NCBI GenBank assembly: GCA_016927995.1 | Contig: JAFGLO010000011.1 | Location: forward strand, 391-64,390 | Source: Candidatus Dojkabacteria bacterium | GTDB taxonomy: Bacteria > Patescibacteriota > Dojkabacteria > JAFGLO01 | Reading direction: 5' to 3' | Length of the DNA stretch: 64,000 nucleotides | In this document: positions 1 to 64,000 of the stretch, one piece after another | Layout: every line of letters starts with the position of its first letter | Position numbering within the stretch: position 1 is the first letter of the stretch | Notes under the pieces: model-generated | Seen by the model: the letters and a program-made list of their open reading frames with translations, nothing else | Databases searched by the model: none | Told to the model about the DNA's origin: nothing | Made by a program: the position numbers and the translations under genes

Positions 1-292
1 AAAGTTTCGATCTACGAACCTTTCCTCTACCTGCAACCACGAGCTCTTTTATTATGGGTGAGTTAAATAAAAACGTTTTCTCGACTCCTACACCGAAACT
101 GATCTTGCGAACAGTAAAGGTTTTTGTATTTCCCTTGCCCTTAACGGCAATAACCAAGCCCTTGAATACCTGTAGTCTTTCTTTGTCTCCTTCTTTTATG
201 CGAAGGGAGACCTCTACTTTGTCACCCACCTTTACATTTGGTCTTTTTATAACTTGCTTTTCCGTAACATCTTTTACCAAAGCTGTGTTCAT
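1..292 (-). CDS. rplS: 50S ribosomal protein L19, 5'-complete but truncated by the window start
   Basis: Reverse translation from the ATG at 292 reads MNTALVKDVTEKQVIKRPNVKVGDKVEVSLRIKEGDKERLQVFKGLVIAVKGKGNTKTFTVRKISFGVGVEKTF..., a typical L19 sequence. The ORF runs off the window start. Confidence 0.8.
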   Translation of the reverse strand, partial: MNTALVKDVTEKQVIKRPNVKVGDKVEVSLRIKEGDKERLQVFKGLVIAVKGKGNTKTFTVRKISFGVGVEKTFLFNSPIIKELVVAGRGKVRRSKL

Positions 293-357
293 TTCTCAAA
301 ACATAAAATAAACGCAATTCATGCAAAAGGAAATATACCAAATTTTCCCGCATTCGT

Positions 358-471
358 CCAGTAGGGACAGGTTTCTAACCTGTCCCTACTGGACATGGTT
401 TTCGAACCTGTCCCTACTTGGACATGGTTTTCGAACCTGTCCCTACTGGATATGGTTTTTAACCTGTTCCT
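358..471. repeat. Perfect 16-bp-stem hairpin followed by about 3.5 direct copies of a 28-29-bp unit
   Basis: The hairpin is ccagtagggacaggtt-tcta-aacctgtccctactgg. The repeated unit is aacctgtccctac(t)tgg(a/t)catggtttt(c/t)g. The array sits between the ABC exporter stop codon (459-461) and the rplS start (292). Confidence 0.8.
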
Positions 472-2333
472 TCGAGGCTGTAACCTTTTGCCTGCAGACT
501 AAAGGCCTTTTTATAAATTCCGTTGTGTTTGGTCAAATCTTCGTGGTTCCCTTGTTCAACGATTTCACCATCTTCAAGAACGTATATTCTATGAGCATTT
601 CTGACGGTTGAGAATCGGTGTGAAATGATAATAACGGTTTTCCGGTCGAAACTATGATAAATATTTTTAAATATTTTGTGTTCGGCTTGGGCATCTATAG
701 AGGCAGTTGGCTCGTCAAGTATTAATATTGGGGCATCACGGTAAAACATTCGGGAAATAGCTATCTTTTGCCACTGTCCCCCCGAAAGATCCGTTCCTTT
801 TGAGAAAGTTTTATCAAGCTTCTGATCATATTTGTTTTCAAGATCAACAATAAATTCATGTGCGTCTGCTTTTTTAGCTGCAGTTTTTACCTGGTCCAGG
901 TCAACTTTTCTGTCAGGATCTCCCAATAATATGTTTTCCTTTACGCTTAAAGAGTGATACTTGTTATATTCCTGGTTTAAAACTCCAATTCGTTTGTAAT
1001 AATCTTTAATATCAATGTTTTTTATTGGTATATCGTCAATCAAGATCTCTCCTTTCTGTGGATCGTGGAATCTAAGAAGCAATTTTATTAATGTAGATTT
1101 GCCGGCACCGTTTTCGCCAACTATTGCAATTTCATCAAACGGATTTATTGTTATATTTATGTTTTTGAGAACATATTTTTTGCTATTTGGATATTTAAAA
1201 GAAACATTTTTAAGCTCAATTTTGGGTGGTGTTTGAGTTTTCGACTTAAGTTTTTGATCACCGTTGATAATCAGTGGGGCAAGTGATTCGATCTTTCTTA
1301 CGTGATCAAGGTAAGAGGCTAAATCGTAAAGATTCAGGAATTCACCGATTGTATAGTCAAGATTACCTGAAAATGATTTAAATTGTCCTTGATAAAATGT
1401 GAAATCACCCACAGAGTATTCGCCTTTTAGTACTTTTTGTAGCAGAAACGCTGTTGCAGCCAGGTATGAAAATGCATTAAGGATTAAGAGTAAAAATCCC
1501 TGGATGAAGTTTTTGTCATATATTTTTTGTTCCATATTAAGCATGTGTTCACCGCTCTTTTTTAGTTCGTTATATAGATAATTATTTGCACCCGAAATCT
1601 TATGTTCGTAAGCGTACCTATCGTCACCTAGATACCAGCCTAACCTTCTTACGAAACGATTTTCTTCTATTCTGTTGTTGTAGTAATCCCAAATCTCTTT
1701 TATAAATTTGCTGTGAATAATGTTTCCCGGGAGGGAAAAGAGGACTATGACTGCCGAAATAAATGGGGACGTTTTAAATGCAAAGTATCCTGACATTGTG
1801 ACTGATAACAGCATAGAAACAAAATTTAAAGATTCTCTTGCAAATTCCTGAACTTTGTAAAAGTTTTCCCAGGCTTTTTGAATAGAGTTTGAGATGTTAG
1901 GGTCTTCGAATTGTTGAATATCCAGGCTCGAGATCTTTTTATGTATTGCATACTCATATTTTCTTAGAAAGTAGTTTCGGAATTTGTTGGCAAGCCATTG
2001 TTCAGTCCGTCTTCCCATGTTGCTCATTGTTGAGATGGCTGTAGAAGCAATTATTATTATGACAACAGGAGAAATTAGTTCTAGTTCAGATATATCTTTA
2101 ACCCCTGTTTGGGTAAGATTTAGGAGCGCATCAATAAATTTACCTGTGTAAAATGAACCTAGTATTGGAAGAATAGTTGTACTAACCGAAGAAAAAAACA
2201 TAAGGATTGTGTAAAACGGCGAGATTTTGAAAAACAATCGATAGACCCAACTTCCATTTCGTATTATCAATCCAAACTTTTGGAGCATGTTCGTGGACTT
2301 TGGTTTTACTTTTTTATTTGTATGCCGGTTCAT
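459..2333 (-). CDS. ABC transporter, fused permease/ATP-binding protein (type I exporter, MsbA-like)
   Basis: The N-terminal half has six hydrophobic segments. The C-terminal half has Walker A (GENGAGKST), the ABC signature (LSGGQWQKIAISR), Walker B (ILILDEPTASID) and an H-loop. Confidence 0.85.
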   Translation of the reverse strand: MNRHTNKKVKPKSTNMLQKFGLIIRNGSWVYRLFFKISPFYTILMFFSSVSTTILPILGSFYTGKFIDALLNLTQTGVKDISELELISPVVIIIIASTAISTMSNMGRRTEQWLANKFRNYFLRKYEYAIHKKISSLDIQQFEDPNISNSIQKAWENFYKVQEFARESLNFVSMLLSVTMSGYFAFKTSPFISAVIVLFSLPGNIIHSKFIKEIWDYYNNRIEENRFVRRLGWYLGDDRYAYEHKISGANNYLYNELKKSGEHMLNMEQKIYDKNFIQGFLLLILNAFSYLAATAFLLQKVLKGEYSVGDFTFYQGQFKSFSGNLDYTIGEFLNLYDLASYLDHVRKIESLAPLIINGDQKLKSKTQTPPKIELKNVSFKYPNSKKYVLKNINITINPFDEIAIVGENGAGKSTLIKLLLRFHDPQKGEILIDDIPIKNIDIKDYYKRIGVLNQEYNKYHSLSVKENILLGDPDRKVDLDQVKTAAKKADAHEFIVDLENKYDQKLDKTFSKGTDLSGGQWQKIAISRMFYRDAPILILDEPTASIDAQAEHKIFKNIYHSFDRKTVIIISHRFSTVRNAHRIYVLEDGEIVEQGNHEDLTKHNGIYKKAFSLQAKGYSLEGTG

Positions 2334-2457
2334 GATTTTCTTATCTATTTAATTATAGTTTGGCAAAACGGTGTATTTTACTATGTATCTATTCGGTTGT
2401 ACAATAAAAATGTATATTGCTGGTTATCATTTTTGTCTTGTTGTATACTTAAAAACC

Positions 2458-3984
2458 ATGAAACCATTTGCGTTAATAATTCTTGATGGACTCGGTGTAG
2501 CCAGAGCATCTAATGGCAATGCCGTTGCTCTTGCAAAAACACCTTTCTTAGAAAAGCTATGGAATAACTATCCTCACGGATATTTAAATGCTGCAGAAGA
2601 AGCTGTAGGGCTACCTGCAGGCATTAATGGTAACAGTGAGGTTGGTCATTTAAATATTGGTGCCGGCAAGGTCGTTTATCAATCACTACTTAGAATAGAT
2701 AGAAGCATCGAAAGCGGTCACCTTCTTAACAACCAAACATTGAAAGCGTTGGTTTCAAAGTTGGCTTTAACCGGTGGTAGAATTCACTTAGCCGGAATTT
2801 TAAGTGATGGCGGTGTACATTCGCATATTAACCATCTATTAGAGATTTTGAGTGTTTTATCAAAGCTTTCTCCCAAGTCTCGTATATTTATCCACTGTTT
2901 TACCGATGGTAGGGACTCCGGTCCTAAATCGGCAGCTACATATTTTGAAAAACTGTCATCTCGCATTCAGATATCAGGGGTTGGTGAAATTGCAACGATT
3001 CTTGGAAGATATTATCTTGATCGTGATGAGAAGTGGGATAGAACAAAAGTTGCATACGATTTATTTACACAGGGAATCGGTAAAAGGATTGATTCTTATA
3101 GTCTTGCACTTAACGATTCCTACGAACAGAATAAAACCGATGAGTTTCTTAATCCTTATGTTCTAAATCCTGACGGAATTGTAAAGGAAGGTGACGCATT
3201 TATATTTCTAAATTTTAGGGCTGATCGTGCCACACAGCTTACTGAAGCTTTTGTTATGCCTGATTTTACTGGATTTCCCAGAGAAATTGTACTTAAAGAT
3301 CTTTTCTTTTCAACAATGATGCTCTATAGTCGGAAGTTCATAGACTATACCCAGTTAATTTTTCCAAGGAACGATATTACGGTTCCCCTTGGCAGGATTT
3401 TAAGTCAGAAGGGAATTACACAACTTCGAATTGCTGAATCAGAAAAATTTCCCCATGTTACTTACTTTTTTAATGGTGGTCAAAATATCGTTTTTGATGG
3501 TGAAGACCGAGTCGAAGTTCCCTCCCCTCGTGATGTTGCCACATATGATCAAAAGCCACAGATGAGCGCAGATGAAGTTACAAGAATATTAGGTTCCAAG
3601 ATTGAGACTGAGCGGTACGGTTTTTATGTTGTGAACTTTGCAAATCCGGATATGGTTGCTCATACTGGGAATCTTCCTGCAAGTATAAAGGCGGTAGAGG
3701 TTGTTGATGAGTGTATGAGCAGAATAGTGCCCCAAATTGTCGGTAGAGGCGGACGAGTTATAGTAACCGCTGATCACGGTAATGCCGAAGAGCTTATTAC
3801 CTCAACGGGAGATATTGATACTGAACATTCAATTAATCCTGTGCCGTTTTGTATTGTGGGTAATGGACTCTCTTCTCGCACCCTTCCAATGGGTAGACTT
3901 TGTGACATTGCGCCCACAGTATTGTCACTTTTAGGTTTTGATGTTCCGTCTGACATGACAGGTAGAGTGTTGTATAATCCTTAA
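2458..3984 (+). CDS. gpmI: 2,3-bisphosphoglycerate-independent phosphoglycerate mutase
   Basis: From the internal Met, MKPFALIILDGLGVA... shows iPGM family conservation across the whole length (e.g. TADHGNAE, NPDMVAHTG). I chose the start at 2458 rather than the ORF-track start at 2371. Confidence 0.9.
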   Translation: MKPFALIILDGLGVARASNGNAVALAKTPFLEKLWNNYPHGYLNAAEEAVGLPAGINGNSEVGHLNIGAGKVVYQSLLRIDRSIESGHLLNNQTLKALVSKLALTGGRIHLAGILSDGGVHSHINHLLEILSVLSKLSPKSRIFIHCFTDGRDSGPKSAATYFEKLSSRIQISGVGEIATILGRYYLDRDEKWDRTKVAYDLFTQGIGKRIDSYSLALNDSYEQNKTDEFLNPYVLNPDGIVKEGDAFIFLNFRADRATQLTEAFVMPDFTGFPREIVLKDLFFSTMMLYSRKFIDYTQLIFPRNDITVPLGRILSQKGITQLRIAESEKFPHVTYFFNGGQNIVFDGEDRVEVPSPRDVATYDQKPQMSADEVTRILGSKIETERYGFYVVNFANPDMVAHTGNLPASIKAVEVVDECMSRIVPQIVGRGGRVIVTADHGNAEELITSTGDIDTEHSINPVPFCIVGNGLSSRTLPMGRLCDIAPTVLSLLGFDVPSDMTGRVLYNP

Positions 3985-4009
3985 GTTATAATTTGTTTGA
4001 TTTTTATTA

Positions 4010-4633
4010 ATGAAATTTTCATTTAGTAAACCCAAACGACTCAAAATAAACATACCTAAGATTGATTTTTCGTTTTTGAAGACTGAATGGGGAATGATAT
4101 CCATTGGAATTTTAGTATGTGTTCTTATTGCCTTTCTTCTCATAAAAATGCTTTCCGGAAGAGATGCCGCACTTCTAGAGTATAGGAGACTAATGGAAGA
4201 GTTAGAGAATACATCAACCGACGATCTAACAAACAATCTTTCCGATGATACCCTCTTGCCTACGCTCTCATTTCTGTCTCAAGATGGTGAAGCCAAGGGT
4301 AACATAAGTTACGTTACCGCTGATACCGAGGAACTTAGGGTTAAAGGGCTCTCCGAGTATGATATTCTTGAGCAGAATATGGGTATGCTTTTTGTATTTG
4401 ACACCATTGTCAATGCTGCATTTACAATGGAGGGCATGAGTTTTCCCCTGGATATTATATTTTTAGATAGCAATGATACTGTTGTCGAAATTGCAAGCAA
4501 ACTTCAACCGTGCGAATCAGATTGCACGCCATATACACCGGCTAGTTCCTATCAATATGCAATCGAGGTAAATGCTGGAGTTGTTAATAACCTTGGAATT
4601 GTTGTTGGCGATATTGTAGTTGCCGGCGAATAA
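4010..4633 (+). CDS. DUF192-family protein with an N-terminal membrane anchor
   Basis: A TM segment (ISIGILVCVLIAFLLI) is followed by the DUF192 hallmark GMLFVFD...FPLDIIFLD. Confidence 0.55.
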   Translation: MKFSFSKPKRLKINIPKIDFSFLKTEWGMISIGILVCVLIAFLLIKMLSGRDAALLEYRRLMEELENTSTDDLTNNLSDDTLLPTLSFLSQDGEAKGNISYVTADTEELRVKGLSEYDILEQNMGMLFVFDTIVNAAFTMEGMSFPLDIIFLDSNDTVVEIASKLQPCESDCTPYTPASSYQYAIEVNAGVVNNLGIVVGDIVVAGE

Positions 4634-4682
4634 TTACGGCATATCATAGTTACCTTTGGAGTTCCCTTAGCATTCCTAGGTT

Positions 4683-4828
4683 TTCACAACATCCCCAGCA
4701 ATGGGAATTCAGCCTCATAGACAGTGCTCGTTGATTTTTGTAGTGTCTCCTACCTTTAGGATTGTACTAAACACGAACATTATATTCACGAGGATCCTGA
4801 ATTCCCATTGCTGGGGATGTTGTGAAAG
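4683..4828. repeat. 31-bp perfect inverted repeat (tttcacaacatccccagcaatgggaattcag / ctgaattcccattgctggggatgttgtgaaa) enclosing 84 bp
   Basis: Read directly from the sequence. It lies in a convergent intergenic region, between 4633 (+ gene end) and 4850 (- gene end). Confidence 0.75.
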
Positions 4829-4849
4829 TATTAAAAGCTGTTTCGACGA

Positions 4850-5467
4850 TTAAAGGCTGTTCATTATGTTTGTAATCTTTTGTGCCCAAGCTTCAGGTGT
4901 TACGGGATTGTATACCGGAGCCATAAGTGCGGGTGTTGTGAGTCCTTTTGCATAGTAACCTTTTGCAATACCGTTAACAACTGTAGCAATGGCCTCTTCA
5001 AAGCTTGTATATCCAAGATTACCCCATCCGAATGGATTGTATGGTCGAAAACACACTACTCCACCACCGGATTCAACAATGGAAATTGCAACGATAAGTC
5101 TGTAGTCTACTCCCATTTTTGCCGAGTATCGAACCAGAAATTCCGCAGAAGATGCCATAGGAGCCTTATATTTTTCGTAGAAAGCTTTTACTTTGGTAAC
5201 ATTTGCCATGATTTCTTCTTCTTTTTGCATTCGGGCGGTTTGATTTGCTGATAAATTGCTGTAATTTTCGGTTTTTCCGAAGAAATAGCTGTTGTCAAAT
5301 GGAGTTGTAACAATGTCAGAATAGATGTTTTCATCTTCGACTTTTGATTCAGCTCTAACGGGAAATTTGATACCGGCACCGTAAAGAAATACAAGAGCGT
5401 TTCCTACAACAACTGAGCTAACCCCTACACCGATTGCCAATCCTAACACTTTTTTAAAGGTATTCAC
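4850..5467 (-). CDS. Secreted lysozyme-like / glucosaminidase-like protein (hypothetical)
   Basis: It has an N-terminal signal/TM. The C-terminal domain contains IVAISIVESGGG...GWGNLGY, reminiscent of lysozyme-like glycoside hydrolase folds. The assignment is weak. Confidence 0.4.
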   Translation of the reverse strand: MNTFKKVLGLAIGVGVSSVVVGNALVFLYGAGIKFPVRAESKVEDENIYSDIVTTPFDNSYFFGKTENYSNLSANQTARMQKEEEIMANVTKVKAFYEKYKAPMASSAEFLVRYSAKMGVDYRLIVAISIVESGGGVVCFRPYNPFGWGNLGYTSFEEAIATVVNGIAKGYYAKGLTTPALMAPVYNPVTPEAWAQKITNIMNSL

Positions 5468-5630
5468 GCAAAACGTGTCCCTTATAAATTAGCCTCGCAT
5501 TCTCTTACAAATTTTTGCAAGGTGCGAGAGTTTGTCCTTGAGATTTCTCCCAAGGGATTCTAAAGAACAATTTATGATTGTATTATACCATGAAAATGGC
5601 ATTTTCTCAATGTATCTTTAGTCAAACTCG

Positions 5631-5697
5631 GGCGAGTATACCCTGGTCTTTGGTGAATGTCAACAGAGTGTCAGAATACTCGCCAAGTTATTTTTTA
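5631..5697. terminator. Hairpin (9-bp stem ggcgagtat / atactcgcc, 36-nt loop) followed by a T-rich run; terminator-like mainly on the + strand
   Basis: Seen in the sequence. It lies directly after the stop of the 1457-aa minus-strand gene. Confidence 0.35.
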
Positions 5698-5700
5698 TAA

Positions 5701-8700
5701 TTACTTTTCCTGTTTTCGTCTCGACAATATTATTCCTATAACAAGGAGTATAAACACAAGGATCGGAATAAGAATCCACCAGGGGAATCTATTATTACCT
5801 ATTAGTCTAATGTTTACGTCCGCAGTATCCTTATCAGTTACTTCTATAGTTTTGTTCTCGCCAAGTGAGTACTTTGAAGGTAATTCGTCGTCTATTATTT
5901 TTACAGTATATTTTCCTGGACATACTTTTAGTTCCCAATATCCATTATCGTCTGTTATTGCCTCCATTTGGTAGGTTTTTCCGTCGAACTCGTACTCAAC
6001 AAGGATCTTCTGGTTTGTAAAGATTTTTTCGTTTTCATCCTTTTTGTCATTTTTGTTTTTATCTTCATATACATAACCCGAGATTTTGTATGTAATGCTA
6101 CATCGTTCCTCGGTAGTACCCAGGATATTATTATCAAGGTCCTCTTCTTCCGGCTCCAAAGATTCCGGTTCAGAAACCGGTTCTATAGGAATTATGGGTT
6201 GGATAACCGGTCTAATCGTTACGATCGGTTGAGGAATAATTATTACTACCGGTGGGTTAACTGTTACAGTTACTGATTTTGTTGTACAGGTATTCTCCGA
6301 CAATGGATTGTCAATAAATCTTGCTTCGCAGACTCTCAGAGTAACAGTATAAATACCGGCCGCAAGATATTGTTTTGATGGAATAGTTATGTTTCCCGGA
6401 GTACCGAATGTTCCTAATGATTGAAATCCTTCACCTGTACCGTAATCTATTTCGGCATACCAGGGTGAGTCGTCAGGTACTTCCTGAATCCAACCGGGAT
6501 CACTTATATATGAAGGGTCTCCAAACATTGCGGTGAAGTTAGCGACTCCACCTGTCTCAATTATTTGATTGCTTCCTAATACAACCGCCGGTGCTACATT
6601 ATTAATTGTTATAGTTACCAAATACGCCTCACTTTCATTCCCGGCAAAATCCGTTACGTAGTAACGGATTGTATATACCCCCTCGGGTATATATGAAGTG
6701 TCTGTGGGAACGTCAATATCTGAAAAGTCAATTGTTTCTCCTGTTAAATAGTGGAAAAGTTCGTTTAGTGTTCCTCCATATCCACAACCGTCATATCCGC
6801 AACCAGCCATACTTACATCTATTGCTGTATCAAGGATGGTATATGTTCCATCGGGATCTGTAAACGTTATGACAACGTAAACCATGTCAAGATTCCCGTT
6901 TGTGTCACGCATTTCAAGGTCGTTGAGAAATCCAAGGTTTAGTAATTGACCTTCGGTTAGAATTAGATCGTCAATTGTTGAAATTGTCGGAGCTGTATTG
7001 TCAATATTTAACGGATAAGTGCTTACTGTATAAGTTGTATTATTTGCAAGATCTGTTGCCTTTACGCAAACATACATACCGTTGTGACTTTCGTCTGCTA
7101 TGGTAAATGGTGTGTTTGATTCAAAGCTTTCTGTAAATACGACTGTGTTGTCGCAGGTTCCATCTGTGAATGCATATTGATAAGTTGATGGGTCAGGATT
7201 ATTATCTGTTACTAAGATCGAGATAATGTCTTCAAGATTAAAACCGGCCTCAACGTCATCGATAAAGGTAACGACAGGAGGTGTTACATCGTAAGTTATA
7301 TAACAAGTATTGCTCCAGTCCGAAACCGCGCCGGTTAATGTATCTATTGCCCTGACTCTTGAATAATGTGGAACTTGACCATAACCAAAGCTTCTATAGT
7401 TGGTGTAAGGGTTTGTATAAGGCTCCAGACCCGCCCAGGAGGTTCCGTTTGAAGAGTATTGTCTTTGATATTGTATATTTGGGTTTCCTGCTGAAACATC
7501 TGTCCAATGAACTGATACGCCATTTATATTGGTATAACCGCCTTCACAATCGTATCTTGTTGGTCTTTGGCTAATTGGTGTTCCATCGTTAACATTGTAA
7601 CCAATTTGTACTGGAGTTAAGGGTTGAACAAATCTAAAGCCTACCGCGTCGGCAATGGCAATTTGTCCGCCTGATAAACCCGGACCCTGGAGTACAACAG
7701 AGCCCTGCTCGTTTACAAATGTGTATTCTCCTAACGATACCCAGCCTGATTGAGATTGTTCATAGGTTACTGCGCAGGTTGCTTGATCTATTGTGACAGG
7801 GGAACCGCTGTTTATTGTATATTCTACCTCGCCTCGCGAAGCCGAGGGTTCACATCTGTATTGGGTGTAAACTTCGTAAACACCGTTTAGAAGATCATTT
7901 GTTGTCCATGTGGCTGTGGCGCTGGTTGATCTTAATGTCTGAGTGTCTCCTCCAACGTAGGAACTAGCTATGGCTTGAACACTTGGATCTGAGTGATTGA
8001 CGTGTATGGCCATATTTGCTCCAGAAACAGAGAAAGTTCCGTTGTTATTATGGTCTGAATATAAGGCACTGTCATCAATAACTATATCCATTGGTTCTGC
8101 ATACTTCCACTCTATAGCTGAATCGCTTTCGTTTCCTGCCGAATCTACTGCCGTGACAATATAGTTGTGGAGACCTGTTGTTGAATGTGTGTAACTTAGG
8201 TCTGTTCCTTCATAAATCGGTGTTATTGTATTATTATCGGCGTAAACTCTATAAAGAGTTGCGTTGGATACCGCTTTCCATGTAACTAATATTTCATTTG
8301 TATCCTCCTCTAAAAAGAAAAGTGGGGATTCTGGAGGTGTTGTGTCTAATTCAGTGTAGTCAACCATTCCTAAAACGCTATTGCCTGTTCCGCCTGAGTT
8401 TGTTTCCGGAATACTGCCGTCGCCACCTGTTGTATCGTTGGGACCTGTTGCATCTCCCCAGTTATTTCCTCTTGCATCGATAAGAACAGTAGTTGTTGGA
8501 TCACCGGTTACAGTTGTTGTCCAGTTTGAAAGCCCGTAATTATTGTTTCCGGAGATTGTTACACCATGAATTTCAACATTTGTGACGTAATTTCCTATTG
8601 AGATTCCCCCACCGGAAGCTGTGGTTCCGCCGTTTCCTGTAATTGTGCCGCCATTTATTGTAACTAAATCTAAGGTTGTTGTATTTAGTCCATAGCCTGC

Positions 8701-10074
8701 GGTATCGTTTCGTCCTTTTATTGCGATTCCCTTGCCTTGTGTTACTCCTAAGCCATTTCCTGTTACAGTTGGATTGTTAAAGGTAATATTGGAGTAATTT
8801 CCATTCTTTAGGTTGATATCTATACCGGCATTGTGTGCTGCAAGTCCACTTGTTGTGTTTTGTCCGTTATTTGATGCAGATATGTTTGTAAACGTTGCAT
8901 TTGATAATTTCTCGACGTATATGCCTTTAAAGCCATTTGAATCAAATGAACTGTCAGTAATTAATACGGTGTTAACGTTAGAAGTAGTATCTGGTGATGG
9001 GTTTGCCCCGGCAGGGTTTTTTGCAAAGTAGATACCGTAATGTAAATTGTTAAATGCGGAGTTTGATATTGTAAGCCCATTAACTGTGCCGTGTACCATA
9101 ACTTTTAAGCCAATCTCGGTCTCTGTTCCAAAGTAGGTGGCTGGTCCGATAACCATTACATCGCTTATGGTAAGGTTTGATATTGCGATAGGGTCACCTC
9201 CTACGGGTGAGTTTGTCATTATACCGACTTGAATACCCGCTGAATTTACTGGTGTTACACGAAGGTTTCCAATATTTACATTTGATGCAGTTACGGTTAT
9301 TGCAGCTGCGCCTGAATTTGAAGATAATATTGTATCTACAAGAGGATCCGTACCATTTCCATTTCCCTGTAGGGTGATTTCTTTGTCAATTATTATGTTG
9401 CCACTGTATGTTCCGGCTGTAACCTGTACAGTATCGCCATTCGATGATGCATTTATCGCTTCCTGAATTGTGTCGTAGCAGATGCCGTCGACAGTTGCGA
9501 CGACACATGCGTTTCCATTTCCTACCGGGTTTGGGTTTATAACAATAAAGATTGTGAAATGATCGACGTTTTCTGCAATAATTGAGTTTTCTACAGTTGA
9601 AACATTATTTAGTTGAGCAAAGTTTACGCTGTCTTCAGAGTAAGCAATGGTTGAATCGGGTTCACTATTATTTGGAAGGGTAAGTGTAAATTCGAAGCTG
9701 TAATTCGGCATTGTCGATGTTACCTCAAGTGCCCAGGGATAAATAGCAGAAGTTTCTTCGATCTGTTTAGTGGTAAGAGGGATCTTGTTTATTGTTATGA
9801 TTCCAGGCTCATCAACTTTTGTAAAGGTAATAGAGATTGATGGGTCGTTTGGAAAAACATATGTTCCAATTGTGATTGGTTCGTTAGAAGTAAATGAGCC
9901 GTCAGTATTTTGAATCCAGATTTGGTTTTCGTTGGATTCAATATAATCTTCCGGTGTGTCTGCAAGTACGGGATTTGAAAGCAGGAAGAAGAGTGAAGCT
10001 GTGTTACCGATAATTAGATTTAGTAAAAGAAAAATTTTTACTAATCGGAACAAATGGGTTTTAAGTTTTTTCAT
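5701..10074 (-). CDS. Giant cell-surface protein (1457 aa): signal peptide, parallel beta-helix repeats, FN3-like region, SdrD/Cna-B-like domain, C-terminal TM anchor
   Basis: It has an N-terminal signal peptide and NxGxxN-style beta-helix repeats (NNGQNTTSGLAAHNAGIDINLKNGNYSNITFNN). A Cna-B-like segment (YKISGYVYEDKNKNDKKDENEKIF...YWELKVCPGKYTVKII) is present. The C-terminal anchor is RFPWWILIPILVFILLVIGIILSRRKQEK. Confidence 0.75.
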   Translation of the reverse strand: MKKLKTHLFRLVKIFLLLNLIIGNTASLFFLLSNPVLADTPEDYIESNENQIWIQNTDGSFTSNEPITIGTYVFPNDPSISITFTKVDEPGIITINKIPLTTKQIEETSAIYPWALEVTSTMPNYSFEFTLTLPNNSEPDSTIAYSEDSVNFAQLNNVSTVENSIIAENVDHFTIFIVINPNPVGNGNACVVATVDGICYDTIQEAINASSNGDTVQVTAGTYSGNIIIDKEITLQGNGNGTDPLVDTILSSNSGAAAITVTASNVNIGNLRVTPVNSAGIQVGIMTNSPVGGDPIAISNLTISDVMVIGPATYFGTETEIGLKVMVHGTVNGLTISNSAFNNLHYGIYFAKNPAGANPSPDTTSNVNTVLITDSSFDSNGFKGIYVEKLSNATFTNISASNNGQNTTSGLAAHNAGIDINLKNGNYSNITFNNPTVTGNGLGVTQGKGIAIKGRNDTAGYGLNTTTLDLVTINGGTITGNGGTTASGGGISIGNYVTNVEIHGVTISGNNNYGLSNWTTTVTGDPTTTVLIDARGNNWGDATGPNDTTGGDGSIPETNSGGTGNSVLGMVDYTELDTTPPESPLFFLEEDTNEILVTWKAVSNATLYRVYADNNTITPIYEGTDLSYTHSTTGLHNYIVTAVDSAGNESDSAIEWKYAEPMDIVIDDSALYSDHNNNGTFSVSGANMAIHVNHSDPSVQAIASSYVGGDTQTLRSTSATATWTTNDLLNGVYEVYTQYRCEPSASRGEVEYTINSGSPVTIDQATCAVTYEQSQSGWVSLGEYTFVNEQGSVVLQGPGLSGGQIAIADAVGFRFVQPLTPVQIGYNVNDGTPISQRPTRYDCEGGYTNINGVSVHWTDVSAGNPNIQYQRQYSSNGTSWAGLEPYTNPYTNYRSFGYGQVPHYSRVRAIDTLTGAVSDWSNTCYITYDVTPPVVTFIDDVEAGFNLEDIISILVTDNNPDPSTYQYAFTDGTCDNTVVFTESFESNTPFTIADESHNGMYVCVKATDLANNTTYTVSTYPLNIDNTAPTISTIDDLILTEGQLLNLGFLNDLEMRDTNGNLDMVYVVITFTDPDGTYTILDTAIDVSMAGCGYDGCGYGGTLNELFHYLTGETIDFSDIDVPTDTSYIPEGVYTIRYYVTDFAGNESEAYLVTITINNVAPAVVLGSNQIIETGGVANFTAMFGDPSYISDPGWIQEVPDDSPWYAEIDYGTGEGFQSLGTFGTPGNITIPSKQYLAAGIYTVTLRVCEARFIDNPLSENTCTTKSVTVTVNPPVVIIIPQPIVTIRPVIQPIIPIEPVSEPESLEPEEEDLDNNILGTTEERCSITYKISGYVYEDKNKNDKKDENEKIFTNQKILVEYEFDGKTYQMEAITDDNGYWELKVCPGKYTVKIIDDELPSKYSLGENKTIEVTDKDTADVNIRLIGNNRFPWWILIPILVFILLVIGIILSRRKQEK

Positions 10075-10186
10075 TATTGAAAAATTAATATAATGTTATT
10101 CTCGTATTCTAACAAAATATCAAATTAGTTACAACCACCTGTTATTCGTCCTACCGAAACTGTAGATAATAGTAGATAATATATGA

Positions 10187-12772
10187 TTAATTAGTGAACA
10201 TAACTTTGTTGTTTTTAACAGTTGCTTTGATTTTATCGCCTTTTTTAAATTTCCCCTCAATAAGTGCTTTTGAAAGCTCATTTTCTACGTTTTTCTGGAT
10301 TGTACGTTTCATTGGGCGCGCTCCAAACTCCTCGTCATATCCGGCGTTTACCAGCATTTCAACAACGGAATTGTCAAATTCAATGGTTAATCCTTGCGCC
10401 AGAACCAATTGTTTAAGCTTTTCAAGAAGAATTAAGGCTATTTCGCGGATTTGTGCCTTGGTAAGTGAATGGAAAAGAATAATGTCATCGAATCTGTTTA
10501 AGAATTCGGGTCTAAATTGAAGTTTAAGTTCGGACAAGACTTTATCATAAAGTTTTTCCCACTCTTTGTTTCCCTTGTTCTTAATGTGTTCCTGAATAAG
10601 GTTAGATGCAATATTACTTGTAGCAATTATTATGGAGTTCTGGAAATCCACTGTTCTACCTTTTGCGTCGGTTAATCTGCCGTCATCGAGAAGTTGAAGT
10701 AATATATTAAATACTTCAGGATGAGCCTTCTCAATTTCGTCTAACAGGACTAGTGAGTATGGTTGACGTCTAATTCGTTCTGTTAGCTGTCCACCCTCTT
10801 CATAACCAACATATCCCGGTGGGGACCCGATTAGTTTACTTACACTGTGTTTTTCCATGTATTCACTCATATCGATCCTTATAATTGCTGATTCATCACC
10901 AAAGATATATTCCGAAAGTGCTTTTGCAAGTTCGGTTTTGCCAACTCCGGTGGGACCTAAAAAAATAAATGCAGCAATGGGTTTGTTTTCAGATTTTAAC
11001 CCAACCCTAGCCCTACGTACCGCCTCACTTACAGCGGAAACAGCATCGGTTTGTCCTACAATCCGTTTATGGATCTCCTTTTCCATTTCCAAAAGTCGCT
11101 TTTTCTCTTCTTTTTTCATTTCTGTAACGGGGACACCCGTCATTTTTGATATAACGTCGGCGATATCATCAATTGTAACTTCGGGGATACCGGTTCCCTT
11201 CTTTTTTTGCCAGGCTTCGTCAAGTGGTGCAATTTGAGATTTTAGTGATTCAATCTCCTGTTTTAATTTTGCGGCCTTTTCAAAGTCCTCTGCCCGGGTT
11301 AAGGCTTCTCGTTCTTTTTCGAGCTGTTTTACTTTTTCGGACAATTCCATAAGCTCCTGTGGAGGTAATGTTTTCTCTAGTCGGACTTTACTGCAAGCTT
11401 CATCGAGAGTATCAATTGCTTTGTCAGGTAAAAAGCGATCTTTTATGTAACGGGTGGCCAGTTGGGCAGCGGAGACAATTGCTTTGTCCGTTATTTTTAC
11501 TTTGTGGTGAGCTTCGTATTTATCACGTAATCCTCGTAGAATTTCGATTGTTTGGTCAGTTGTGGGTTCATCAACTAAGACCGGTTGAAATCTGCGTTCC
11601 AGGGCAGCGTCTTTCTCTATGTATTTTTTATATTCATTAAGAGTTGTAGCTCCAATTACCTGGAGTTCACCTCGTGCAAGTGAGGGTTTCAACATGTTTG
11701 AAAGATCCATTTGGCCTTCCTGTGCACCACTTCCAACAACTGTATGAAGTTCGTCGATAAATAAAATAATATCTCGACCGGCTTTCTCGAGTTCTTCGAT
11801 CACTTTTTTGGCTCGCTCCTCAAATTCACCACGGTATTTTGAACCTGCAATAAGACTTGATATATCAAGTTCTTTAACCCGCTTTCCTAAAAGTACTTCA
11901 GGTGCACTGCCGTTTACTATTCGATGAGCTAAACCTTCAACTATTGCTGTTTTTCCTACACCCGGTTCACCAATAAGTACGGGATTGTTTTTACGTCTAC
12001 GTGACAAGATTTGGATAATTCGGGTGATTTCGTCGGCTCTACCAATGACAGGATCAATTTTTCCCTGCTCAGCTAAGTTTGTTAGATCTCTACTGAATTT
12101 GTCGAGCGTTGGAGTTAATGATTTTTCTTTCACGGCTTTACCGCTCTCGTCGCCTTCACCTACCAGGCTTACAACGGCTTGTCGTGCATTTGTATAACTA
12201 ATACCGTATTTTTTAAATACTTGGGCGGCTAAGCCTTCTCCTTCCTTTATAAGTCCCAAAAGAATGTGTTCCGAGCCGACGTAGCTATGATTAAGCTCCA
12301 TTGCGTCTTGAAATGCAAGTTGAAGTACCTGTTTACCTCGTGGAGTCAAATCGGTAATTTCGGTTTCAATATCGCCATCGGTTATTTGTGATTCGACATA
12401 GCTCTTAAGTTCGGAAATATTAATTTCGAGTTTGTTTAAGATTTTTTGTACGACTTCATCTTCGAGAACGCCTAGAAGTAGGTGTTGGGTATCGATTGCT
12501 TTGTTTTTATGTTTTATTGCACCTGCAACTGCGGCTTGAATTGCTTTTTTAGCACGGTCGGATAAATAATTGTTAATGTCGACGCTCTCCTGCTGTGGTT
12601 GGTAACCGCCGCCTCCGAAACTTCTTTCGAATGGACCATCGAAGGAAGTTTCGCCGGTTTCTTCGGTTTCGGCAAGACATTTATCACAGATATATTTAGT
12701 AACGTTACGTCCGTTTATAATTTGAGTTATTTTGGTATTGGCTTCACGGGCCTGACATCTGTCGCAAATCAT
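10187..12772 (-). CDS. clpC: ATP-dependent Clp protease ATP-binding subunit, ClpC-like (two AAA+ modules, UVR linker) with an extra N-terminal C4 zinc ribbon (ClpE-like)
   Basis: It contains [15 protein letters not shown] (AAA1 Walker A) and [15 protein letters not shown] (AAA2). The UVR-like segment is [33 protein letters not shown] Clp-N repeat is present. The first residues are MICDRCQ...YICDKC. Confidence 0.9.
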
Positions 12773-12902
12773 GTTAACCGTAGGCAGTAAATTAGTTTAA
12801 TATCATTATACCGCAAGGAGTTAAGGTCGTAAACTGTCTGCTTTTGGACAATATTCCCTAAATTGGGTAATATGAACAATATCTAATTTTTATTTATTCA
12901 GA

Positions 12903-13349
12903 ATGAAAAAAGGTTTAATTATTGCAATAATCGCAGCAATTGGGCTATTTGTTCTACTTGGTTGTGGGCTTTGTGGCGGCGGTATTTACTGGTTTATGAA
13001 TTCTATGAAAAAGGAAGCAGCCGAGGTTCGAAGTGGAGTTTTGTATGATGTGTGCGTAATTTTGCATGAAGAAGATTTTGAGAAAGAAGAGAGTGATTAT
13101 TTTACAGATGACTTTATAGAAAAGGCAGATTCGCATCCTGAAGAAGTTGTTGATGACTTATATGATTTGTTCCCGGAGGATTTCGATTGTGAAGATTTAA
13201 CAGAAACGGGAATTAGCGATGTTTTCAGAGGTTCTGTCAGGGTTTCAATAGAAAACGATAAGAAAACGGTTATTCTCAAACTAAATGGCAAGGAAGTTAC
13301 TGTTGTATCTGAAGACGGCGACGACTTTAAAATTGACGATATTGATTAG
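12903..13349 (+). CDS. Hypothetical small membrane-anchored acidic protein
   Basis: An N-terminal TM (LIIAIIAAIGLFVLLGC) is followed by a D/E-rich tail. I recognise no family. Confidence 0.35.
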   Translation: MKKGLIIAIIAAIGLFVLLGCGLCGGGIYWFMNSMKKEAAEVRSGVLYDVCVILHEEDFEKEESDYFTDDFIEKADSHPEEVVDDLYDLFPEDFDCEDLTETGISDVFRGSVRVSIENDKKTVILKLNGKEVTVVSEDGDDFKIDDID

Positions 13350-15841
13350 GCTTTTACCCGGCCTTCTGTTTTATCTCGCACATTTCTTTCTAACTGCTTT
13401 CGGGCTATATCAACCTCTTCGTTTGTAATTTGGGAATCGGCTTTGTTAAAGTAAATTCGAATTGTAACCTGCTTTGTTTCGTCCGATTTGTTTTCTTGAT
13501 AAATATCTACCGGCTCTATCTTTTCCATAAACTCTGCCCCCCTTGAAGTTAAAACTGCATTTATAATGCCTTCGTAGGTGACATCTTTATCCACAATAAA
13601 ACAAATATCTTGAATTACAGAAGGAAAATTGCTTGGCTCTCTGTAGTTGCTTATTCCTGTTAATGCCTTTGGAATACTATCTAAAAGAACCTCTACGCCG
13701 CTTGTATAGGCGGGAACCCGCATGTTCTCTATAACTGTTGGGTGAAATGCACCGACGATTCCGATTGGAATACGTTTTTTGTTTGCATGCTCGTCAATTA
13801 ACTCGACAATTGCTGACTGGCCCTTATGAAACATTGGAGTTATAAGTCTAAGCCAAGCCGGCATTGGGTTTATATATTTTGTTAAAAGTGTGTATCGGAT
13901 AGTTCCTTTCTTAATTCCAAGCGTTTTAAATACCAGTTCCAGGTATAACTTTGAGTGGTAATAGGCTGAAGTTTTAGATGTTGAAACAGGATTTGTATAG
14001 ACAAAGCTTAACTTATGATATTCAGTTGGAAGTTTATCAGGACCAAGATCAGCTTTAATATGAGTAACGCCATGTTCATAAAGCATGAATGGTTCTGATG
14101 TTTGTGCGGTATTTTCAGCCACCTTTTCCAAAAGATTTGGAAGAATAGTGCATCGCATGTAAGAAAGTTCCGGTGATAATGGATTTTGGATGTGGTAGCA
14201 GTCTTTTGTTGATAAAGTACATTTGGTATACAGTTCGTCACCGATAAATGAAAAAGTCATGATTTCATTTCCGCCGGATGCCGTTAGTGTATGTCGTAGA
14301 TTTTGCTCCCTTGTAATAGCGTGGACTTGGTGAGTGGGTTTCCCTGTGTGTGTTGGAACTGTTGGGACAATTTTATTGTATCCATATAATCTTGCAACTT
14401 CTTCAAGAATATCCTCCGCATTGCAGAGATCGTAGCGGAACGTTGGAATTGTAAGGGAAATTGTGTTTGCTTTAAGTATCGGGTTTAGTTCAAGTCTGGA
14501 AAGATAAGTCACAATCTGATTTGTAGGTAGCTCTTTTTCGGAGACCCCGATGCGTGTTCTTAGGTAATCTGTTGTTACTTCGATGTGTTGTTTTTTTCGT
14601 GGGTATGGATATGCATCTTTAATGTTAGATGTAATTTTTGCGCTTGCAAGTTCTACCAGCAATTTTGACACCATAAGTAGTGCTGTAATTGTTTGCTCGG
14701 GATCTTGTCCTTTTCCGAATCGTGTCACGGCATCGGTAAAGAGTCCAAGTTTCATTGAGGTCTTTCGGATGTTGTATAAATCAAAGTTTGCTGATTCTAT
14801 AATTACTTTTGTTGTGGAATCTGAGATCCCGCTTTCTTTTCCACCTATAACTCCCCCAATCCCCAATGCACCGCCGTCATCGGCAATTACGACGGTTTCG
14901 GAATCAAGCTCGTAAACTTTGTTATCCAGCGTTAAGAGTTTTTCGCTTCTTTGAGCGACTCTTGCCGTTACTGTACCGTTTACCTTGTCGTAATCGAATG
15001 CATGAAGTGGCTGTGAAGTCAAAAGCATTACATAGTTTGTAATGTCGACAACATTGTTCACGCTTTGAATGTCGTGTTTCTGTAGAAATATTTTTAGCCA
15101 CAGAGGGGATTCTTGTACATTTACATTTCCTAAGCTTATTGCACTATATCTTTTGGTAAACATGTGATCCTTTGGATTTTTAATTGCAACGTTAAAAGGG
15201 TTCTCGTCTTCGTCAATGTTAGAAACTTTGGGTGAAAGCCAATCAGGAGTGTTAAGGTCTAGGTTAAAAGCAGCTGAGATCTCTCTTGCTATTCCATAAA
15301 TTCCAAAACAATCGGGTCTATGAGTTAAGGCTTTATTTTCTACTGTAATAATTGTGTCATCAAGAGCCAAAGCCTTTGTTAGTTTATCACCGGGAGTTAA
15401 ATCAACCGGAAGTACAAGAATCCTTGAATGGTCGTCTCCAAATCCAAGTTCTTTTTCGGAGAGTAACATTCCGTTAGACTCTACTCCGCCCAATGGTCGC
15501 TTAGCAATTGTTTCATGCTTTCGATCAGGGTATGGGTTTACGGGGGTTAAAAATCCCGGCGATATATAGGCAATTTTGTCACCTACTTTTATATTGTTAG
15601 CACCTGCGCATACCTGTACATTTGTGTTTCCAAGGTTTATTTTACAAACAAATAGTTTTTCGGATTTTGGATGTGGTTTGATTTCTCGTACCTCGCCAAC
15701 AAAAATACCTTTATACTTTTCGGAAAGTTTTTGGATGTCTTCAATCTCCGCAATGGCACTTGAAAAGGTGCTTACAAATTGCTCAAAGGGAATGCTTTTT
15801 ACGTCGACAAACTGTTGCAGTGTATTAAGCGAGAGCTTCAT
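13346..15841 (-). CDS. pheT: Phenylalanine--tRNA ligase beta subunit
   Basis: It has an N-terminal tRNA-binding domain (GIFVGEVREIKPHPKSEKLFVCKINLGN...), a B3/B4 domain, B5 and a C-terminal anticodon-binding region. The length of 831 aa is typical. Confidence 0.9.
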   Translation of the reverse strand: MKLSLNTLQQFVDVKSIPFEQFVSTFSSAIAEIEDIQKLSEKYKGIFVGEVREIKPHPKSEKLFVCKINLGNTNVQVCAGANNIKVGDKIAYISPGFLTPVNPYPDRKHETIAKRPLGGVESNGMLLSEKELGFGDDHSRILVLPVDLTPGDKLTKALALDDTIITVENKALTHRPDCFGIYGIAREISAAFNLDLNTPDWLSPKVSNIDEDENPFNVAIKNPKDHMFTKRYSAISLGNVNVQESPLWLKIFLQKHDIQSVNNVVDITNYVMLLTSQPLHAFDYDKVNGTVTARVAQRSEKLLTLDNKVYELDSETVVIADDGGALGIGGVIGGKESGISDSTTKVIIESANFDLYNIRKTSMKLGLFTDAVTRFGKGQDPEQTITALLMVSKLLVELASAKITSNIKDAYPYPRKKQHIEVTTDYLRTRIGVSEKELPTNQIVTYLSRLELNPILKANTISLTIPTFRYDLCNAEDILEEVARLYGYNKIVPTVPTHTGKPTHQVHAITREQNLRHTLTASGGNEIMTFSFIGDELYTKCTLSTKDCYHIQNPLSPELSYMRCTILPNLLEKVAENTAQTSEPFMLYEHGVTHIKADLGPDKLPTEYHKLSFVYTNPVSTSKTSAYYHSKLYLELVFKTLGIKKGTIRYTLLTKYINPMPAWLRLITPMFHKGQSAIVELIDEHANKKRIPIGIVGAFHPTVIENMRVPAYTSGVEVLLDSIPKALTGISNYREPSNFPSVIQDICFIVDKDVTYEGIINAVLTSRGAEFMEKIEPVDIYQENKSDETKQVTIRIYFNKADSQITNEEVDIARKQLERNVRDKTEGRVKA

Positions 15842-15927
15842 TGTAAGAACCTGTTTAAATAAAGTTGAGATAATATTAACACAAATTAATTAAGGGTGGT
15901 ATTCGTTTAAATGGATTCAGTCAACTG

Positions 15928-15957
15928 TGCCGGGGTCCCTATTCTGGGACCCCGGCA
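15928..15957. other. GC-rich 12-bp perfect hairpin (tgccggggtccc-tattct-gggaccccggca) between the upstream gene end and the pheT start
   Basis: Seen in the sequence. No U-run follows on either strand, so it is not a classical intrinsic terminator. It may be an RNA processing or structural element. Confidence 0.3.
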
Positions 15958-15987
15958 GTATTTACAGAGGTTACCCTTTAAAAGGTT

Positions 15988-17904
15988 TTACTGTCTTTTG
16001 GCCTCATCCGGTATGTCTTCTTCATATACTGCCCAGCTTGAGGTAGTAAGCTCAAGGATTTTTGCCCTGCCGGTAGTATTTAGCGTTGAGTAGGAAGTAA
16101 ATGCAGGATATACAAATGTTTCTGCATCAAAGTTGTCATCACTGTAATTATCAGCAGAAATTATATGCAGTGCATTCTTATACCTAAACATAATCATAAC
16201 TGCTTTGTAAGTTTTTGTGGTAGATTCTTTTACAGGATCATTACCTTCAGTTTCGCTGTCTGCCGATACGGTTTCGGTGATTTCATAATAAGTTTGCTCG
16301 GAGACATAAACGTTTGCGGCTACACTAGTGCCATCTATGGTTAAGGTTTTTGTACCGGTTTTGGTAAATCCGTTTTCGGCTTTTGCTGAGCCGTCGGTTT
16401 CTTCTGTTGAGGTTCTAACTAAACCAGTAGAATCAAGAATCTGTTCTTCTCTAACACTGTTATCATATGTGGCAATGGAGATATTTGTTCCGTCCCGGCT
16501 GGTTGTCTCGTTGTAATCCCCCGATGCTATTGCCGAAACGTAATCGGGCTGATACCAAGACGAATACAATTCGCAACTTTGGTTATACATTGCTCGACCT
16601 ATTTCGGTGTCCGGATAAAGGGCACGGTCGCAGTAATCAGGATAATCCTGCTCTTCCTCGTACGAAAGATAAAATCCGTTCGTTACGTACCCGTTTGGAA
16701 CAATTATAGAAAAATTGTTAGCAGCTAAAAATGCGTTAACCTCAGTTTCATCAATTCCGCTAGTGTACTCATAAACATATTCATGTATCGAAACGTTTAA
16801 ATAATCGTTTGCGAATTTGGAAGAAACTGTATCCCATGCTATGTCTGACTGATTCTCTTGAGCGTAAATTGTTGTTGAAATAAGATTTGATGTAGCTACG
16901 GAGTCAAGATACATCTCCTCTTTATATATTTCGTAGGTCTGCTCATTTATCCATTGTCTTGTATAGACGGTTTTAGAATTTGAATCGGATCCACAATAAA
17001 AATCGTCCCATTTAAACTCGATTACTACGTAGTTCTGGTCATTGATAGTCTCATATGCAACAGCCTTTACATCGGTTCCGAAATATGAGTCGATAAAGGA
17101 CTCTGGTTCATCTGTCGAAGTATTTTCGGAATCTAGGGGTTTAGTAGATTCATTATCTATGGTATTGCCCATATCAAGATCTTGTAACGGTTCTGCAGGC
17201 TCCACTCCTAAAAGTCTATCGCTATAATCGTAAGTCTCTCTTATTGCATAGTTTCCTCCAAAATATGTGAAATTGCTTGATTCGTCGGACTGATAATATG
17301 CAATTAGTTCGCCATCCCCCGTTTTAGTAACAGTTTTGCTTTTGTACCCACTGTCGTCCCAGAATGAATAAGTCTCGGTTATTGTCTTTTCCCCTGGATA
17401 GTAAACATAAACAGGACAGCTATCGGATTTAGGACCCCTTTCGGTGGTGATAATATCGTGTGAATAGTTAAAATTGATATAAGTTGAATTATCATACCAG
17501 CCATAACCTGCGGCTAGGTCTGCAGACTCTTCGTTTGTGGATTTTAATCCGGTTGCGAGTGCTTGCGTCCCGCCTTGCCTGCTCAGGTTATTGTTTTTTA
17601 TTGCTCCTCGCAGAAGTGCCTGCAAATCAATATTTGCCAGTGGATCTGTGGGCTTTGGCCATAGTGCCTTGTAGGTGAAGAATCCACCTACCAGAACAAT
17701 CACTGAGGCCACCCCAATGATTGCGTACTTTAGAGATTTTTTCATGATCTCTCCTAAACTAAAATTAAATATGCCTGCTTTTTTAAGGAAACTTTGTTTT
17801 AGCGAATTGGAAAAATTAGAATCCGGTGTGCTAGAGCCTGCAGGGTTTTCTAAAAAACTTAGCACCTCCTGCTCTTCTTTTTCAAACTCTCTTTCTTTTT
17901 CCAT
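15988..17904 (-). CDS. Membrane-anchored extracytoplasmic protein, putative anti-sigma-factor-like partner of the adjacent ECF sigma
   Basis: It has about 55 aa of cytoplasmic N-terminus, a single TM (YAIIGVASVIVLVGGFF) and a large Y/D/E/T-rich external domain. It begins 18 bp after the ECF sigma stop. The functional assignment is inference from this topology and position. Confidence 0.45.
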   Translation of the reverse strand: MEKEREFEKEEQEVLSFLENPAGSSTPDSNFSNSLKQSFLKKAGIFNFSLGEIMKKSLKYAIIGVASVIVLVGGFFTYKALWPKPTDPLANIDLQALLRGAIKNNNLSRQGGTQALATGLKSTNEESADLAAGYGWYDNSTYINFNYSHDIITTERGPKSDSCPVYVYYPGEKTITETYSFWDDSGYKSKTVTKTGDGELIAYYQSDESSNFTYFGGNYAIRETYDYSDRLLGVEPAEPLQDLDMGNTIDNESTKPLDSENTSTDEPESFIDSYFGTDVKAVAYETINDQNYVVIEFKWDDFYCGSDSNSKTVYTRQWINEQTYEIYKEEMYLDSVATSNLISTTIYAQENQSDIAWDTVSSKFANDYLNVSIHEYVYEYTSGIDETEVNAFLAANNFSIIVPNGYVTNGFYLSYEEEQDYPDYCDRALYPDTEIGRAMYNQSCELYSSWYQPDYVSAIASGDYNETTSRDGTNISIATYDNSVREEQILDSTGLVRTSTEETDGSAKAENGFTKTGTKTLTIDGTSVAANVYVSEQTYYEITETVSADSETEGNDPVKESTTKTYKAVMIMFRYKNALHIISADNYSDDNFDAETFVYPAFTSYSTLNTTGRAKILELTTSSWAVYEEDIPDEAKRQ

Positions 17905-17922
17905 AAAAAATAAAACAGGTTA

Positions 17923-18450
17923 TTAATTTATAAGTGCATCCGGGGGTACACTCGGTTGCATGGCTATCATCAGTCTTAACGATTTTATAGCTCGTTTCAT
18001 TGTTGTTTTTACATAATTGTTGTCTTTACAAATCTTTTCGCAAATCTCTTTTGTTTTTAGTTTTTGTAAAAGCCGAAGTTTTGCAATTTGTCTTTGTTTT
18101 TCGGGAAGCCGATCGATAAACGTTTCTATTTGGCTTTGTGTATAACCGTTGCTTTCTATTCTATATGTTGTTTGCTCGATTTCCTCGTATATTTCGAGTC
18201 TCTCAATCTCAAGTGGAATCTCGTGACCCTTTTGTTTTAGATAGCTGATAAAAATATGTTTTGCAATTCCGTAAAGGTAGCCTACGGGGTTTTCTATTGT
18301 TGTTTTGGATCTTGAATTTTCGGCAAACGCTAGAAAGGTTTGGCTTGTAAGTTCTTCCGAGACAGCTTGTGATAGTGTGCGTGAATAAAAGAATCGGTAG
18401 ATTTTGACGATGTTTTCGTTGTAGAGTGTTTCGAGTTGTGTCTTATCCAT
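17923..18450 (-). CDS. RNA polymerase sigma-70 family, ECF-type sigma factor
   Basis: Region 2 (YRFFYSRT...FLAFAE, YLYGIAKHIF) and region 4 (LPEKQRQIAKLRLLQKLKTKEICEKI) are recognisable. The start is chosen at MDKTQ. Confidence 0.75.
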   Translation of the reverse strand: MDKTQLETLYNENIVKIYRFFYSRTLSQAVSEELTSQTFLAFAENSRSKTTIENPVGYLYGIAKHIFISYLKQKGHEIPLEIERLEIYEEIEQTTYRIESNGYTQSQIETFIDRLPEKQRQIAKLRLLQKLKTKEICEKICKDNNYVKTTMKRAIKSLRLMIAMQPSVPPDALIN

Positions 18451-18464
18451 GTTGATTTTAGTGT

Positions 18465-20378
18465 TTATGACCAGTCCCATTCTTTCTTTTTTCCTTGTCT
18501 TCTGTTGAAAGGGTTTAGGTATGCTAGAAAGTTAAATAGGGTTTCTCTAACTTGGGGAATAAGTAGTAGTGAACTTCCTGCAGCGATAGCTGCAACTGGA
18601 ACCCCGACTTTGTAAAGTGTCTCTTCCGGGATACTGGTTTTCTCTGAAATATTGGAGACAAGGGTTGTTACAGGTGATTGTTCTGAACTGGTTATTGAAT
18701 CATCTGGACTTACTGTTTCACTGGTTGTAGCTTCTGGTGTGGTGTCAGTGCTTGTATTACTTGTTGAATTGTTTTCGGGTGTAGTTTGAGCCGGATCTTC
18801 TGGTTCTTCGTTGCCCTCATTTGGGGTCTGTGGCTCTTGCTGAGGTGGACTTTGAGGTGCAACATAATATTCAAAGGCGCCAATATCATAACCATTAAAT
18901 TGAGGCCTTGTTACTCCATCGTAGTCATTTGTGATACTAGAAATTGTTAATCCCGCATCTATTGCCGGTGAAGTTGACTGTAGGTGGAAGTTGTTTGTAG
19001 AAATGAAAAGTGGGTTAATCTTCATCTTGTCTGTTGGTTGCAGAATATATCCATAGACTTTGGGGGTGCTTCCGTCGGAATTCCAAAATAAATTGTTTCC
19101 ATAAGTCCCACAGCTGCCTATGTTGTGAAGGTGTGTTGATGATGAGTGAGTGTGGTAATCTACCATAATGTTGTTGTAGATCTGAAAATCACGTACGTCT
19201 ATTGCTGCTTCGCAATCGTTCACGTTGGAATCTGCTTCCCAGTCGTTTAGGTTGATTGCAGTTGGCCAGGTGTCAGATACAAATCCCAGGTCCCCTTTAA
19301 AGGTGTTGTTATAGATTTTTAGACCAATTAAGTTTTTTCCTCCGCCTCCAGTGCATATGCCCACATGAGACATTATTATATTGTTGCGGATTGTTAGGTT
19401 TTCACATTGGTTGGAATCATTTTGCCCCTCTAGCATAAACCCTGTCACAGATATTCCTGGGACTGGCCTCTCCAAGACGCCTGTTGTGGTATTTCCCATG
19501 AAAATGTAGTTGCCCTCAATGATGGTGTTCTTGGCTGCGCCTCCCCATTGTGGGTCCTGTCCATATGTTTGGAATGCGTCCATATGTGGGGTTCCAGCTT
19601 GAAGATCTACTCTGAGGTCGTGTATATAATTGCCACGATATGTGTTTCCAGTGCCTGTAAATTCAATACCATTAACGTCTTGTAATTCTGTACATGGACT
19701 CATCTGATCTACAATATAACCAATATCATTATCCTCTATGAGATTATTTGTTCCACTGCAAACAATTCCATTGTTGTATGTGTATCGAATCGTGTTATTT
19801 CTGACGATTGATCCATTGGAGACTCCCCTTACCAGTATTCCTTGTCTCGGGCTATTTTCTACTAGGTTGTTTTCTGCAATGTTGTAATCGCCGATTATTT
19901 GAATTGCCCCTTTATATTGGCAATCCGTTGGCGTTACGGTAAATCCCTTTAATGTAATATAACTTCCGCTTAACTCTAGGGTTTTTGTGTATACCGCTCC
20001 ACTTGCTTGTACTGTAATCCGACTAACATTAGTTCCAGAATTTGAAATCACTACATCTTCGTTATATGTTCCGGCAAGAACAGTAAGTGTATCTCCCGCT
20101 CCAAGCACGGTTGCACCTTTTTGAATTGTTCGAAAAGCACAAGGTTGGCCGGTTCCACTACCTGGGTAGTTGGCCGCTGATAGTCCCGTACGGCCCGTAT
20201 CGCTTCCTCCTGTAGACACATAAATCGTTTCGGCGGCTGATGTTCCTAATACCTGTTGCGTCTGGGAGTTTTTCCATGGATGAGAATAAATAAAGCAGCC
20301 TGATGCAACGAATATTAGGGTAACAAACGTGAAATAGGTTAATAATATCAAAACTCCGGACAAACTGTTCTTTTTCAT
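18465..20378 (-). CDS. Secreted right-handed parallel beta-helix repeat protein with T/S/P/E-rich stalk and C-terminal TM anchor
   Basis: It has an N-terminal signal. Repetitive NN[IT]I..N..G and beta-helix (pectate-lyase-like) repeats are present. A low-complexity PQQEPQTPNEGNEEPEDPAQTTPENNSTSNTST linker leads to a terminal hydrophobic anchor. Confidence 0.7.
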   Translation of the reverse strand: MKKNSLSGVLILLTYFTFVTLIFVASGCFIYSHPWKNSQTQQVLGTSAAETIYVSTGGSDTGRTGLSAANYPGSGTGQPCAFRTIQKGATVLGAGDTLTVLAGTYNEDVVISNSGTNVSRITVQASGAVYTKTLELSGSYITLKGFTVTPTDCQYKGAIQIIGDYNIAENNLVENSPRQGILVRGVSNGSIVRNNTIRYTYNNGIVCSGTNNLIEDNDIGYIVDQMSPCTELQDVNGIEFTGTGNTYRGNYIHDLRVDLQAGTPHMDAFQTYGQDPQWGGAAKNTIIEGNYIFMGNTTTGVLERPVPGISVTGFMLEGQNDSNQCENLTIRNNIIMSHVGICTGGGGKNLIGLKIYNNTFKGDLGFVSDTWPTAINLNDWEADSNVNDCEAAIDVRDFQIYNNIMVDYHTHSSSTHLHNIGSCGTYGNNLFWNSDGSTPKVYGYILQPTDKMKINPLFISTNNFHLQSTSPAIDAGLTISSITNDYDGVTRPQFNGYDIGAFEYYVAPQSPPQQEPQTPNEGNEEPEDPAQTTPENNSTSNTSTDTTPEATTSETVSPDDSITSSEQSPVTTLVSNISEKTSIPEETLYKVGVPVAAIAAGSSLLLIPQVRETLFNFLAYLNPFNRRQGKKKEWDWS

Positions 20379-20464
20379 ACTTCTACGTTAACATGTGTAA
20401 AAGTGTGTGTAAAGTCCTGAAGTAAAGAATTATTTATGACCTGTCCGTTGGTAGAACGGCTCTA

Positions 20465-21703
20465 CTAAAGATCCAAAACTGTTTTAAGCTGTGCTTCTAT
20501 GTCACTGTTAAATCCGGAAAAGGCTTTTCCATCGACAAAAATAAATGGATAATATCCGTAGGTTGTTGATACACCTTCACTTTCCGGATATTCGGATTTG
20601 TATGTACCAAGTACGCTTGAAAAATCGCTATCGGTTGTAAGATGCTCTTCGTAGGAAAGGTTATATTCATCAAGAAATGCCAGCAAATCAACGCACATGG
20701 GCCCTGTGTTGTTGTGGAAAATAACAATTTCTTGCTGATTTATTTTGCCATTGCCGCCGTCTGACTCATTAAGATCATCAACCTTACATGGGTTTACAAC
20801 ATCCTGCTCATCTTCGTAAGGAATTGCCGGTCTAATTTTCTCAGGTGTGTAAGGTGCATTTATGTTTATAGGAATCTGCCACATAGGAAGTACTTTGTCG
20901 ACTGTTCCAAGTGTATCTAAATCAACCCAGTCAACGTTGTAGTTATCCCAAAAGTTATGCCACATATTGTTCCAGCGGGCCTTTTGTCCTCCAATGTATG
21001 TGTGTGAAACCCCAATAAATTTTTCTTCTGTAATTGCGCGCTCAAACTCAGTTGTCATATCTTCGGGACTTCCGTTTCGCTCATAAAAGCTGTAATCACA
21101 GAAACTTCCATATTTAAATTCGGGAACGTCGATATTTGAAACCGAAATTATTTTTACGTTGTATTCTTCGGGTTTGTAGACAGTGGTTGCAAGCTCTGTT
21201 GTTCCACGGGCAGTTATATATTCAATCCCAAGCTCATCAGCAATTTTTACTGTATTTTCGTCGGATGCCATGTAACGTGAGCTGATTATTCGCACTTTTA
21301 TGTTAAGCATTGACTCTATTCTTGTTACCATGTCTGTGATAACTTCGTACTGCTCGTCATATGTCATTTCCCAATATGGTTTGGGATCATATGATGCGGC
21401 AATTTCTATTACACCTGTTTTTAGAATCTCACGGATTGTTTCCTGGTTTGCTTGAACGAAATCGGCATTAACCATTAGTATCCCTTTAACATTTCTTTCT
21501 TTCATGTCGGAAACCATATTTACAAGACCGTCGGTGTTACGGAACTCGATTAGAAGCATCATTGCTTTTGGAACTGTTTCCTCTGCGGGTGTTTCCTCTT
21601 TGGGTGTTGGGCATGCGTATTTTTGCACCAAAAAGAATTCCCCCACAAGCAGAGCTCCAAGCACAAAGAGAGCCCCGATTAAGATTGGTAATTTCTTACT
21701 CAT
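20465..21703 (-). CDS. Secreted protein with a C-terminal thioredoxin/glutaredoxin-like domain (hypothetical)
   Basis: It has a signal peptide. The C-terminus (IVIFHNNTGPMCVDLLAFLDEYNLSYEEH...YPFIFVDGKAFSGF) resembles a glutaredoxin/NrdH fold with a single Cys. It is the last gene of the ArsR-Trx-CcdA operon. Confidence 0.5.
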   Translation of the reverse strand: MSKKLPILIGALFVLGALLVGEFFLVQKYACPTPKEETPAEETVPKAMMLLIEFRNTDGLVNMVSDMKERNVKGILMVNADFVQANQETIREILKTGVIEIAASYDPKPYWEMTYDEQYEVITDMVTRIESMLNIKVRIISSRYMASDENTVKIADELGIEYITARGTTELATTVYKPEEYNVKIISVSNIDVPEFKYGSFCDYSFYERNGSPEDMTTEFERAITEEKFIGVSHTYIGGQKARWNNMWHNFWDNYNVDWVDLDTLGTVDKVLPMWQIPININAPYTPEKIRPAIPYEDEQDVVNPCKVDDLNESDGGNGKINQQEIVIFHNNTGPMCVDLLAFLDEYNLSYEEHLTTDSDFSSVLGTYKSEYPESEGVSTTYGYYPFIFVDGKAFSGFNSDIEAQLKTVLDL

Positions 21704-21727
21704 AATTTATATAAAAAATTTAGATAA

Positions 21728-22987
21728 TTACCCGAACATTAGTATTTCGGGTTTTACTATTAAGATGATTCCAATAATTAATATAACGATTCCTCCAATC
21801 AGGCTTGACCACTTTGTGTATTTCTTTGCTATTCCCGTGACTTCAAAAGTTTTAATAGCAACAAAGAAAACGATTAAATCATCAAGCATAAAGACTAACA
21901 CATATAAAATCAGGTAGAGGTAATATTGAATTGGAGTTAGTTTAATTGTTGACAGTAGATTTGTATAAATGGCTGGTAGCCCTGCAGAACAAGCTAATTC
22001 AATAAGGTTTACCGATATGGCCAAAGTGATGATTCCTACCATTGCAAGCAAAAAGCTTCTTTCGGCTATAATTTTTTTTATTTTGTCAATAATGCCTTTT
22101 CGTTGAGTTTCGTTTGTTGCACGACAACCGCCCTTTGAAGACAATGCACTTTTGATGTGTAGAATTCCACTTACAATTGCGACAATTCCTATTATTATCT
22201 TTATTTGAGAAACATAGCCGATTAGATCAAAGACCTTAAACCATGCAAGTAAAAATAAAAAGTATACGAGACCTGATACAAAGATAAACGTAGACCCAAG
22301 TAGATACAGTTTTTTCTTATCTTTCATGTTAATAAGCATGGTGATAAGAAATATAAGAATCCACATTGCACAAGGGTTAAATCCATCGACTAGTGCAATA
22401 AGTATTGTTGCAACCGGAAGTGAAATATCTTTTAGATTTACTTTGCCAAAGATATAGGTGTTCAAATAGATTGGCGATGTGCTCTCTGTATTTGATCCAC
22501 TTTGAATTTTAGCATTGGGATCGGACCCATTTGGTGTGGTTTCTCCTAACAGCAATTCCGAAAGATTGTCTTTACAACCGTCTTGTATACACCTGTCAAT
22601 CTCGGCTTTTATATCAGCCCCGGTGGTATTGTCGCTTTCATAGCCTACGAAATACTTTTCCCCTATTACAAGAAAAGGAACACCTGCAACCTCGATATCT
22701 AAGTAATCGATAACATCTAGAAACGTATTGCTATCTTCTTTTTCGTAGTAAATTTCGTATTCATAAATTGTAATTTGGTCGGGGTAATCTTCCCTGAGAT
22801 CTTTTAGAAATTGCCTTTCTTTTGCACAGTGCGGACAGCCAAGTCCATAGAACAGATAAATATTTATGGGTTCAGCCTGGGCATAGACTAACCGTGTAAA
22901 TCCTGCAAAAATAGCAATAAAAAAAACAAGAACTAATGCGATCTTATTAAATATGTTTAGGTTTGGTTTAACTGTCTTTATATTCAT
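21728..22987 (-). CDS. Thiol:disulfide interchange protein: N-terminal thioredoxin-fold domain (GCPHC) fused to a CcdA/DsbD-like multi-TM domain
   Basis: The CxxC motif is YLFYGLGCPHCAKERQFL. The C-terminal part has about 6 TM segments with a conserved Cys in TM1 (DGFNPCAMWIL), typical of CcdA/DsbD electron transporters. Confidence 0.7.
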   Translation of the reverse strand: MNIKTVKPNLNIFNKIALVLVFFIAIFAGFTRLVYAQAEPINIYLFYGLGCPHCAKERQFLKDLREDYPDQITIYEYEIYYEKEDSNTFLDVIDYLDIEVAGVPFLVIGEKYFVGYESDNTTGADIKAEIDRCIQDGCKDNLSELLLGETTPNGSDPNAKIQSGSNTESTSPIYLNTYIFGKVNLKDISLPVATILIALVDGFNPCAMWILIFLITMLINMKDKKKLYLLGSTFIFVSGLVYFLFLLAWFKVFDLIGYVSQIKIIIGIVAIVSGILHIKSALSSKGGCRATNETQRKGIIDKIKKIIAERSFLLAMVGIITLAISVNLIELACSAGLPAIYTNLLSTIKLTPIQYYLYLILYVLVFMLDDLIVFFVAIKTFEVTGIAKKYTKWSSLIGGIVILIIGIILIVKPEILMFG

Positions 22988-23234
22988 TAATGATTTTTAT
23001 TAGGTTTTTCTTTTCGATTTCACCGTATTCACGATGAATTTCAGTACCATTCTTGTCAAGAAAAATGAAACAAGGAAATTCGGTTATATCATACTTTTTT
23101 ACAAGATCGGCGTTCTCGTCGACATCATAATATTCGGTTTTAAGCCACTTTAGTTCGCTCTCAATCTGTTGCCAAATCGGCTTCATAATAAGGCATCCCG
23201 AACACCAGATTGCGCCAAATTTTAGTACTTTCAT
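22968..23234 (-). CDS. Thioredoxin-family protein
   Basis: It contains the WCSGC active-site motif and is 88 aa long. Confidence 0.8.
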   Translation of the reverse strand: MKVLKFGAIWCSGCLIMKPIWQQIESELKWLKTEYYDVDENADLVKKYDITEFPCFIFLDKNGTEIHREYGEIEKKNLIKIINEYKDS

Positions 23235-23236
23235 AT

Positions 23237-23527
23237 TTAGTTGTTGATAATAGTTAATAATTCAAGGACGATGTCCCTTTTGGATTCAATTAGTTTGTAA
23301 ATTATGTGTTGTCCGTTTCTGATGGTTTTAACATATTTTAAATCAAGCAGTGTTTTTAGATGATGAGAGATAAGGCTATGTTTTAGGTTTAATTTCTTTA
23401 CCATTTGACAAACGCAGGTATCTTTCTGTGAAAGTAGAGTCAGAATTTTTATTCTGTTAAGTACTAAAAGTTTGCGTAGGGTTTCTATTTTTTTGTTGGT
23501 TGAAACATTCATTAATAAAGATTGCAA
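23237..23527 (-). CDS. ArsR/SmtB-family metalloregulator (HTH)
   Basis: The winged-HTH segment with a metal/redox CVC motif reads LSQKDTCVCQMVKKLNLKHSLISHHLKTLLDLKYV. Confidence 0.7.
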   Translation of the reverse strand: MQSLLMNVSTNKKIETLRKLLVLNRIKILTLLSQKDTCVCQMVKKLNLKHSLISHHLKTLLDLKYVKTIRNGQHIIYKLIESKRDIVLELLTIINN

Positions 23528-23605
23528 TCATTTCAATGTATATTGAAATATATAACAAAGTTTAAGCTGAGTCAAGTCAGGTGAAGAAGTGAAATCGTGT
23601 AGACT

Positions 23606-23884
23606 TTACTGAGGTTGCTGAATATTTATAGCCATTCCTTCTATCAAAGCCTTTGTAATCTTTTCAAGCGCGGTGGTAATATCACGCTGATACTGGCTTT
23701 GAGAAATCCCCATTTTTTCTGCGGCTTCGTCTTGATCGAGCTTTTCAATATAACGTAAGCGGATAGTCTCGAGTTCCTCATGGGTTATTGTTACTTCTTG
23801 TAATTGTTGCAAACGGATTCCTCTAGGTTTAAAGTAAATGTCATTAAATCGAAACCCCAAGTGTCGTCTGAATCGATGTCTCAT
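23606..23884 (-). CDS. DUF134 (UPF0251) family putative DNA-binding protein
   Basis: A sigma-region-4-like HTH (IEKLDQDEAAEKMGISQSQYQRDITTALEKI) and an MRHRFRR...FKPRGI start are both typical of DUF134. Confidence 0.65.
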   Translation of the reverse strand: MRHRFRRHLGFRFNDIYFKPRGIRLQQLQEVTITHEELETIRLRYIEKLDQDEAAEKMGISQSQYQRDITTALEKITKALIEGMAINIQQPQ

Positions 23885-23958
23885 TTTGGTCTGTGTTAAT
23901 AAATAAGCTAGTGGGATAACATGGGTTAACAGAAAATGCTACCCCACACACTTTTAAG

Positions 23959-24225
23959 TTAGAGGCAGAAGATACCACGCATGGCTGTTCCACACTTCGG
24001 GCACTTTTTTTGTGTACAAGGAGTACCTCTTACATGTGGTTCTTTATATCCACACTTCGGACATGTGCACTCTTTTGTTCCACCTAAACCCCTACCAACG
24101 CCGGTTTTTGCTCTTCCTAAACCTCTACCTCGTCCGGCTCCTCTGCCGGCTCCACGACCAACGCCGCGACCTGCACCAGTAACTGGACCTTGCCCCATAG
24201 GGCCTGTTCCGTCTAGATTTGGCAT
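23959..24225 (-). CDS. DUF5320-like small Arg/Gly-rich protein with C-terminal Cys4 zinc ribbon (partner of DUF134)
   Basis: From the internal Met it reads MPNLDGTGPMGQGPVTGAGRGVGRGAGRGAGRGRGLG...CTCPKCGYKEPH...CPKCGTAM. The upstream in-frame extension in the ORF track (to 24351) is unlikely to be translated. Confidence 0.55.
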   Translation of the reverse strand: MPNLDGTGPMGQGPVTGAGRGVGRGAGRGAGRGRGLGRAKTGVGRGLGGTKECTCPKCGYKEPHVRGTPCTQKKCPKCGTAMRGIFCL

Positions 24226-24349
24226 AATTATGTTAAATAAATTTATATATGGGTGATTACCCACTTGTATGATAACATACATTGCCAAATGGGTCAATAC
24301 CCATTTGGTTGCTCTGGAAGTCAAACGACAACCCATGCTATAATATAGC

Positions 24350-25489
24350 ATGGCAAAGATATCTTTTGAAGGTTCACAAGCAATGCAAGCTGAGGGTATA
24401 GATGTTCCTTATTTGCTACATGAATGCCAACAGTTGGTTAATGCCGATGAAGCATTAAGACGAACTAAATTTGTTCAAGGAGCTGCTGATGGATATTTTG
24501 AACATATTGGGAGACATATAATATCCCTAACTTCTTGGGTTACTGACCACATCCCATTTGCTATAAGTGATATTGCATTGGCTCCACAACCAATTGCAAA
24601 GGAACTGTTAGCTATTTTTGTTGTTGCTGGTATTATTGGAATACTCTCAAGTGATGTTTCTGCTACTCAAAAAACAGCAGAGCTGGTCGACACGGTCAAA
24701 GGTATGTTTATTGGAACCGGTACAGGCTTTCTGATATTCATGCTTACGTATGGGTATAGATATTTTAGGACACCTTTAGAACAAAAGCTTGGAATTGTTA
24801 AGGAGCCCTTTGATGTTACAGAGGAAACAGCGTTTGTGATTTCGAAACTAAATGAGCTTTCTGAAAGCCGTAAACTTGAAAGAGACGAGCAAATTGCAGA
24901 GGCACATAAGGCTGTAAAAGAATTCTTTGAGAATTACTATCCTCCTGTTAGAACAGCGCATAGAGTTAAAAAGTCGTTGTTTTCCAAAATGCTTTTAAAA
25001 ACCATGGGATTTTTAGGGATATGTAATCCTTTTATCCAAGAAATTATTTCAACAATCGAAGTGATACCGGAATTATATGCTCATGAGTTTGCTCATGCGA
25101 ATGGAGCTGCTCCAGAACCATCAGCACAGATTGCCGGTGTTATTGCCCAGATAAGCTCAGAAGATCCATCGGTTCAATATCAAGGTTATTCTGCCTGGTT
25201 GTATCAGCTTATATCACACTTAATTTCAGAAAATAAATTCGAGGAGATACTTAAAAAGCTTTGTTCTGCATGGCTTAATGAAAGGTCGCTTGAAGAATGT
25301 AAAGAACGTTGGAACACGCTTGAAGAAGTATATAATGCCGATAACTGGTGTAGAAGAAAAGAAAGATGGTATCGTGAATTGTTATTAAAACTCACAGGAC
25401 AAGAAGGAGTTAATGTAGCCTATGTTGATGCTCCGCTTGCTCTTCTTGCCAACTGGCGAAAGCAGCAGGCCAATGCTACAGCGAGCTAA
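24350..25489 (+). CDS. Hypothetical membrane protein with an HExxH zinc-metallopeptidase-like motif
   Basis: It has two or three TM segments (AIFVVAGIIGILS, GFLIFMLTYGY) and the motif HEFAHANG. I recognise no confident family. Confidence 0.45.
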   Translation: MAKISFEGSQAMQAEGIDVPYLLHECQQLVNADEALRRTKFVQGAADGYFEHIGRHIISLTSWVTDHIPFAISDIALAPQPIAKELLAIFVVAGIIGILSSDVSATQKTAELVDTVKGMFIGTGTGFLIFMLTYGYRYFRTPLEQKLGIVKEPFDVTEETAFVISKLNELSESRKLERDEQIAEAHKAVKEFFENYYPPVRTAHRVKKSLFSKMLLKTMGFLGICNPFIQEIISTIEVIPELYAHEFAHANGAAPEPSAQIAGVIAQISSEDPSVQYQGYSAWLYQLISHLISENKFEEILKKLCSAWLNERSLEECKERWNTLEEVYNADNWCRRKERWYRELLLKLTGQEGVNVAYVDAPLALLANWRKQQANATAS

Positions 25490-25511
25490 ATCTACTGCGG
25501 GCTAACGCTAA

Positions 25512-27290
25512 CTAAATGCTTTTCAACATATCATCAATTCTATTTAGACCCTTTTCCCAAAACTCTTTTTTGGTAATGTCGATTCCGAGTTCCAGAAAAA
25601 TCTCCTTTGGTGACTTAGAAAGTCCAGTGCTTAAAAATGTTTTTACCTTTGAAATTGTCTTTGGGTCTTTTTGTACCATTGCTTGCAATGCCTTTGAGAT
25701 AAGTAGGCCGCTGGCATATGAATAAACGTAAAATGGGGATCTAATGTGAGACCAATGAACCCACCAATTTTCAGAACCTTTGTCGGCTGAAACCGCTGGT
25801 CCCATATATGCTTGCATGTGAGTTTTAAACATAGCTGATATTTCTTTTGCGCTTAAATACATTTGTTTACGAAATGTTGCATGCAGTTCTTTTTCGAAAT
25901 TATAAAGCGCAACCTGTCTAAAAATTGTTGAAACGTCGTTGCCTAGCTTGTCCATAAGCAAAAGCCTTTTCGTGGAATCGGAGATGGATTTATTTAAGTT
26001 TTCAAAAACGAAATCCTCAAAAAATGTACTTGCAACTTCTGCAGTGCTTGTAGGTGTTCCGTAGTTTAATATGTCTTGATGTTTTGCGATTAGTTCATTA
26101 TTTATTCCGTGGCCTAATTCATGTGCGATTGTTAGAATGTCTGATTCGTTTCCAGAGTAGTTTAGAAGAATGTAAGTTGGATATTTTGGCTTAACTGCGG
26201 CACAGTATGCCCCACCCGATTTACCTTTTTGTGGGAATACGTCGAATCTTCTTTGAGAAAAAAAGTTCTTTGCAAGCTCACCCAGTTCAGGATCAAGTGA
26301 AGTATATGTTGATAGTACAATTTTTTGAGCCTGAGAAAATTCATATTTTAGGGACTTGGGATTTAAGGGGAATGTTCGCTCATGATATTTTAGCCTTTTT
26401 TTGCCCAGTATTCTGGCACGGGCTTTGTAGTATCGTTTTGAAAGGTCGAATCGCTTGGTTACTGCACTTACCATTGCATCAACGACACTTGTGTCTATGT
26501 CGTCCGATATATGACGGGCTTCGTCAGGGCGAATGTGTCCTCGCAATTTGTCGGAAACTCTTTTAAATTCCAGAATAGAGTTAAGCTCTTCTGTTGCAAT
26601 TTCACGCTTTTCGTATACTATTTTATGAATTATTTTTGCGCTGCTGTCGCGCAATTTTGAATCACGGCTCGATAGATTTTCAATTATTTGATTAAATGGT
26701 TGTTTCTTTTTTATGCCTTTGGTTGTTGTTACGTATCCTTCGGTTTTGTTTACCTGTTCCTCTAAAAACTGTGTCCAATTTGAATACGCAGGTTTGCTTA
26801 AAAGTGAAAATAAGTTCTCTTCCTTTTCGGAAAGCAGGTATTTTCCTTCAATGAATAATCTTTTTAGCATGTGCGAGTACTTTTGTAATGGTTTGTAGGC
26901 TAGCATTTTAGGCTGCAGGTTTTTTGGAATTTTTGATATTTTGAGAGTAAAAAAGGTAAGACTGTTTGAAAGCTCCGTTGCTGTTTGATTTATGTTGTTG
27001 AATTGTTTTTTTATTGTTATATCTTGGGCATTTTGATCACGTCTTAAGTAGTAGTAAAACCAAGCTTTGTCTATTGAATGATTGCTGTTTGCAAGGATTT
27101 CATAATCTAGTAGTGCTTTGTGTAGTGCCTTGGGATCTTTTAAATATGCTTTTGCGGTTTTATATTTTTTTACAAAGTCGGAGATCTCTTTTTTTGAGAT
27201 TTTTACATCTTTTTCTATTTGTGGGTCGGAATCGCTTTTATATAAAAGGCTTAAGTCCCACGTGTAGTTTTTTGCTGGTTGTACAATCAC
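25512..27290 (-). CDS. pepF: Oligoendopeptidase F (M3B family)
   Basis: HELGHGINN (HExxH) lies in the typical M3B context and the overall length is 592 aa. Confidence 0.85.
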   Translation of the reverse strand: MIVQPAKNYTWDLSLLYKSDSDPQIEKDVKISKKEISDFVKKYKTAKAYLKDPKALHKALLDYEILANSNHSIDKAWFYYYLRRDQNAQDITIKKQFNNINQTATELSNSLTFFTLKISKIPKNLQPKMLAYKPLQKYSHMLKRLFIEGKYLLSEKEENLFSLLSKPAYSNWTQFLEEQVNKTEGYVTTTKGIKKKQPFNQIIENLSSRDSKLRDSSAKIIHKIVYEKREIATEELNSILEFKRVSDKLRGHIRPDEARHISDDIDTSVVDAMVSAVTKRFDLSKRYYKARARILGKKRLKYHERTFPLNPKSLKYEFSQAQKIVLSTYTSLDPELGELAKNFFSQRRFDVFPQKGKSGGAYCAAVKPKYPTYILLNYSGNESDILTIAHELGHGINNELIAKHQDILNYGTPTSTAEVASTFFEDFVFENLNKSISDSTKRLLLMDKLGNDVSTIFRQVALYNFEKELHATFRKQMYLSAKEISAMFKTHMQAYMGPAVSADKGSENWWVHWSHIRSPFYVYSYASGLLISKALQAMVQKDPKTISKVKTFLSTGLSKSPKEIFLELGIDITKKEFWEKGLNRIDDMLKSI

Positions 27291-28546
27291 TATAAAAGCT
27301 CTTCAAATTGAATTTTTTTAAGGAGATTTCTGTCTAGAATAATATGCTCTTTGGGATCAAATTTATCAGTTGTTACTCGAACTAGTCGAGTTTTGTATTT
27401 TTCTTTGTATAGAATTTTGTTATTTCTTTTTATAAAGTCATTTATTTTGTTATAGAATAATCCTATATATTCATAATCCAGACTATTTAAATCAGCTGAT
27501 GCGTTTATAAGCGGTTCAATTTCTTTTACTCGATTTCCCTCTTCTATTTTGACATCTGAGAAGTCAAACCAATAACTACTTAGTGCTACAACAAATCTGA
27601 TCGAAGTGTCGTTCTCGCTATTAAAAATATAAGTTATCTCCCTAGTCTCAGTTTGCAGATAGGTTTTTAAATATAGCTGGTCAAAACTTGTAACCTTGTA
27701 AACTTTGTATGAATTTATGAGTGTAAGAAATGTCGGTCTCCAATTTTCAATCCATAAGTCATAGTTTGTTCTGTCGTAGAAGAATTGGGCAAGGTCCTTT
27801 TCAAAAAGATTGTCGTCAAGATTAGCAACTCTTAGTTTAAGCTTATCAAGTAAGTCTTTCAGTGTTTCATATTTCTCTTTATTCAGCTTAAAATATTCAA
27901 TATCAGGGTATGTATTACGCTTTAAATACCAGATGAGATCGTAGATATCTCTTGGCTTGCAATTTGTTTTTTCTTCACCAATTCCTCGATCATTTCTGTT
28001 TATTACCGCAAGTATTTTACTGGACATAAGCGTGGAAATAGGATAAGTTTTTATTGTATAAGTTAAGTTATCATGAACAATCGGAATTGTTTCTGTAATT
28101 AATTTGTTGGCTTCGGGAAAGTAATTAATATCAAACCTAATTTTCAATTTTGACCACGAAACGTTGATGCCAAGTGCTTCAATAATATCAAGACCGATCA
28201 TAAGTGTACTTGTTTTTATACCTTCTTTGATAGATATGTCCACTGTTTGTAAATATCGGTTTTTAAAATGTGAAATTAAGGAGGTTCTAAGTGCTGGTAA
28301 GTCTAGTTCTTCAGCGGTTTGGAAATCAAGGTCCTCTGACATTCTTGGCAATTCATAACCTATCCGTAAAAGGGATCCGCCATACATTATCAGTTTTGAG
28401 TATGGTGCGCTGTTGAATATATAGTTTAGAATGTAATGCTGCAGCTCTTCTTTTATTGCGTTTATTATAATGATATCGGTATGTCCGGCTTCTTTAAGAG
28501 TAGCTACTTTTTCTTTAAGCTTTTTTACAAGGATAGATTCGCTCAT
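27290..28546 (-). CDS. AbiEii/AbiGii-family nucleotidyltransferase toxin (type IV TA)
   Basis: It contains YGGSLLRIGYELPRMSEDLDF (the GGxxL...R.S.D.D nucleotidyltransferase motif of DUF1814/AbiEii). It overlaps the antitoxin gene by 1 nt. Confidence 0.75.
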   Translation of the reverse strand: MSESILVKKLKEKVATLKEAGHTDIIIINAIKEELQHYILNYIFNSAPYSKLIMYGGSLLRIGYELPRMSEDLDFQTAEELDLPALRTSLISHFKNRYLQTVDISIKEGIKTSTLMIGLDIIEALGINVSWSKLKIRFDINYFPEANKLITETIPIVHDNLTYTIKTYPISTLMSSKILAVINRNDRGIGEEKTNCKPRDIYDLIWYLKRNTYPDIEYFKLNKEKYETLKDLLDKLKLRVANLDDNLFEKDLAQFFYDRTNYDLWIENWRPTFLTLINSYKVYKVTSFDQLYLKTYLQTETREITYIFNSENDTSIRFVVALSSYWFDFSDVKIEEGNRVKEIEPLINASADLNSLDYEYIGLFYNKINDFIKRNNKILYKEKYKTRLVRVTTDKFDPKEHIILDRNLLKKIQFEELL

Positions 28547-29154
28547 TATATTGATTTAATAAGTTCAAATAAGGCATGGCGCTCTATTTTATCTAGTATA
28601 CCTATATCGAGACGGTACTCTTCGGTTGCATTAATAAGTTTTGTTTTGTTTCTCAAGGTATCGATTGGTATTCGATAATATAAGTAATCAAATATGGCTT
28701 TGTAAGGGCTTGCAATGCTTATTTTAAATTCTTTATTTAATATTATGAATCCATTAAACAGTTGAGCTTTTATGCTTTTGTAGTGGAAAATTCCGATCCT
28801 ATTTGTAAACTTACGTGTTGCTTTTGGGGTAACAGATGTTATAACTGAGGATATTCCCTCTGTAAGAATTCCATAGTATGATAGTGCGCTTTCCATTGAT
28901 ATGTAGGATGGTTCAACCAACTTATTTCCTACCATATAGCTGTACATTAGATTTGATTTGTGTGCGTCAAAGTATTTTTTTGTCGTATAAAAATTACGCT
29001 TTAGGCTTAAGATCTCTTTGTTTTTTATGCTTCGCTGGATATAGGTATTTATGGTTGTGGTGGGAATTGATAAGCGATCTGCAGAGACTAAAAGACTCTC
29101 TTTTGTGAAATACGGTGAATTTTCAAACTGTGAAAAAAAGGACAGCCTTTTCAT
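28546..29154 (-). CDS. AbiEi-family antitoxin / transcriptional regulator
   Basis: The conserved AbiEi core is SYISMESALSYYGILTE. It lies immediately upstream of the AbiEii gene. Confidence 0.7.
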   Translation of the reverse strand: MKRLSFFSQFENSPYFTKESLLVSADRLSIPTTTINTYIQRSIKNKEILSLKRNFYTTKKYFDAHKSNLMYSYMVGNKLVEPSYISMESALSYYGILTEGISSVITSVTPKATRKFTNRIGIFHYKSIKAQLFNGFIILNKEFKISIASPYKAIFDYLYYRIPIDTLRNKTKLINATEEYRLDIGILDKIERHALFELIKSI

Positions 29155-29206
29155 TTACGTTTTAATACAAATTTGTATTATATTGTAAATAAACGTTATT
29201 GTTTTG

Positions 29207-29446
29207 TCAAGTATTTTTCCTTTGGTTATACCATCTTCTAAAAAGCTCAATTGCAAATAAAACTGAATCGTCGGTTTGACCGACAAACGGTGTAAAGTCC
29301 GGGATTATATCAAGCGGCCAGATAAGATAAATTATGGCGACGATTAGTAGCCAGTTTTCTTTAAGAAAGTTTTTAATCTTCATTTTTCCAATATACTCCA
29401 TCACGATTAAATACATATTATCATGCCTGTGATTAAACCGCCACAT
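29207..29446 (-). CDS. DUF1232 (YkvA-like) small membrane protein
   Basis: The DUF1232 motif is LIWPLDIIPDFTPFVGQTDD. Confidence 0.6.
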   Translation of the reverse strand: MWRFNHRHDNMYLIVMEYIGKMKIKNFLKENWLLIVAIIYLIWPLDIIPDFTPFVGQTDDSVLFAIELFRRWYNQRKNT

Positions 29447-29510
29447 TTGACAAAAGGCTTTAGATTGTGATATTGTTTCTGTAAGTAACTAAATACAGTA
29501 ACAAAGAGAA

Positions 29511-30116
29511 ATGAGATACGTTGATTTAAAGACAAAACTGAAAGAAATTGTTGTATTTAGTCTTAACGATATAAGACAATGGGATCCTTCTTTCTATAGA
29601 AATCGGTTAATTGAATGGTTAGATAAAAGATATATAATCAGATTACGTCGAGATAGATATATGTTTTCTGATACTGATATCTTTGAATCTAGGCTTTTTC
29701 ATATAGCGAATCGAATATATTCTCCTTCTTATTTATCACTTGAAACGGCATTATCTTATTATGGACTTATTCCGGAAACTGTTTATTCTATAACCTCAGT
29801 TACCACAAGAAAGACAAACGAATTTGAAAATAATTTGGGGAAATTTATGTATAGAACGGTAAATTCAAACTTATTTTGGGGTTATGACATAGTGCATGGC
29901 TCTCAGGTTGCAGAAATAGAAAAGTGCATTTTAGATTATTTTTATTTGAATCCAAATATTGATAATGAATCTGATTTTTTTGAACTAAGGTTTAATGGTG
30001 AAGATTTTTTGAAAAGATACTCAAAGGAAAAGTTTAATAAATATCTTAAAATTTTTGATAATAAGGCATTAAATAGTAGAGTAGATAAATTCATGAGGTT
30101 TTTAAAAAATGCTTGA
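29511..30116 (+). CDS. AbiEi-family antitoxin (second copy, divergent orientation)
   Basis: It contains SYLSLETALSYYGLIPE, paralogous to the 28546..29154 gene. Confidence 0.7.
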   Translation: MRYVDLKTKLKEIVVFSLNDIRQWDPSFYRNRLIEWLDKRYIIRLRRDRYMFSDTDIFESRLFHIANRIYSPSYLSLETALSYYGLIPETVYSITSVTTRKTNEFENNLGKFMYRTVNSNLFWGYDIVHGSQVAEIEKCILDYFYLNPNIDNESDFFELRFNGEDFLKRYSKEKFNKYLKIFDNKALNSRVDKFMRFLKNA

Positions 30117-30882
30117 TATTAAAGATATTGCAAAATATTTTGATGGAAGCCAGTATATAAGTCCTCGACATATGCTGAGGGAATATTTGCAGTATAAGAT
30201 CCTAGATCTATTTGTAGATAGTAAAATTGGTAATAAAATATCATTTCTTGGAGGTACGTGTATTCGAATTGTACATAATAGTTTTAGATTTTCAGAGGAT
30301 CTGGACTTCGATAATTTTAGTTTATCTTATGAGGAATTTATTGAAGCTTCAAAAACAATAAAGCGAGGTTTAAGCCTGGAAGGATTTGAAGTTGAAATCA
30401 GAAATATCAAAAAAGGAGCATATCATTGTAATATTAAATTCCCAGAATTACTTTATAAAAATAAACTTACTCCATTGCAATCAGAAAAGATTCTGATTCA
30501 AATTGATACTTTATCACATGGCTTTACCTATAAACCCGATGTATTTTTACTTAATAAGTTTGGTGTTATAAGAAATATTTTAGTTACACCTACTGACATT
30601 CTTTTAGCTCAGAAAATTTACGCATTGTTTAATAGAAAGCGTCCAAAAGGTAGGGATTTTTTTGATGTGATTTTCTTATTAGGTTTCACAAAGCCTAATT
30701 ATGAGTATCTTGATTACAGACTTAATATTAATAAGCCGGTTGATTTAAAGGGGTACATTTTAGAAAAAAGTGAAGGTTTAGATTTTAAAGCTCTTGGAAA
30801 GGATGTTTCTCCATTTTTATTAAACTTAGAGGATGTAAGAAAGGTTGAAAGGTTTAGGGATGTGATTGGGAGTGTTTTATAG
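30109..30882 (+). CDS. AbiEii-family nucleotidyltransferase toxin (second copy)
   Basis: It contains FLGGTCIRIVHNSFRFSEDLDFD. It overlaps the upstream antitoxin by 8 nt. Confidence 0.75.
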   Translation: MLDIKDIAKYFDGSQYISPRHMLREYLQYKILDLFVDSKIGNKISFLGGTCIRIVHNSFRFSEDLDFDNFSLSYEEFIEASKTIKRGLSLEGFEVEIRNIKKGAYHCNIKFPELLYKNKLTPLQSEKILIQIDTLSHGFTYKPDVFLLNKFGVIRNILVTPTDILLAQKIYALFNRKRPKGRDFFDVIFLLGFTKPNYEYLDYRLNINKPVDLKGYILEKSEGLDFKALGKDVSPFLLNLEDVRKVERFRDVIGSVL

Positions 30883-30997
30883 TGAATCGTCAACCTGACC
30901 AACAAGTGGTGTGAAATCCGCGATTATATCAAGCCGGCCAGATAAGATAAATAATTGCCACTACTAGTAGCCAGTTTTGTTTTAGGAAGGTTTTCAT
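30883..30997 (-). pseudogene. Degenerate 5' fragment of a second DUF1232 gene copy
   Basis: About 85% nucleotide identity to 29275-29400 of the intact DUF1232 gene, including its ATG. The frame is broken after about 22 codons. Confidence 0.55.
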
Positions 30998-31046
30998 GTA
31001 CTAATTGTACTATAAATTCGTGGATTTTAGTAAATTTGCGGTGATC

Positions 31047-31433
31047 TTACAGTAAGTCGCTCATATGCAAATCTTCTATCAGCTTGTCGTAGTTATACGC
31101 ATATTCCAGTTTTTGAGCTTCTGTAAACGAAAACCAGCCAAACTGTGCGACTTCACTTTCTTGGGGAACTATTTTCCCTTTGCCGATGCCTATGAAAATA
31201 TATGTGTCTGGATCTACAAAGGTAATTGGCTTAAAGACCTTTGTGATTGTAAATTTTAGGCCAACTTCCTCTTTGGCACCTCTGACAACGGCAATATCTG
31301 GGGATTCGCCTTCTTCGACAGTCTCATTTATGGGATTCCATTTCCCGGGTTCAGAATAGTCTGTTAGTGGTCGTTGAGTTAGTAATATCTTTCCATTTTT
31401 TATTATGACTCCGCATGCATGTAATTCTTTCAT
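31047..31433 (-). CDS. NUDIX hydrolase
   Basis: The Nudix box is GKWNPINETVEEGESPDIAVVRGAKEEVGL. Confidence 0.75.
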   Translation of the reverse strand: MKELHACGVIIKNGKILLTQRPLTDYSEPGKWNPINETVEEGESPDIAVVRGAKEEVGLKFTITKVFKPITFVDPDTYIFIGIGKGKIVPQESEVAQFGWFSFTEAQKLEYAYNYDKLIEDLHMSDLL

Positions 31434-31508
31434 GGTCTATTATAGCATTATATTTTGTTTTTCTCACTAGCTCTAACATACATATACATTGTACACAATC
31501 ACATATTA

Positions 31509-32027
31509 TTATGAATCCCGCATACTTTTGCCATTTTCAAGTTCGTCCATTAAAGCAGGAGTTATTTCTTTAAGCAATGTATGCCAATCTAAACCAGGAA
31601 ATTGCATCTCTGGCTCTATATAACTCCAGTACCAAAGCCGAGGTTCGTCGCCCGCCCCTATGTAAATGATGTGTCCAGGTCTTGGAATACATGGTCCTTC
31701 TCTGTCGGGAATATATTCGCCTGTTTCAATATTTCTAACTGGCTCAATATGGAAGGATTCAGAGTCTACAAGTTTAAGGTTGGGCTGGGTACCGATCCAT
31801 TTACCGTTAGGAAAATACATTCTGACTATTGCCCATTCATAGCCGGCTGCAGAAAAATGACCAATACATCTTGTTATACAGAGTGGTTTTTCACGAAATG
31901 ATGTTTCCGAGTCAAATTTCTTGGAGGTCGCAAGATTATCCCATTGGATTGTTCTTCCAATAGTATAGTAATCGGGGTGTGGTAAACCATCATTTGAAAA
32001 AGGGGCTGTAGTAATTTCTATGGACAT
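31509..32027 (-). CDS. Hypothetical protein
   Basis: It is a 172-aa ORF with no recognisable motif and looks like a soluble protein. Confidence 0.4.
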   Translation of the reverse strand: MSIEITTAPFSNDGLPHPDYYTIGRTIQWDNLATSKKFDSETSFREKPLCITRCIGHFSAAGYEWAIVRMYFPNGKWIGTQPNLKLVDSESFHIEPVRNIETGEYIPDREGPCIPRPGHIIYIGAGDEPRLWYWSYIEPEMQFPGLDWHTLLKEITPALMDELENGKSMRDS

Positions 32028-32125
32028 ATGGTTTAGGCTTAACGCTTAATGAAGTATGATACTATGGGGTGGACTGATTGTCAATGGTAAAAGTTATTAT
32101 ATCTTTCTCCACTCGCGGCTATATT

Positions 32126-33121
32126 TTAGCCAAGAAGAAGTTTAAGCTCTTCGTATAGTTTATCGTTTAGCTCAAGTTTTCCTGATTTTAGGCAGGCCTG
32201 CCTAAGTTTTTGCGATTGCTCTCCTGGATAAAATATCTCTTTTACGCCTTTTTGCTTTGGAGAATTCTTAACTTCATTTATTAAAGATTCAACATCAGCT
32301 TTAAAGTCTTTTATGGATCGAAATATGGTTGGATCTATAAGAATAAAGAAAGAACCCCAGCCGCCTTTAATATTGTAACCGCATCGGGAGGTTGTTAATG
32401 CTCCCCCAAGGATTTCCACAATAAATGCGATTCCCGAGCCCTTGTGATCGGCAATAGGTAGTAACCCACCTTCCATTGATGCTTCGGGACTATTTGTTGG
32501 GTTCCCGTCTTTATCGATTGCAACGTTATCGGGTATTTCCTTTCCTTCGGCCTTTGCGAGAAGTAAGTGACCCCATGTTATTTTGCTTGACGACATGTCT
32601 AATATCAAAGGTATCCCGTTTGTTGGAATTCCAACGGTAAATGGATTTGTTCCAAAGATTTCTTTTATTGAGCTAAATGGTACAAGTCCACCCGGTGAGT
32701 TATTGAACCCGATAAAAATAATGTTATTTTCGGTGGCTTTGCGTGCATACTGTCCGATTAATCCCGAAATTGGTGCTGTATTTGTTACCCCAACGGCAAC
32801 AATTCCAGATTCTTTTACTTTGTTAAGTCCTAATTCAAGTGCTTTATTTATAACATAAAGGCCTGGTTTCTTTTGTCCGTTAACTAATATTGATACGGGT
32901 GTTTCTTTTTCTATAAAGATATCTTTTCCGCCTACAATGATTTTACCCTGCTGAACTTTTTCTATTAAAACGGGTATGCGTATAAAGCCGTGTGTTTTTT
33001 TGTTTGTGAGCTCGCCTTCAAGACAATTTTCGATACAGTACTGTGCTTCTTCTTCTGAAAATCCGGTTTTTGTCAATATTTTGGTTCCTAGGTCTGTTGC
33101 TTCTTTTATTGATATGATCAT
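32126..33121 (-). CDS. Malate/L-lactate/sulfolactate dehydrogenase family (Ldh_2) oxidoreductase
   Basis: The N-terminus reads MIISIKEATDLGTKILTKTGFSEEEAQYCIENCLEGEL...THGF and the Ldh_2-family architecture follows. Confidence 0.7.
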   Translation of the reverse strand: MIISIKEATDLGTKILTKTGFSEEEAQYCIENCLEGELTNKKTHGFIRIPVLIEKVQQGKIIVGGKDIFIEKETPVSILVNGQKKPGLYVINKALELGLNKVKESGIVAVGVTNTAPISGLIGQYARKATENNIIFIGFNNSPGGLVPFSSIKEIFGTNPFTVGIPTNGIPLILDMSSSKITWGHLLLAKAEGKEIPDNVAIDKDGNPTNSPEASMEGGLLPIADHKGSGIAFIVEILGGALTTSRCGYNIKGGWGSFFILIDPTIFRSIKDFKADVESLINEVKNSPKQKGVKEIFYPGEQSQKLRQACLKSGKLELNDKLYEELKLLLG

Positions 33122-33166
33122 GGATAATGGTTTTTATATTAGCTACTTTTCGCTTAGAACACGTAA

Positions 33167-34180
33167 TTATTTAGTAAGCTCGATGACTTTTTGCCAGATT
33201 TCGTCATCAACGTCAACAGTTCCTAATTCGGTTGCTTTTCTTAATCGTTCAAGATTATTATCTCCAGGTACAAGAACCGTTTCTCCTTTTTTAGGCTTTT
33301 GATTCCTTATAACTATATTAAACTCCGATACTTCTTTCTTAAATGAATCTGTGGAATTAAATGCATTAATATCAATCACGATTAAAAACCCGCCGTGTTC
33401 TTCATTTACATAGGTTGGATTCATTTTATTACTTAATTTTGCCCCAACCAAAGCTCCTGTCATTACTTCAATAAGGTAGTTAATGTTATACCCTTTATAA
33501 TTTGCTCCCATTGGAAGAATATTTGAAGTTCCATCTTCGGCTAAAGCTTTGTTTACATCCCTTGTTACATTTCCCTCGCAATCAACTGCTGAATTTTCAC
33601 GCAGTTCTTTATTTTCTTTTTTACAGTTACGTATTTCAAAGTATGGAATTTGAGAAGTTGCCATGTCTATAACAATCTCTCCTTCATTTGCTGGGAAAGC
33701 GTATGAAATTGGATTGGTTCCTAAAAGTCCTTGTGTTCCGTTAAATGGGATAACTCCTGATGGACCTCCATTATATCCAGCAATGGCAAAATACCCTCTT
33801 TTGGCAAGACCTTGAGTCCACGTGTGAAGCGTATGCATTCCTCCTGAGTTATCAAGTCCTAAAATGGAAATACCTGTTTTTTGAGCTTTTTCTATGAGTT
33901 TGTCATGAATCCATTTAATTTTAAAAGTCATTGGGAGGTTATGAAAATCAAGATGTAGTAAGCTTGGAAGCTCCTTTTTTACTTCTATTTCATTTCCTTT
34001 GTATTTTTCTTGTCGCTCTGTATCTGAAATAACTTCGTCTTTTAATACATTACATCTTGGATGTTTTCTAATGTATGCTTCAGATATTTCCTCTGCAAAA
34101 TATTTTGCCTCTTCTGATGAGACGTACTTAAGGGCAATTATTTGAAGATTAGTTTTTAGCTCGGTTATGCTTACTTGCAT
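33167..34180 (-). CDS. Ldh_2-family oxidoreductase (paralog)
   Basis: It has the family's HTLHTWTQG...GTNPISYAFP core. About 80% aa identity to the disrupted copy at 38.4-39.4 kb. Confidence 0.7.
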   Translation of the reverse strand: MQVSITELKTNLQIIALKYVSSEEAKYFAEEISEAYIRKHPRCNVLKDEVISDTERQEKYKGNEIEVKKELPSLLHLDFHNLPMTFKIKWIHDKLIEKAQKTGISILGLDNSGGMHTLHTWTQGLAKRGYFAIAGYNGGPSGVIPFNGTQGLLGTNPISYAFPANEGEIVIDMATSQIPYFEIRNCKKENKELRENSAVDCEGNVTRDVNKALAEDGTSNILPMGANYKGYNINYLIEVMTGALVGAKLSNKMNPTYVNEEHGGFLIVIDINAFNSTDSFKKEVSEFNIVIRNQKPKKGETVLVPGDNNLERLRKATELGTVDVDDEIWQKVIELTK

Positions 34181-34315
34181 TTTTAGTGAGGTTAAAACTT
34201 AGCTAATATGTTTTATTGTACATCCGTTACATGGATAATTAAACACACTAGAAGAGGACATATTTACAATGATTTGCGATATAATAGCAGGTGACGTTAT
34301 TTAAATGATGCTGGT

Positions 34316-34729
34316 ATGGCACTTTCAATCTTTCATTTGGATGGACAGGACATAGCTGTTAGTTATATTTCGGAGAGTGAAGTATTTTCTGGAGTTATTT
34401 GTGAGGTTTATACCATTCCTTCGGCTAATGGTAAATATGATCTTGGGGTTATTTATATAGATGCCGGTAAGGAAACTCCCCTACAGCGTGTTCTTAAGGG
34501 TAGCAAAACTGTAGAAGGACATATTAGTGGAAAAGGGAAACTTTTAATTAATCAGGGTTCGGACGACGAGGTGGTTTATGAAGTTAGCGATGATATGAGT
34601 GAGCCATTTCAGATTGAGGTTAAAGTTGGTCAAACTATGAAGTGGATTGCGAATCCGGAATCAAAGCTTACCGTTTATGAAATTTGCTACCCTCCTTATG
34701 AGGATGGTAGATATGAGAATTTAGAGTAG
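34316..34729 (+). CDS. Cupin-like small protein (hypothetical)
   Basis: It is predicted to be all-beta. A paralogous pseudogene lies at 36727. Confidence 0.4.
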   Translation: MALSIFHLDGQDIAVSYISESEVFSGVICEVYTIPSANGKYDLGVIYIDAGKETPLQRVLKGSKTVEGHISGKGKLLINQGSDDEVVYEVSDDMSEPFQIEVKVGQTMKWIANPESKLTVYEICYPPYEDGRYENLE

Positions 34730-35386
34730 CGTTGAGAGTGGGTTTAGTGATTTTACTTTTACAAAGACCGCCCGTTTAAAATATTGGTTGTCTGTTGAAA
34801 AGCAGATGATTTTTATACTATCTTTCGTTTGATTGATGATAGCTCTTTTGTATCCTGCTGAGTTGAAAAACGCCTCATGCTCTTCCGGATAGATAGTATA
34901 TCTCCATCCTATATCCACCATGTTATCAGTTATAAAATATGCTTTACCCTCCCACACAAACGTTGCTTCATTATTTTCAGGAGAATTTCTCACCTTAATT
35001 TGAAATTGATCTTCTTTCGAAAGAATGATCGTAGCATATGCTTGTGGTTTGCCTTTAAGAGAATAGTAATCCTTGAGGTTCTTGATTTCGCCCGTCTTTT
35101 TATCTTTCTCTAGGGTGTCAGTCATATATCCGAACTCCTCGTATTCCCCCTCCAGTAAAATGCGTTTCTTGATCTCCGAGAAGGCCGTGTAAATTTTTTG
35201 TGAGCCATCAACAGAAAGTGTAGTCAATATAGATAGCAAAATCACTCCAACTACTTTACCTGCGAAATTATCTTTATCCAAGGGATCACTAAATATAATG
35301 CAAGCAAGAAGACCAATAAAGACCAGTGATGTTCTCACAATGGGCCACCACTTGAATTTCCACAGTTTGAGTAATGTTTTTGCCAT
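34721..35386 (-). CDS. Hypothetical membrane-anchored protein
   Basis: It has two N-terminal TM segments and no known motif. Confidence 0.35.
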   Translation of the reverse strand: MAKTLLKLWKFKWWPIVRTSLVFIGLLACIIFSDPLDKDNFAGKVVGVILLSILTTLSVDGSQKIYTAFSEIKKRILLEGEYEEFGYMTDTLEKDKKTGEIKNLKDYYSLKGKPQAYATIILSKEDQFQIKVRNSPENNEATFVWEGKAYFITDNMVDIGWRYTIYPEEHEAFFNSAGYKRAIINQTKDSIKIICFSTDNQYFKRAVFVKVKSLNPLSTLL

Positions 35387-35464
35387 TCCTTATTTTTCTT
35401 GTTTATAGTTGTATTAATTGTCGTATTTTACTATAAACCACAATGGGAAACAAAAGAGAGAGAT

Positions 35465-36514
35465 TTAATCTTTGGACGACTTAATTTTTGTCTTTAGGTC
35501 ATCTTGTAGTTTCTTTATTAGTTGCTTTTCAAAGTCGCTTTCAATTTTTTGTGTTTTATTAAATTTAATATATTCAGAAATTGCTTTATTTTGAGCGATA
35601 TTCATTGAAATCGAGCCCTTCCCATCTAAAATCTTGTACTCATTAAACTCAAGAAACTTATCAACACTCTTAGCAAATTGTACCATTGTCAACGTTTTCT
35701 TGCTCTCAATTACGTTTTCAATATAGTCGAAGAAGCCGGAAACAGCTCGCTCAAGTTTTCTTATCTCTTTTTCTGACAAATAGTTCTTGGCAACCACTAT
35801 ATCGGATTTTAAAATACGTCCTTTGGGTGAATCTTTCCAAGTAGTTAAGCCCATGTATGGTTTCTTTTTATCGGCGTTAGAATGAATAATCTCTGCTGCG
35901 GTTTGTCCGGTTATAGCATAATGAAATTTGTTTTGAATCGTTGCAAAAAAGTCCTTTGTGATACGTGAGTTTGGATTGTAATCAATACTGCACTCCTGGA
36001 AAATGTCTGTGATTTGAAGATATATTCTACGTTCGCTTGATCGAATTGATCGGATACGCTCTAAGAGTTCTTTAAAATAATCCTTGCCGAAGTACCTGCC
36101 ATTACTCAACCTATCATCGTCCATTGCAAATCCTTTGATTATGTACTCTTTTAGTCGTTCTGTTGCCCAAATTCTAAATCTTGTTGCTTGTGAAGAGTTA
36201 ACCCTATAACCGACCGAAATTATTGCATCGAGGTTATAAAACTCGATTCTTCTGGAAACTTTGCGCATTCCCTCGTTTTGAACTATCCGGAATTTCCGGA
36301 TGGTTGAATCTCGTTGTAATTCTCCGCTTAAATATATGTTTTTTAAATGTTCGTTAATTGTTCTAACGTCAACACCGAATAGATCTGCCATTCTCTTTTG
36401 AGTTAGCCATATGTTCTCATTCGCAAAAAATACCTCCACCTTGATTTCTCCATCTGGTGCCGTATATAACAGGAATTCATTTAGTTCTTGTTTTATTGAA
36501 AGAGTATTCTTCAT
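35465..36514 (-). CDS. RhuM-family virulence protein
   Basis: The conserved core is RKFRIVQNEGMRKVSRRIEFYNLDAIISVGYRVNSSQATRFRIWATERLKEYIIKGFAMDDDRL. Confidence 0.75.
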   Translation of the reverse strand: MKNTLSIKQELNEFLLYTAPDGEIKVEVFFANENIWLTQKRMADLFGVDVRTINEHLKNIYLSGELQRDSTIRKFRIVQNEGMRKVSRRIEFYNLDAIISVGYRVNSSQATRFRIWATERLKEYIIKGFAMDDDRLSNGRYFGKDYFKELLERIRSIRSSERRIYLQITDIFQECSIDYNPNSRITKDFFATIQNKFHYAITGQTAAEIIHSNADKKKPYMGLTTWKDSPKGRILKSDIVVAKNYLSEKEIRKLERAVSGFFDYIENVIESKKTLTMVQFAKSVDKFLEFNEYKILDGKGSISMNIAQNKAISEYIKFNKTQKIESDFEKQLIKKLQDDLKTKIKSSKD

Positions 36515-36726
36515 TAATTTTGAAAATTTTTACGTAAATGCTTGTTAAAAGCCACTCCTGCCTTCTGTATTCTACTACAAACCACATCGAGAAACAAAAA
36601 GAGATTAAATAAAAGAAATAAAGTTTGTTATTTCCTACTGAATTTATTGCAAATTATTGTCAGTGGGTTTTGACTAGACACAATATACGATATAATAATA
36701 GCTGATGTTATTTAAATCACTCTTGT

Positions 36727-36988
36727 ATGACACTTTCAACCTTTAATTGGGATGGACAGGATAGAGTCATTAGATATATTTCGAAAAGTGAAGTAGTTCC
36801 CGGAGTTACTTGTGAGGTTTATACCGTTCCTTCCGCTAATGGTGAATATGATCTTGGGATTATTCGTATAGATGCCGGCTCAGAAACTCCCCTACAGCGT
36901 GTTCTTAGCGGATCCGGATTCAAAGCTTACTGTTTATGAAATTTGCTATCCTCCTTATGAGGATGGTAGATATGAAAATTTTGAGTAG
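36727..36988 (+). pseudogene. Cupin-like paralog with an internal deletion of about 190 bp and a frame break
   Basis: The N-terminal 55 codons and the last 25 codons align to 34316..34729. The middle is missing, and the junction (cttagcggatccggattcaaag) changes the frame. The upstream leader is also duplicated (34290-34330 versus 36700-36740). Confidence 0.55.
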
Positions 36989-37139
36989 GTTTGAATAAAA
37001 GGATTAACCAGGGCGGGCGCCTGTTCGCCTCTGGCGAGGAATCAGGCTTCGAACTTTTTTCAATCAAAAACCTCTTCTAAAGTCTTGTACATTTTTTTGC
37101 TGTGACATTTCCCCATTTAGGATGTTCAATCATTCTTCT

Positions 37140-37478
37140 TTATTTTATATACATCCCTACATTCAAAAAATCGATTAGCCAGAAAAGATTTACAACATAC
37201 TCTGTTATTTTTAGTATTGTTCCTTGAAAAAAGCTAGGATTATGATAGTTTAGAATAATACTACTTACGAGTATAACAATTGGAAGATCAAAAAATAATA
37301 TGTTCCCCCAAAAATATTTTTTAGCTTTATGAGACAGTTGTAACGAATATAATCCTGAACCATGAGAAAGAGTAAGTGACAACAGGAATGGTCTTGATAA
37401 TATTTTCGAAGAATATTCTTTTTGATTCATATAATTGCTATCACAGTTAAATTTTAAGGAGATATTGTTCCTACTCAA
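37140..37478 (-). CDS. Hypothetical small membrane protein
   Basis: It is a hydrophobic 112-aa ORF in a cassette bounded by att-like repeats. Confidence 0.3.
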   Translation of the reverse strand: MSRNNISLKFNCDSNYMNQKEYSSKILSRPFLLSLTLSHGSGLYSLQLSHKAKKYFWGNILFFDLPIVILVSSIILNYHNPSFFQGTILKITEYVVNLFWLIDFLNVGMYIK

Positions 37479-37675
37479 CTTGGAGAGTGGAACTTACCTT
37501 GAGCCCTTCGATATTGCGGTCAAAAACAGACATGTGTTCGTTAAACGGGGCGGAACCATTAGCCTCAATTTTACTTAAAATTAGTTTAGAGTGAATCCGT
37601 TTGGGAGATACGAGTTTCCAAAGGCAAGTTTTAAGGTTAATTATCTGTTTTTATTATAATAATATTTTTCTGTAT

Positions 37676-38230
37676 TTAAGAAATCCATGTCGGGATCGAT
37701 AAAAAAGGATCTTTGTCGTGTTGAATTCTATAATGTTTCTGTCCAGATTCACACATTGGTCCACAATGAATATGTCGCTCTTCAACCTCGACTTCTTCTA
37801 CATATCTATCAGATACTTTGTCATATACCTTTACAGTAGATAGTTCAATAAGATCTCCGATATAATAAATCGAGATTTCCGATATAATTATTTCGTTTGT
37901 AGTTAAGCCTTGCTCTTCAATATATTGTTTTATGTTTTTTGATTCTTGACTATTATACTTAACCTCGTTTAAGTAGTTAATAACGTCTGAGTAATTAAAT
38001 GTTAAAATTACGTATTCAGATTCATATATCACCGTTTTGATTTCATCAACAGGATTTAAGTTAATTGTTTTATAGGTGACTTCTATCTTGTTTTTTATTT
38101 TCACCAAATAATTGGAAATAAAAAGAACTCCAAGCAATATAAAAAGAAGAATGAAAGCTATAGCTAGCAATGGGAAGTATTTATGCGACGAAAATTTGGG
38201 GAGTTGAGACTTCATAACTGCATTTGTCAA
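37676..38230 (-). CDS. Hypothetical membrane-anchored protein
   Basis: It has an N-terminal TM. The C-terminus contains HIHCGPMCESGQKH. Confidence 0.35.
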   Translation of the reverse strand: MTNAVMKSQLPKFSSHKYFPLLAIAFILLFILLGVLFISNYLVKIKNKIEVTYKTINLNPVDEIKTVIYESEYVILTFNYSDVINYLNEVKYNSQESKNIKQYIEEQGLTTNEIIISEISIYYIGDLIELSTVKVYDKVSDRYVEEVEVEERHIHCGPMCESGQKHYRIQHDKDPFLSIPTWIS

Positions 38231-38354
38231 ACACTTAAAACGGAGCGGACGGGATATGGCTCGAACTTTTAGTTTTGATTTTATGAAAGAATGGTGTATT
38301 GAGAATCCGTTTTGGAGGTATAAGTTTCCGGAGTTGAGTTTTAATTATGATTAT

Positions 38355-39367
38355 TTAGTTATCTAGAATTTTAACTTTATTCCAAATGTCTTCTTCAATT
38401 TCAACCATTCCAGATTTATTAACTTCGTCAAGTCTATTAAGATTATTATCTCCTGGCACAATGACATGTTCTCCTTTTTTTGGTCTTTGTTGGCGAATTT
38501 CTCTGTTGAACTCTGAAATTTCATTTTTAAAAGATTGAATACTGCCGAAAGCCTCAATATTTATTACTATAATGAATCCTCCATGATCCTCATTTACATA
38601 TCCTGGATCCATCTTGTTGCTCAACTTAGCCCCTACAAGAGCTCCAGTCATTATTTCAATTAGATAGTTTATATTATACCCTTTGTAATTGCCGCCCATA
38701 GGTAAAATATTTGAAGTACCGTCTTCTGCTAATGCTTTATTTGCATCTCTAGTTACATTTCCTTCTGTATCAACCGCTGAATTTTCTCTTAAATCTTTAT
38801 TATCTTTTTTACAATTACATATTTCGAAATATGTGATCTGGGATGTGGCCATGTCAACGACGATTTCTCCTTCTGACGTCGGGAAAGCGTATGAGATCGG
38901 ATTCGTTCCAAGTAATCCGCAGGTTCCATTGATGGGGACAACACCCAAAGGACCCCCATTATATCCTGCTAATGCAAAATAACCTCTCTTTGCAATTCCT
39001 TGTGTCCATGTATGAAGTGTATGCATTCCACCTGAATTATCAAATCCAAGAATACTAATCCCTGTTGTACTTGCTTTTTCTATGAGCGTATCGTGAATCC
39101 ATTTTATCTTGAATGTCATTGGAAGATTATGAAAGTCTATGTGTAATAGGCTGGGCATATCTTGTACGATTTCTATTGCATTCATCTTATATTTTTCTTG
39201 TCGCTCTGTATCCGATAGGATCTCATCTTTAGTACATTTGATCTAGGATATTTTCTGACATAAGCTTCGGATAGTTCTTTTGAAAAGTACTCAGCTTCTT
39301 CTTCGGAAACATATTTTAGTGCTACTTTCCGTAGTTTATCTTGCAACTCATCTAATTTAACTTGCAT
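38355..39367 (-). pseudogene. Ldh_2-family paralog disrupted by a 1-bp deletion (split into 61-aa and 276-aa ORFs)
   Basis: Nucleotide alignment to the 33167..34180 paralog shows one missing base around 39215-39240 (aaagatgagatcctatcgg versus aaaagacgaagttatttcag). It could instead be an assembly error. Confidence 0.55.
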
Positions 39368-39662
39368 TATTATTGTTTTACAAATTATTTATATAACTGT
39401 TAAATTATAGCACAAATCGTTTTGGCTCGAACTGTCCAAATGTTGAGAAAATCGAGTACTAATAATACTAACTGAGTAATACAAAGAAACCATGTCCGTT
39501 CACCCCAAAACACAAAAATGCTGATATTACGAGGATATTTTAAGCTGGCGGGGTGGACGGAATCAGGCTCGAACTTATAGTTTCAACTTTTTAAGAGATG
39601 GTCGTTACAGAATCCGTTTTGGAGGTATGATGTGCCGAAGGTGAGTTTTGAGATAGACTTAC

Positions 39663-40706
39663 TTAGTTATAGTCTGTTAGAGATAAAATCTTTTTATTGA
39701 AGGTAAGATCTGAGTCTATGGTTGATGCATTCCTTATTGCATCATAAATACTTTCTCGAACGGCAGATATTGCAGATTGAGCTAGAATATCAACTTTAAA
39801 TTTCCACCATTCTCCATTTTCAATACTTTTACCTTCATCTGAAAATGGGAAGTCAACTTCTTGAGTAGAAAAAACAAAAACAGTATCTCCATCGAAAGAG
39901 GTATTAATAGGGTCTATTGCTCTAGCCTGACCAATATGCACTAATTCTGCAATACGAGTTAAATCCTGTTGGAGAAAATCAAGTTTTAAATTTGTTCCTA
40001 CGATACTTATCGTAGTATTACAAGTATAATAATCAGAAAATCCTTTGAAAGTTCTAAATTTAAAGTCGGAATTGTTGTGTCTGTTACCAGCAATAATCTC
40101 TCCTTTCTCATTAACTACATTTCCCAGGGCATTAACAACGGACATAGCAGTTACAATACCATCTTTTCCAATCTTTTCACTAGCATGTCCTAGACCACCT
40201 TTCATTGCAAGAGAAGTTTTATCATCTAACCACGAGAACTTTCCAACCGATGCTCCATATCCAGCACCAATATTTCCACTTTGAACAGGTTTGCTTGAGA
40301 TGTTTTCCACTACTTTGAGTCCAAGTTTATAGTCAAGCTTCGTAGAATGAATTCCAAGTGAACTGATCACGGCACCCACAATGGATGGTTTGTAAACAGA
40401 GTTATTTTCAAAGCCAATCTTTAATTTTGAAAGACCTTCGTTTATGTAGCTTGAAAAGTTTAATCCATCATGTCCACCATCAGCTATATATATTGCATGT
40501 CTCAAATAATAGTTTTTGTCTAAAGATAGATTTGTAGTATTGTAGGTTACAGATGCCCCTCCTTTTGAAACACATGCTACATTGAGTGGTTTAGGAAATA
40601 CAACTAGTGTTAACCCGTACTGCATATTTCCATCTTGTACATTTCCAACACGAACTCCGCTTAGCTGTGTTAACGAATTGTTTTGGAAGTTTTTATTAGA
40701 GTCCAT
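39663..40706 (-). CDS. DmpA/S58 (P1) family aminopeptidase/amidase
   Basis: The ArgJ/DmpA-fold signature is recognisable (GVRVGNVQD..., GAGYGASVGK, TNLKLD auto-processing region). Confidence 0.65.
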   Translation of the reverse strand: MDSNKNFQNNSLTQLSGVRVGNVQDGNMQYGLTLVVFPKPLNVACVSKGGASVTYNTTNLSLDKNYYLRHAIYIADGGHDGLNFSSYINEGLSKLKIGFENNSVYKPSIVGAVISSLGIHSTKLDYKLGLKVVENISSKPVQSGNIGAGYGASVGKFSWLDDKTSLAMKGGLGHASEKIGKDGIVTAMSVVNALGNVVNEKGEIIAGNRHNNSDFKFRTFKGFSDYYTCNTTISIVGTNLKLDFLQQDLTRIAELVHIGQARAIDPINTSFDGDTVFVFSTQEVDFPFSDEGKSIENGEWWKFKVDILAQSAISAVRESIYDAIRNASTIDSDLTFNKKILSLTDYN

Positions 40707-40885
40707 ACAGTTGATTATATCATTTTTAAAAGTATTTATGCTCGAACTTTAAATACTCCCTTAATAACAGTAGAAGATTGATATATCCGTGGATGTAAGT
40801 TTCATATTAAGGAATTCGGCTCGAACCGAGAAAATGCTTATTTATCAACAAGAAATCGTCATTTTTTAGAGGTATGTTCGTTAAA

Positions 40886-40960
40886 CGGGGCGGACGGGGA
40901 TCGAACCCGCGACCTTCCGCGTGACAGGCGGACGTTCTAACCAAACTGAACTACCACCCC
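40886..40960 (-). tRNA. tRNA-Asp (GTC)
   Basis: Folded by hand: acceptor GGGGUGG/CCGCCCC, D arm GUUC..GAAC, anticodon stem UCCGC/GCGGA with loop CUGUCAC, T arm GCGGG-UUCGAUC-CCCGU, discriminator G. No CCA is encoded. Confidence 0.85.
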
Positions 40961-41106
40961 ATTTTGTGGTAACAGTATTGTAAAAGAAAATCACCAAATC
41001 CGCAAGATATGCTAAAATAAAAATAGCTAAGGTAAGTTCAGCTACATTTGTATAGACCCTGTTTTTAAGTAACAAAGGGTTAATAAACCATTTATCCGAT
41101 ATCGGT

Positions 41107-41676
41107 GTGCTGCGCTCCCCTGCTCTTAAAAGGGCGCTTAAGGCTATCGATAGAGCCCACTTTGTTCCGGTGGCAGAAAAAGACTATGCATATGCCGATA
41201 TGCCGTTACACGTGTCCAGTGGGCAGACAATATCCCAACCATACACCGTTGTTTTTATGCTCGAGCTTTTACAGGTTAGGCCTGGAAACACAGTTTTTGA
41301 AATAGGCTACGGTTCCGGATGGCAAACAATGATTCTTTCAAGCCTTGTCGGAGATAAAGGTCATGTGGTAGCCGTGGAAGTTCGAAAGGATATGGCAAAG
41401 ATTGGCGCTTCCAACATTGATAAATACAATCCTTCGAATGTTGAACTTGTCGTAGGAAACGCAATTACAGCTGCAAATTCTTACGATAAGTTCGACAGAA
41501 TAATCTCAGGAGCTGCTTTTGATGGAATTCCGGAGGTATTAGACCAAAAGTTAAAGGATGACGGAATCGCTATTGTCCCTACTCAGGATGGAAACGTTGT
41601 TAAACTAACAAAACTTAAGGGTACTCTTGGCACAGAAACTTATGAAGGGTTTACCTTTGTTCCCATAGTTCAGTAG
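41107..41676 (+). CDS. pcm: Protein-L-isoaspartate O-methyltransferase
   Basis: It contains VSSGQTISQPYTVVFMLELL, the SAM-binding motif FEIGYGSGWQT and the post-II region. Confidence 0.85.
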   Translation: MLRSPALKRALKAIDRAHFVPVAEKDYAYADMPLHVSSGQTISQPYTVVFMLELLQVRPGNTVFEIGYGSGWQTMILSSLVGDKGHVVAVEVRKDMAKIGASNIDKYNPSNVELVVGNAITAANSYDKFDRIISGAAFDGIPEVLDQKLKDDGIAIVPTQDGNVVKLTKLKGTLGTETYEGFTFVPIVQ

Positions 41677-41753
41677 GACGTGAAATTGTGAATAGTAATA
41701 TGGGCGTGCCTGCCTGTCTATCGACAGATAGAGACTCGGACCTATATTTCATA

Positions 41754-41827
41754 TGGGCGTGCCTGGACTCGGACCAGGGACCCCAGTCTTATCAGGACTG
41801 TGCTCTAACCAGCTGAGCTACACGCCC
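41754..41827 (-). tRNA. tRNA-Ile (GAT)
   Basis: Folded by hand: GGGCGUG-UA-GCUC AGCUGGUUA GAGC-A-CAGUC CUGAUAA GACUG-GGGUC-CCUGG UCCGAGU CCAGG-CACGCCC-A. Confidence 0.85.
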
Positions 41828-42002
41828 CTAACGAAATTAGGGTGTGGCAAACCTTTTAAGCTGCCTGTCCGCCTCTGGCGGAAGCTACACGCCCCTAACG
41901 GTGATTACTATTATCGGGACTTGTGTATTTTATGGGAATTCTTGCGAAAGTGCAAGCAGAGGTGGATTAAGTTAATGAGTATTTCACCATTACATATCTT
42001 AA

Positions 42003-42524
42003 TTAACTGGTAACCATTTGTAAACATCTGCGGTTTCGGCCTTGGTTGCCTCTTCCCGGTTTATAGTCGGTAAATATAATCTGGTCATCGGTGAATATAT
42101 CCTTCATTAGATCTTCGAAGAGGGCTTGTGCAGTTTCAATTCCCAAGGAAGGATCAGTTAAACTTATTTGAGGGAAAAAGTAATAACCTGCGGTTGCAAG
42201 ATTTTTGGGATAATCGGAAAGATTACATTTACCTATAGGGATAGAACGTGAAAGTGGCTCCTCTATATTCAAAAGAAATGTGTGGTCTTTGTATTTGAAA
42301 TTGATCAGTTTGACAAGTTCTAGATTTGTAAATGGTCTTGGTCCGATATCGATAACCCTATTGGTTGCAGCTTCGCCTAATGCTCCCCGTGCTAAAACTG
42401 CGTTATCGTGCGGAACTATTTTTTGAATACTTTTGAATCCTTTGATTTCTATAATGTTTGTATGTTGTTGCCCATTAAAGCCTCGACGCGACATTTTGGT
42501 GGTACTGCCAAAATTATCTTTCAT
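42003..42524 (-). CDS. Hypothetical protein
   Basis: It is a 173-aa ORF. Any resemblance to macro or 2H domains is not convincing. Confidence 0.35.
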   Translation of the reverse strand: MKDNFGSTTKMSRRGFNGQQHTNIIEIKGFKSIQKIVPHDNAVLARGALGEAATNRVIDIGPRPFTNLELVKLINFKYKDHTFLLNIEEPLSRSIPIGKCNLSDYPKNLATAGYYFFPQISLTDPSLGIETAQALFEDLMKDIFTDDQIIFTDYKPGRGNQGRNRRCLQMVTS

Positions 42525-42755
42525 TATACACAGTTTTTGTACAAAAGGTAACTGTAATTATAATTGCTGGTTGTTCTCACAGGTGATATAATATGCGATC
42601 TAAACCAAGAGGTGATTTTATGACAGAAAAAGTGAATGTGGATGTTATCCCAGCCGAGCATGAACCGTTATCATTTGATGAAGCTAATCAGACAGCTTTA
42701 ACTGATGAGCTAATACTTTGGCTTTGTGAGCAATCATGGCTTCCTGAAATAAAAA

Positions 42756-43388
42756 ATGGAAATGGACAACTGGTCGTGTGAGCGTCTTGAGACCTGCAAT
42801 GAAATTGGATGGCTTGAGAATTATTCTAGACGCCTTGATGCTGGGTATAAGCAGGCCCAGGAAGAGTTTAATCGGGTATTTGATTTGAGCGAGGCATTTT
42901 CTCGTGCTGATTGTATCCTTAAACAATTTTATCTTGATTGCAGAGAAATTATTGGTTCGTATGCATCTCGTACGATAAGATTTGGTGAGATACAAACTAG
43001 AGCAAGTATGAAAGTGATCGTTGATTTATACTGGGCAAGAACATTAGACTCTTTGAAGCCTTTACATTTAACAGAGGATCAGGTAGTCCATATTCTTCGA
43101 TTGTTAGCTAAACGTGGGATCGATCCTACTTTAGTTGATTGGATGCCTTTTAATGAAGAAGAGTTTGTTCGTTTGTATGATAAAGTAAATTTTGAACTAA
43201 TTATTGAAGAGGTTGTTCCAGAGGCTTTAACAATTGAAGATGATTTGGAAGAATGTGTAGAACGAAGTTGTTCATATAGTGAGGAGATTAGAATGGTTAG
43301 TGAACGATTAGCTTTTCTTAACCAACGCCTTGATGAGTTAGAAAGTTACAAGGGATACCCCGTCTCACTAGTATTCAAGAAACAGTAG
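42756..43388 (+). CDS. Hypothetical protein (GC-richer cluster)
   Basis: It is a 210-aa ORF, preceded by a 62-aa ORF (42593..42781) and followed by a possible 55-aa TTG-initiated ORF ending at about 43557. Local GC is visibly higher than in the flanks. Confidence 0.4.
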   Translation: MEMDNWSCERLETCNEIGWLENYSRRLDAGYKQAQEEFNRVFDLSEAFSRADCILKQFYLDCREIIGSYASRTIRFGEIQTRASMKVIVDLYWARTLDSLKPLHLTEDQVVHILRLLAKRGIDPTLVDWMPFNEEEFVRLYDKVNFELIIEEVVPEALTIEDDLEECVERSCSYSEEIRMVSERLAFLNQRLDELESYKGYPVSLVFKKQ

Positions 43389-43672
43389 AATTATTGCTAA
43401 ACCGTTGGTATTGGATTAATCGAACGGTACAAAATGGTGAAGCAACATATGAAGATGAGATTACCAAGTTTTTCGTGGTAGAGGGTTCTGGCCCTGAAAA
43501 ATGTAAACTTGTTGCAGAATTTATTGTTTCGACACTACGTAAGCTATCCCAGGAGTAATGCTAGCTATTTTCCCTACCCAACCAACGCAATCTTCACTTG
43601 ACTATACAAGAATACCCATGCAGGAGCTTGAAATTTACCTTGTCGAATATGTACTTGATAAATGACAAAATG

Positions 43673-44194
43673 CTAGTTATTACCGTTAAAAATATCCTTA
43701 TACATTCGCCACATAATATAAAATCCGAGAATAACCTGAGCAATATAGTAAGGCACGACCATAAATGAGGGTAACCCAAACGGATTCCAGCGATAAAGCT
43801 CGTACACCTGGGGCACGCCATATTTTTCATATAGAATGTAAGGGATCCACGTTATTATACAGGTTCCCATTAAAAGCTGCGAAATTGCGTGAATAAAAAT
43901 AATAAGCATAACGCCAAGAAGTAGATAATCACCTAAATGTCTTGTTTGCTTGGGGAAAAGACCACGGCAACATGCCGGTATAACTAAAGTCCATCCAAGT
44001 ATAGTTACGACTTCATGAAAGGTATCGGTTGCCTTGCCGAATGATTGCACAAGTGTTTTGGTATCGGTCGTATTTATGTTTATTAAAAACTCAAGCCCCC
44101 AGTAGCCAAAACAAATTAATAGAAACACACCGGTCCATTTGGCAAGCGTAGTTAAAAATGCTGCAAACTCTTTTGACGTTATATTGTTTTTCAT
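43673..44194 (-). CDS. Hypothetical integral membrane protein (about 5 TM)
   Basis: Judged from its hydrophobicity pattern only. Confidence 0.35.
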   Translation of the reverse strand: MKNNITSKEFAAFLTTLAKWTGVFLLICFGYWGLEFLININTTDTKTLVQSFGKATDTFHEVVTILGWTLVIPACCRGLFPKQTRHLGDYLLLGVMLIIFIHAISQLLMGTCIITWIPYILYEKYGVPQVYELYRWNPFGLPSFMVVPYYIAQVILGFYIMWRMYKDIFNGNN

Positions 44195-44303
44195 AATTAC
44201 ATAATTTTGTCACACAAAATTAATTCTATCAAGTTTGTAAGTGGGATTTTTAAAATATTTGTAAACAAGGTAAACTAGAAAAGTTAAGTTAATCACACTT
44301 TGC

Positions 44304-44648
44304 ATGAAGAAAACCTGGAAATATGCATATAACATATTATTTTGGGTATACATAGTTTTTTTTATAGCAATGTCGTTCGACATTGACATCAAAGACAACT
44401 TCTGGAGAGGCGTAGGAGGCTTTTTAATTCACAATATTCCAACAGTAATACTTTTGGTTGCTCATTTCGCCACAATAAAAAATTATAAGGTTCGTAGCAT
44501 ATTGTTTTTAATACTTGCAATTGCTTCCGTAATATTCTTCAGAACTTATATAAATCTGGCTGTATTCCTGTATGTTACTGTCCCAATACTTGCACTAAGC
44601 GGATTCTCCTATATTCAGAGTAAAACGATCATAAACCCAAATAACTAA
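44304..44648 (+). CDS. Hypothetical integral membrane protein (about 4 TM)
   Basis: Judged from its hydrophobicity pattern only. Confidence 0.3.
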   Translation: MKKTWKYAYNILFWVYIVFFIAMSFDIDIKDNFWRGVGGFLIHNIPTVILLVAHFATIKNYKVRSILFLILAIASVIFFRTYINLAVFLYVTVPILALSGFSYIQSKTIINPNN

Positions 44649-44665
44649 GCTAAAAACCATTTATA

Positions 44666-45529
44666 TTGATGGACGTAAAACAGGACCTGATTAGTTTGAT
44701 TTCAAAGGATTCGAAAGTACTTTGTTTGTTGGCACCTTCCTTTGTGGCAGAGTTTGATTATCCCGACATTATATATACACTTAGAGCATTGGGGTTCGAC
44801 AATGTCGTGGAACTTACCTTCGGCGCAAAAATGATAAATCACGGCTATTACGAAATATTAAAGTCGGACAGTGACAGTCGAACATGGATTGCATCACCCT
44901 GCCCAACTTTAGTGCAATTAATTCGTACAAAATATCCGCATCTTGTTAGGAATCTGGTTCCTATACATTCCCCTATGGGTGCAATGGCTTTAATATGTAA
45001 TAAGTTTTTTCCCGGATATAAAAAAGTTTTTGTCGGACCATGCATAACCAAAAAATTCGAAGCAAAAGAAATAGGAACAGTCGATCTGTCAATAACTTTT
45101 AAAGAACTGCTTGAAATACTTGACCAAGTAAAACCTGTTATTAAAGAAGAACACAAGCAAACATTCAATAAATTTTACAATGACTATACAAAGATTTATC
45201 CAATTTCCGGAGGATTATCGGAGACCTTACACTACAGCAAAATTCTTGATGATAAAGACATTCTTGTGACTGACGGAATTAGAGAGATAACTCAGGTCTT
45301 AAATGGTTTCAAGAATGGATTCTACGAAAAGTATAAATTTCTTGACATATTAACCTGTAAGGGCGGATGCATAAATGGACCGGGTATGTGCGGAACAAGA
45401 CTTCCGGCCGAACGTAAACAAAGAATTATTGGCTATAGGGATTTTGCAAGGACATCAGAACGGGACATTGGTCGTGCCGGCACGAAAGTTGTTGTTGAAG
45501 ACATAGATTTTACGCGAAAGTTTGAGTAG
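44666..45529 (+). CDS. [FeFe]-hydrogenase large-subunit C-terminal (H-cluster) domain protein, with SPCP in place of the SCCP motif
   Basis: All three H-cluster motifs are present in order. L1 is IASPCPTLV (canonical TSCCPxW). L2 is VGPCITKKFEAKE (canonical MPCxxKxxE). L3 is LDILTCKGGCINGPGM (canonical ExMACxGGCxxGGGQ). There is no N-terminal ferredoxin-like F-cluster domain. Confidence 0.6.
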   Translation: MMDVKQDLISLISKDSKVLCLLAPSFVAEFDYPDIIYTLRALGFDNVVELTFGAKMINHGYYEILKSDSDSRTWIASPCPTLVQLIRTKYPHLVRNLVPIHSPMGAMALICNKFFPGYKKVFVGPCITKKFEAKEIGTVDLSITFKELLEILDQVKPVIKEEHKQTFNKFYNDYTKIYPISGGLSETLHYSKILDDKDILVTDGIREITQVLNGFKNGFYEKYKFLDILTCKGGCINGPGMCGTRLPAERKQRIIGYRDFARTSERDIGRAGTKVVVEDIDFTRKFE

Positions 45530-45691
45530 TAAGCTGTTCTCCGAAATATCCGTATGGGAAGAAAGTCAGCAGATAAGGCAACAATACTGAAAATCATTAA
45601 GACACGCATATATCCTAATTAGACAAATACACGAGAACTTGAAAAAGTATGTGTTCTGACTTTCTAACCGTAGGGATATCAGGAGAATAAT

Positions 45692-46813
45692 TTACTCGTC
45701 GGTAACTGTTCCCATTTTTTTGAATCGTTCTTCTTCAAAATCAATATTTTTTGCCATTTCTTCTTTCGAGCTCATTGTGTAATAGGTCGAGCGACCGTGA
45801 CCATATTGGTTAATTAGCTTGCGTTCAGACATTTCCGTAAGGTCCCGAAAGGCTGTCATAAAAGAAACTCCCATCATATCTGTATATTCTTTTCGTGTTA
45901 TTTTCAATTTTCGTTTAAGATAAGTAAGAGCTCTAAGTTGTCGAGAGTTAAGCCCTAATAACATTTTACGTTTGTTCTGAACCTTTTCCTTTTCAATTTG
46001 GATCATTTGATTATTAAGGTTCTGAATATCCATAGATACTCCACGTACAAATCTTTCTATCCATGAGGTAAGATCATTGGATTCTCTGCTTGCAATTAAC
46101 GCCTCAAAGTATTCCTCTTCGTACGTATAAAAGTGAAGACTTGTTGGAATAAGTCCGTTCTGCCATATATTAAGCTCAGAAAATAAAAGTTCAACGGTAG
46201 CAAGAGTTGTAAGCTGGTTGGCCGCAAGAAACGGAGCATACTGAAAAAGCTCAAATACGGTAACAGCTGTTTTTATTAAAGGATGCACCAAAAACCTTGT
46301 TTCAGTAACCCAGGAAAAAAGATCGTTTAGGTGGTTTTGGATATTTATTTGTGATAGCTCTTTGTTGTGATAAGATTCCCAGCGATCGTAATTTGATACG
46401 GGGCTTTCACCTTGGTTACGATATCTACCACCATTCCAGGAATCAACCCAGTTGTTTGTCAAGAGTTTATTAAGATGAACAATTGTGGCCGCCGAAAAGC
46501 TCATGTATCTGTCTCTTTTAACTTGTTTTATAAATTCAATTGCGTTTCGATAATTTACAAGTACAACTTTTGGCTCTTTAAGTACGTTAATTTCTTTACC
46601 CTTAAATACTTTTTCTGCATCTTTCATTGTAATATTAAGTCCAATAAGTTTTCCCACATAGAAAAGGTTTTCGGTACGTTTTTGCTCGTAAAGCTGTTTT
46701 TTCTGTCTTGCTGGAAGTGGAAGGTTAGTTATTTCCTTAAAGGCAATTTCAAAATTGACAATATGATGTAAAACCTTGTTTGTTATGTAGTATTTCGGGG
46801 TGTACATTAGCAA
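45692..46813 (-). CDS. Fic/DOC-family-like protein with a degenerate active-site motif and a C-terminal winged-HTH
   Basis: The architecture and C-terminal wHTH (LNSRQLRALTYLKRKLKITRKEYTDMMGVSFMTAFRDLTEMSERKLI) match long Fic proteins. At the position of HPFx[DE]GNGR the sequence is HPLIKTAVTVFELFQYAPFLAANQ, with no GNGR. Confidence 0.5.
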   Translation of the reverse strand: MLMYTPKYYITNKVLHHIVNFEIAFKEITNLPLPARQKKQLYEQKRTENLFYVGKLIGLNITMKDAEKVFKGKEINVLKEPKVVLVNYRNAIEFIKQVKRDRYMSFSAATIVHLNKLLTNNWVDSWNGGRYRNQGESPVSNYDRWESYHNKELSQINIQNHLNDLFSWVTETRFLVHPLIKTAVTVFELFQYAPFLAANQLTTLATVELLFSELNIWQNGLIPTSLHFYTYEEEYFEALIASRESNDLTSWIERFVRGVSMDIQNLNNQMIQIEKEKVQNKRKMLLGLNSRQLRALTYLKRKLKITRKEYTDMMGVSFMTAFRDLTEMSERKLINQYGHGRSTYYTMSSKEEMAKNIDFEEERFKKMGTVTDE

Positions 46814-47069
46814 CTTAGGTTTGATTTAAGTAACGGAATTGTAACAGCGATTGTTTTATCTCGCAAGTAGGGGTGGGTTTAGACCCGCACCCCAATTTCG
46901 AACACATTGTTGGATAATACATTTAAAAATGGGGGATACGTTTAAACCCAAACATGAATAAAAAAGTGCCTTTGTATGAATTCTTGGGGATGTCTTCGTG
47001 TCGGTTTAAACCTGTCCCTACAATGAGAATAAGGAATATGATAAAATTCGTATGTTGACTTATGTTAAC

Positions 47070-47156
47070 GCCGAAATGGTGGAATTTGGTAGACACGCCG
47101 GCCTTAGGAGCCGGTGCCCTTTACCGGGTGTGTGGGTTCAAATCCCACTTTCGGCA
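47070..47156 (+). tRNA. tRNA-Leu (TAG), type II with long variable arm
   Basis: Folded by hand: GCCGAAA-UG-GUG..CAC-anticodon stem CCGGC/GCCGG with loop CUUAGGA, long variable arm, T arm GUGGG-UUCAAAU-CCCAC, acceptor 3' UUUCGGC, discriminator A. Confidence 0.85.
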
Positions 47157-47342
47157 CTTTCATCCTTAGTTGTTGGTGGGTTATAGAGTCAGTCCTTTTC
47201 TTTCCGCTGTGATCATAGTTATTACAGGCACTAGAATAACTATGATTGTATTTAATTATCTGTAAGTATCCAGAACAGTTTGTATTTCGTATTATCTTTT
47301 GCGGTCATGATGGATGGTAGCAGATTCTCTCTTCATAAGCAA

Positions 47343-48032
47343 TTACTCCACCTTTACTACTCTCCCCTTAAGCCGCCCCTTAAACATAACATATTTAAGC
47401 TCGCGGGTTATAAATTCCACCGTTAGCTGTGCATCGGTTAGGTTGCTAATTGGCATTTTTGACTCTTTTGTTCTAAACAAAAGCCAAAGTTCGTTAGTTA
47501 TAAGTCCTGTCATTACCGCGCCCGAGTTGTAAAAAGAGTTAATATCGGTTACGGAAAACGTATAAGTATTCGTGCCGTCTGTGCTATTTGGAGTACTTGA
47601 CTGCTTTACTCCTTCACTACTCATCGGATGCGTATGAACATTAAAAAGATACATGACTTCAACTATTTTGGGGGCATCTTTATAGTAAACAAGCCGTTTT
47701 GAATAAGTTTTCCCGCCAACAGTTACAACCCTTTCGTAGTACTCGGGTTTGTGTGAGGAATTATATACAACGCTAACATCTGTTTTTGACTGAACATAGG
47801 TTTTACCCCCTCGCATTAGTTCGGTAGTTACAAGCTCACCATCGGCAAAAAACACCATGAAGGCTCGCTCGTGATCATCGGCCCTTGTGTGTTTGTATGC
47901 TCTAACCGCCGTATTCCAAAAATCAGAGTTAAAGTCGATTACGCGTGGTAATTCAAACTCATTCGGAAAGGCATTAATAGTTTTTAAGCCTTTTAGTTTT
48001 TTGTATAGTTCGTGATATGTAAATTTGCTCAT
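47343..48032 (-). CDS. Hypothetical protein
   Basis: It is a 229-aa ORF. It contains HTHP but not a complete JAMM motif. Confidence 0.35.
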   Translation of the reverse strand: MSKFTYHELYKKLKGLKTINAFPNEFELPRVIDFNSDFWNTAVRAYKHTRADDHERAFMVFFADGELVTTELMRGGKTYVQSKTDVSVVYNSSHKPEYYERVVTVGGKTYSKRLVYYKDAPKIVEVMYLFNVHTHPMSSEGVKQSSTPNSTDGTNTYTFSVTDINSFYNSGAVMTGLITNELWLLFRTKESKMPISNLTDAQLTVEFITRELKYVMFKGRLKGRVVKVE

Positions 48033-48293
48033 GTCTAATAATACAATACCGGCTTAATTTAGTACACGTTACCTTTTTTGAGGACTTTTGGGTAGTATCA
48101 ATTTTGAAACAAAATTACAACGGTGATATAATATTCCACAGTTAACTTGATTGGTGCAAGATGAAAATTCAATTTATACAAAATGGCATAAAAGCATTTA
48201 TGGGGCTTTCAAAAGCCTTAAGAATAGGTATTATAATTTCTACGGTTACATTAGTATCTGCAGGGGGTTATTTTACAACAACCGCAATTATCA

Positions 48294-49103
48294 ATGCTAA
48301 TAGTAATACTGGCTCTACAGAGAAGAAAGAAGAGACGTTCGATACTTCAGTCGGAGCCGGATTCAGAAACTGATAACAATGAAACTGAAGTTAATGAAGA
48401 AGAAGCTACAAATGAAACCGAAGATTCGGAAAAAGGAAGTACCACATCGACGGCTACCGCATCTACCGCAACCGCAAATACAAGTAATAATACAACAACC
48501 TCAAGTAATACTTCAGAGCAACCAGTTGCCCCTACAACTAAAACTTTTGTTGGTGACTACATAACAATAACTATACCTACTGCGTGGAATGCCGAAGAAA
48601 TCCACGAAAGACCAACCTACGGTGACGTCGGACTTATTGAATTCAATCTGTATAATGCTGCCGGTACAAAGGTTTTTGGTCTTTATGCTCCAGAAGCATT
48701 GGGATGGGGTGGAAATGAGTGTAGCGATTTTGGGACATACAAGGCTTTTTCTGACTATAATCCGGCATCATATCAAAGTTATGTTGACTTCTTTACCGCG
48801 TCATGTACTGGAGAACCTGCTGCGCTTGAGTTTATTTCGTATCAGACAGAAACAAGTTTTCTGGGTTATAGAATTAGAAGAACCTCTGGTGTCTATAGAA
48901 TGGATAGTATAAAGGGAGACCAATATTTTAGCGAGGGACGAGAGTCTGGTCTGCCTATAACTTATAATCTTCAGTCTACCGGGATTTCTTATTTCCTCGG
49001 AGGTACTTACAAAGAATATATATATACCATTACCTTTAATCCAACGGCTAGTGATTACACACAGCTAGAGACGGCTTTGGCTACTGCTGTCATCAGTCAA
49101 TAA
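48294..49103 (+). CDS. Secreted hypothetical protein with acidic/Thr-rich linker; possible frameshift versus the upstream signal-anchor ORF 48161..48373
   Basis: The upstream ORF supplies a signal anchor (LRIGIIISTVTLVSAGGYF) in another frame and overlaps this ORF by 80 nt. A single indel near 48340-48370 would fuse the two. Confidence 0.4.
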   Translation: MLIVILALQRRKKRRSILQSEPDSETDNNETEVNEEEATNETEDSEKGSTTSTATASTATANTSNNTTTSSNTSEQPVAPTTKTFVGDYITITIPTAWNAEEIHERPTYGDVGLIEFNLYNAAGTKVFGLYAPEALGWGGNECSDFGTYKAFSDYNPASYQSYVDFFTASCTGEPAALEFISYQTETSFLGYRIRRTSGVYRMDSIKGDQYFSEGRESGLPITYNLQSTGISYFLGGTYKEYIYTITFNPTASDYTQLETALATAVISQ

Positions 49104-49228
49104 GCAGTAACTTAAGAACCATTAAAACTGTAAGGTTTACATATGACTTGTAGACTTTTGTTAACGCTTGAAATTAACTTAATCTATTTGTTATAATCCG
49201 GCGCTTAAACAAGATTAGAAAAACCGAT

Positions 49229-49387
49229 ATGAAGCCTGCAGTTCAAAAAATAATAAAACCATTCTTCACTTTATCAACAGCGATTCAGGCAGTTTTGTTT
49301 GCATTGGTTTCTACCGTTGTTATCACTGGGGTTTACTTTATTGCCCAATCCCTTGTTATTAATACCGTTTCAGCGTTCGGAGGTTAA
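49229..49387 (+). CDS. Possible 52-aa hydrophobic membrane peptide
   Basis: The ORF reads MKPAVQKIIKPFFTLSTAIQAVLFALVSTVVITGVYFIAQSLVINTVSAFGG. It is not in the ORF track, being under 60 aa. Confidence 0.25.
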   Translation: MKPAVQKIIKPFFTLSTAIQAVLFALVSTVVITGVYFIAQSLVINTVSAFGG

Positions 49388-49521
49388 GGCGTTGGGTTTT
49401 ACCCACCCGTTTGTCCTTAAGACTTTCATTTATTACTTGTTACATAACGGTGTTACTGCTTCACTAAATTAATGGCTTCTTGTATACTGACTAAGTCTAA
49501 AATATTAAATATTCCAAAGAA

Positions 49522-50229
49522 ATGAAAGTAAAAAGCGTTTTGTATGATCTCGATGATACTCTAATAAAGTCCAGTAAAATTTATGATAAAGCACTAGAGT
49601 TTGCCACAAGATTTTTATCCGAGAAATACAAACTTAACCACGAAGATTTTTTTAAGCTTGTCCAGACTAAACATCTTATCGTTCACAAAAATTTCCCAAC
49701 AGTTCACACAAGACACAGTAGAATTTTGGTATTTAGAATGGCATTGGATGAAGTACTCGATAACTATGATTTGTCATTGCTTCCCGATGTTGAAGATATG
49801 TATTGGGACTATTTTTTTAATAACATTGATATATATCCCAATGTCATAAAGACATTGAAAACGCTACGTGATCGCAAGATCAAGATAGCAATAGTTTCCG
49901 ACGGGAGTCTTTCACTTAGGATTCGTAAAGTTAAAGCGGCAAAGCTTCTGGAATATGTTGATGAACTTGTCGCCTCAGAAGAAGTCATCTTCGAGAAACC
50001 GTTTAGCGCAATTTTCACTCTTGCGTTATCTCAACTGAAATGCGATCCTGCACATGCAGTTATGGTTGGGAATGACTATAAAAACGATATACGTGGAGCT
50101 CAACTTGTTGGTATGAAAGCCGGAACCTATGAACCTCCTGTGGATGCAAGCGTGTATAATAACAACGAAGATATTATTCCCGACTTTAAACTTAAAGATC
50201 ATCAAGAGATTTTAGACATTATTGAGTAA
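49522..50229 (+). CDS. HAD-superfamily hydrolase
   Basis: Motif I is LYDLDDTL. Motif III/IV is VSDGS...GNDYKNDIRGAQLVGMKA. Confidence 0.7.
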   Translation: MKVKSVLYDLDDTLIKSSKIYDKALEFATRFLSEKYKLNHEDFFKLVQTKHLIVHKNFPTVHTRHSRILVFRMALDEVLDNYDLSLLPDVEDMYWDYFFNNIDIYPNVIKTLKTLRDRKIKIAIVSDGSLSLRIRKVKAAKLLEYVDELVASEEVIFEKPFSAIFTLALSQLKCDPAHAVMVGNDYKNDIRGAQLVGMKAGTYEPPVDASVYNNNEDIIPDFKLKDHQEILDIIE

Positions 50230-50846
50230 TGATTTACCCCGTCTTGGAAAAAGAACAAAAAATTTGGAAAACTCAACCCGAGGCATTAATTGCCGGAATT
50301 GATGAAGCCGGTCGTGGACCATTGGCGGGTCCCGTTGTTGTTGGAATCGTTGTAATAAAACATGAAAATCAATATATTCAGGAAGTAAGAGATAGTAAGA
50401 CATTATCTGAACTTCAGCGGGAAAAGATTTTTGAGAAAATTACTAAAACTGCATCCGCCTGGGGTTATGCAATGCGAGATAACCAGTTTATTGATGAACG
50501 TGGAATTGTTCATGCAGTTCGTGAGTCTGTTGTAGATGCATACTACTCCCTAAATCCTAAGCCAAATCTTGCACTTATCGACGGTAGTTATCTTCGAAAT
50601 TTTCCTTTTGAATATAAATCGTTTGACAAGGGTGATCGTGATATTTACTGTATTGCGGCGGCTTCTATCATTGCAAAAGTCATAAGGGATCGGTTAATTG
50701 TGAAACTCGACTCGACCTATCCCGAATATGGGTTTGCTAAGCACAAAGGGTATGGAACAATGCAGCATATTGAGGCTATCAGAAAGTATGGTTTGTCGGA
50801 CGTCCATAGGGTTTCGTTCTGTAGCAGATTGATTATTAATAAATAA
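50229..50846 (+). CDS. rnhB: Ribonuclease HII
   Basis: It contains AGIDEAGRGPLAGPVVVGIVV and the rest of the RNase HII fold. Confidence 0.9.
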   Translation: MIYPVLEKEQKIWKTQPEALIAGIDEAGRGPLAGPVVVGIVVIKHENQYIQEVRDSKTLSELQREKIFEKITKTASAWGYAMRDNQFIDERGIVHAVRESVVDAYYSLNPKPNLALIDGSYLRNFPFEYKSFDKGDRDIYCIAAASIIAKVIRDRLIVKLDSTYPEYGFAKHKGYGTMQHIEAIRKYGLSDVHRVSFCSRLIINK

Positions 50847-50860
50847 GCTATTTTTATTAA

Positions 50861-51004
50861 CTTAATTCCCTGTCGACCTGCGTGTTCTCAGAGAGCCCCT
50901 TGCATATAATATTTTCTTGCTAAGGCGAATCTCTGATCACACCTGTTCTTCCAGGGTATTGTTCACTGTTTTACTTTTATAATTCCCTGTCGACCTACGT
51001 GTTC
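50861..51004. repeat. Two direct copies of a 27-bp element (ttaattccctgtcgacct[g/a]cgtgttct) separated by about 90 bp, upstream of the 51031 gene
   Basis: Seen in the sequence. A TATAAT-like box (gcatataat) lies between the copies. Confidence 0.6.
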
Positions 51005-51030
51005 TTATCATGTTATAATTAAAGATTAAA

Positions 51031-51663
51031 TTGACAGCTACTAACATGCAAAAAACAATGGCAAAGGTAGGTATCTATCTAATAGTCGGACTTGTTCTTA
51101 TTTCTGGATCTATGGTTTTGGGAGGTTTCCTATATAAGAAATTTTTCGAGAAGGATTCCGTACAATCGGTAACGGCACTTTCTATAATTGAACGAGTTTC
51201 TACAAAAGGAATATTGGTAACCAAGTCATTATATATTGAAGAGGAAATAACAATAAAAATAGACCAAGGATCTGCGTGGTCAAACTTCTGGTGGGGACAC
51301 CAGGTTGTAGCTACAGCTCCAATGAGAATTGACCTGGGAATTGATCTGTCTAAACTTACCGAAGATAATATTGCAGTAGATAACACGGAAAAAACAATAA
51401 TCATTGATTTTCCGGATGTTGAGATTTCGTCGATAAGCCTTGATGGTGACATCGAGGTTGAGCGCGAAAGTGGAATTTTTTACAAACTTTTCGAGGCAGA
51501 TGATAATGCTGATTATAACCTTGCCCTTACCGAGCTAACAAATCAATCACGAGCTACTGCCGAGGCTAATACTGAGCTTTATCAGGAAACCAAAGACGCT
51601 GTTGTTGAACTTTTAAACTTCTTGTATTCCGAAACCGGGTATACGGTAAGTAGTAAACAGTAA
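51031..51663 (+). CDS. Membrane-anchored hypothetical protein (DUF4230-like topology)
   Basis: It has an N-terminal TM (VGIYLIVGLVLISGSMVLGGFL) and a 180-aa external domain. The family assignment is tentative. Confidence 0.4.
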   Translation: MTATNMQKTMAKVGIYLIVGLVLISGSMVLGGFLYKKFFEKDSVQSVTALSIIERVSTKGILVTKSLYIEEEITIKIDQGSAWSNFWWGHQVVATAPMRIDLGIDLSKLTEDNIAVDNTEKTIIIDFPDVEISSISLDGDIEVERESGIFYKLFEADDNADYNLALTELTNQSRATAEANTELYQETKDAVVELLNFLYSETGYTVSSKQ

Positions 51664-51976
51664 GCAGTAAACAGTAGGGATTAAATGGTAATTAAATCCG
51701 ACAGGATCGGTCGGGACGTGTTTCTATCTTATTCCTAGTTCATATATCTAGACGTATTTTTTGATTAGCCAGCAGTGAGAATCGAACTCAGCGTGCTACC
51801 TCTTGCACGCTATCTTTCCCGAATCTAATGTACGGGAAGAATTTAATAAGAAACGGAATCGGTTCAAGTAATTAATAGTAATAAGCCGGCAATCGGAATT
51901 GAGCGAGCATCCTTGGCGAGCTACGCAAAGTCGATGGCAATCAACTGAAACAGAAACTGAGTTCGTAATGGATATT

Positions 51977-52049
51977 AGCCGGCAATCGGAATTGAACCGA
52001 TGACCTACGGTTTACGATACCGCCGCTCTACCAACTGAGCTATGCCGGC
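51977..52049 (-). tRNA. tRNA-Thr (CGT)
   Basis: Folded by hand: GCCGGCA-UA-GCUC AGUUGGUA GAGC-G-GCGGU AUCGUAA ACCGU-AGGUC-AUCGG UUCAAUU CCGAU-UGCCGGC-U. Confidence 0.8.
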
Positions 52050-52227
52050 CCCAATAATAATCTGTCGGTCATAGCGAACTTGTCCGCCTCTGGCGGAAGC
52101 TATGCCGGTGAAAGTGCAACTAGACGAACAAAAAACAACGTTACTAATGATTATACTATTGAATCTGTCATTTTGCCAGAATAGATGATTGACTATCATG
52201 GCTATCATCGGCTATAATTAGTTATCA

Positions 52228-52761
52228 TCATAACCAGGGGTGCCTAAGGTTTCGACCGACCGCCAGTCCTGGTTTTTTCTTTTTATAGCCAAACGACCCT
52301 ACCTGTTTATCCAACCTAATTATGTACGTGTCATACTTTCTTGGCAGGCAAGAGTACTTATGATTTGGTGTAAGTACTTTGAGTAATTTCCCTTTCTCCT
52401 TCAGATATTGGATAAGACAAGAAAAATCTCCATCACCACTTACTATTACAGCTTTTTTATAATTGTTGTATTCAATTGCTGCTGCATGTAAAACTAACTC
52501 TGCATCGACATTTCCTTTAACCGCCTCTCTTTTGTCAGCGAAATATCGTACGGTGGGTTTAAATACCAGAATGAATCCTGCCAACTGTAATGTTGTATAG
52601 AGTTTTTGATTATTAGGTAACTGTCCGATAAACATAAAAGCCATTGATACATTGTATTTATTTTTTAGATATAGTCGGAATCTCGGGTAATCAATTTTCC
52701 ATCCAGTAGACATAATTCCTAGGTATAAATTCTGGCTATCGATAAAAGCATAGTTATCCAT
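52228..52761 (-). CDS. NYN-domain (LabA-like, PIN-like nuclease fold) protein, tandem copy A
   Basis: It contains FIDSQNLY...NVDAELVLHAAAIEYNNYKKAVIVSGDGDF, with the Asp residues typical of NYN/LabA. The last 25 codons read through the hairpin of the antisense module. Confidence 0.65.
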   Translation of the reverse strand: MDNYAFIDSQNLYLGIMSTGWKIDYPRFRLYLKNKYNVSMAFMFIGQLPNNQKLYTTLQLAGFILVFKPTVRYFADKREAVKGNVDAELVLHAAAIEYNNYKKAVIVSGDGDFSCLIQYLKEKGKLLKVLTPNHKYSCLPRKYDTYIIRLDKQVGSFGYKKKKPGLAVGRNLRHPWL

Positions 52762-52904
52762 GCTTTAATTTTACGCGACGGCATGACCGAAAAGAAATGG
52801 CGGAATCTGTCGTTTTGCCAGAATACGAGATTGAATTAGTCAATAATAATTGTTATAATTAAATGTTTATGATAAGGGGACTACCAAAATGGATTTTATT
52901 CCAT

Positions 52905-53100
52905 GCGGGAATGCCCCTTTTTTCTTTTCAACTTATCCTTTAACCTTGCCAAGGAAATCAAGTATGGTGAATACTTTTTTAACAATGAGGAATATTTCTC
53001 GTTTGGAGTGATTATATTTTTTAGTTTGTTTTTCCTCTCCAAGTATTCAATTAAACAAAAGAAATCCCCATCACCCGAAATAATGACGGCTTTATCATAA
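52905..53100 (-). pseudogene. Truncated NYN-domain gene copy B (C-terminal ~64 codons only)
   Basis: Reverse translation gives EYNNYDKAVIISGDGDFFCLIEYLERKNKLKNIITPNEKYSSLLKKY... with no N-terminal half. The listed + ORF 52903..53100 is its antisense. Confidence 0.5.
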
Positions 53101-53137
53101 TTGTTATATTCTATTTTGCCAGAATAGAAGGAAAGCT

Positions 53138-53232
53138 TTACGTTACTTATTGGAATCTGCTATAATGGATTATCACGATGAGAGGACTACCAAAATGGAC
53201 CTCGATCCATGCGGGAATTCCTCTCTTTTTTT
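53138..53232 (+). ncRNA. Candidate small RNA: sigma70-like promoter, then a 7-bp-stem hairpin plus T7, convergent with and abutting the 3' end of NYN copy C
   Basis: The promoter is TTACGT, a 17-bp spacer, then extended -10 tgcTATAAT (53161-53166). The hairpin 53180-53225 is gagagga...tcctctc with an inner atgga/tccat stem, followed by ttttttt. Homologous modules lie at 52831-52923 (TTGAAT, 17 bp, tgtTATAAT; hairpin gggga..gcccc + T6) and at 52189-52278 (TTGACT...TATAAT; hairpin ccagg..cctgg + T7). Confidence 0.35.
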
Positions 53233-53242
53233 AAAAAAGCGG

Positions 53243-53725
53243 CTACTTCCCTTTCCTAAGTTTTTCCTTTAACTCACCCAAAGACACAATATACTTACTA
53301 TATTTTTTAAGAAGGGATGAGTATTTTCTATTGGGTGCAATTACTTTTGCCAGCTTTTTATTCTCTGCTAGGTACTCTACAAGACAGTAAAAGTCACCAT
53401 CACCCGATACTATTACAGCTTTATCATAGTTGTCTTTTTCCATCATTGTGTGTAAAACCAGCTCTGCGTCAACATTTCCTTTGTAGGTTATCTTGTCAGC
53501 CTTTTTTATTTCTAGGACTTTCTTAAAGATAAGGATATATCCCAATTCTTGTAGTTCTTTATACAGTTTTGCGTTTGATTCTATATAGCCTATGAATAAA
53601 AATGCTGTTTTAACGTTATATTTGTTACGGAGGTACAGTCTAAATTTTCCGTAGTCTAATTCCCATTTATCGGCTTTTGTTCCTATGTATAGGTTTTGGC
53701 TGTCTATGAATGCATGATTTTTCAT
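53243..53725 (-). CDS. NYN-domain (LabA-like) protein, tandem copy C
   Basis: It contains FIDSQNLY...NVDAELVLHTMMEKDNYDKAVIVSGDGDFYCLVEYL. Confidence 0.7.
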   Translation of the reverse strand: MKNHAFIDSQNLYIGTKADKWELDYGKFRLYLRNKYNVKTAFLFIGYIESNAKLYKELQELGYILIFKKVLEIKKADKITYKGNVDAELVLHTMMEKDNYDKAVIVSGDGDFYCLVEYLAENKKLAKVIAPNRKYSSLLKKYSKYIVSLGELKEKLRKGK

Positions 53726-54370
53726 GCTTTATTGTACTACGGTTTAGAAAATTTGGATAATTCCTGCCAAAGATTTTCTTCAATCTCGACTTCGCCCGAT
53801 GTTTCAATTTGTTTTGTTAAGCGAAATCGAGTAGAGTTTTCGAAGAACAACCGACAGCTATAGATTGAGTACTTATTACAGAGACCACGTCTCTAAAGGT
53901 AAAACTACTCGTACGAGTATATTATGCCCCAACCTTTGATGACGTTACAAACAAGACGATCTATGGTATAATACACTTTCAATAGATAAGCTGACCAAAC
54001 ATCTATAGTGATCGAAGAGTTTATCAGAGCCGAAAAAGAAAGTGTTATAAGTTGCCTTGGGGAAAATTCTCGTTTAGTTTCTGTAGTTAATGTACAAGGT
54101 TTGCGTGAGGGAATCGAAGATCCGAACAGTATCATGGTGACTAGAGGGTCTATTGACCCTCAAGATCCAAACTGCTGGAGTATTATTGTTGAAAAAGATA
54201 GTCAGAATTTTACCATTGTAAGATCTCCTCAAGGTGATCTTCAAGTTGTTACAGAGGAGAACAACGTTGTTCCTTTCGATGGAGATTCAGAATTTGCACA
54301 AGCTATATTTAACCAAATAGGAGTAAGGACTCCTAATCCATTGGAAGCCTCAGCACTGGCCTCAATAGGA

Positions 54371-55561
54371 ATGCTTACTTCTCCTACGGAACGATCAAGA
54401 AGAGATTTATTAAAAATTGTTGGAATTTTAGCAACTTTTGTGGGACTTACCTGTTGTACCTTTGGTGGTAGTGGGAATTATGAACCCACAATAGTCGTCA
54501 ATGGAACTGCTGTCCCCACAAAAGTTGAAACAGTCGTAACACCTTCTCCCGAGTCTTCACCCGTACAAAGGGCAGAACTTATAGCAAAAACCGAACCGTG
54601 GCAAATATTGCCTTCTCTTTCAAGTGAAATAAATGCTATTAATGTAAAATTTGTTAACAGGGATGAATATATAGCTCTTGCGAGAGAAGATGGGATAATA
54701 ATTCCGGATGGATATGAAAGCAGCTTTTTAGAAGAAAGCGATGCAAAATTACTAACTAATCTTAGAGTTATAGTAATTAATCGTGACGCTCCAACATTTA
54801 CCACACAGATGGAAGGATTTTCAACTGAAACTGAAAAAGACAATTTCCTTACAAGATTACTTACACATGTTATAAAGCACGAGGTAAGTCACGGCGTAAG
54901 CGAAACAAAACCTGTTTCCGATGAGCTAAAGCGTGCTGTAGCCGAAAACCCTTTAACCAATGCATTTACGGCTATAACTACATTTGGTTATTCCATAGGA
55001 CTGGATGGTGGCTACCAATTAAGCGGTCTCGAGGAAGTTGTGGTTACGCACTTTAATACATTGAACTGTGGTTCAACTTGTGTGATTGATCAAATCTCAC
55101 TATCGTATATAGGAACCGAAATGATAGAGCCTGTCAATACATTCCTTGCCAACACCCTTGATGTGGAGGCAGGGTCCTTTGTCAACTATGTCATACATAA
55201 GGCAACTGATGGTATAGATGGCTTAATTGATCGCTTGGTTATAAGATATAATTGTGTTTCTGGGATTGACAGAAGAGGTATAACAAAAATGGTACTTGAT
55301 TTTGTTGTTGCCACAACTTTTGCACATACAAGTTACCTTTATTGGAGAAAATTATCCAATGGCGACGCTACTCAAAGAGAGGATGCTGATCAATATAAAG
55401 AACGATATGATTTATTTATCAAAACCATGAATGATATTGCCACGGCTGTTAAGAATAGAAGTACTGAATACACTCCACTTGCAAACAACAGTCGAACATT
55501 TATGGCTAATCTTATTTCAGGTTATTCTTCTTCTGCACACAAGCTTACTATGAGAAGTTAA
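54371..55561 (+). CDS. Tat-signal lipoprotein-like putative zinc metalloprotease (HExxH)
   Basis: From the internal Met it reads MLTSPTERSRRDLLKIVGILATFVGLTCC, a twin-arginine motif plus a lipobox-like LTC. HEVSHG lies downstream. The in-frame 121-codon extension to 54008 is probably not translated. Confidence 0.5.
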   Translation: MLTSPTERSRRDLLKIVGILATFVGLTCCTFGGSGNYEPTIVVNGTAVPTKVETVVTPSPESSPVQRAELIAKTEPWQILPSLSSEINAINVKFVNRDEYIALAREDGIIIPDGYESSFLEESDAKLLTNLRVIVINRDAPTFTTQMEGFSTETEKDNFLTRLLTHVIKHEVSHGVSETKPVSDELKRAVAENPLTNAFTAITTFGYSIGLDGGYQLSGLEEVVVTHFNTLNCGSTCVIDQISLSYIGTEMIEPVNTFLANTLDVEAGSFVNYVIHKATDGIDGLIDRLVIRYNCVSGIDRRGITKMVLDFVVATTFAHTSYLYWRKLSNGDATQREDADQYKERYDLFIKTMNDIATAVKNRSTEYTPLANNSRTFMANLISGYSSSAHKLTMRS

Positions 55562-55602
55562 GATAATGAAGGTGCTCAAAACGGCATTATGTGCGTGGTT
55601 GC

Positions 55603-56700
55603 CTAAAACTGTTCCAAAAATCTTAGGTCACCCTTGTAAAAGTGTCTTAGGTCTTTAATGCCGTTTTTAAGCATAACAATACGCCCAATACCAGGACCAA
55701 ACGCAAATCCGGTGTATTTTTTAGAATCAATGCCTGCGTTTTCTAAAACTTTGGGATGAATATACCCACAACCCATAAGTTCGATCCAACCGGAATACTT
55801 ACAAATTCCACACCCTATTCCGTTACAAAATACGCATTCGTTCATAAATTGTAGTCCGGGTTCAACAAAAGGAAAGTAGCTGGGTTGTACCTGAACTTTA
55901 ATATCTTCTTTGTCAAAAAACTTTTCCAAAAATGCTTTCATTGTGCCAATCATATCGCCAATAGAAATATCTTTACCAATATAAACCATTTCAATCTGAT
56001 AAAAGGTATGACCATGAGTAGCATCGGTGGCCTCATTTCTAAAACAACGACCAGGAATAACAACAGCAATAGGTTCACCCTTGTCCAACAAGTGCTTATA
56101 CTTTTGCATAACCCTAATTTGCATGCTACTGGTATGAGTTGTAGGAATAAATCCTTCGTCGGTCCAGAATGTATCCCAAAGCTCGCGTGCAGGATGCCCC
56201 TTAGGAATGTTTAGGGCTTCAAAAACATGATAATCATCATCTAAAAGTCGATGTTCTTCAACAATATAACCCATTGATTCGAGTATTCTAAACATCTTTT
56301 CGGAGTCAACTTTTACAGGATGATACGATCCGCTACGTGATATATATTCAGGCTTTTCTTTTGAATTAATATCGAAAGGAGCCGTTGGATCAATAAGATC
56401 ATTTTTTATGCTTTCTTCAATCTCTTTCTTACGTAATGACAACTTTTTAGACTCGATAAGATTAATAAGCTCTGTTTTAATCTCGTTAACTTGCTTACCA
56501 AATTCGGTACGTTTTTCGGGATTAATCTCTTTAATTTTTTTAAGAAGTATAGTGACTTCACCCTTAGGTCCAAAGAAGAAACTTTCAAGCTGCTTTACTG
56601 TTTCACTATTTTTTGCCGAAAGGACTTTTTTAAAGGCAGCTTCTTTTACAGCAAGCACACTATCCATTTTGTAAATTTGGTTGAACTTAAGGTATGCCAT
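55603..56700 (-). CDS. pheS: Phenylalanine--tRNA ligase alpha subunit
   Basis: Class II aaRS motifs are present (FRNEATDATHGHTFYQIEMVYIGKD; motif 3 GFAFGPGIGRIVML). Confidence 0.9.
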   Translation of the reverse strand: MAYLKFNQIYKMDSVLAVKEAAFKKVLSAKNSETVKQLESFFFGPKGEVTILLKKIKEINPEKRTEFGKQVNEIKTELINLIESKKLSLRKKEIEESIKNDLIDPTAPFDINSKEKPEYISRSGSYHPVKVDSEKMFRILESMGYIVEEHRLLDDDYHVFEALNIPKGHPARELWDTFWTDEGFIPTTHTSSMQIRVMQKYKHLLDKGEPIAVVIPGRCFRNEATDATHGHTFYQIEMVYIGKDISIGDMIGTMKAFLEKFFDKEDIKVQVQPSYFPFVEPGLQFMNECVFCNGIGCGICKYSGWIELMGCGYIHPKVLENAGIDSKKYTGFAFGPGIGRIVMLKNGIKDLRHFYKGDLRFLEQF

Positions 56701-56721
56701 ATGCTATCATAGAGCGATTCG

Positions 56722-57063
56722 TTGTTCAATGATCAAATAGCTTTTAAACACATGGTATTTAGAGTAATAATAAAAATCCTCTACTCAATTCTTTTGGCAA
56801 TAGAAACTCTAATAGCCATAAAGTTTGTCTTGGTATTTATAGGTGCGAACTCCGGAAACGTGTTTGTGTCATGGATTACAATGATCACCGAGCCTTTTAT
56901 TATGCCTTTTAACGGAATCTTGGGAGCAAGCCAGGTTAGCCTTTCAGTCTTTACAATCGACCTAAATGCATTTATTGCAATGATCGTCTACATTCTCTTA
57001 GCATTATTTTTAATAGAGTTACTTAAAGCATTCACCCCTACCACACCAAATAACAATGAATAA
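56722..57063 (+). CDS. YggT-family small membrane protein
   Basis: It has two TM helices with an intervening conserved stretch (ITEPFIMPFNGIL). Confidence 0.5.
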   Translation: MFNDQIAFKHMVFRVIIKILYSILLAIETLIAIKFVLVFIGANSGNVFVSWITMITEPFIMPFNGILGASQVSLSVFTIDLNAFIAMIVYILLALFLIELLKAFTPTTPNNNE

Positions 57064-57844
57064 ACGCATCCTTCTGGAAAAATACTTTGGAATTCCAATC
57101 TGGTTCGAACGAAACAAAATCTTTTCCGGAGGCGATTACGAGGTTACAAAACTTTCTGACATCGTACTTTCCGAAATAAACACTCAAACAATTAACAGTG
57201 AGCTTATGTATCCGGAAACAATCGGCACAAGATATTCGTTAAGCGTTAATGAAAATTCCTTGTCTCTGGTTCAGAATTCTTTAAAAAACGAAATCATCAT
57301 GTTACATGGGACCCTTTTAGGAATAGAATACGCAAAAACCACCGGAAGAAGAGCTACCGGAAAGTATTCCACCTTGATTCAGGTTATGTATGGATCTGCA
57401 TTCATAATTTTACACAACAGCTTCTTTGACAAGGCTGAATTTACCTTTAAGACCGGCTCTGTCTATATAGTAAAGGTAAAGGTCGGACAGTGCTTCGTTG
57501 TTCCACCTAATATGGGATATACTGTCGTAAATTCACAACTATCTCCACTTGTATTTCACAAAATAACGGCAAAAGATTCTGTCGAGGAACCTGTATTTGA
57601 TAACCACAAGGGCGCAGCTTATTATGTAATTTATAAAAACAGCAAACCGGAAAAGGTTATTAATCCGTACTTTAGAGATGTGTCAAAACCTAAAGAGATC
57701 TCCTCGATTAAGTTAACATCGACTTTTTTCAATAAATGTCTTACAATTCCAGATATATTTAACTGTCTAATGTGCAAAGACCTTGATCCGAAGTTAAGAT
57801 TTGTTCTTGGAATTGATGAATTTGTTATCGACGACATGTTCTAA
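57056..57844 (+). CDS. Hypothetical protein (possibly cupin-fold)
   Basis: It is a 262-aa ORF with no confident motif. Confidence 0.4.
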   Translation: MNKRILLEKYFGIPIWFERNKIFSGGDYEVTKLSDIVLSEINTQTINSELMYPETIGTRYSLSVNENSLSLVQNSLKNEIIMLHGTLLGIEYAKTTGRRATGKYSTLIQVMYGSAFIILHNSFFDKAEFTFKTGSVYIVKVKVGQCFVVPPNMGYTVVNSQLSPLVFHKITAKDSVEEPVFDNHKGAAYYVIYKNSKPEKVINPYFRDVSKPKEISSIKLTSTFFNKCLTIPDIFNCLMCKDLDPKLRFVLGIDEFVIDDMF

Positions 57845-57868
57845 AAAGCAAAGTAGAGACATTTCCCT

Positions 57869-57946
57869 GTTTCAATGGTTTAAAAGACAAGTCAAAGACA
57901 TGTCTCTGTTTCAATGGTTTAAAAGACAAGTCAAAGACATGTCCCT
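57869..57946. repeat. Two tandem 39-bp units (gtttcaatggtttaaaagacaagtcaaagacatgtc[t/c]ct) plus a partial third copy upstream, each ending in the palindrome AGACATGTCT
   Basis: Seen in the sequence. The ATG of the likely downstream start codon (57939) is inside the last unit. Confidence 0.75.
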
Positions 57947-59804
57947 ACTTAGGGGTTTTACTATTTCACTGCTTTGTTACTTCACTATTTCACTGTTTAC
58001 CACTCCTGTCTTTGCCTCGTCGGGAATTCAAAAGCAAATGAGTATAACCGTTGATGTTAAAGAAGCCGGCGATATAAATATTTCCATGCAAACATCATTC
58101 TTTATTACGGAAGGAGTATCATTGCTTCGTGAATATAACTTGGCGTTTACAGAAAAAACATTTACTAATTTTGCCGCAGTGTCAGCCGGAGGGGAAGCAC
58201 TTGACTATTCAATAAAAGAAAACGACGACAACACATTGATAACAATCAGCCTTCCGAATATTCGATTAAATCCAGGCGGAAGTTATGCAATTAACGTCTC
58301 TTATACGGTTCCTGCGGGGCTTGAGTCAATTGGAGGTATATATAAATTATTGGTCCCAGTATTTAATACAGAGAACACAACAATAACATCTGTACTTGTT
58401 AGGTATCCTTCAAACATTGGAAATCTACTTTATTGTTCTACAGAATGTACAACCACAAATACAAACGAACTAACAGAAGTCTACTTAAATAACATCAAGT
58501 CAACAAATCCATTTATTCTTATTGGAAGTTCTCAGATATACACACTAAACCTTGTTATGGACGTTGAAAATAATTCGGCTCAGGTAAACAATCTAAATAC
58601 CTATATTCCAATAGAAAGCTGTACCCAGAAAAATATTGTAAACTTTTTTGCGCCGACACCAAGTTCAATTAGTACAGATATATATGAAAATAATAAGCTA
58701 AATGTTGTTTTAAATCCTTACTCGAAACAGATTATTCAATACAGTGGACAGGTACAACTTACTAGCAGTGTATCAAAATGTAAAGTGCCAACGGTTGCAG
58801 CACTTGATATCGAAGAGTTAACAAGATTAAGATTACTCCTGGAAACGTATTTTCCGAATTCAGATACTTCATTAGATCTAATTCAAAAATTTTACCAAAA
58901 GATTATATCGGAGGGCGAAATCAACGCTCAAACAGGACTAGAGAAAGATCCCGGCACAAATATTGAATTATTCTTAAAAGACGAACTACATATTTTTACT
59001 CAGCGGGAGCTTTTGGAAATGCTGCTTTTCGTATACTCTGCATTTGATTATCCTGCCTATATTTCTTATGGTTTTTTGTATCCTTACTATGTTTCGGAGC
59101 CTATTGGCGTAAACTATTCCTGGCTTACAGTATATGTAACCGATATTCCCAAAGTTGTCGATCCTTTCATGGAAATCCAAAGCGGGATCTCCGGTTTCGA
59201 CGTCAATTTGTTAGATAGAATTGTAATTTATAATACTCAACAATTATACGACCAAAGTTATTCCTGGAGAAATCTTGAGACAAATTTTGTTTCTATTGGC
59301 TACCAAAACTTTACAACAAATTCTAACTTGTACCTTACTGTAAACTTTCCTGAATCCGTACAAGCCGGTGTTTCACATACGGCAACATTGTCCGTCCGAA
59401 ATAATGGAAATACACTATTTAAGAATCTAGAGATATCAATCTTGTCTACAGAAGGACTATTATTTGAATTTTCAGATGATACGAATGTTATTCCATTACT
59501 TTTTCCGGGTCAAAGTATTACAATTCCGATAACAATTAATTCAACTAAAGGAACATTTTCTAAACTTCACGAAGTACTTGTAACATACACTGCCGATGAT
59601 TTTACCGGTCAAACACACACATACAGCATACTTGTCGAACAAAAACCAATAAATATTCTAATTGCTATACTTGTCACCGCGTGCATAGGCAGTGCGGGTG
59701 TTCTTGTTTTTGAAAGGGTGGTAAAATATTTTAATAAGAATAAAGGGGAAAAAACACAAACCCCTTACGACCCATTACTTGGATTTGGTTCAAAAAATGA
59801 TTAA
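57939..59804 (+). CDS. Secreted hypothetical protein with signal peptide and C-terminal TM anchor
   Basis: The signal peptide is MSLLRGFTISLLCYFTISLFTTPVFASSG. The C-terminal TM is NILIAILVTACIGSAGVLVF. The start is chosen after the tandem repeats. The ORF-track start at 57801 would translate the repeats. Confidence 0.5.
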   Translation: MSLLRGFTISLLCYFTISLFTTPVFASSGIQKQMSITVDVKEAGDINISMQTSFFITEGVSLLREYNLAFTEKTFTNFAAVSAGGEALDYSIKENDDNTLITISLPNIRLNPGGSYAINVSYTVPAGLESIGGIYKLLVPVFNTENTTITSVLVRYPSNIGNLLYCSTECTTTNTNELTEVYLNNIKSTNPFILIGSSQIYTLNLVMDVENNSAQVNNLNTYIPIESCTQKNIVNFFAPTPSSISTDIYENNKLNVVLNPYSKQIIQYSGQVQLTSSVSKCKVPTVAALDIEELTRLRLLLETYFPNSDTSLDLIQKFYQKIISEGEINAQTGLEKDPGTNIELFLKDELHIFTQRELLEMLLFVYSAFDYPAYISYGFLYPYYVSEPIGVNYSWLTVYVTDIPKVVDPFMEIQSGISGFDVNLLDRIVIYNTQQLYDQSYSWRNLETNFVSIGYQNFTTNSNLYLTVNFPESVQAGVSHTATLSVRNNGNTLFKNLEISILSTEGLLFEFSDDTNVIPLLFPGQSITIPITINSTKGTFSKLHEVLVTYTADDFTGQTHTYSILVEQKPINILIAILVTACIGSAGVLVFERVVKYFNKNKGEKTQTPYDPLLGFGSKND

Positions 59805-60543
59805 ACAAAAAAAAAGGGGCCTGATTGCTAAATTGTTAACTTGCTTAATTGCTTTTTTACTAACTTGCTTAATTGTCAACCCTATAGCACCGTTTTTTCA
59901 GACACCTTGCGTATTTGCGGAATCAAAGGACACCATAGATGAGAATCAAGAAGTTACCTACGTTGACACGGCACATGGACACATCGAAATCTCAGCCGTT
60001 GTTAAAACCCAGTCGCCTGTAAACAAATCAATTCCTGTCGAGGTCACCTATACTTCAAAAATCAGTGGAATTAAAGGATATTTAACAGTGTCGGATTATT
60101 CCGGACTTACCCCGAAAAATGACAAAATCTGGGTTCCGATAGAAAAAGATAAAACCTATAAAAAGACAATTCAATTACAACCAAAACGCGAAGGATCATA
60201 CGATGTTACTGTTGATATCATTATCTTCGGATATGATGTAAATTATGGCGACAGTACAACGATTACTGTTACACTCAATAAAAACCTTGTAGTCCGGGAA
60301 ACCGCTTCAACGTTTCTTTTGTACCAAATTCTTATGTATTTAGCGATTGTATTTGTTATAGTGCTTGTGGTAATCGGCATACGAAAATACGGAAAGAAAG
60401 TGTTTTCCACTATACGTAACTGGGTATTAAACGATCCTCGCTATAAAGATGTCACAAATAGAGAGGAAATAGAATCATTTTATAAAAAACTTCATGAAAA
60501 AGGAGACAGTAGTCAAGACACAGAGCAAACAAAATCCGAGTAA
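59779..60543 (+). CDS. Hypothetical membrane protein (signal/TM at N-terminus, one TM near the C-terminus)
   Basis: Judged from hydrophobicity only. It overlaps the upstream gene by 26 nt. Confidence 0.4.
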   Translation: MDLVQKMIKQKKRGLIAKLLTCLIAFLLTCLIVNPIAPFFQTPCVFAESKDTIDENQEVTYVDTAHGHIEISAVVKTQSPVNKSIPVEVTYTSKISGIKGYLTVSDYSGLTPKNDKIWVPIEKDKTYKKTIQLQPKREGSYDVTVDIIIFGYDVNYGDSTTITVTLNKNLVVRETASTFLLYQILMYLAIVFVIVLVVIGIRKYGKKVFSTIRNWVLNDPRYKDVTNREEIESFYKKLHEKGDSSQDTEQTKSE

Positions 60544-61426
60544 ACGGCAAACTCCAACCAAAGAACCTAAAAAGCCACTTACAAAAGCTCAAAAGCAAAA
60601 AATAGTCAAAACCATTCTTATTGTGTTTTGGGTTTTAATAATTGGACTTTTAGCCATCGTGATTTACATGATTTCTACCGATAAAGATGCATTTTTAATA
60701 GCAATTCCGGGGCTCTACGATACAAAAGAATACAATACGCTTACCAAGGATCGAAACCAAATTACACAAGAAAATGATACATTAAAATACAGAAACAACG
60801 AGCTTTCACAATTAATATCTGCCGGAACCGAGAACGACTTTGAAGTATTATACGAACGACTTGATGAGTATATAAATAACACCCTAACTATCGATGAAAA
60901 CCTTTCCAAAATTGTTGAGATCGACCAGAACCTTATCTCACTAAAACTTCCATCCAATATGCTGGAAACACTTAACAGTACGTATTTGGCAGACAAAGCT
61001 GTTTATGATTCCTTGCAAAATCATTATGAACTATTATATGCCAAGCTGGACTACTTTAATCTTAGACGACTAGAAGGTAGATTTGATAATTGTATTTCCG
61101 GAATAGACTTTTCTCTGTCAGATTTAGAAATCTCGAGACAAATGATTAACTGTACAAGCCTTTTAGATGAACTTGCAACAGCACTCTTGGTTGCAGAAGA
61201 AACATATATGGTAAAGTTTGTAAACATTGGTCAGTATGTAACAATATCAAAAGAAACGGCAGTAGCATATGCCAACTTTTATGAGGCAGTTGCTCAGGAA
61301 AACTATACACAGAGTCAGCAATATGATCAAATATACAACGAAAAGGAAGAACAGCTAAGAAATCTTGATATAACGACTGTTTGGTTTGAATACAAGGTAC
61401 TTGTATTGGATCCGTTTGACGAGTAA
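60494..61426 (+). CDS. Hypothetical membrane-anchored coiled-coil protein
   Basis: A K-rich N-terminus and a TM (ILIVFWVLIIGLLAIVIYMI) are followed by a coiled-coil-like region. Confidence 0.4.
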   Translation: MKKETVVKTQSKQNPSKRQTPTKEPKKPLTKAQKQKIVKTILIVFWVLIIGLLAIVIYMISTDKDAFLIAIPGLYDTKEYNTLTKDRNQITQENDTLKYRNNELSQLISAGTENDFEVLYERLDEYINNTLTIDENLSKIVEIDQNLISLKLPSNMLETLNSTYLADKAVYDSLQNHYELLYAKLDYFNLRRLEGRFDNCISGIDFSLSDLEISRQMINCTSLLDELATALLVAEETYMVKFVNIGQYVTISKETAVAYANFYEAVAQENYTQSQQYDQIYNEKEEQLRNLDITTVWFEYKVLVLDPFDE

Positions 61427-61456
61427 TAAGAAATCCTTCGGAATTCTATGACAGGA

Positions 61457-61759
61457 TTACTTTAGAACCTGCTTTATATCCTTTAAGTCTGTTATCAGCT
61501 CGGACAACCGTTGTTCAATTATTAAAAGCCTTGCAAATGCAGTGTTGTTTTTCTCAACTGATACGAAATATTCCATTGGATATTTTACGGCCTTTGATAT
61601 AAGTATGAGTGTCTGTATGGACGGATATGCGACGCCACGTTCATAATTACTTATACTTTTTGTATCTACACCAACAAGTAAAGCCAGTTCATTTTGTGTT
61701 AAATTACGCATCTCTCGCGCAGCCTTTACCCTTAAGCCGAGGAGTTGTTTTGTGATCAA
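61457..61759 (-). CDS. XRE-family HTH transcriptional regulator
   Basis: The classic Cro/C1 HTH is LTQNELALLVGVDTKSISNYERG. Confidence 0.7.
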   Translation of the reverse strand: MITKQLLGLRVKAAREMRNLTQNELALLVGVDTKSISNYERGVAYPSIQTLILISKAVKYPMEYFVSVEKNNTAFARLLIIEQRLSELITDLKDIKQVLK

Positions 61760-61777
61760 CAGATTGTCCTGCTAAAC

Positions 61778-62578
61778 TTAAAAATTGAAAAGCGATTTAA
61801 TAAAGTCGATAATTCCCTGAATTAATGATTCGTTTTTAATGGAAGACGGATGATTACTGGTATCAATTGTAGCCTGTGATGTCATTACTGTAGGTACTTC
61901 GGCCTGGGTTGTATCTTGCAATACAGTTGTAGTAGGAGTAATTCTCAGTCCCTGAATATATCTGTTTTTCTCGTCGAGCATCTCCTGGAGCTTTTTAAAC
62001 TCATCAATATGATCACGAATTTTCGCCTCATACATTTTATTTTTGGCAAGCGTGGAATCATATAATTCCTTAATTTTCTGAAACTCCCTACCTTTTTGAA
62101 CAAGATCGTTATGTTCATTTGTTTGAGTTAGCTTTCTGCGCATGGTATCTTCATCAACAATTCCATACTTATGATAGTTTATGTCTTTTGTTTCGGCCTC
62201 TCTACCCAAAACTTCCAGATACATTTTTTTAATCACGTCAACCTTTTCATCCATAGTCATGGGCTTGTTCTGCTGAACAGAAGCTCCGTTATTTTGCCAA
62301 GGGGTATTACTCATTGGTGAAACTCCCCAGTCCGGATTTCCATATATCGGCTGCGGATTATTATAAGGACCTAGATTCGAGGTATTTAAAGGCTGCTGAG
62401 TTTGTGGAACACTTGATTGTGATGGCTGTACATTCCCTGAAATATTTACGTGCGTTTGAGGTATCGGTGTTGTTAAATTTGATCCTACAGCCTTTGTAGT
62501 GGCAGATTTGGCGGAATTATCGTCGGTCTTAAGATTTATCTGTCCGCTTGCAATTTTTTTTCTGTCGTTTGTAGCCAT
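61778..62578 (-). CDS. Hypothetical protein (Q/N/P-rich N-terminal half, coiled-coil C-terminal half)
   Basis: It is a 266-aa ORF, presumably co-transcribed with the XRE regulator. Confidence 0.4.
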   Translation of the reverse strand: MATNDRKKIASGQINLKTDDNSAKSATTKAVGSNLTTPIPQTHVNISGNVQPSQSSVPQTQQPLNTSNLGPYNNPQPIYGNPDWGVSPMSNTPWQNNGASVQQNKPMTMDEKVDVIKKMYLEVLGREAETKDINYHKYGIVDEDTMRRKLTQTNEHNDLVQKGREFQKIKELYDSTLAKNKMYEAKIRDHIDEFKKLQEMLDEKNRYIQGLRITPTTTVLQDTTQAEVPTVMTSQATIDTSNHPSSIKNESLIQGIIDFIKSLFNF

Positions 62579-62603
62579 ACTATATTATAACAGGAAACAT
62601 GAT

Positions 62604-63791
62604 TTACGTTAACTGGTATTTCTCAACGATATTCTTTGCCATTTTATATGCAGCATCAACCGGAAACATATTTCGTAAGAGTTCATCGGATGGTAGATCA
62701 AGCTTTAGTGCTTCATCAATCGCCATGAAAAATGTCGTTAATGTGAGATTATCTTCATCAAGAATTTTGGCAAGCCCTATATCACTTAGTATCTTAGCAT
62801 TCTTATACTGCTCATTATGCGTTACCCATTTTATAGGGATAATTATTGATCGTTTTTTTAATGCACCAAACTCTGTTACCGAACCTGCACCTCCACGGGA
62901 GACAACAACATCACTATTTGCGTATACATAGCCTATCTCGTCAAAAATCATGTCGGTTACCAAAATTCTCCGTTGTAATTTTATAGGAAGCTTTAAAATT
63001 TTCTTTTTAATTGAAATCATGTCTGCATAACAAATCTCGTTACTTCCTGTTTGTAGAATAACTCGATATTTTTCGAGTAAAGGTTTGAGATTATTAGTTA
63101 CAAATTGGTTAAACATATGAGAACCTTGACCACCACCTGTTATATAAACTAGTGGGAGTTCGGGTTGTCGGCTTGATAGTCTTTTGAGTGGGTTAGTTAA
63201 TTCGGATAATGGAAGTCTGTCGGAGAAAATAACTGTCCGAAGAGGGTTCCCAACGTGAGTTGCTTTTGATTCGTCAAAATATTGGATTGAACTTCTAAAA
63301 TTTACAAATATCTCCTTTGCGAATTTTGCTACAACGTTGTTTGTAAGCCCAATTGCGGCTGTTTGCTCATGTAAAATTATGGGAATTCCAAAAAATTTTG
63401 CGACTATACATACTGGAAGTGTCACATAACCTCCAAAAGAAACAATTAATTTGGGTTTTACTTTTAGAAATAGTTTGAATGAATCAATAAAACCGCCAAT
63501 AGTTGAAAACAACAGCCCTATACTTTGTAATGAAAAACTGCGCTGAAGCTTGCCCGATCGTATTACTAAAAAGGGAATGTCCGTTTTGCTAACCATTTTT
63601 TGCTCTACACTACCCGATATTCTATCGCCTCCTGCGGTTAGATTACTCCCTACAAATAACATTTTCTCTACTTTTGCACCAAGCTTTTTAAGCTCGTCGA
63701 TTACGGCTAAAGCTACTGTTACATGCCCACCCGAACCTCCTGCGGTTATTAATATTTCGGGTTTATCTAGGGTTGAGAAATCAACATCCAT
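62604..63791 (-). CDS. murG: Undecaprenyldiphospho-muramoylpentapeptide beta-N-acetylglucosaminyltransferase
   Basis: The GT28 N-terminus is ILITAGGSGGHVTVALAV. The C-terminal domain has the GGQGS..N motif (YITGGGQGSHMFNQ). Confidence 0.85.
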   Translation of the reverse strand: MDVDFSTLDKPEILITAGGSGGHVTVALAVIDELKKLGAKVEKMLFVGSNLTAGGDRISGSVEQKMVSKTDIPFLVIRSGKLQRSFSLQSIGLLFSTIGGFIDSFKLFLKVKPKLIVSFGGYVTLPVCIVAKFFGIPIILHEQTAAIGLTNNVVAKFAKEIFVNFRSSIQYFDESKATHVGNPLRTVIFSDRLPLSELTNPLKRLSSRQPELPLVYITGGGQGSHMFNQFVTNNLKPLLEKYRVILQTGSNEICYADMISIKKKILKLPIKLQRRILVTDMIFDEIGYVYANSDVVVSRGGAGSVTEFGALKKRSIIIPIKWVTHNEQYKNAKILSDIGLAKILDEDNLTLTTFFMAIDEALKLDLPSDELLRNMFPVDAAYKMAKNIVEKYQLT

Positions 63792-64000
63792 TTTTTATCT
63801 AACCTCCTATAAGTATTATATCGAAATATAAGGACTATGACCAGTAAACATCTGGGAGCAAACTGCCCAGGAGCAGGGCTAACCGCTAAGCCCTGAACTT
63901 TTGCTTGCAAAAGAAATATCTCGACGGCAGTCGAGAGGAAGAAGAAACGGAACCTCCACACAATCAAAAGAGGATCAAGACAAAAATGCCCAGGAGCAGG

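Follow-up and report, generated by a model that had tools for sequence, protein, structure and literature searches.

The 3.9 kb adjacent to the tRNA-Asp gene (37.0-40.9 kb) in a 64-kb window, the whole stretch analysed from an uncultured Dojkabacteria (CPR) genome, consist of stacked single-gene cassettes, with no recombinase gene among them. The stack is part of a patchwork accessory region that adjoins this tRNA gene. Att-like repeats and a conserved mini-ORF divide the tRNA-proximal 3.9 kb into cassettes (Table 1), a structure absent from the preliminary description. The repeats and their order were observed directly, as was their conservation with different cargo in three genomes; that recombination occurs at the repeat core and that the cassettes are mobile is what we infer from them. 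In one joint reading, the 13.6 kb are probably a composite flexible region anchored on tRNA-Asp with two kinds of content, a tRNA-proximal cassette array and an older distal mosaic.

The last 8 nt of tRNA-Asp together with 12 nt of flank recur as an exact 20-nt direct repeat 3.35 kb downstream, where none is expected by chance (E = 5e-6). Four cargo genes were assigned between tRNA-Asp and this repeat: an S58 peptidase gene, an Ldh_2 pseudogene, orf184 and orf112, the last of which may be spurious and not a real gene. A trailer of ~130 nt follows three of the four, and a degenerate remnant (r0, the last recognisable boundary of the array) follows the fourth. The trailer combines a core resembling the tRNA-Asp 3′ end with a 36-aa ORF on the opposite strand; the three copies of ~110-140 nt were detected by nhmmer (E = 1e-27 to 1e-34), each directly past its cargo stop codon and with the tRNA-Asp-like 3′ end last. 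The motif GTTCGAGCC occurs four times (0.14 expected), each time on the minus strand and inside 38258-40826. Compared with real tRNA-Asp genes, all element copies have a 5-nt insertion in the T-loop-like part, which indicates that it moves together with the element and does not represent a host tRNA end that was displaced. Direct reading of the sequences gives a U5.G68 wobble in the acceptor stem with the present tRNA-Asp 3′ strand, and the r3 copy (CCACCCC) is predicted to pair perfectly with the tRNA-Asp 5′ strand. Other tRNAs in the window likewise have short partial copies close by.

Table 1. Features of the accessory region, ordered by position in the window; names of cassette parts follow the proposed organisation
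Feature	Position	Strand	Details
AbiEii-A	27290-28546	minus	Pfam, PADLOC
AbiEi-A	28546-29154	minus	Pfam, PADLOC
DUF1232 gene, intact	29207-29446	minus	79 aa; Pfam
AbiEi-B	29511-30116	+	Pfam, PADLOC
AbiEii-B	30109-30882	+	Pfam, PADLOC
DUF1232 fragment	30880-30997	minus	residues 24-62; own frameshift at 30934; abuts AbiEii-B stop codon
NUDIX hydrolase	31047-31433	minus	Pfam; native-like composition
orf172	31509-32027	minus	native-like composition
Ldh_2 copy A	32126-33121	minus	Pfam; 26% identity to copies B and C
Ldh_2 copy B, intact	33167-34180	minus	337 aa; Pfam
Small all-beta copy A	34277-34735	+	intact ORF 34316-34729, 137 aa
orf221	34721-35386	minus	convergent overlap with 3′ end of all-beta copy A
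RhuM / PDC-S05	35465-36514	minus	Pfam, PADLOC
Small all-beta copy B, pseudogene	36688-36994	+	152-bp deletion and frameshift
Trailer remnant r0	37005-37055	minus	AAGTTCGAAGCCTGATTCC..TCGCCAG; r3-like with deletion
Cargo 4, orf112	37140-37478	minus	GC 0.274
Trailer r1	37520-37659	minus	20-nt tRNA-Asp repeat 37535-37554, then leader-type sequence TTTAACGAACACATGTCTGTTTTTGACC; degenerate mini-ORF copy ~37594-37653 (+ strand); T-loop part deleted
Cargo 3, orf184	37676-38230	minus	GC 0.305; hydrophobic segment at N-terminus
Trailer r2	38227-38366	minus	GTTCGAGCC 38258-38266; core CCGTCCGCTCCG 38241-38252
Mini-ORF, intact	38256-38366	+	in trailer r2; 36 aa, MARTFSFDFMKEWCIENPFWRYKFPELSFNYDYLVI
Cargo 2, Ldh_2 copy C, pseudogene	38355-39367	minus	
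Cassette 2 leader	39404-39510	minus	in order TTTTGTGTTTTGGGGTGAACGGA, CAGTTCGAGCCAAAA (39421-39434), TGCTATAAT (39404-39412)
Trailer r3	39535-39674	minus	GTTCGAGCC 39566-39574; core CCGTCCACCCCG 39549-39560, then CCA; frameshifted mini-ORF copy ~39567-39664 (+ strand)
Cargo 1, Peptidase_S58 family gene	39663-40706	minus	347 aa; Pfam
Cassette 1 leader	40714-40826	minus	upstream of S58 ATG
Cassette 1 leader, extended -10 TGATATAAT	40714-40722	minus	upstream of S58 ATG
Cassette 1 leader, AAGTTCGAGC	40740-40749	minus	
Cassette 1 leader, degenerate T-loop-like GGTTCGAGCCGAATTCC	40810-40826	minus	
Flank TTTAACGAACA	40875-40885	minus	start of first cassette leader
tRNA-Asp 3′ 12 nt CCGTCCGCCCCG	40886-40897	minus	putative recombination core
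tRNA-Asp (GTC)	40885-40961	minus	anchor

The mini-ORF is embedded in the tRNA-like sequence: its ATG lies inside the T-loop-like part of the core, and its GGAxGG Shine-Dalgarno-like sequence is made up by the acceptor-like part. It is the sole open frame among six, differences fall on the three codon positions as 16/6/33, and dN/dS is 0.06-0.13. Judged by this substitution pattern, the mini-ORF is under purifying selection. Any role for the mini-protein is putative. Synonymous divergence between element copies is near saturation (dS 0.7-1.7), which indicates that the element is old and conserved and was not recently transferred.

Two further genomes, unrelated to this one, have the trailer and a similar leader with promoter on either side of unrelated cargo. 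At the first locus (L028/L019, GC 0.33) the order is tRNA-Asp (81% identical to that of the window), a Ser-hydrolase gene, an MFS gene and a trailer 85% identical to r2; no homologs of the window proteins were found there. In L028, the leader that follows tRNA-Asp is a homolog of the one between r3 and Ldh_2 copy C. At the second locus (L031, GC 0.47), the core and a leader TTTAACGAACA...GTTTTTGACC (94% identical to 37518-37549) are followed by TTCGAGCCAAA and TGGTATAAT, an ABC ATPase gene and a trailer (89% over 75 nt). This unit lies ~105 nt downstream of a tRNA-Ser, with no intact tRNA-Asp within 10 kb.

These comparisons bear on an explanation without site-specific mobility, in which the mini-gene and the tRNA 3′ end were tandemly duplicated by unequal crossing-over or slippage, with unrelated genes intervening later; the mini-ORF would then be a conserved chromosomal small gene beside tRNA-Asp in this CPR group. 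We regard such local duplication as unlikely, although the high synonymous divergence of the element copies, within and between genomes, speaks for long residence, the window has no recombinase, and the short partial copies near its other tRNAs could reflect a general local duplication process. However, the cargo between tRNA and trailer is wholly different among the three genomes and among the four units here, leader and trailer are kept as a matched pair around it, and the L031 unit does not adjoin a tRNA-Asp. Moreover, unequal crossing-over would copy cargo along with the repeats, which is not seen.

We favour a model in which the four single-gene cassettes were stacked by repeated site-specific recombination at the tRNA-Asp 3′ end. 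The putative core would be CCGTCCRCYCCG, that is, the T-stem and the 3′ strand of the acceptor. Each cassette would comprise a leader that begins directly past the core, with a TTCGAGCC(A)AA motif and an extended -10 promoter (TGnTATAAT), one cargo gene in the middle, and a trailer that closes with a T-loop/acceptor-like copy of the core and has the coding sequence of the 36-aa protein on the opposite strand. The extended -10 promoter was seen in cassettes 1 and 2. In cassettes 3 and 4 the leader is only short or partial, and the trailer of cassette 4 is reduced to r0. Arrival of a new cassette would displace older ones away from the tRNA, and the older units appear to be in decay, with mini-ORF copies r3 and r1 broken, r0 a remnant and the Ldh_2 cargo frameshifted. 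Pfam scans of window ORFs of at least 110 aa detected neither an integrase nor a recombinase domain; they took in most ORFs of this size, four more being covered only by precomputed Pfam calls on a Logan contig. Since the cassettes have no recombinase, the mobilising enzyme would have to be encoded elsewhere, and it might move them in trans or in cis, in the manner of cis-mobilizable elements.

The accessory-like character of the region and its anchoring on the tRNA-Asp 3′ end are supported, but the island at tRNA-Asp of the preliminary description holds for part of it and not for the whole 13.6 kb. Repeated partial tRNA-Asp 3′ ends, lower GC and defence genes agree with that description, and mean gene GC is 0.343 in the region against 0.379 elsewhere (p = 0.002). 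Deviant composition is nevertheless a mosaic: tetranucleotide deviation is confined to 27-31 kb (z ~5) and 36-40 kb (z ~3), while 31-34 kb, with NUDIX, orf172 and two Ldh_2 genes, looks native. In the nearest relative, whose flanking M3 peptidase is 52% identical, no gene order is shared with the window. A classical large genomic island or prophage remnant would be a single ~13.6-kb insert at tRNA-Asp that has since lost its integrase, the internal repeats being incidental products of decay. The position at a tRNA 3′ end, the lower GC and the defence cargo would suit it, and decayed islands without an integrase are common (PMC5704250). We consider it improbable all the same, as the sole exact tRNA repeat is 3.35 kb away from the tRNA and not 13.6 kb, the composition is mosaic with a native-like centre, and the element showed no similarity to phages or plasmids. 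At the left end (27.3 kb) there is no boundary repeat; the stop codon of AbiEii-A and the start of the M3 oligopeptidase gene overlap, leaving no recognisable att-type boundary.

No cassette-type sites were found over 27.3-37.0 kb. This distal part would be a mosaic of greater age, made up of two AbiE modules of low GC placed around DUF1232 homology, an Ldh_2/NUDIX block that looks native, and RhuM together with adjacent genes. The two AbiEi/AbiEii pairs and RhuM named in the preliminary description were recovered by Pfam and PADLOC; strong family scores liken both pairs to AbiE type IV toxin-antitoxin/abortive infection systems, and RhuM to PDC-S05, so far as sequence can tell. Nothing is unusual about them besides the C-terminal extension of ~150 aa on AbiEii-A (418 aa). 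The AbiEi-B/AbiEii-B pair has the lowest GC of the region (0.28-0.30) and sits between two DUF1232 homology blocks, an intact gene and a fragment 1.62 kb away (DNA identity 81-84%, dS 0.7-0.9, dN/dS 0.13); the fragment, described as 5′, proved to be internal. NUDIX does not serve as a mobile-element hallmark, for the Ldh_2-NUDIX neighbourhood recurs at an unrelated locus. RhuM is flanked by direct repeats of 44-47 nt (35423-35469 and 36567-36610, 81% identity), one ahead of the start of orf221 and one ahead of that of RhuM; we read these as a probable duplicated promoter region.

The paralogs had been taken for an internal segmental duplication. The term misleads, as each duplicated unit is a single gene that has no flanks in common with its copy, and the units are of three ages. 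Being gene-sized and of very different ages, the pairs do not derive from one recent segmental duplication. Three Ldh_2 genes are indeed present, one of them broken by a 1-bp deletion. Copy A, at its low identity to the others, is a distant paralog, not the product of recent duplication. Copy C is 78% identical to copy B in protein, with saturated synonymous sites (pS 0.77, pN 0.155), and is split between frames (residues 1-47 and 47-332) by the loss of one A from an A4 run near 39228, a change also present in the Logan assembly. The small all-beta genes are the sole young pair among the three (dS ~0.2, dN/dS 0.4-0.9). Their homology comprises 34277-34496 against 36688-36907 (84.5%, including ~40 nt upstream of the ATG) and 34649-34735 against 36908-36994 (91%), so copy B lacks 152 bp (34497-34648); the duplicated leader and the internal deletion reported for them are thus real, the latter at 152 and not 190 bp. 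Their label as cupin-like could not be verified, with no Pfam, NCBIfam or PDB sequence match even at E<=1 and a low-confidence AF2 model, all-beta in fold (pLDDT 50), whose Foldseek matches are weak (many cupins, E>=0.02, TM 0.2-0.3). The only other duplication cluster in the window is at 52.4-53.5 kb.

A Logan assembly made independently from the same run matches at 100% identity over 15512-41806, and the pseudogenes and fragments are thus real in two assemblies of the same reads. It is therefore very improbable that the mosaic, the frameshift and the deletion stem from chimeric assembly or binning of strain variants: both assemblies agree over the whole region, frameshift and deletion included, and a single Logan contig runs unbroken over 30100-40921. 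Logan contig breaks at 30100-30128 and within the tRNA do hint at assembly-graph branching, but tRNA-internal breaks are expected from k-mers common to different organisms. An integron-like cassette array (CALIN), with the repeats as attC sites whose folded single strands an IntI-type integrase recombines, is the least credible reading and largely refuted despite single genes in one orientation, ~100-nt repeats between them, and toxin-antitoxin and unknown genes typical of integron cargo, for the repeats fold no better than shuffled sequence (Z +0.8, -1.1, +1.0), contain no imperfect palindromes in a region where no inverted repeats were found, hold a protein-coding ORF under purifying selection and are homologous to a tRNA 3′ end, and the cassettes have their own promoters and no integrase.

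Integron cassettes and CALINs do share with the array the one-orientation single genes, the ~100-nt recombination-site-like repeats and the absence of an integrase inside cassettes; the array differs in its own promoters, tRNA-gene anchor and protein-coding repeat, and has neither attC hairpin nor IntI. Among known systems, tandem t(m)RNA islands and cis-mobilizable elements come closest by analogy. Islands in tandem with partial t(m)RNA repeats at their boundaries have been described, and some of them have no integration genes (bioRxiv 10.1101/2020.12.28.424599; PMC3146451; PMC5704250). Examples are the ssrA-specific islands of Dehalococcoides, where some units without integration genes were proposed to be cis-mobilizable (PMC3146451). 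There too, a t(m)RNA gene is followed by a stack of several units, ~20-bp direct repeats of the gene 3′ end form the boundaries, extra conserved sequence lies beside the repeat, and insertion is around the T-loop/acceptor (PMC3146451). Most of those islands, however, measure several kb or more and have an integration module of six genes that includes a serine recombinase (PMC3146451), whereas the Dojkabacteria units are single genes of ~0.5-1.3 kb without a recombinase, and their repeat-adjacent conserved sequence codes for a 36-aa protein. Prochlorococcus tycheposons and tRNA-island arrays likewise occupy a streamlined genome, integrate at tRNA genes, push older integrations inward and leave partial tRNAs and degraded elements scattered (bioRxiv 10.1101/2020.12.28.424599). 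Tycheposons are defined by a tyrosine recombinase and a replication module (bioRxiv 10.1101/2020.12.28.424599), neither of which is present here, and phylum and att family differ. CIMEs likewise form tandems at target-gene 3′ ends, retain attL/attR and have no integration or transfer genes, but they are viewed as ICEs or IMEs of many kb that have decayed (PMC5704250), and no ICE or IME partner of the Dojkabacteria cassettes was seen. In contrast to CIMEs, a conserved leader and trailer surround different single genes in three distant genomes, which gives the cassettes the look of a “designed” format and not of random decay.

The informative part of the region is the tRNA-proximal array, which carries a conserved mini-protein. 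A complete cassette consists of a leader, one cargo gene and a trailer of ~130 nt. Read on the minus strand away from tRNA-Asp, the order is leader, Peptidase_S58 gene and trailer r3; leader, Ldh_2-C pseudogene and trailer r2; orf184 and trailer r1; and, outermost, orf112 with the degenerate remnant r0. Trailers r3, r2 and r1 belong to a single repeat family (nhmmer E 1e-27 to 1e-34), and a stop codon directly precedes each of the three. Both r3 and r2 terminate in GTTCGAGCC..CCGTCCRCYCCG, a homolog of the T-arm/acceptor 3' end of tRNA-Asp, and copies of the 12-nt core that ends the tRNA gene were found at 39549-39560 and 38241-38252. In r1 the T-loop part has been lost, and a 20-nt exact direct repeat (37535-37554) comprises the last 8 nt of tRNA-Asp and 12 nt of its downstream flank, where none is expected by chance. 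The motif GTTCGAGCC occurs four times in 64 kb (0.14 expected), always on the minus strand and within 38258-40826. The interval 27.3-37.0 kb is without any of the array motifs (the tRNA-like repeat motifs and GTTCGAGCC); the tRNA 3'-end repeats delimit sub-units within the 3.9 kb nearest the tRNA rather than the 13.6 kb as a whole. The preliminary description had correctly anchored an island at tRNA-Asp, while missing the cassette array of its tRNA-proximal part.

Features of the array and of the distal part of the region (in each AbiE pair, the genes are adjacent)
Feature	Position	Strand	Remark
tRNA-Asp(GTC)	40885-40961	minus	island region directly 3' of gene
Peptidase_S58 gene	39663-40706	minus	first cassette, next to tRNA-Asp; profile search
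Trailer r3	39535-39674	minus	first cassette
Ldh_2-C pseudogene	38355-39367	minus	second cassette; profile search
Trailer r2	38227-38366	minus	second cassette
Mini-ORF, intact, 36 codons	38256-38366	plus	in r2
Trailer r1	37520-37659	minus	follows orf184
Remnant r0	37005-37055	minus	follows orf112
RhuM/PDC-S05	35465-36514	minus	profile search
Ldh_2-B	33167-34180	minus	profile search
Ldh_2-A	32126-33121	minus	profile search
NUDIX	31047-31433	minus	profile search
AbiEii-B	30109-30882	plus	pair B; profile search
AbiEi-B	29511-30116	plus	pair B; profile search
DUF1232 gene, intact	29207-29446	minus	profile search
AbiEi-A	28546-29154	minus	pair A; profile search
AbiEii-A	27290-28546	minus	pair A; profile search

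Compared with genuine tRNA-Asp genes, all copies of the element (the leader/trailer repeat unit) carry the same 5-nt insertion, and the T-loop-like part is therefore a component of the element. The 3' strand of the present tRNA-Asp has a U5.G68 wobble; with the r3 copy in its place, pairing to the 5' strand would be perfect. The leader lying between r3 and the Ldh_2-C pseudogene reads TTTTGTGTTTTGGGGTGAACGGA ... TTCGAGCCAAAA ... TGCTATAAT and is homologous to the leader that follows tRNA-Asp in L028, a locus of another genome. An extended -10 sequence, TGnTATAAT (a consensus match only), lies upstream of the S58 gene, Ldh_2-C and the first cargo genes of L028 and of L031, a locus in a further genome. 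This motif was read directly from the sequences and is common upstream of genes throughout the window; a sigma-70 consensus scan of 36.9-41.1 kb gave no enrichment over shuffles.

In L028 (GC 0.33) the order is tRNA-Asp, leader, serine hydrolase gene, MFS transporter gene and trailer; its tRNA-Asp is 81% identical to that of the window, its trailer is 85% identical to r2, and it contains no homolog of any window protein. In L031 (GC 0.47) the order is a core copy with flank TTTAACGAACACACCTCTGTTTTTGACC, then TTCGAGCCAAA, TGGTATAAT, an ABC ATPase gene and, last, the trailer. The flank is 94% identical to 37518-37549 and 90% identical to the flank of the window tRNA-Asp, and the unit lies ~105 nt downstream of tRNA-Ser, with no intact tRNA-Asp nearby. 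Three lineages thus have a matched leader/trailer pair flanking cargo genes that are unrelated to one another, and in two of the three the pair sits at tRNA-Asp. No recombinase adjoins the element in L028 or L031; its neighbours there encode transporters and a protein with an Ig-like domain, and the rve transposase found ~8 kb off in L028 seems to belong to an unrelated IS. The element gave zero matches in phages, plasmids and IMG/VR. A metagenome pattern scan, strict enough to miss even L031, returned chance matches in high-GC contigs for 12 of the 14 matches listed.

The trailer also encodes a 36-aa protein on the strand opposite to the cargo (MARTFSFDFMKEWCIENPFWRYKFPELSFNYDYLVI in r2), with its ATG inside the repeat's T-loop-like part. 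The two other metagenomic genomes contain homologs of this mini-ORF (L028/L019, and L031, where the protein is P0121). The pairwise dN/dS of 0.06-0.13, the fact that this frame is the only one of six free of stops, and the distribution of differences over codon positions 1/2/3 (16/6/33) provide evidence that the mini-ORF is a real gene. The r3 copy is frameshifted and the r1 copy degenerate. A word-indexed protein search gave one match, a 37-aa protein, and an exhaustive HMMER search of 1.84 billion representative proteins returned only P0121 and one spurious repeat protein. Only one homolog turned up among ~15 billion predicted proteins, and annotation of the family is essentially lacking. 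The idea that the mini-ORF is the terminal piece of an integrase or another larger protein was rejected, since the searches yielded only the 37-aa P0121 and the spurious protein. The cargo 3' end and the mini-ORF overlap convergently by ~12 nt in the window. The corresponding overlaps are ~85 nt in L028 (2675-2762) and 19 nt in L031 (10096-10114), an arrangement that would make antisense coupling of the two transcripts possible.

These observations favour, with moderate confidence, a model in which the cassettes of the tRNA-proximal array were moved by site-specific recombination. Recombination would take place at or near the 12-nt core, and an incoming cassette would bring the sequence downstream of the core, displacing older cassettes outward. 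We count two features as fitting this model: the U5.G68 wobble set against the perfect pairing of the r3 copy, and the cassettes' own extended -10 promoters. Synonymous divergence between copies is near saturation, and the system is therefore old. Judged by sequence, the array is built like a series of attL/attR-bounded units, putatively mobile, that have piled up next to the 3' end of a t(m)RNA gene. Comparable arrays are the Dehalococcoides ssrA islands (PMC3146451) and the Prochlorococcus tRNA islands (bioRxiv 10.1101/2020.12.28.424599), and comparable units are the cis-mobilizable elements, CIMEs (PMC5704250). As in Islander-type tRNA-anchored islands, the region lies at the 3' end of a tRNA gene and contains direct repeats of that end, here at sub-unit boundaries only. 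As in CIMEs, which have att sites without integration and transfer genes, core copies bound cassettes with one cargo gene each; a partner element for cis-mobilization is absent from the window. Pfam scans, which covered most of the window's ORFs of at least 110 aa, detected no integrase or recombinase domain. The array, with its recombinase-free single-gene cassettes and its conserved mini-protein, is a variant of tandem t(m)RNA islands/CIMEs.

A more far-reaching proposal, which we regard as rather unlikely, is that CPR bacteria carry an undescribed integron-like cassette system that docks at the tRNA-Asp 3' end and has its recombinase encoded elsewhere. Such cassettes would each have a promoter, a single gene, no recombinase, and a leader (~170 nt) and trailer (~130 nt) of fixed form; a recombinase from elsewhere in the genome would insert and stack them, and the 36-aa protein could assist recombination as an accessory factor, or else have a stabilising role. 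Identification of the repeats as integron attC sites was rejected: they lack a hairpin (fold z +0.8, -1.1 and +1.0 relative to shuffles) and are coding, and the region contains no inverted repeats. The array also differs from CALINs, whose cassettes are mostly promoterless; here promoter-like TGnTATAAT consensus matches stand upstream of cargo. Tycheposon hallmarks (a tyrosine or large serine recombinase, a primase/helicase module) were not detected in the region or in the ORFs scanned across the window. Structured RNA was dismissed, as Rfam at E<=1 returned only tRNAs and the repeats folded like shuffles.

Gene exchange is little understood in the CPR/Patescibacteria, which have tiny genomes. 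If the site-specific recombination model is true, a tRNA-side stack of recombinase-free, promoter-bearing single-gene cassettes, its leader and trailer shared by three distant lineages, would provide a compact route of gene gain and loss, and would add a 36-aa protein family almost never reported by gene callers.

The window covers most of a 64.8-kb Candidatus Dojkabacteria (WS6, CPR) contig assembled from run SRR13394437, with a GC content of ~0.38. Among 5.8 billion proteins and the GTDB species genomes, nothing exceeds 52% identity to the flanking M3 oligopeptidase, and the nearest relative by this peptidase (a WS6 genome, 52% identical) has no neighbour genes or gene order in common. The independent Logan assembly of SRR13394437 is 100% identical across 15512-41806, lesions included, and the lesions are therefore not assembler-specific. 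Logan contigs end and start with a 29-nt overlap at 30100-30128, the AbiEi-B/AbiEii-B junction, pointing to a branched assembly graph and perhaps to variation between strains.

Profile searches confirmed, with small corrections, the gene content and broken paralogs previously described for the 13.6 kb. An accessory and decaying character was upheld; the region is, however, a mosaic. Mean gene GC is 0.343, compared with 0.379 elsewhere (p=0.002), and the AbiE genes have a GC of 0.28-0.33. The tetranucleotide distance from the rest of the window reaches z ~5 at 27-31 kb and ~3 at 36-40 kb, and stays below 1.6 at 31-34 kb. The distance at 31-34 kb is unremarkable; by codon-usage likelihood the island genes are barely separable from the rest. 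Both adjacent AbiEi/AbiEii toxin-antitoxin pairs were recovered by PADLOC (AbiEi E=2e-36 and 4.5e-62; AbiEii E=1.3e-27 and 5.4e-92), and PF08843 of Pfam matches both toxins. Two DUF1232 homology blocks bracket the AbiE-B pair, and direct repeats of 44-47 nt, each upstream of a gene start, bracket RhuM. AbiEii-A is 418 aa long and AbiEii-B 257 aa; the family domain covers only residues 28-269 of AbiEii-A, whose C-terminal extension of ~150 aa has no assigned domain. The AbiEii-A stop codon and the GTG start codon of the M3 oligopeptidase gene overlap. The NUDIX gene, formerly listed as a mobile-element hallmark, is not evidence of mobility, because an Ldh_2 homolog in an unrelated context again adjoins NUDIX. 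There (L034, 9038-11468) the fourth-closest Ldh_2-B homolog is flanked by genes for a 2-hydroxyacid dehydrogenase and a NUDIX protein, and this neighbourhood, recurring outside the island, may be functional.

The paralog pairs do not share a history. Ldh_2-C matches residues 1-47 of Ldh_2-B in one frame and 47-332 in another, in agreement with the reported 1-bp deletion, which removed one A of an A4 run near 39228. Ldh_2-B and Ldh_2-C are mutually closest (78% identity, against 67% for the best outside match), and Ldh_2-A is only 26% identical to either. Between B and C, pS is 0.77 (saturated) and pN 0.155, indicating an old divergence and a recent frameshift. Travel of Ldh_2 as a cassette elsewhere was not seen: the contexts of the closest Ldh_2-B homologs (59-67% identical; L032-L036) lack the element, tRNA-Asp and other shared genes. 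The DUF1232 fragment lies at 30880-30997 and has a frameshift of its own; it covers residues 24-62 at 81-84% identity, rather than the 5' part at roughly 85% as first described. Its dS of 0.66-0.93 and dN/dS of 0.13-0.14 point to old divergence and later truncation. In the two small genes called cupin-like, 34277-34496 matches 36688-36907, a stretch that takes in ~40 nt upstream of the ATG, and 34649-34735 matches 36908-36994. The duplicated leader is real, and so is the internal deletion, which lies in the second copy (36688-36994) and measures 152 bp rather than 190. With dS 0.19-0.25 and dN/dS 0.4-0.9, they are a young duplicate under relaxed selection. The 137-aa gene of this pair gave zero profile matches at E<=1 and zero PDB sequence matches; its AF2 model is all-beta (pLDDT 50), with several cupins among the top Foldseek matches, though at E>=0.02 and TM 0.2-0.3. 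Synonymous divergences differ, and the pairs are not the product of one segmental duplication. Old, separately maintained paralogs can mimic fresh segmental duplications, here exposed only by synonymous-site divergence.

Partial tRNA copies were also noted elsewhere in the window. The last 19 nt of tRNA-Thr (51976-52050, minus), CAATTCCGATTGCCGGCT, are repeated exactly 93 nt downstream (51884-51902), and a second T-arm/acceptor-like copy, GAGTTCGATTCTCACTGCTGGCTA, lies at ~51770-51800 on the minus strand. The repeats at 51770-51902 resemble att scars, or cassettes that have been emptied, beside a second tRNA. The window has just one further duplication cluster, at 52228-53725, 5' of tRNA-Thr, with two NYN-domain genes (52228-52761 and 53243-53725; 58% protein identity) and DNA fragments of 70-80% identity between them. 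At tRNA-Ile (41754-41827) partial copies lie on both sides: the 5' end with its upstream flank is repeated at 41883-41900, and immediately downstream (41698-41742) come copies of the T-loop GGTCCGAGTC and of the acceptor end AGGCACGCCCATAT, with a small hairpin between. A short, hairpin-containing motif, CGCCAGAGGCG(G/A)ACAGGC, occurs upstream of tRNA-Ile (41860-41878) and in r0 (37015-37033), and r3 carries the related ...CCCCGCCAGCTTAAAA; the motif may be a shared piece of a tRNA-associated repeat. Finally, a 373-aa ORF at 45692-46813 has weak matches to Fic/DOC (E=0.013) and to C-terminal HTH domains (E ~0.002-0.003), and could encode a divergent Fic-type protein with a DNA-binding tail.

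Follow-up and report, generated by a model that had tools for sequence, protein, structure and literature searches.

Repeats that include the tRNA-Asp 3' end separate four gene cassettes

In a 64-kb stretch of a Dojkabacteria (CPR) genome, hereafter the window, four small gene cassettes lie downstream of tRNA-Asp, on its strand, and are separated by repeats. The features discussed here are as follows:

40885-40961, minus strand: tRNA-Asp(GTC), probable integration target; T-loop and 3' end read as the attB-type left half-site (ARAGORN; Rfam tRNA model, 67.6 bits)
40868-40921, plus strand: large serine recombinase (LSR) 3'-end relic RGMFVKRGGRGSNPRPSA followed by a stop, antisense across the tRNA-Asp 3' end (tblastn with P0241)
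40707-40867, minus strand: remainder of flank F1, degenerate recombinase-derived sequence and cassette head (alignment to the L013 tRNA-Asp flank and the L024 head)
39663-40706, minus strand: cargo 1, DmpA/peptidase S58 (P1 family), 347 aa, intact (Pfam PF03576, E = 1.8e-24)
39549-39662, minus strand: unit C, core TCCGTCCACCCCG (39549-39561), then P half-site, then decayed small ORF
39368-39548, minus strand: flank F2, diverged recombinase 3' remnant and cassette head, upstream of the Ldh_2 pseudogene (alignment to L013)
38355-39367, minus strand: cargo 2, Ldh_2 family gene, frameshift near 39185 (Pfam PF02615, E = 5e-58)
38241-38366, minus strand: unit B, core CCCGTCCGCTCCG (38241-38253); intact 36-codon ORF on the plus strand, 38256-38366
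37676-38230, minus strand: cargo 3, 184-aa ORF, one predicted membrane anchor (ORF list)
37555-37650, minus strand: unit A, P arm, decayed small-ORF copy
37468-37554, plus strand: LSR relic, last ~29 codons (FLLNLE-SGTYLEPFDIAVKNRHVFVKRGG), reaching into the unit A core (CGCCCCG, 37546-37552)
37140-37478, minus strand: cargo 4, a doubtful gene, 96-112-aa ORF, predicted membrane protein (ORF list)
37010-37055, minus strand: distal-most remnant, P half-site with a 1-nt insertion (GTTCGAAGCCTGATTCC), then GC-rich TCGCCAGAGGCGAACAGGCGCCCGCCCTGG (read from sequence)

Three repeat units of about 125 nt each were found, at 37528-37650 (A), 38241-38366 (B), and 39549-39662 (C), and the fourth copy is a 17-nt remnant at 37039-37055. 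Same-strand copies of the last 13 nt of tRNA-Asp, CCCGTCCGCCCCG, lie at 38241-38253 (one mismatch) and 39549-39561 (two mismatches); about 0.13 matches of such quality are expected by chance in the window. The 17-mer CGCCCCGTTTAACGAAC, which comprises the tRNA end and its flank, has an exact second copy at 37536-37552. The tRNA-Asp-derived repeats described in a first-pass annotation are thus real, including the near-exact copy that it had placed at about 37541-37560. A conserved block adjoins all three full copies (pairwise blastn E = 1.6e-17 for B/C, 1.7e-8 for A/B, and 2e-3 for A/C), and the core motif ACCTCCAAAACGGATTC has three matches versus 0.21 expected. The annotation had counted four copies of the tRNA 3' half plus flank, each followed by this block. 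Three full copies bear this out, but what they hold of the tRNA is its last 13 nt only, together with a T-loop-like GTTCGAGCC shifted by 5 nt; the whole 3' half is absent from them. The fourth, at 37015-37045, is no more than the 17-nt remnant, which was not found by an nhmmer unit profile and has neither an acceptor end nor the conserved block; the plus strand of 37010-37055 is predicted to form a terminator-like hairpin. Within the window, the unit motif is restricted to the tRNA-Asp locus, where weak further relics occur at 40810-40830, 40735-40750, and 39424-39432. The remaining large ORFs of the window are housekeeping genes, as judged from their translations.

Between consecutive copies lies one minus-strand ORF each (112 aa, 184 aa, the frameshifted Ldh_2, and the DmpA/S58 peptidase), an arrangement already described and confirmed by the ORF list and Pfam. 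These cargo genes are mutually unrelated. The nearest homologues of the peptidase are just 52% identical, and the frameshifted Ldh_2 gene is a paralogue of an intact gene at 33167-34180 (72% nt identity by self-blast). The 184-aa ORF belongs to no known family (no significant Pfam or PHROG match), and a protein family search with the 96-112-aa ORF, whose 5' end overlaps the recombinase relic at unit A, found none.

Array junctions retain the 3' ends of large serine recombinase genes

No intact recombinase gene was found in the window; a Pfam scan of 40 ORFs gave no recombinase match. To this extent the annotation was right to report none, but its phrase "without an integrase" goes too far, as LSR C-terminal relics are present (E = 7e-5 each). 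It had also proposed a search of neighbouring contigs for a tyrosine recombinase; the relics are those of a serine recombinase. In tblastn searches, the LSR protein P0241 aligned to 40868-40918 (RGMFVKRGGRDSNPQPS versus RGMFVKRGGRGSNPRPS, 88% identity, E = 7e-5 for the whole window) and to 37495-37554 (WLEPFDMMVKNRGMFVKRGG versus YLEPFDIAVKNRHVFVKRGG, 75% identity, E = 7e-5 for the window and 4e-8 for the subregion). These two sites, the tRNA-Asp flank and the side of unit A, are the top two matches of LSR proteins in the 64 kb, and the relic at unit A also aligns at the DNA level to the recombinase 3' ends of two related contigs, L023 and L017. The junctions at 40868-40921 and 37468-37554 encode the LSR C-terminus, antisense to tRNA-Asp, and 40868-40884, outside the tRNA, is the P' arm of an attL site.

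The same arrangement occurs intact elsewhere: the LSR genes of contigs L022 and L023 run opposite to tRNA-Asp(GTC) and overlap with it. The L023 gene, for which Recombinase and Zn_ribbon domains are called, runs into the tRNA-Asp flank; its flank GTTTAACGAACATACCTCTGTTTTTGACC matches both the tRNA flank and the unit A flank of the window, and the window's tRNA-Asp flank GTTTAACGAACATACCTCT also follows tRNA-Asp in L023. Sister LSRs of ICE-like CPR elements terminate within an antisense tRNA-Ser.

In the window, LSR genes are reduced to 4 to ~60 terminal codons. Flank F1 contains GGTTCGAGCC at 40818-40826, and its head consists of GTTCGAGC (40739-40747), then TGATATAAT, then the DmpA start codon; judging from its TGnTATAAT sequence, this head stretch may be a promoter. 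Flank F2 has GTTCGAGCC at 39424-39432, followed by TGCTATAAT. It is 64% identical over 165 nt to the real tRNA-Asp flank of contig L013, and its plus-strand frames (FGSN at the GGCTCGAAC motif, and SVHPKTQK) are both common to L013. The heads share one layout, in which the LSR homology stops just beyond GTTCGAGCC and is followed by AAATG(G/A)TATAAT and a start codon.

Units resemble attP-type half-sites and contain a conserved small ORF

The distance from the end of TTCGA to the core end, or tRNA 3' end, is 15 nt in four real tRNA-Asp genes (that of the window and three others), whereas it is 20 nt to the core end in seven units, exactly 5 bp farther than in the tRNA-Asp T-loops. In intact P' arms an inverted CGAAC begins 5 nt past the core, so that the site is symmetric about GT|CC. 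In the attB sites of serine integrases, the ZD motif lies 5 bp nearer to the centre than in attP (Rutherford et al. 2013, PMC3783163), and the 5-bp shift of TTCGA reads as this attP versus attB signature. In unit A the P half-site motif is absent; in units B and C the P' arms are degenerate.

Each unit is composed of an LSR 3'-end trace, the 13-nt core (the tRNA-Asp 3' end), and an ORF of 35-37 codons that continues the LSR reading frame beyond the core. In unit B, which is 83% identical to the L013 unit, the plus-strand ORF has 36 codons (MARTFSFDFMKEWCIENPFWRYKFPELSFNYDYLVI, then a stop) and a pN/pS of 0.10-0.16 versus the L013 and L024 copies. Across copies pN/pS is 0.10-0.17 at a pS of 0.43-0.71, versus 0.8-5 in the two alternative frames, which contain stop codons, and a serine codon alternates between AGT and TCT. 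By this measure the small ORF is under purifying selection. In unit C it has no ATG and one frameshift, the plus strand reading WRGGRNQARTYSFNFLRDG and then, in another frame, NPFWRYDVPKVSFEIDLL; in unit A the plus-strand translation is RGGTISLNFT*N*FRVNPFGRYEFPKASFKVNYLFLL* (asterisks, stops), with three codons fewer beside the core than in unit B. Decay is not graded by distance from the tRNA: B is intact, and C, which is closer, is frameshifted.

Related contigs carry the same units with different cargo

Three further CPR contigs (L013, L024, and L017) contain the same units with other cargo. In L013, the order is tRNA-Asp, a homologous flank, a serine hydrolase and an MFS transporter, and one unit; beyond flank and unit, it has no other similarity to the window. 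In L024, a core is followed by a 46-codon LSR remnant (E = 3e-20), a promoter-like head, a UvrA-like ATPase, and a unit, and the cassette adjoins tRNA-Ser rather than tRNA-Asp. L017 starts with a core, an LSR gene interrupted by IS1595, and a unit, after which come SepCysS, SepRS, tRNA-Cys, an aminotransferase class-V (NifS-like) gene, and a second unit. Three genomes contain the head module, in four cassettes whose four cargo genes are mutually unrelated, and the units are ~80-83% identical across genomes without other shared DNA. The comparison with related genomes that the annotation had recommended therefore upholds its main proposal, repeated site-specific integration at tRNA-Asp with accumulating att copies: the same units and tRNA-Asp flank surround different cargo, and the real tRNA-Asp flank of L013 has a homologue in the flank after unit C.

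Origin of the array

Collectively, these results indicate that the locus most probably consists of small tandem derivatives, each without a recombinase, of LSR elements that insert at the tRNA-Asp 3' end; it is neither an integron nor an RNA. In the intact element, the LSR gene would be antisense to the tRNA and its last codons (..FVKR-GGR..) would span the crossover region, so that the integrated gene ends inside the antisense tRNA-Asp. Beyond the core, the P arm would consist of an attP-type half-site and then the 35-37-codon frame in phase with the LSR. Each new insertion at the tRNA would displace older elements outward and leave a junction of P arm, core, and LSR 3' end, which would be the repeats. 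In the window, the LSR genes are gone but for their terminal codons and one cargo gene per unit is left; two of these genes lie behind the common head of truncated LSR plus putative promoter. We infer this order of events and a crossover at CCCGT|CCGCCCCG. No displaced acceptor end is recognisable in the distal remnant, and neither an excised circle, an empty site, nor strain polymorphism was seen in the one assembly on record for the organism. To our knowledge, attP and attL are not a substrate pair for canonical serine integrases, so serial insertion at an occupied tRNA needs a relaxed enzyme or cycles of excision and re-integration. Relaxed serine recombinases have been reported in Ccr- and DsiB-type systems.

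An LSR whose gene lies at another site might still mobilise these cassettes in trans. Taken further, this gives an active, integron-like system, in which core, LSR 3' arm with promoter, cargo, and P arm form a mobile unit served by an LSR of the genome or of a visiting element, and the array is a working gene reservoir, not a graveyard. We consider this possible but rather doubtful. The single head before four unrelated cargo genes, the cargo still flanked by both arms, the identity of the units between otherwise dissimilar genomes, and a cassette size of 0.5-2.3 kb, like that of integron cassettes, all speak for it. However, several sites look non-functional (the motif is missing from unit A, and the P' arms of B and C are degenerate), the cargo includes a pseudogene, neither an LSR acting in trans nor a directionality factor is known for the system, circular forms and presence/absence polymorphism were not seen in the single assembly, and attP-like site pairs are not substrates of wild-type serine integrases.

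It is very unlikely that the repeats are scars of tyrosine-integrase islands, as in the classical tDNA island model, with LSR-like codons by coincidence. Tyrosine integrases do serve most tDNA islands (Islander, PMC4383910), and direct repeats of a tRNA 3' end are equally compatible with them, but neither a tyrosine recombinase nor a remnant of one was found, the LSR remnants that top the window's matches are collinear with the L022 and L023 genes on tRNA-Asp, and a motif shift of 5 bp is a feature of serine integrases alone. A local module, that is, a terminator/promoter block from the tRNA-Asp flank spread by tandem duplication and gene conversion without site-specific recombination, would suit intergenic units that occur at one locus of the window beside promoter-like TGnTATAAT boxes. 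This explanation is already strongly disfavoured, to the point of being highly improbable, given that the separated genes are unrelated to one another, other genomes have the same unit with different neighbours, the flanks are recombinase coding remnants, and the conserved block is constrained at the protein level on the strand opposite to the cassette genes. That the units are structured RNAs, either 3' elements resembling tRNAs, with a role in punctuating or processing the mRNAs of the cassettes, or single-strand hairpins of the attC type, is hardly credible: T-loop-like and acceptor-like sequences do occur in the sense orientation of the cassette genes, but Rfam has no family for the region and no match even at E = 10, folding z-scores of 0 to +1.7 on both strands reveal no conserved fold, and the consensus folds, at no more than -1.7 and -5.0 kcal/mol, show hardly any covariation.

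Comparison with known systems

As in integrons, single-gene cassettes with unrelated cargo are arrayed on a repeated recombination site. Integron membership, the annotation's alternative, fails nonetheless, as there is no IntI tyrosine recombinase, attI, Pc promoter, or attC-type hairpin, the window cassettes appear to carry their own promoter, and the array is anchored on a tRNA gene; the analogy retains some merit because four cassettes in three genomes have different cargo behind one common head. Like serine-integrase att sites, those described here are short, with inverted half-sites around a central dinucleotide (PMC3783163). The 15-nt versus 20-nt spacing fits the 5-bp ZD difference, a rule drawn from phage integrases (A118/LI, Bxb1, phiC31) with protein-coding or intergenic attB (PMC3783163). 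In contrast to phage sites, the T-arm and acceptor end of a tRNA form the putative attB here, and the putative attP lies inside the recombinase's own frame.

Three known systems come nearest to the window array: the ssrA islands of Dehalococcoides, CIMEs, and tycheposons. Prochlorococcus tycheposons are likewise tRNA-targeting cargo elements, with only a partial tRNA between neighbours and with partial tRNAs and integrase fragments scattered through islands; they carry niche genes, and a minority have large serine recombinases (10.1101/2020.12.28.424599). Their defining hallmark integration and replication genes have no counterpart here, and the window elements are much smaller and from another phylum. 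CIMEs, known from site-specific accretion of the ICESt1 type, have also lost integration and transfer genes and kept their att sites, and they form tandem stacks at a target gene's 3' end (PMC5704250). The definition comes from ICE/IME systems of Firmicutes, most of which have tyrosine integrases, and the cis-mobilisation of CIMEs by a neighbouring ICE was demonstrated experimentally, whereas the window array has no adjacent ICE and is known from sequence. The ssrA islands (McMurdie et al. 2011, PMC3146451) share tandem insertion 3' of a small-RNA gene, direct repeats of its 3' end (20 bp there), an additional conserved motif beside the repeat and outside the RNA gene, a serine recombinase (DsiB) beside attL on the reverse strand, and islands without an integration module, discussed as cis-mobilizable. 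The target is tmRNA there and tRNA-Asp, in a CPR bacterium, here; those islands are multi-kb with a six-gene integration module, whereas the window units, all without a recombinase, hold one or two genes in 0.5-2.3 kb, the recombinase ORF crosses the core, and the core-adjacent arm is a conserved small ORF. The process is thus familiar, and its form here is unusually compact and cassette-like.

A short copy of the tRNA-Asp end recurs in three repeat units

The intact tRNA-Asp(GTC) gene forms the proximal end of an array that runs downstream of it, i.e., toward lower coordinates, and holds three repeat units of approximately 125 nt each:

40885-40961, minus strand: intact tRNA-Asp(GTC), proximal end of the array (ARAGORN; Rfam 67.6 bits)
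39549-39662, downstream of tRNA-Asp: unit C (blastn)
38241-38366, downstream of tRNA-Asp: unit B (blastn)
37528-37650, downstream of tRNA-Asp: unit A (blastn)

Compared by blastn within the window, the units paired at E = 1.6e-17 (B/C), 1.7e-8 (A/B), and 2e-3 (A/C). The last 13 nt of the tRNA-Asp gene (CCCGTCCGCCCCG) recur on the same strand in unit B (38241-38253, one mismatch) and unit C (39549-39561, two mismatches), against a chance expectation of 0.13 such matches in the window; unit A contains an exact 17-mer copy of the tRNA end plus flank (37536-37552), and a fourth copy is a 17-nt stub (37039-37055). Consecutive copies enclose one minus-strand ORF each: a DmpA/peptidase S58 gene, a frameshifted Ldh_2 gene, a 184-aa ORF, and a doubtful ORF of 96-112 aa. 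The first-pass annotation had described at least four copies of the tRNA 3' half. The tRNA-derived repeats stand as three units with a minus-strand ORF between each pair; what is copied is only the terminal 13 nt and a displaced T-loop-like motif, and the fourth copy shrinks to the stub. An nhmmer profile built from the units found nothing beyond units A-C anywhere in the 64 kb; three weak relics that it missed (40735-40830, 39424-39432, and 37039-37055) were assigned via alignment with the flanks of L013, L024, and L023, three related loci described below.

The array lies in a stretch of lower GC (27-41 kb) that looks like an island, with two AbiEi/AbiEii pairs, a RhuM gene, a NUDIX gene, and Ldh_2 paralogues. 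The part behind the repeats (27290-36514), which looks like an accessory island reaching about 13 kb past them, carries the two AbiEi/AbiEii toxin-antitoxin pairs, the NUDIX gene, three Ldh_2-family genes, and the RhuM-family gene. A divergent pair formed by Ldh_2 and a 137-aa gene is doubled (33166-34735 versus 38350-39409 and 36683-36994); the second copy is split into two halves (identity to the first copy 72% and 84-91%) that flank cassettes 3 and 4 in permuted order, and its 137-aa gene has an internal deletion. Elsewhere in the window, ARAGORN called a tRNA-Ile(GAT) at 41754-41827 that the Rfam tRNA model did not report at its gathering threshold, and two neighbouring paralogous NYN-domain genes lie on the minus strand (52228-52761 and 53243-53725), one recognized by Pfam and the other by translation.

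The flank of the repeats derives from a large serine recombinase

L017, a contig from another candidate phyla radiation (CPR) genome with the same units, carries a large serine recombinase (LSR) gene whose homologues include P0241 and P0242, the LSRs of loci L023 and L022, with C-termini ..GMFVKRGGRDSNPQPSQ and ..LIKRGGRDSNPRPFA, respectively. The 3' ends of both genes overlap a tRNA-Asp(GTC) gene on the opposite strand, and the LSR tail RGGRDSNP is antisense tRNA. Two C-terminal relics of such a recombinase were found in the window:

40868-40921, plus strand: LSR C-terminal relic RGMFVKRGGRGSNPRPSA followed by a stop codon (tblastn E = 7e-5)
37468-37554, plus strand: LSR C-terminal relic ending ..FLLNLESGTYLEPFDIAVKNRHVFVKRGG (tblastn E = 7e-5)

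They are the top two tblastn matches of the recombinase set across the whole window, and the terminal LSR codons kept at the two junctions number 6 and about 29. In nucleotide alignment, the flank in L023 (GTTTAACGAACATACCTCTGTTTTTGACC..) matches both the flank of the window tRNA-Asp and that of unit A. Because the relics match the LSR C-termini and the L023 flank DNA, the "flank" of the repeats represents the last few LSR codons. The earlier statement that the window has no integrase is therefore right for an intact gene, as a Pfam search of 40 ORFs gave no recombinase match and the large window ORFs outside these 40 were judged to be housekeeping genes by translation, but it overlooked the LSR remnants that tblastn detected at the two junctions.

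In related loci, an LSR with Resolvase, Recombinase, and Zn_ribbon_recom domains lies beside the site (L022, and L018-L021 at tRNA-Ser), whereas the window holds C-terminal relics only. The sister LSRs belong to T4SS-bearing, ICE-like CPR elements, one of them from another Dojkabacteria genome, and end within antisense tRNA-Ser. The named recombinase clade comprises P0241 and P0242 for tRNA-Asp, with their sisters for tRNA-Ser. In L018, L019/L020, and L021, the LSR of this CPR clade sits at the end of the ICE-like element (about 11435-11560 each); these elements carry VirB4/TraG-like, TrbC-like, large surface-protein, and cI-like repressor genes, and L021 additionally encodes a further recombinase and a relaxase-like protein. 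We also considered whether an LSR pseudogene, read antisense, could account for the 184-aa and 112-aa ORFs and rejected this reading, since no LSR similarity was found there outside 37468-37554; the exception is the 5' end of the 112-aa ORF, which overlaps the relic there.

Spacing of the half-sites resembles that of attB and attP

The distance from the end of TTCGA to the end of the core is 15 nt in four of four real tRNA-Asp genes (the left half-site) and 20 nt in each of the seven motif-bearing units. In intact recombinase-side arms, an inverted CGAAC begins 5 nt past the core, and in the P-core-P' site, GTTCGA and ACGAAC are symmetric about the boundary between CCCGT and CCGCCCCG. In serine-integrase attB sites, the motif for the zinc-ribbon domain lies 5 bp nearer the centre than in attP (Rutherford et al., PMC3783163). 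Because the 15- versus 20-nt spacing mirrors this 5-bp rule, the T-loop of tRNA-Asp and the T-loop-like GTTCGAGCC of the units look like half-sites of the attB and attP type, respectively; as the T-loop-like motif sits 5 bp further out, the units look like a tRNA with a small insertion. The predicted attP would read P arm - core - TTTAACGAACAT... The locus yields a predicted attB and attP with a candidate crossover point, and short tRNA-directed LSR sites of this kind are of practical interest for genome engineering. The pattern P core + GTTCGAG had no match in the genome collection, of which the window's own genome is not part.

The distal remnant (37010-37055) consists of a P half-site followed by GCCAGAGGCGAACAGG, in which CGAAC occupies positions 9-13 from the inferred centre, an attB-type spacing; the eight bases ahead of CGAAC differ from the tRNA acceptor end. 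Read on the plus strand, this remnant, which lies past the truncated 137-aa gene, also shows a GC-rich hairpin with a T run behind it.

The conserved block of the units encodes a small protein

On the plus (recombinase-sense) strand, a unit reads as an LSR C-terminal trace (HLKR in B, VFVKR in A, LSW in C, and LKIR in L017), the core, which translates as R-G-G-R, and an in-phase frame of 35-37 codons. Three copies of this frame are intact, each ending in a stop codon (by translation):

Unit B, plus strand: MARTFSFDFMKEWCIENPFWRYKFPELSFNYDYLVI
L013: MARTFSFDFMRQWCIENPFWRYEFPEVSYNYDYLFS
L024, small ORF P0361: MARTFSFEFMKDWCVKNPFWRYEFPELSFNYDYLFSD

Among these three copies, pN/pS is 0.10-0.17 with pS of 0.43-0.71, whereas the other two frames of the region give pN/pS of 0.8-5 and contain stop codons; moreover, the serine of the motif P-[EK]-[LVA]-S-F is encoded by AGT/AGC in some copies and by TCT/TCA in others. 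These results indicate that what had been taken as a conserved "80-bp block" codes for protein, on the strand antisense to the cassette genes. No Pfam or PHROG family matched the peptide. The frame has decayed in unit C by frameshift and in unit A by stop codons, and the selection is therefore probably exerted in active elements rather than at the window locus. In the excised (attP) form, the frame would lengthen the recombinase by about 40 residues. A recombinase with the 36-aa tail was not found among 1.84 billion representative proteins, where the only match was the free-standing 37-aa ORF P0361; as the representatives are mostly integrated forms, this search speaks neither for nor against the fusion.

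Two other readings of the unit were discarded. A structured RNA is contradicted by the lack of any Rfam match at the gathering threshold and at E = 10, by folding energies equal to those of shuffled sequence on both strands, and by two consensus folds of four homologous units, whose energies were only -1.7 and -5.0 kcal/mol and which showed almost no covariation. We also rejected a derivation of the P arm from a second, diverged copy of the LSR 3' end, the sole significant shared stretch being the 13-mer GGCTCGAACTTTT. This 13-mer is part of the P half-site of the units (window 38259-38271) and is also present within the LSR genes of L022 and L023, about 35 codons from the end, where it encodes VGSNF; the breakpoint of the cassette head falls exactly there, by coincidence or at a possible internal secondary site.

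The same junctions enclose different cargo in other CPR genomes

No close relative of the source, a Candidatus Dojkabacteria MAG, is on record: the best homologues of PCMT and DmpA are 48% and 52% identical, respectively, the route through these two genes to an orthologous locus gave nothing nearer, and exact-protein look-ups returned matches from the window's own sample only. By DNA pattern scans and protein look-ups, the unit was found in three other organisms. L009/L013 has the order tRNA-Asp, flank, serine hydrolase, MFS transporter, one unit (83% identical to unit B), and EamA gene; its tRNA-Asp flank has its homologue in the window right behind unit C (39403-39560), and the rest of L013 is dissimilar to the window. 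L017 has two direct units around SepCysS-like and O-phosphoseryl-tRNA-synthetase-like (SepRS) genes, tRNA-Cys, and an aminotransferase class-V (NifS-like) gene (4194-7905), and its LSR gene, disrupted by IS1595, lies left of both units. Since this module sits between two units, it suggests that a tRNA-dependent cysteine pathway has been travelling cargo of this element family. L024 has a UvrA-like ABC ATPase between one unit and one core-bearing junction. In contrast to the DmpA, Ldh_2, and 184-aa ORF of the window, the contents are thus a serine hydrolase and MFS transporter (L013), a UvrA-like ATPase (L024), and SepRS/SepCysS/tRNA-Cys (L017), which indicates that the same junction modules enclose unrelated cargo across genomes. 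At least four CPR genomes share the compact cassette architecture, with cargo that varies and includes the SepRS/SepCysS/tRNA-Cys module.

The L024 cassette is of the tRNA-Asp type (9977-12525; core, 46-codon LSR remnant, UvrA-like ABC ATPase, unit) and lies ~100 nt downstream of tRNA-Ser(GGA) on a contig of 47% GC; no tRNA-Asp was present in the 20-kb locus (about 10 kb each side). In L013, an IS3-type transposase with rve domains (10976-12135) lies ~6 kb upstream of tRNA-Asp and is unrelated to the units.

We aligned the cassette heads, i.e., the truncated LSR 3' ends before the cargo, of four flanks (L024, L013, window 39368-39432, and window 40707-40750). Compared to an intact LSR 3' end, head homology stops just after GTTCGAGCC, which encodes VGSNF. 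In three of the four heads, a common AAATG(G/A)TATAAT comes next, with the cargo ATG 7-8 nt on; the head in the flank after unit C (39368-39432) has TGCTATAAT instead and a longer spacer. The cargo genes behind the four heads are all different, and the shared breakpoint and box before them point to a common recombinase-less ancestor with swapped cargo, or to a preferred architecture. Of all features, the shared head hints most strongly that the cassettes are not just a set of unconnected wrecks. From its sequence, we infer that the head may act as a promoter; a consensus promoter/terminator scan was uninformative in the AT-rich window DNA (15 sites versus 17.8 expected).

Proposed history of the array

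A viral origin was dismissed, as three viral-contig pattern scans gave chance matches or none, and BLAST against phages and plasmids matched tRNA-Asp only, or nothing. A large serine recombinase is, in our judgement, probably the mechanism. LSR-bearing elements specific for tRNA-Asp would have integrated repeatedly, each integration rebuilding the tRNA and leaving a junction of P arm - core - older LSR 3' end, and the LSR genes would have been lost afterwards. Serial integration at tRNA-Asp, as first proposed, gains from the finding of the same att modules with differing cargo elsewhere, and the part that had it proceed "without an integrase" gives way to the LSR relics. This history has several weak points: decay does not rise steadily with distance from tRNA-Asp, the distal remnant has no recognisable displaced acceptor end, the L024 cassette adjoins tRNA-Ser rather than tRNA-Asp, and our analysis found no evidence of current mobility. 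To our knowledge, canonical serine integrases do not target attL, which is a further weak point for serial integration.

A more ambitious reading, which we regard as rather unlikely, is a tRNA-anchored gene-cassette system of CPR bacteria driven by a trans-acting LSR, combined with a swap of the LSR C-terminal tail as a state switch. The minimal cassette would be an LSR 3' arm with an outward promoter, the cargo, and a P arm; such cassettes would pass between lineages, and an LSR in trans would stack them at tRNA-Asp. Because the LSR gene spans its own attP, integration would swap the C-terminal tail: the excised LSR would end in the conserved 36-aa peptide and the integrated LSR in antisense-tRNA codons, and the peptide could persist as a free micro-protein at attR. 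The swap would be a built-in switch informing the enzyme of its state. Movement in trans would make the cassettes a serine-recombinase equivalent of integron cassettes, and a functional tail swap would link integrase properties to integration state in a new way. Even if none of these readings holds, the array is a clean, well-resolved case of tandem integration scars. Little has been charted of the mobile elements of Patescibacteria (CPR), and the locus bears on how these small genomes acquire accessory genes.

Comparison with known systems

An integron-like cassette system, the alternative raised in the first-pass annotation, was not borne out. IntI, an adjacent attI, and Pc are features of integrons, whereas the window array lacks an IntI-type tyrosine recombinase (Pfam, 40 ORFs), and its cassettes appear to bring their own promoters; there was no attC-type fold either, as folding computed without DNA energy parameters gave no significant imperfect hairpin on either strand. 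Tycheposons are a further parallel to the array; of their hallmark set, no primase, helicase, polymerase, or integrase gene was present in 27-41 kb of the window. Like CIMEs, each cassette lies between core-bearing junctions and carries a cargo gene only, with no integration or transfer genes, and CIME accretion is another parallel (PMC5704250); a functional mobilising element as the CIME-type partner was absent from the window. The closest described system is that of the tandem ssrA islands of Dehalococcoides, where the RNA 3' end recurs as 20-bp direct repeats next to a conserved non-ssrA motif and a serine recombinase lies beside attL, some modules lacking a recombinase (PMC3146451). The window array is unusual in its CPR host, in its very small cassettes of one gene each, which share a head, in the recombinase frame spanning its own attachment site, and in the conserved micro-ORF as the other arm.

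Follow-up and report, generated by a model that had tools for sequence, protein, structure and literature searches.

The 64,000-nt stretch of DNA analysed here in full, referred to below as the window, belongs to a genome of the Dojkabacteria, which form part of the Patescibacteria. Its genes include those for a Clp-type ATP-dependent protease, an ABC transporter, protein-L-isoaspartate O-methyltransferase (PCMT), Ldh_2 paralogues and RNase HII, while PheS is also present on Logan contig L002, which overlaps the 3' part of the window. The PCMT encoded beside the tRNA locus is 100% identical to a protein recorded from a Candidatus Dojkabacteria MAG, and its nearest homologue among those from other genomes is 48% identical. 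A phage origin of the window was considered and discarded, since megablast against phage records gave no match and the gene content is cellular. ARAGORN identified four tRNA genes, in agreement with Rfam, namely tRNA-Asp (40885-40961, minus strand), tRNA-Ile(GAT) (41754-41827, minus), tRNA-Leu (47070-47157, plus) and tRNA-Thr(CGT) (51977-52049, minus). The tRNA-Ile and tRNA-Thr genes are both intact, with Rfam scores of 66 bits (tRNA model, this region searched alone) and 69.7 bits, respectively; for tRNA-Thr, ARAGORN reports 51976-52050, its start being offset by one base. CCA is encoded in neither gene, and the T-loop of tRNA-Ile reads TCCGAGT, with C at position 55. Each of the two flanking genes lies on a single short Logan contig, both contigs being from one sample, and on the tRNA side each contig breaks off approximately 200 nt past the gene.

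On the minus strand, which is that of the tRNA, the tRNA-Ile locus comprises, in order, ATCAC, CGTTAG GGGCGTGTAGCT, TCCGCCAGAGGCGGACAGG, CAGCTTAAAAGGTTTGCCACACCCTAATTT and a second CGTTAG that leads into tRNA-Ile, beyond which follow TATGAAATATA, GGTCCGAGTC, TCTATCTGTCGATAGACAGG, CAGGCACGCCCA and TATTACTATT. An 18-bp copy of the tRNA 5' end upstream of the gene, as reported in the preliminary description, is indeed present: the repeat AGCTACACGCCCCTAACG (41816-41833 versus 41883-41900) shows 18/18 identity and covers positions -6 to +12, the upstream partial copy (41883-41900, minus) consisting of 6 nt of upstream flank and nt 1 to 12 of the tRNA. At the junction between positions 12 and 13 (12^13), this copy adjoins a 19-nt hairpin element, H1 (TCCGCCAGAGGCGGACAGG; 41864-41882, minus). 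The pentanucleotide CAGCT directly 3' of the hairpin (41859-41863, minus) equals nt 13 to 17 of tRNA-Ile, a hint that the partial copy may continue for these 5 nt beyond the hairpin insert. Downstream of the gene, a partial copy of the tRNA-Ile 3' end is present in two pieces on the minus strand, GGTCCGAGTC from the T-loop region (41733-41742) and CAGGCACGCCCA plus TAT (41698-41712), split by a 20-nt sibling hairpin (TCTATCTGTCGATAGACAGG; 41713-41732, minus) which has the same architecture of T, stem, loop, stem and ACAGG as H1. With the sibling hairpin taken out, the copy is exact tRNA sequence, 41699-41712 being identical to 41752-41765 (the 3' end of tRNA-Ile, 14 nt) and a further 10 nt matching beyond the 20-nt insert. 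The 10-mer TATTACTATT (41691-41700, minus) stands right after the discriminator base of this outer 3' copy.

The tRNA-Thr locus follows the same plan, with CCGGCATAGCT, TCCGCCAGAGGCGGACAAG, a 29-nt spacer, tRNA-Thr, a 74-nt spacer, TCAATTCCGATTGCCGGCT and TATTACTATT. The expected copy of the tRNA-Thr 5' end was likewise recovered upstream, as an 11-nt repeat (AGCTATGCCGG; 52038-52048 versus 52098-52108); the partial copy (52098-52108, minus) spans nt 2 to 12 and again adjoins a 19-nt hairpin at 12^13 (TCCGCCAGAGGCGGACAAG; 52079-52097, minus), whose tail is CAAG and not CAGG. The partial copy of the tRNA-Thr 3' end (51884-51902, minus) extends from the T-loop to the discriminator, is identical to 51977-51995 over 19 nt and contains no hairpin, and TATTACTATT (51874-51883, minus) comes next, at the position equivalent to that in the Ile locus. 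Partial 3' copies downstream of both tRNAs, that of tRNA-Ile being split by a 20-nt insert, are therefore present as the preliminary description had stated. At both loci, the hairpin lies approximately 30 to 37 nt upstream of the intact gene, and there is no duplication of the spacer of approximately 30 nt that separates it from the gene. TATTAT occurs 4 nt before tRNA-Thr and TAATTT occurs 6 nt before tRNA-Ile, and we infer that the spacer holds the promoter of the intact gene.

The identical 22-bp motif that first drew attention to these loci (TGTCCGCCTCTGGCGGAAGCTA) occurs exactly twice in the window, at 41866-41887 and 52081-52102, with no third match at up to three mismatches and an expectation of 0 in shuffled sequence. 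Only part of it holds as a unit: the hairpin portion does, but the last five bases (AGCTA on the plus strand) are tRNA positions 8 to 12 (TAGCT), which are common to most tRNAs, rendering the 22-mer a composite of tRNA and hairpin element sequence. Since the hairpin stands at 12^13 of a partial tRNA copy at both loci, 22 bases are identical, being 17 bases of the element plus TAGCT.

The element itself is a GC-rich 19-mer, T-CCGCC-AGA-GGCGG-A-CAGG. The 5-bp hairpin formerly described as CCGCC-TCT-GGCGG is real, but its stem is 6 bp (TCCGCC/GGCGGA), with a 3-nt loop and, as DNA, a folding energy of -6.2 kcal/mol (z = -4.0). H1 belongs to a family whose members share a short stem, a loop of 3 to 5 nt, the second stem strand and ACAGG. 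A scan of the window for a perfect 5-bp stem with a 3- to 5-nt loop followed by ACAGG returned four sites (20440-20459, 37020-37037, 41713-41732 and 41864-41882) against 0.21 in shuffles, with 0 of 200 shuffles reaching four, and the CAAG copy at 52079-52097 represents a fifth member. All five are on the minus strand. Their stems vary by paired changes (CCGCC/GGCGG, TCGCC/GGCGA, CCGTT/AACGG and CTATC/GATAG), while the tail is kept. The variant noted earlier near 37021-37040 proved genuine: it is the hairpin TCGCCAGAGGCGAACAGG (37020-37037, minus), in which the outer base pair is altered on both sides, and it lies within a repeat resembling a tRNA 3' end (repeat family D13), further copies of which are found at 38241 and 39549. 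The member CCGTTCTACCAACGGACAGG (20440-20459, minus) is intergenic, between two minus-strand ORFs. The tRNA-Asp and tRNA-Leu genes of the window are without an element. A resemblance of the element to the tRNA-Asp anticodon arm and to a conserved 16S segment (GGCGGACGGG) was dropped as a lead, with 8 to 11 bases in common.

The distribution of the element beyond the window was assessed by exact-match scans, whose counts are of the matches listed and whose proportions among contexts are rough. Among GTDB genomes (one genome per species, 596 Gb), the 18-mer TTCCGCCAGAGGCGGACA was found at no fewer than, and thus at least, 120 loci, against approximately 17 expected by chance for an 18-mer, while the core without its leading TT (CCGCCAGAGGCGGACAGG) was found by exact match at at least 120 loci in JGI metagenomes; more than 240 public loci thus carry the same element sequence. 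In IMG/VR, the 18-mer core gave four viral matches, all in GC-rich contexts, and the exact 22-mer was not found in viral contigs. By taxon label, the GTDB matches listed comprise approximately 47 Patescibacteria, 21 Bacteroidota, 15 members of the Ignavibacteria/Chlorobi group, 11 Gammaproteobacteria and 7 PVC, in addition to Zixibacteria, KSB1, Elusimicrobia, Dehalococcoidia, Terriglobia and others, and several MAGs carry three to seven element loci each among the matches listed. A closed Levybacteria chromosome (OY970292.1) is one complete genome with the element. Mis-binning is unable to explain this spread because some matches are on contigs of 0.35 to 1.8 Mb (Ignavibacteriota, 933 kb; Bacteroidota, 1.8 Mb; Zixibacteria, 355 kb). 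Across the 123 genomic 18-mer matches listed, conservation extends one base upstream of the core and two to three bases downstream of it, with G at +19 in 86%; in the 120 metagenome matches listed, whose flanks the search did not fix, position -1 holds T in 71% of cases and C in 26%, and the position that follows CAGG (+1) holds C in 56%. All other flanking positions of the genomic and metagenome matches listed carry no information. Given its sharp ends and flat flanks, the element is therefore 19 nt long and stands in unrelated surroundings, a discrete unit present in many phyla.

Approximately 90% of some 258 distinct occurrences in other genomes, among the matches listed, lie away from tRNAs. 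tRNA-like contexts account for 21 of the 258 unique contexts (approximately 8%, among the matches listed) and involve three positions: 12^13 (GCT^CAG; 11 cases), the D-loop after T16 (6 cases, each continuing with GGGTCCGAG) and the T-loop between 55 and 56 (TT^CGA; 4 cases). In these copies, which were recognised by sequence signature, the element is in sense orientation, and those in the T-loop and D-arm show no target duplication. The 12^13 junction recurs in unrelated genomes (for example, L006, L041, L062, L107 and L150), and tRNA sequence resumes beyond the insert in several copies, among them L150 (CAGTGGATA), L062 and L076, which identifies them as insertions into partial tRNA copies and not mere junctions. 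Among the 126 genomic matches listed, 19 lie no more than 200 nt from a tRNA gene, with strand shared in 16 cases; by our estimate, chance would place 0.5 to 3% of sites this close to a tRNA. Self-copies were then counted at the 99 tRNAs with enough flank in the fetched loci, an element within 250 nt being scored as near. An upstream copy of tRNA positions 2 to 12 was present at 7 of the 28 tRNAs with an element nearby (a count that leaves out tRNA-Thr of the window, owing to its ARAGORN start offset) versus none of the 71 without one. Copies of the tRNA 3' end downstream were present at 2 of 28 versus 5 of 71, and are independent of the element. The 5' copies, being seen solely where an element is nearby, are thus tied to the hairpin, whereas the 3' copies, being equally frequent in both groups, resemble ordinary attachment-site duplication. 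The reported co-occurrence of hairpin and tRNA-end copies is accordingly no coincidence, since tRNA-end copies recur at other occurrences of the element.

The element also caps larger inverted repeats, with flank complementarity of at least 7 bp in 24 of 248 contexts versus 0.5% in controls whose flanks were re-paired at random, and a flanking direct repeat of at least 8 nt was found in 15 of 248 contexts versus 0.7% in controls. The element is enriched in exposed loops, whether at hairpin tips or, in sense orientation, within tRNA-like sequence (D-arm, D-loop and T-loop). At L006, L022, L096 and L131, for instance, it was observed in tandem arrays whose spacers are identical or between short direct repeats. 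Furthermore, the element occurs on either strand within coding genes, where it encodes FSARGGQ, LPPEAD, LSASGG or CPPLAE; as read from its sequence, it contains a stop codon in none of the six frames. ORFs spanning the element encode GlyA, TopA, DnaE, RecJ and DnaJ, and also Fmt, which falls below the 60-residue filter.

One of these cases is the serine hydroxymethyltransferase GlyA of L085, which, when compared with a solved structure, has six extra residues in a conserved block: SARGGQA (7 residues) takes the place of a single residue in 24 of the 24 closest homologues, a net gain of six. The empty site, CCATTT followed by CCGTTCGC, and the filled site, CCATTT followed by TCCGCCAGAGGCGGACAGG and CCTTCGCC, differ by an insertion after TTT without target duplication, and P0348, of a second SHMT lineage that is 68% identical, carries an insert at the identical site. 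The topoisomerase I of L081 similarly has an extra stretch where the element sits. From such comparisons, the element appears to have been inserted after T in conserved genes without duplication of the target. In DnaJ, S[AT][RQ]GGQ was found in 15 of 120 Patescibacteria homologues, 14 of them at a single site in the G/F region, and older copies have lost the 5' arm without compensatory changes, which is what decaying insertions would show. Here, the element takes the place of an equal length of Gly-rich sequence, so that the protein is not longer; simple insertion may therefore not be the sole route, and some copies may arise by conversion. DnaJ was set aside as a filled/empty pair, being ambiguous given the Gly-rich site, the equal length and a 96%-identical "empty" candidate which is itself a decayed copy. 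The element can stand in frame in essential genes, adding six to seven residues to annotated proteins.

No machinery was found alongside the element. Within approximately 4 kb of 120 genomic loci, neither a recurrent protein family nor a transposase, RAYT or reverse transcriptase was detected, and all-against-all clustering of 2,224 ORFs from these 120 loci yielded only housekeeping or lineage-specific families. At L139, two inverted element copies enclose repeats alone and no gene. No integrase was present among the ORFs tested around the window tRNAs, and neither TnpA nor TnpB was found near element copies. Searches of the window and 20 loci with Rfam 15, at gathering and E-value thresholds, matched tRNAs and a single group I intron, and nothing else. 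A TIGR- or CRISPR-type array was also considered and rejected, as tandem copies share identical rather than differing spacers (L006, L022 and L096), and the box C/D layout of TIGR arrays (10.64898/2026.09.09.750476) was not found. A published description of the element was found neither by sequence nor by topic in the paper collection searched.

As roughly nine in ten copies lie away from tRNAs and some lie within coding genes, the hairpin is a generic, widely spread insertion-type repeat, and a role as promoter, leader or processing signal of the tRNAs is not supported. This result overturns the notion of a tRNA-specific motif. The nearest to the mark among the three readings offered in the preliminary description was that of a tRNA-targeting element inserting near the D-arm: insertion at 12^13 stands, while specificity for tRNAs does not. 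It is, therefore, proposed as the most probable account that the hairpin represents a REP/MITE-like small non-autonomous insertion, which in the window lies in redundant partial copies of tRNA-Ile and tRNA-Thr. By analogy, the hairpin may work like a REP or a miniature IS200/IS605-type element, with which it shares a hairpin plus fixed tail, insertion after T and a preference for loops. Such an element would be moved in trans, via a single-stranded intermediate, by a REP/RAYT- or IS200/IS605-type HUH enzyme. Insertion into an intact single-copy tRNA gene would presumably be lethal, so that only copies in redundant fragments would survive; the survivors would be insertions in a transient duplication, the dead copy of which would then be whittled down. 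Alternatively, the insertion event itself may be coupled to a local duplication of the tRNA 5' end. Several observations speak against the proposal of a REP/MITE-like insertion. These include the absence of a transposase or shared protein family within approximately 4 kb of 120 loci and the equal-length replacement in DnaJ. Moreover, sequence identity across more than 10 phyla is unlike lineage-specific REP families, and the 5' copies, of just 11 to 18 nt and without duplication of the spacer, have an origin which it leaves unexplained. If the proposal holds, a 19-nt mobile-type repeat is common, base for base, to bacteria that are only remotely related, including many uncultivated Patescibacteria of very small genome size, which raises the questions of what moves it, how it crosses phyla and whether it influences the duplication and decay of tRNA genes in streamlined genomes. 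In practical terms, short-read assembly is interrupted by the hairpin element at tRNA loci: the two Logan contigs of the Dojkabacteria genome end there.

Several other explanations account for parts of these observations. That the partial tRNA copies derive from attachment sites of tRNA-targeting integrase elements, with the hairpin as the element end, appears unlikely, even though direct repeats of the tRNA 3' end lie 53 to 93 nt downstream, TATTACTATT follows both outer 3' copies, tRNA-3'-end-like repeats separate duplicated gene cassettes at 33 to 41 kb and 3' copies also occur at tRNAs lacking the hairpin (5 of 71). The ORFs tested near the tRNAs included no integrase, only 50 to 90 nt separate the repeats, integrase models do not yield 5' copies ending at position 12, and the hairpin is present at hundreds of places with neither tRNA nor island; attachment-site duplication may well explain the 3' copies, but explains neither the hairpin nor the 5' copies. 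The latter would be accommodated if, across many bacterial phyla, a trans-acting machinery wrote the 19-nt hairpin into exposed single-stranded loops, including the two touching positions of the tRNA elbow (after nt 16 and 55/56), and the event itself created the 5' tRNA copies, possibly via RNA. We regard this as a long shot; if true, no smaller mobile element would be known, and a new route of tRNA-gene rearrangement would be revealed. Insertion of the hairpin into RNA, at exposed loops of folded molecules such as the tRNA elbow, terminator loops and mRNAs, followed by copying back to DNA, is very unlikely. It would yield partial, sense-oriented tRNA copies beside the parent gene, and the signature-identified tRNA-like copies are indeed in sense orientation; hairpin tips are preferred and 5' copies are seen only with the element. 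Residues 18/19 and 55/56 of a folded tRNA touch each other, and two of the three tRNA positions used (after nt 16, and 55/56) are in the D- and T-loops, adjoining these elbow contacts. However, no reverse transcriptase was seen within approximately 4 kb of 120 loci, the Ile copy takes in 6 nt that precede the mature 5' end, coding genes carry the element in either orientation, and single-stranded DNA at a replication fork would show the same loop preference.

A role for the hairpin as a conserved DNA or RNA binding site of a widespread cellular protein, recruited repeatedly and not selfish, would fit its exact conservation across phyla, its recurrence in structured contexts and the window variants, which keep the stem by paired changes together with the ACAGG tail. 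It is nevertheless quite doubtful, as the element breaks into conserved stretches of proteins whose close homologues show no insert, decays in DnaJ without compensation, lacks conserved flanks and matches no Rfam family. Highly improbable is the view that the hairpin and 5' self-copy form a functional part of the tRNA gene, be it a promoter, a terminator or insulator, or a leader whose copied acceptor 5' strand pairs with the 3' strand of the tRNA in the course of processing. The two copies do lie in the same orientation at a similar distance upstream of two tRNAs, and the arrangement was found again upstream of tRNAs in other Patescibacteria. Folding of the pre-tRNA leader, moreover, bore out the suggested pairing to the extent that, if the region is co-transcribed, the acceptor strand at the tRNA 3' end is paired with an upstream GGGCGUG in the minimum-energy fold, but the z-score of this fold is only -2.4. 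The leader, promoter and processing-signal readings of the preliminary description were abandoned given that the tRNA-Asp and tRNA-Leu genes of the window have no element, that most copies are away from tRNAs with some in conserved coding sequence on either strand, and that the decay in DnaJ is uncompensated; there is also no T-run after the hairpin, and the partial copies vary in length and decay. Finally, nearly all matches are in MAGs or metagenome contigs, as an artefact of library preparation or assembly would predict, yet such an origin can practically be dismissed: the element is present in assemblies of many groups and assemblers, in one single-cell genome and in one isolate, the GlyA protein with the insert is recorded in NCBI, ENA and Logan, diverged and decayed copies exist, and we know of no common sequencing adapter that it resembles.

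Comparison with known systems places the element near, but not within, several established classes. As at tRNA attachment sites, direct repeats of 3' ends lie downstream of tRNA-Thr and tRNA-Ile; in contrast to such sites, the repeats are 53 to 93 nt apart with no island and no integrase among the ORFs tested, the 5' copies stop at position 12 and the hairpin also occurs without a tRNA. Another likeness is to REP/REPIN sequences (associated with RAYT, or TnpA-REP, of the HUH Y1 type), in that a short GC-rich hairpin stands beside a conserved tetranucleotide and is dispersed in many copies, single or in tandem, without coding capacity. REPs measure 21 to 65 bp and are among the smallest known repeats, a published range which the 19-nt element falls just below (PMC3184786). 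The hairpin nonetheless lacks several defining features of REP and IS200-type elements. In place of the GTAG on the 5' side of REPs, it carries a 3' CAGG (5' CCTG on the other strand); REPs are extragenic, whereas the element lies within the GlyA, TopA, DnaE, RecJ, DnaJ and Fmt frames as well as in tRNA-like sequence; REP sequences are species or genus specific and not lineage-independent, whereas the 18-mer of the element is identical across many phyla; and, although a RAYT gene is typically flanked by its repeats, no RAYT gene or other linked transposase was seen, the former within approximately 4 kb of 120 element loci.

IS608 inserts on the 3' side of a short, defined sequence, does not duplicate its target, requires hairpins in single-stranded DNA and prefers exposed single strands. 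Consistent with IS200/IS605 elements and PATEs, the GlyA copy follows TTT without duplication, and a T or C immediately precedes the element in 97% of the metagenome matches listed, with no longer fixed target seen; IS200/IS605 elements, however, have two different ends of tens of nt each, while the element is a single 19-nt hairpin. The GC clusters of yeast mitochondria are GC-rich palindromes in AT-rich genomes that insert in frame into genes by an unclear mechanism; they are organellar, 30 to 50 bp long and flanked by a short target duplication. The element resembles them as a small GC-rich palindrome inserted in frame, and differs in being shorter, bacterial and without target duplication. 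Rickettsia palindromic elements (RPEs) are palindromic selfish DNA found both in frame in conserved genes and in non-coding DNA (PMC3184786). The element, too, lies in frame within conserved protein genes and in non-coding DNA. While RPEs are approximately 100 to 150 bp long and confined to Rickettsia, the element described here achieves the same placement with 19 nt and spans phyla.

At both loci where a tRNA gene is accompanied by partial copies of itself, the outer 3′ partial copy has the 10-mer TATTACTATT immediately after its discriminator base, at 41691 to 41700 in the case of tRNA-Ile and at 51874 to 51883 in the case of tRNA-Thr; only three exact copies of this 10-mer occur across the window. 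CCA is not encoded in either of these two tRNA genes. The T-loop of tRNA-Ile (41754 to 41827) reads TCCGAGT and thus carries a C at position 55, at which U is almost universal among tRNAs.

Partial tRNA sequences were also found to accompany the hairpin, a GC-rich stem-loop of 19 nt, beyond the window. At positions 3880 to 4100 of locus L093, which derives from a Dojkabacteria MAG, the 5′ part of one tRNA-like sequence is separated from its 3′ part by another, intact tRNA, tRNA-Arg. The hairpin is located in the T-loop of the 3′ part, and the stretches on either side of tRNA-Arg, ATCCCGCCA and TGGCGGGAT, are mutually complementary. A second hairpin of 20 nt, CCTGCCTGCCGGTAGGCAGG, is present with the same sequence in two unrelated Patescibacteria-type MAGs (L117, at positions 3170 to 3190, and L027, where it follows the first hairpin), and in both it is situated within partial tRNA copies and adjoins the first hairpin. 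This element may represent a further member of the first hairpin's class in the opposite orientation.

Within the window, the 13-mer AACCTGTCCCTAC is present in five copies, against 0.09 expected. Four of these form part of a 28- to 29-nt tandem repeat at the window start (361 to 446), one of them inverted, and the fifth (47009 to 47021) is located 49 nt upstream of tRNA-Leu. Because the reverse strand of AACCTGTCCCTAC reads ...GGGACAGG, a GACAGG tail is common to this repeat and the hairpin family.

Paralogous genes accompanied by repeats were evident near two tRNA genes. Downstream of tRNA-Asp, the region from 32126 to 39185 harbors three Ldh_2 paralogues, one of which is truncated, together with long direct repeats (33360 to 33659 versus 38548 to 38847, 34272 to 34496 versus 36683 to 36907, and 34649 to 34735 versus 36908 to 36994), and its cassettes are set apart by tRNA 3′-end-like repeats at 37010, 38241, and 39549; this arrangement has the appearance of cassettes having been duplicated or inserted repeatedly. 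Two full NYN-domain paralogues and one remnant (52228 to 53725), situated immediately upstream of the tRNA-Thr locus, are associated with intergenic repeats (52871 to 52926 versus 53177 to 53232 and 52161 to 52192 versus 52803 to 52834). Elsewhere, the window encodes a type IV toxin-antitoxin toxin of the AbiEii type (30109 to 30882), and a 39-nt unit (repeat family D6) is present in three tandem copies at 57836 to 57952, where two plus-strand ORFs overlap.

In six hairpin-matching loci from outside the window (L161, L137, L229, L172, L183, and L198), the hairpin caps a conserved context composed of several stems, GGAGTAGC...AGCGCAGCCT-[hairpin]-TAAAGGCTGCTACTCC, whose stems exhibit paired changes between metagenome contigs. 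A comparison with Rfam returned no match for this context, which might represent either a more extensive repeat or an RNA of unknown kind.
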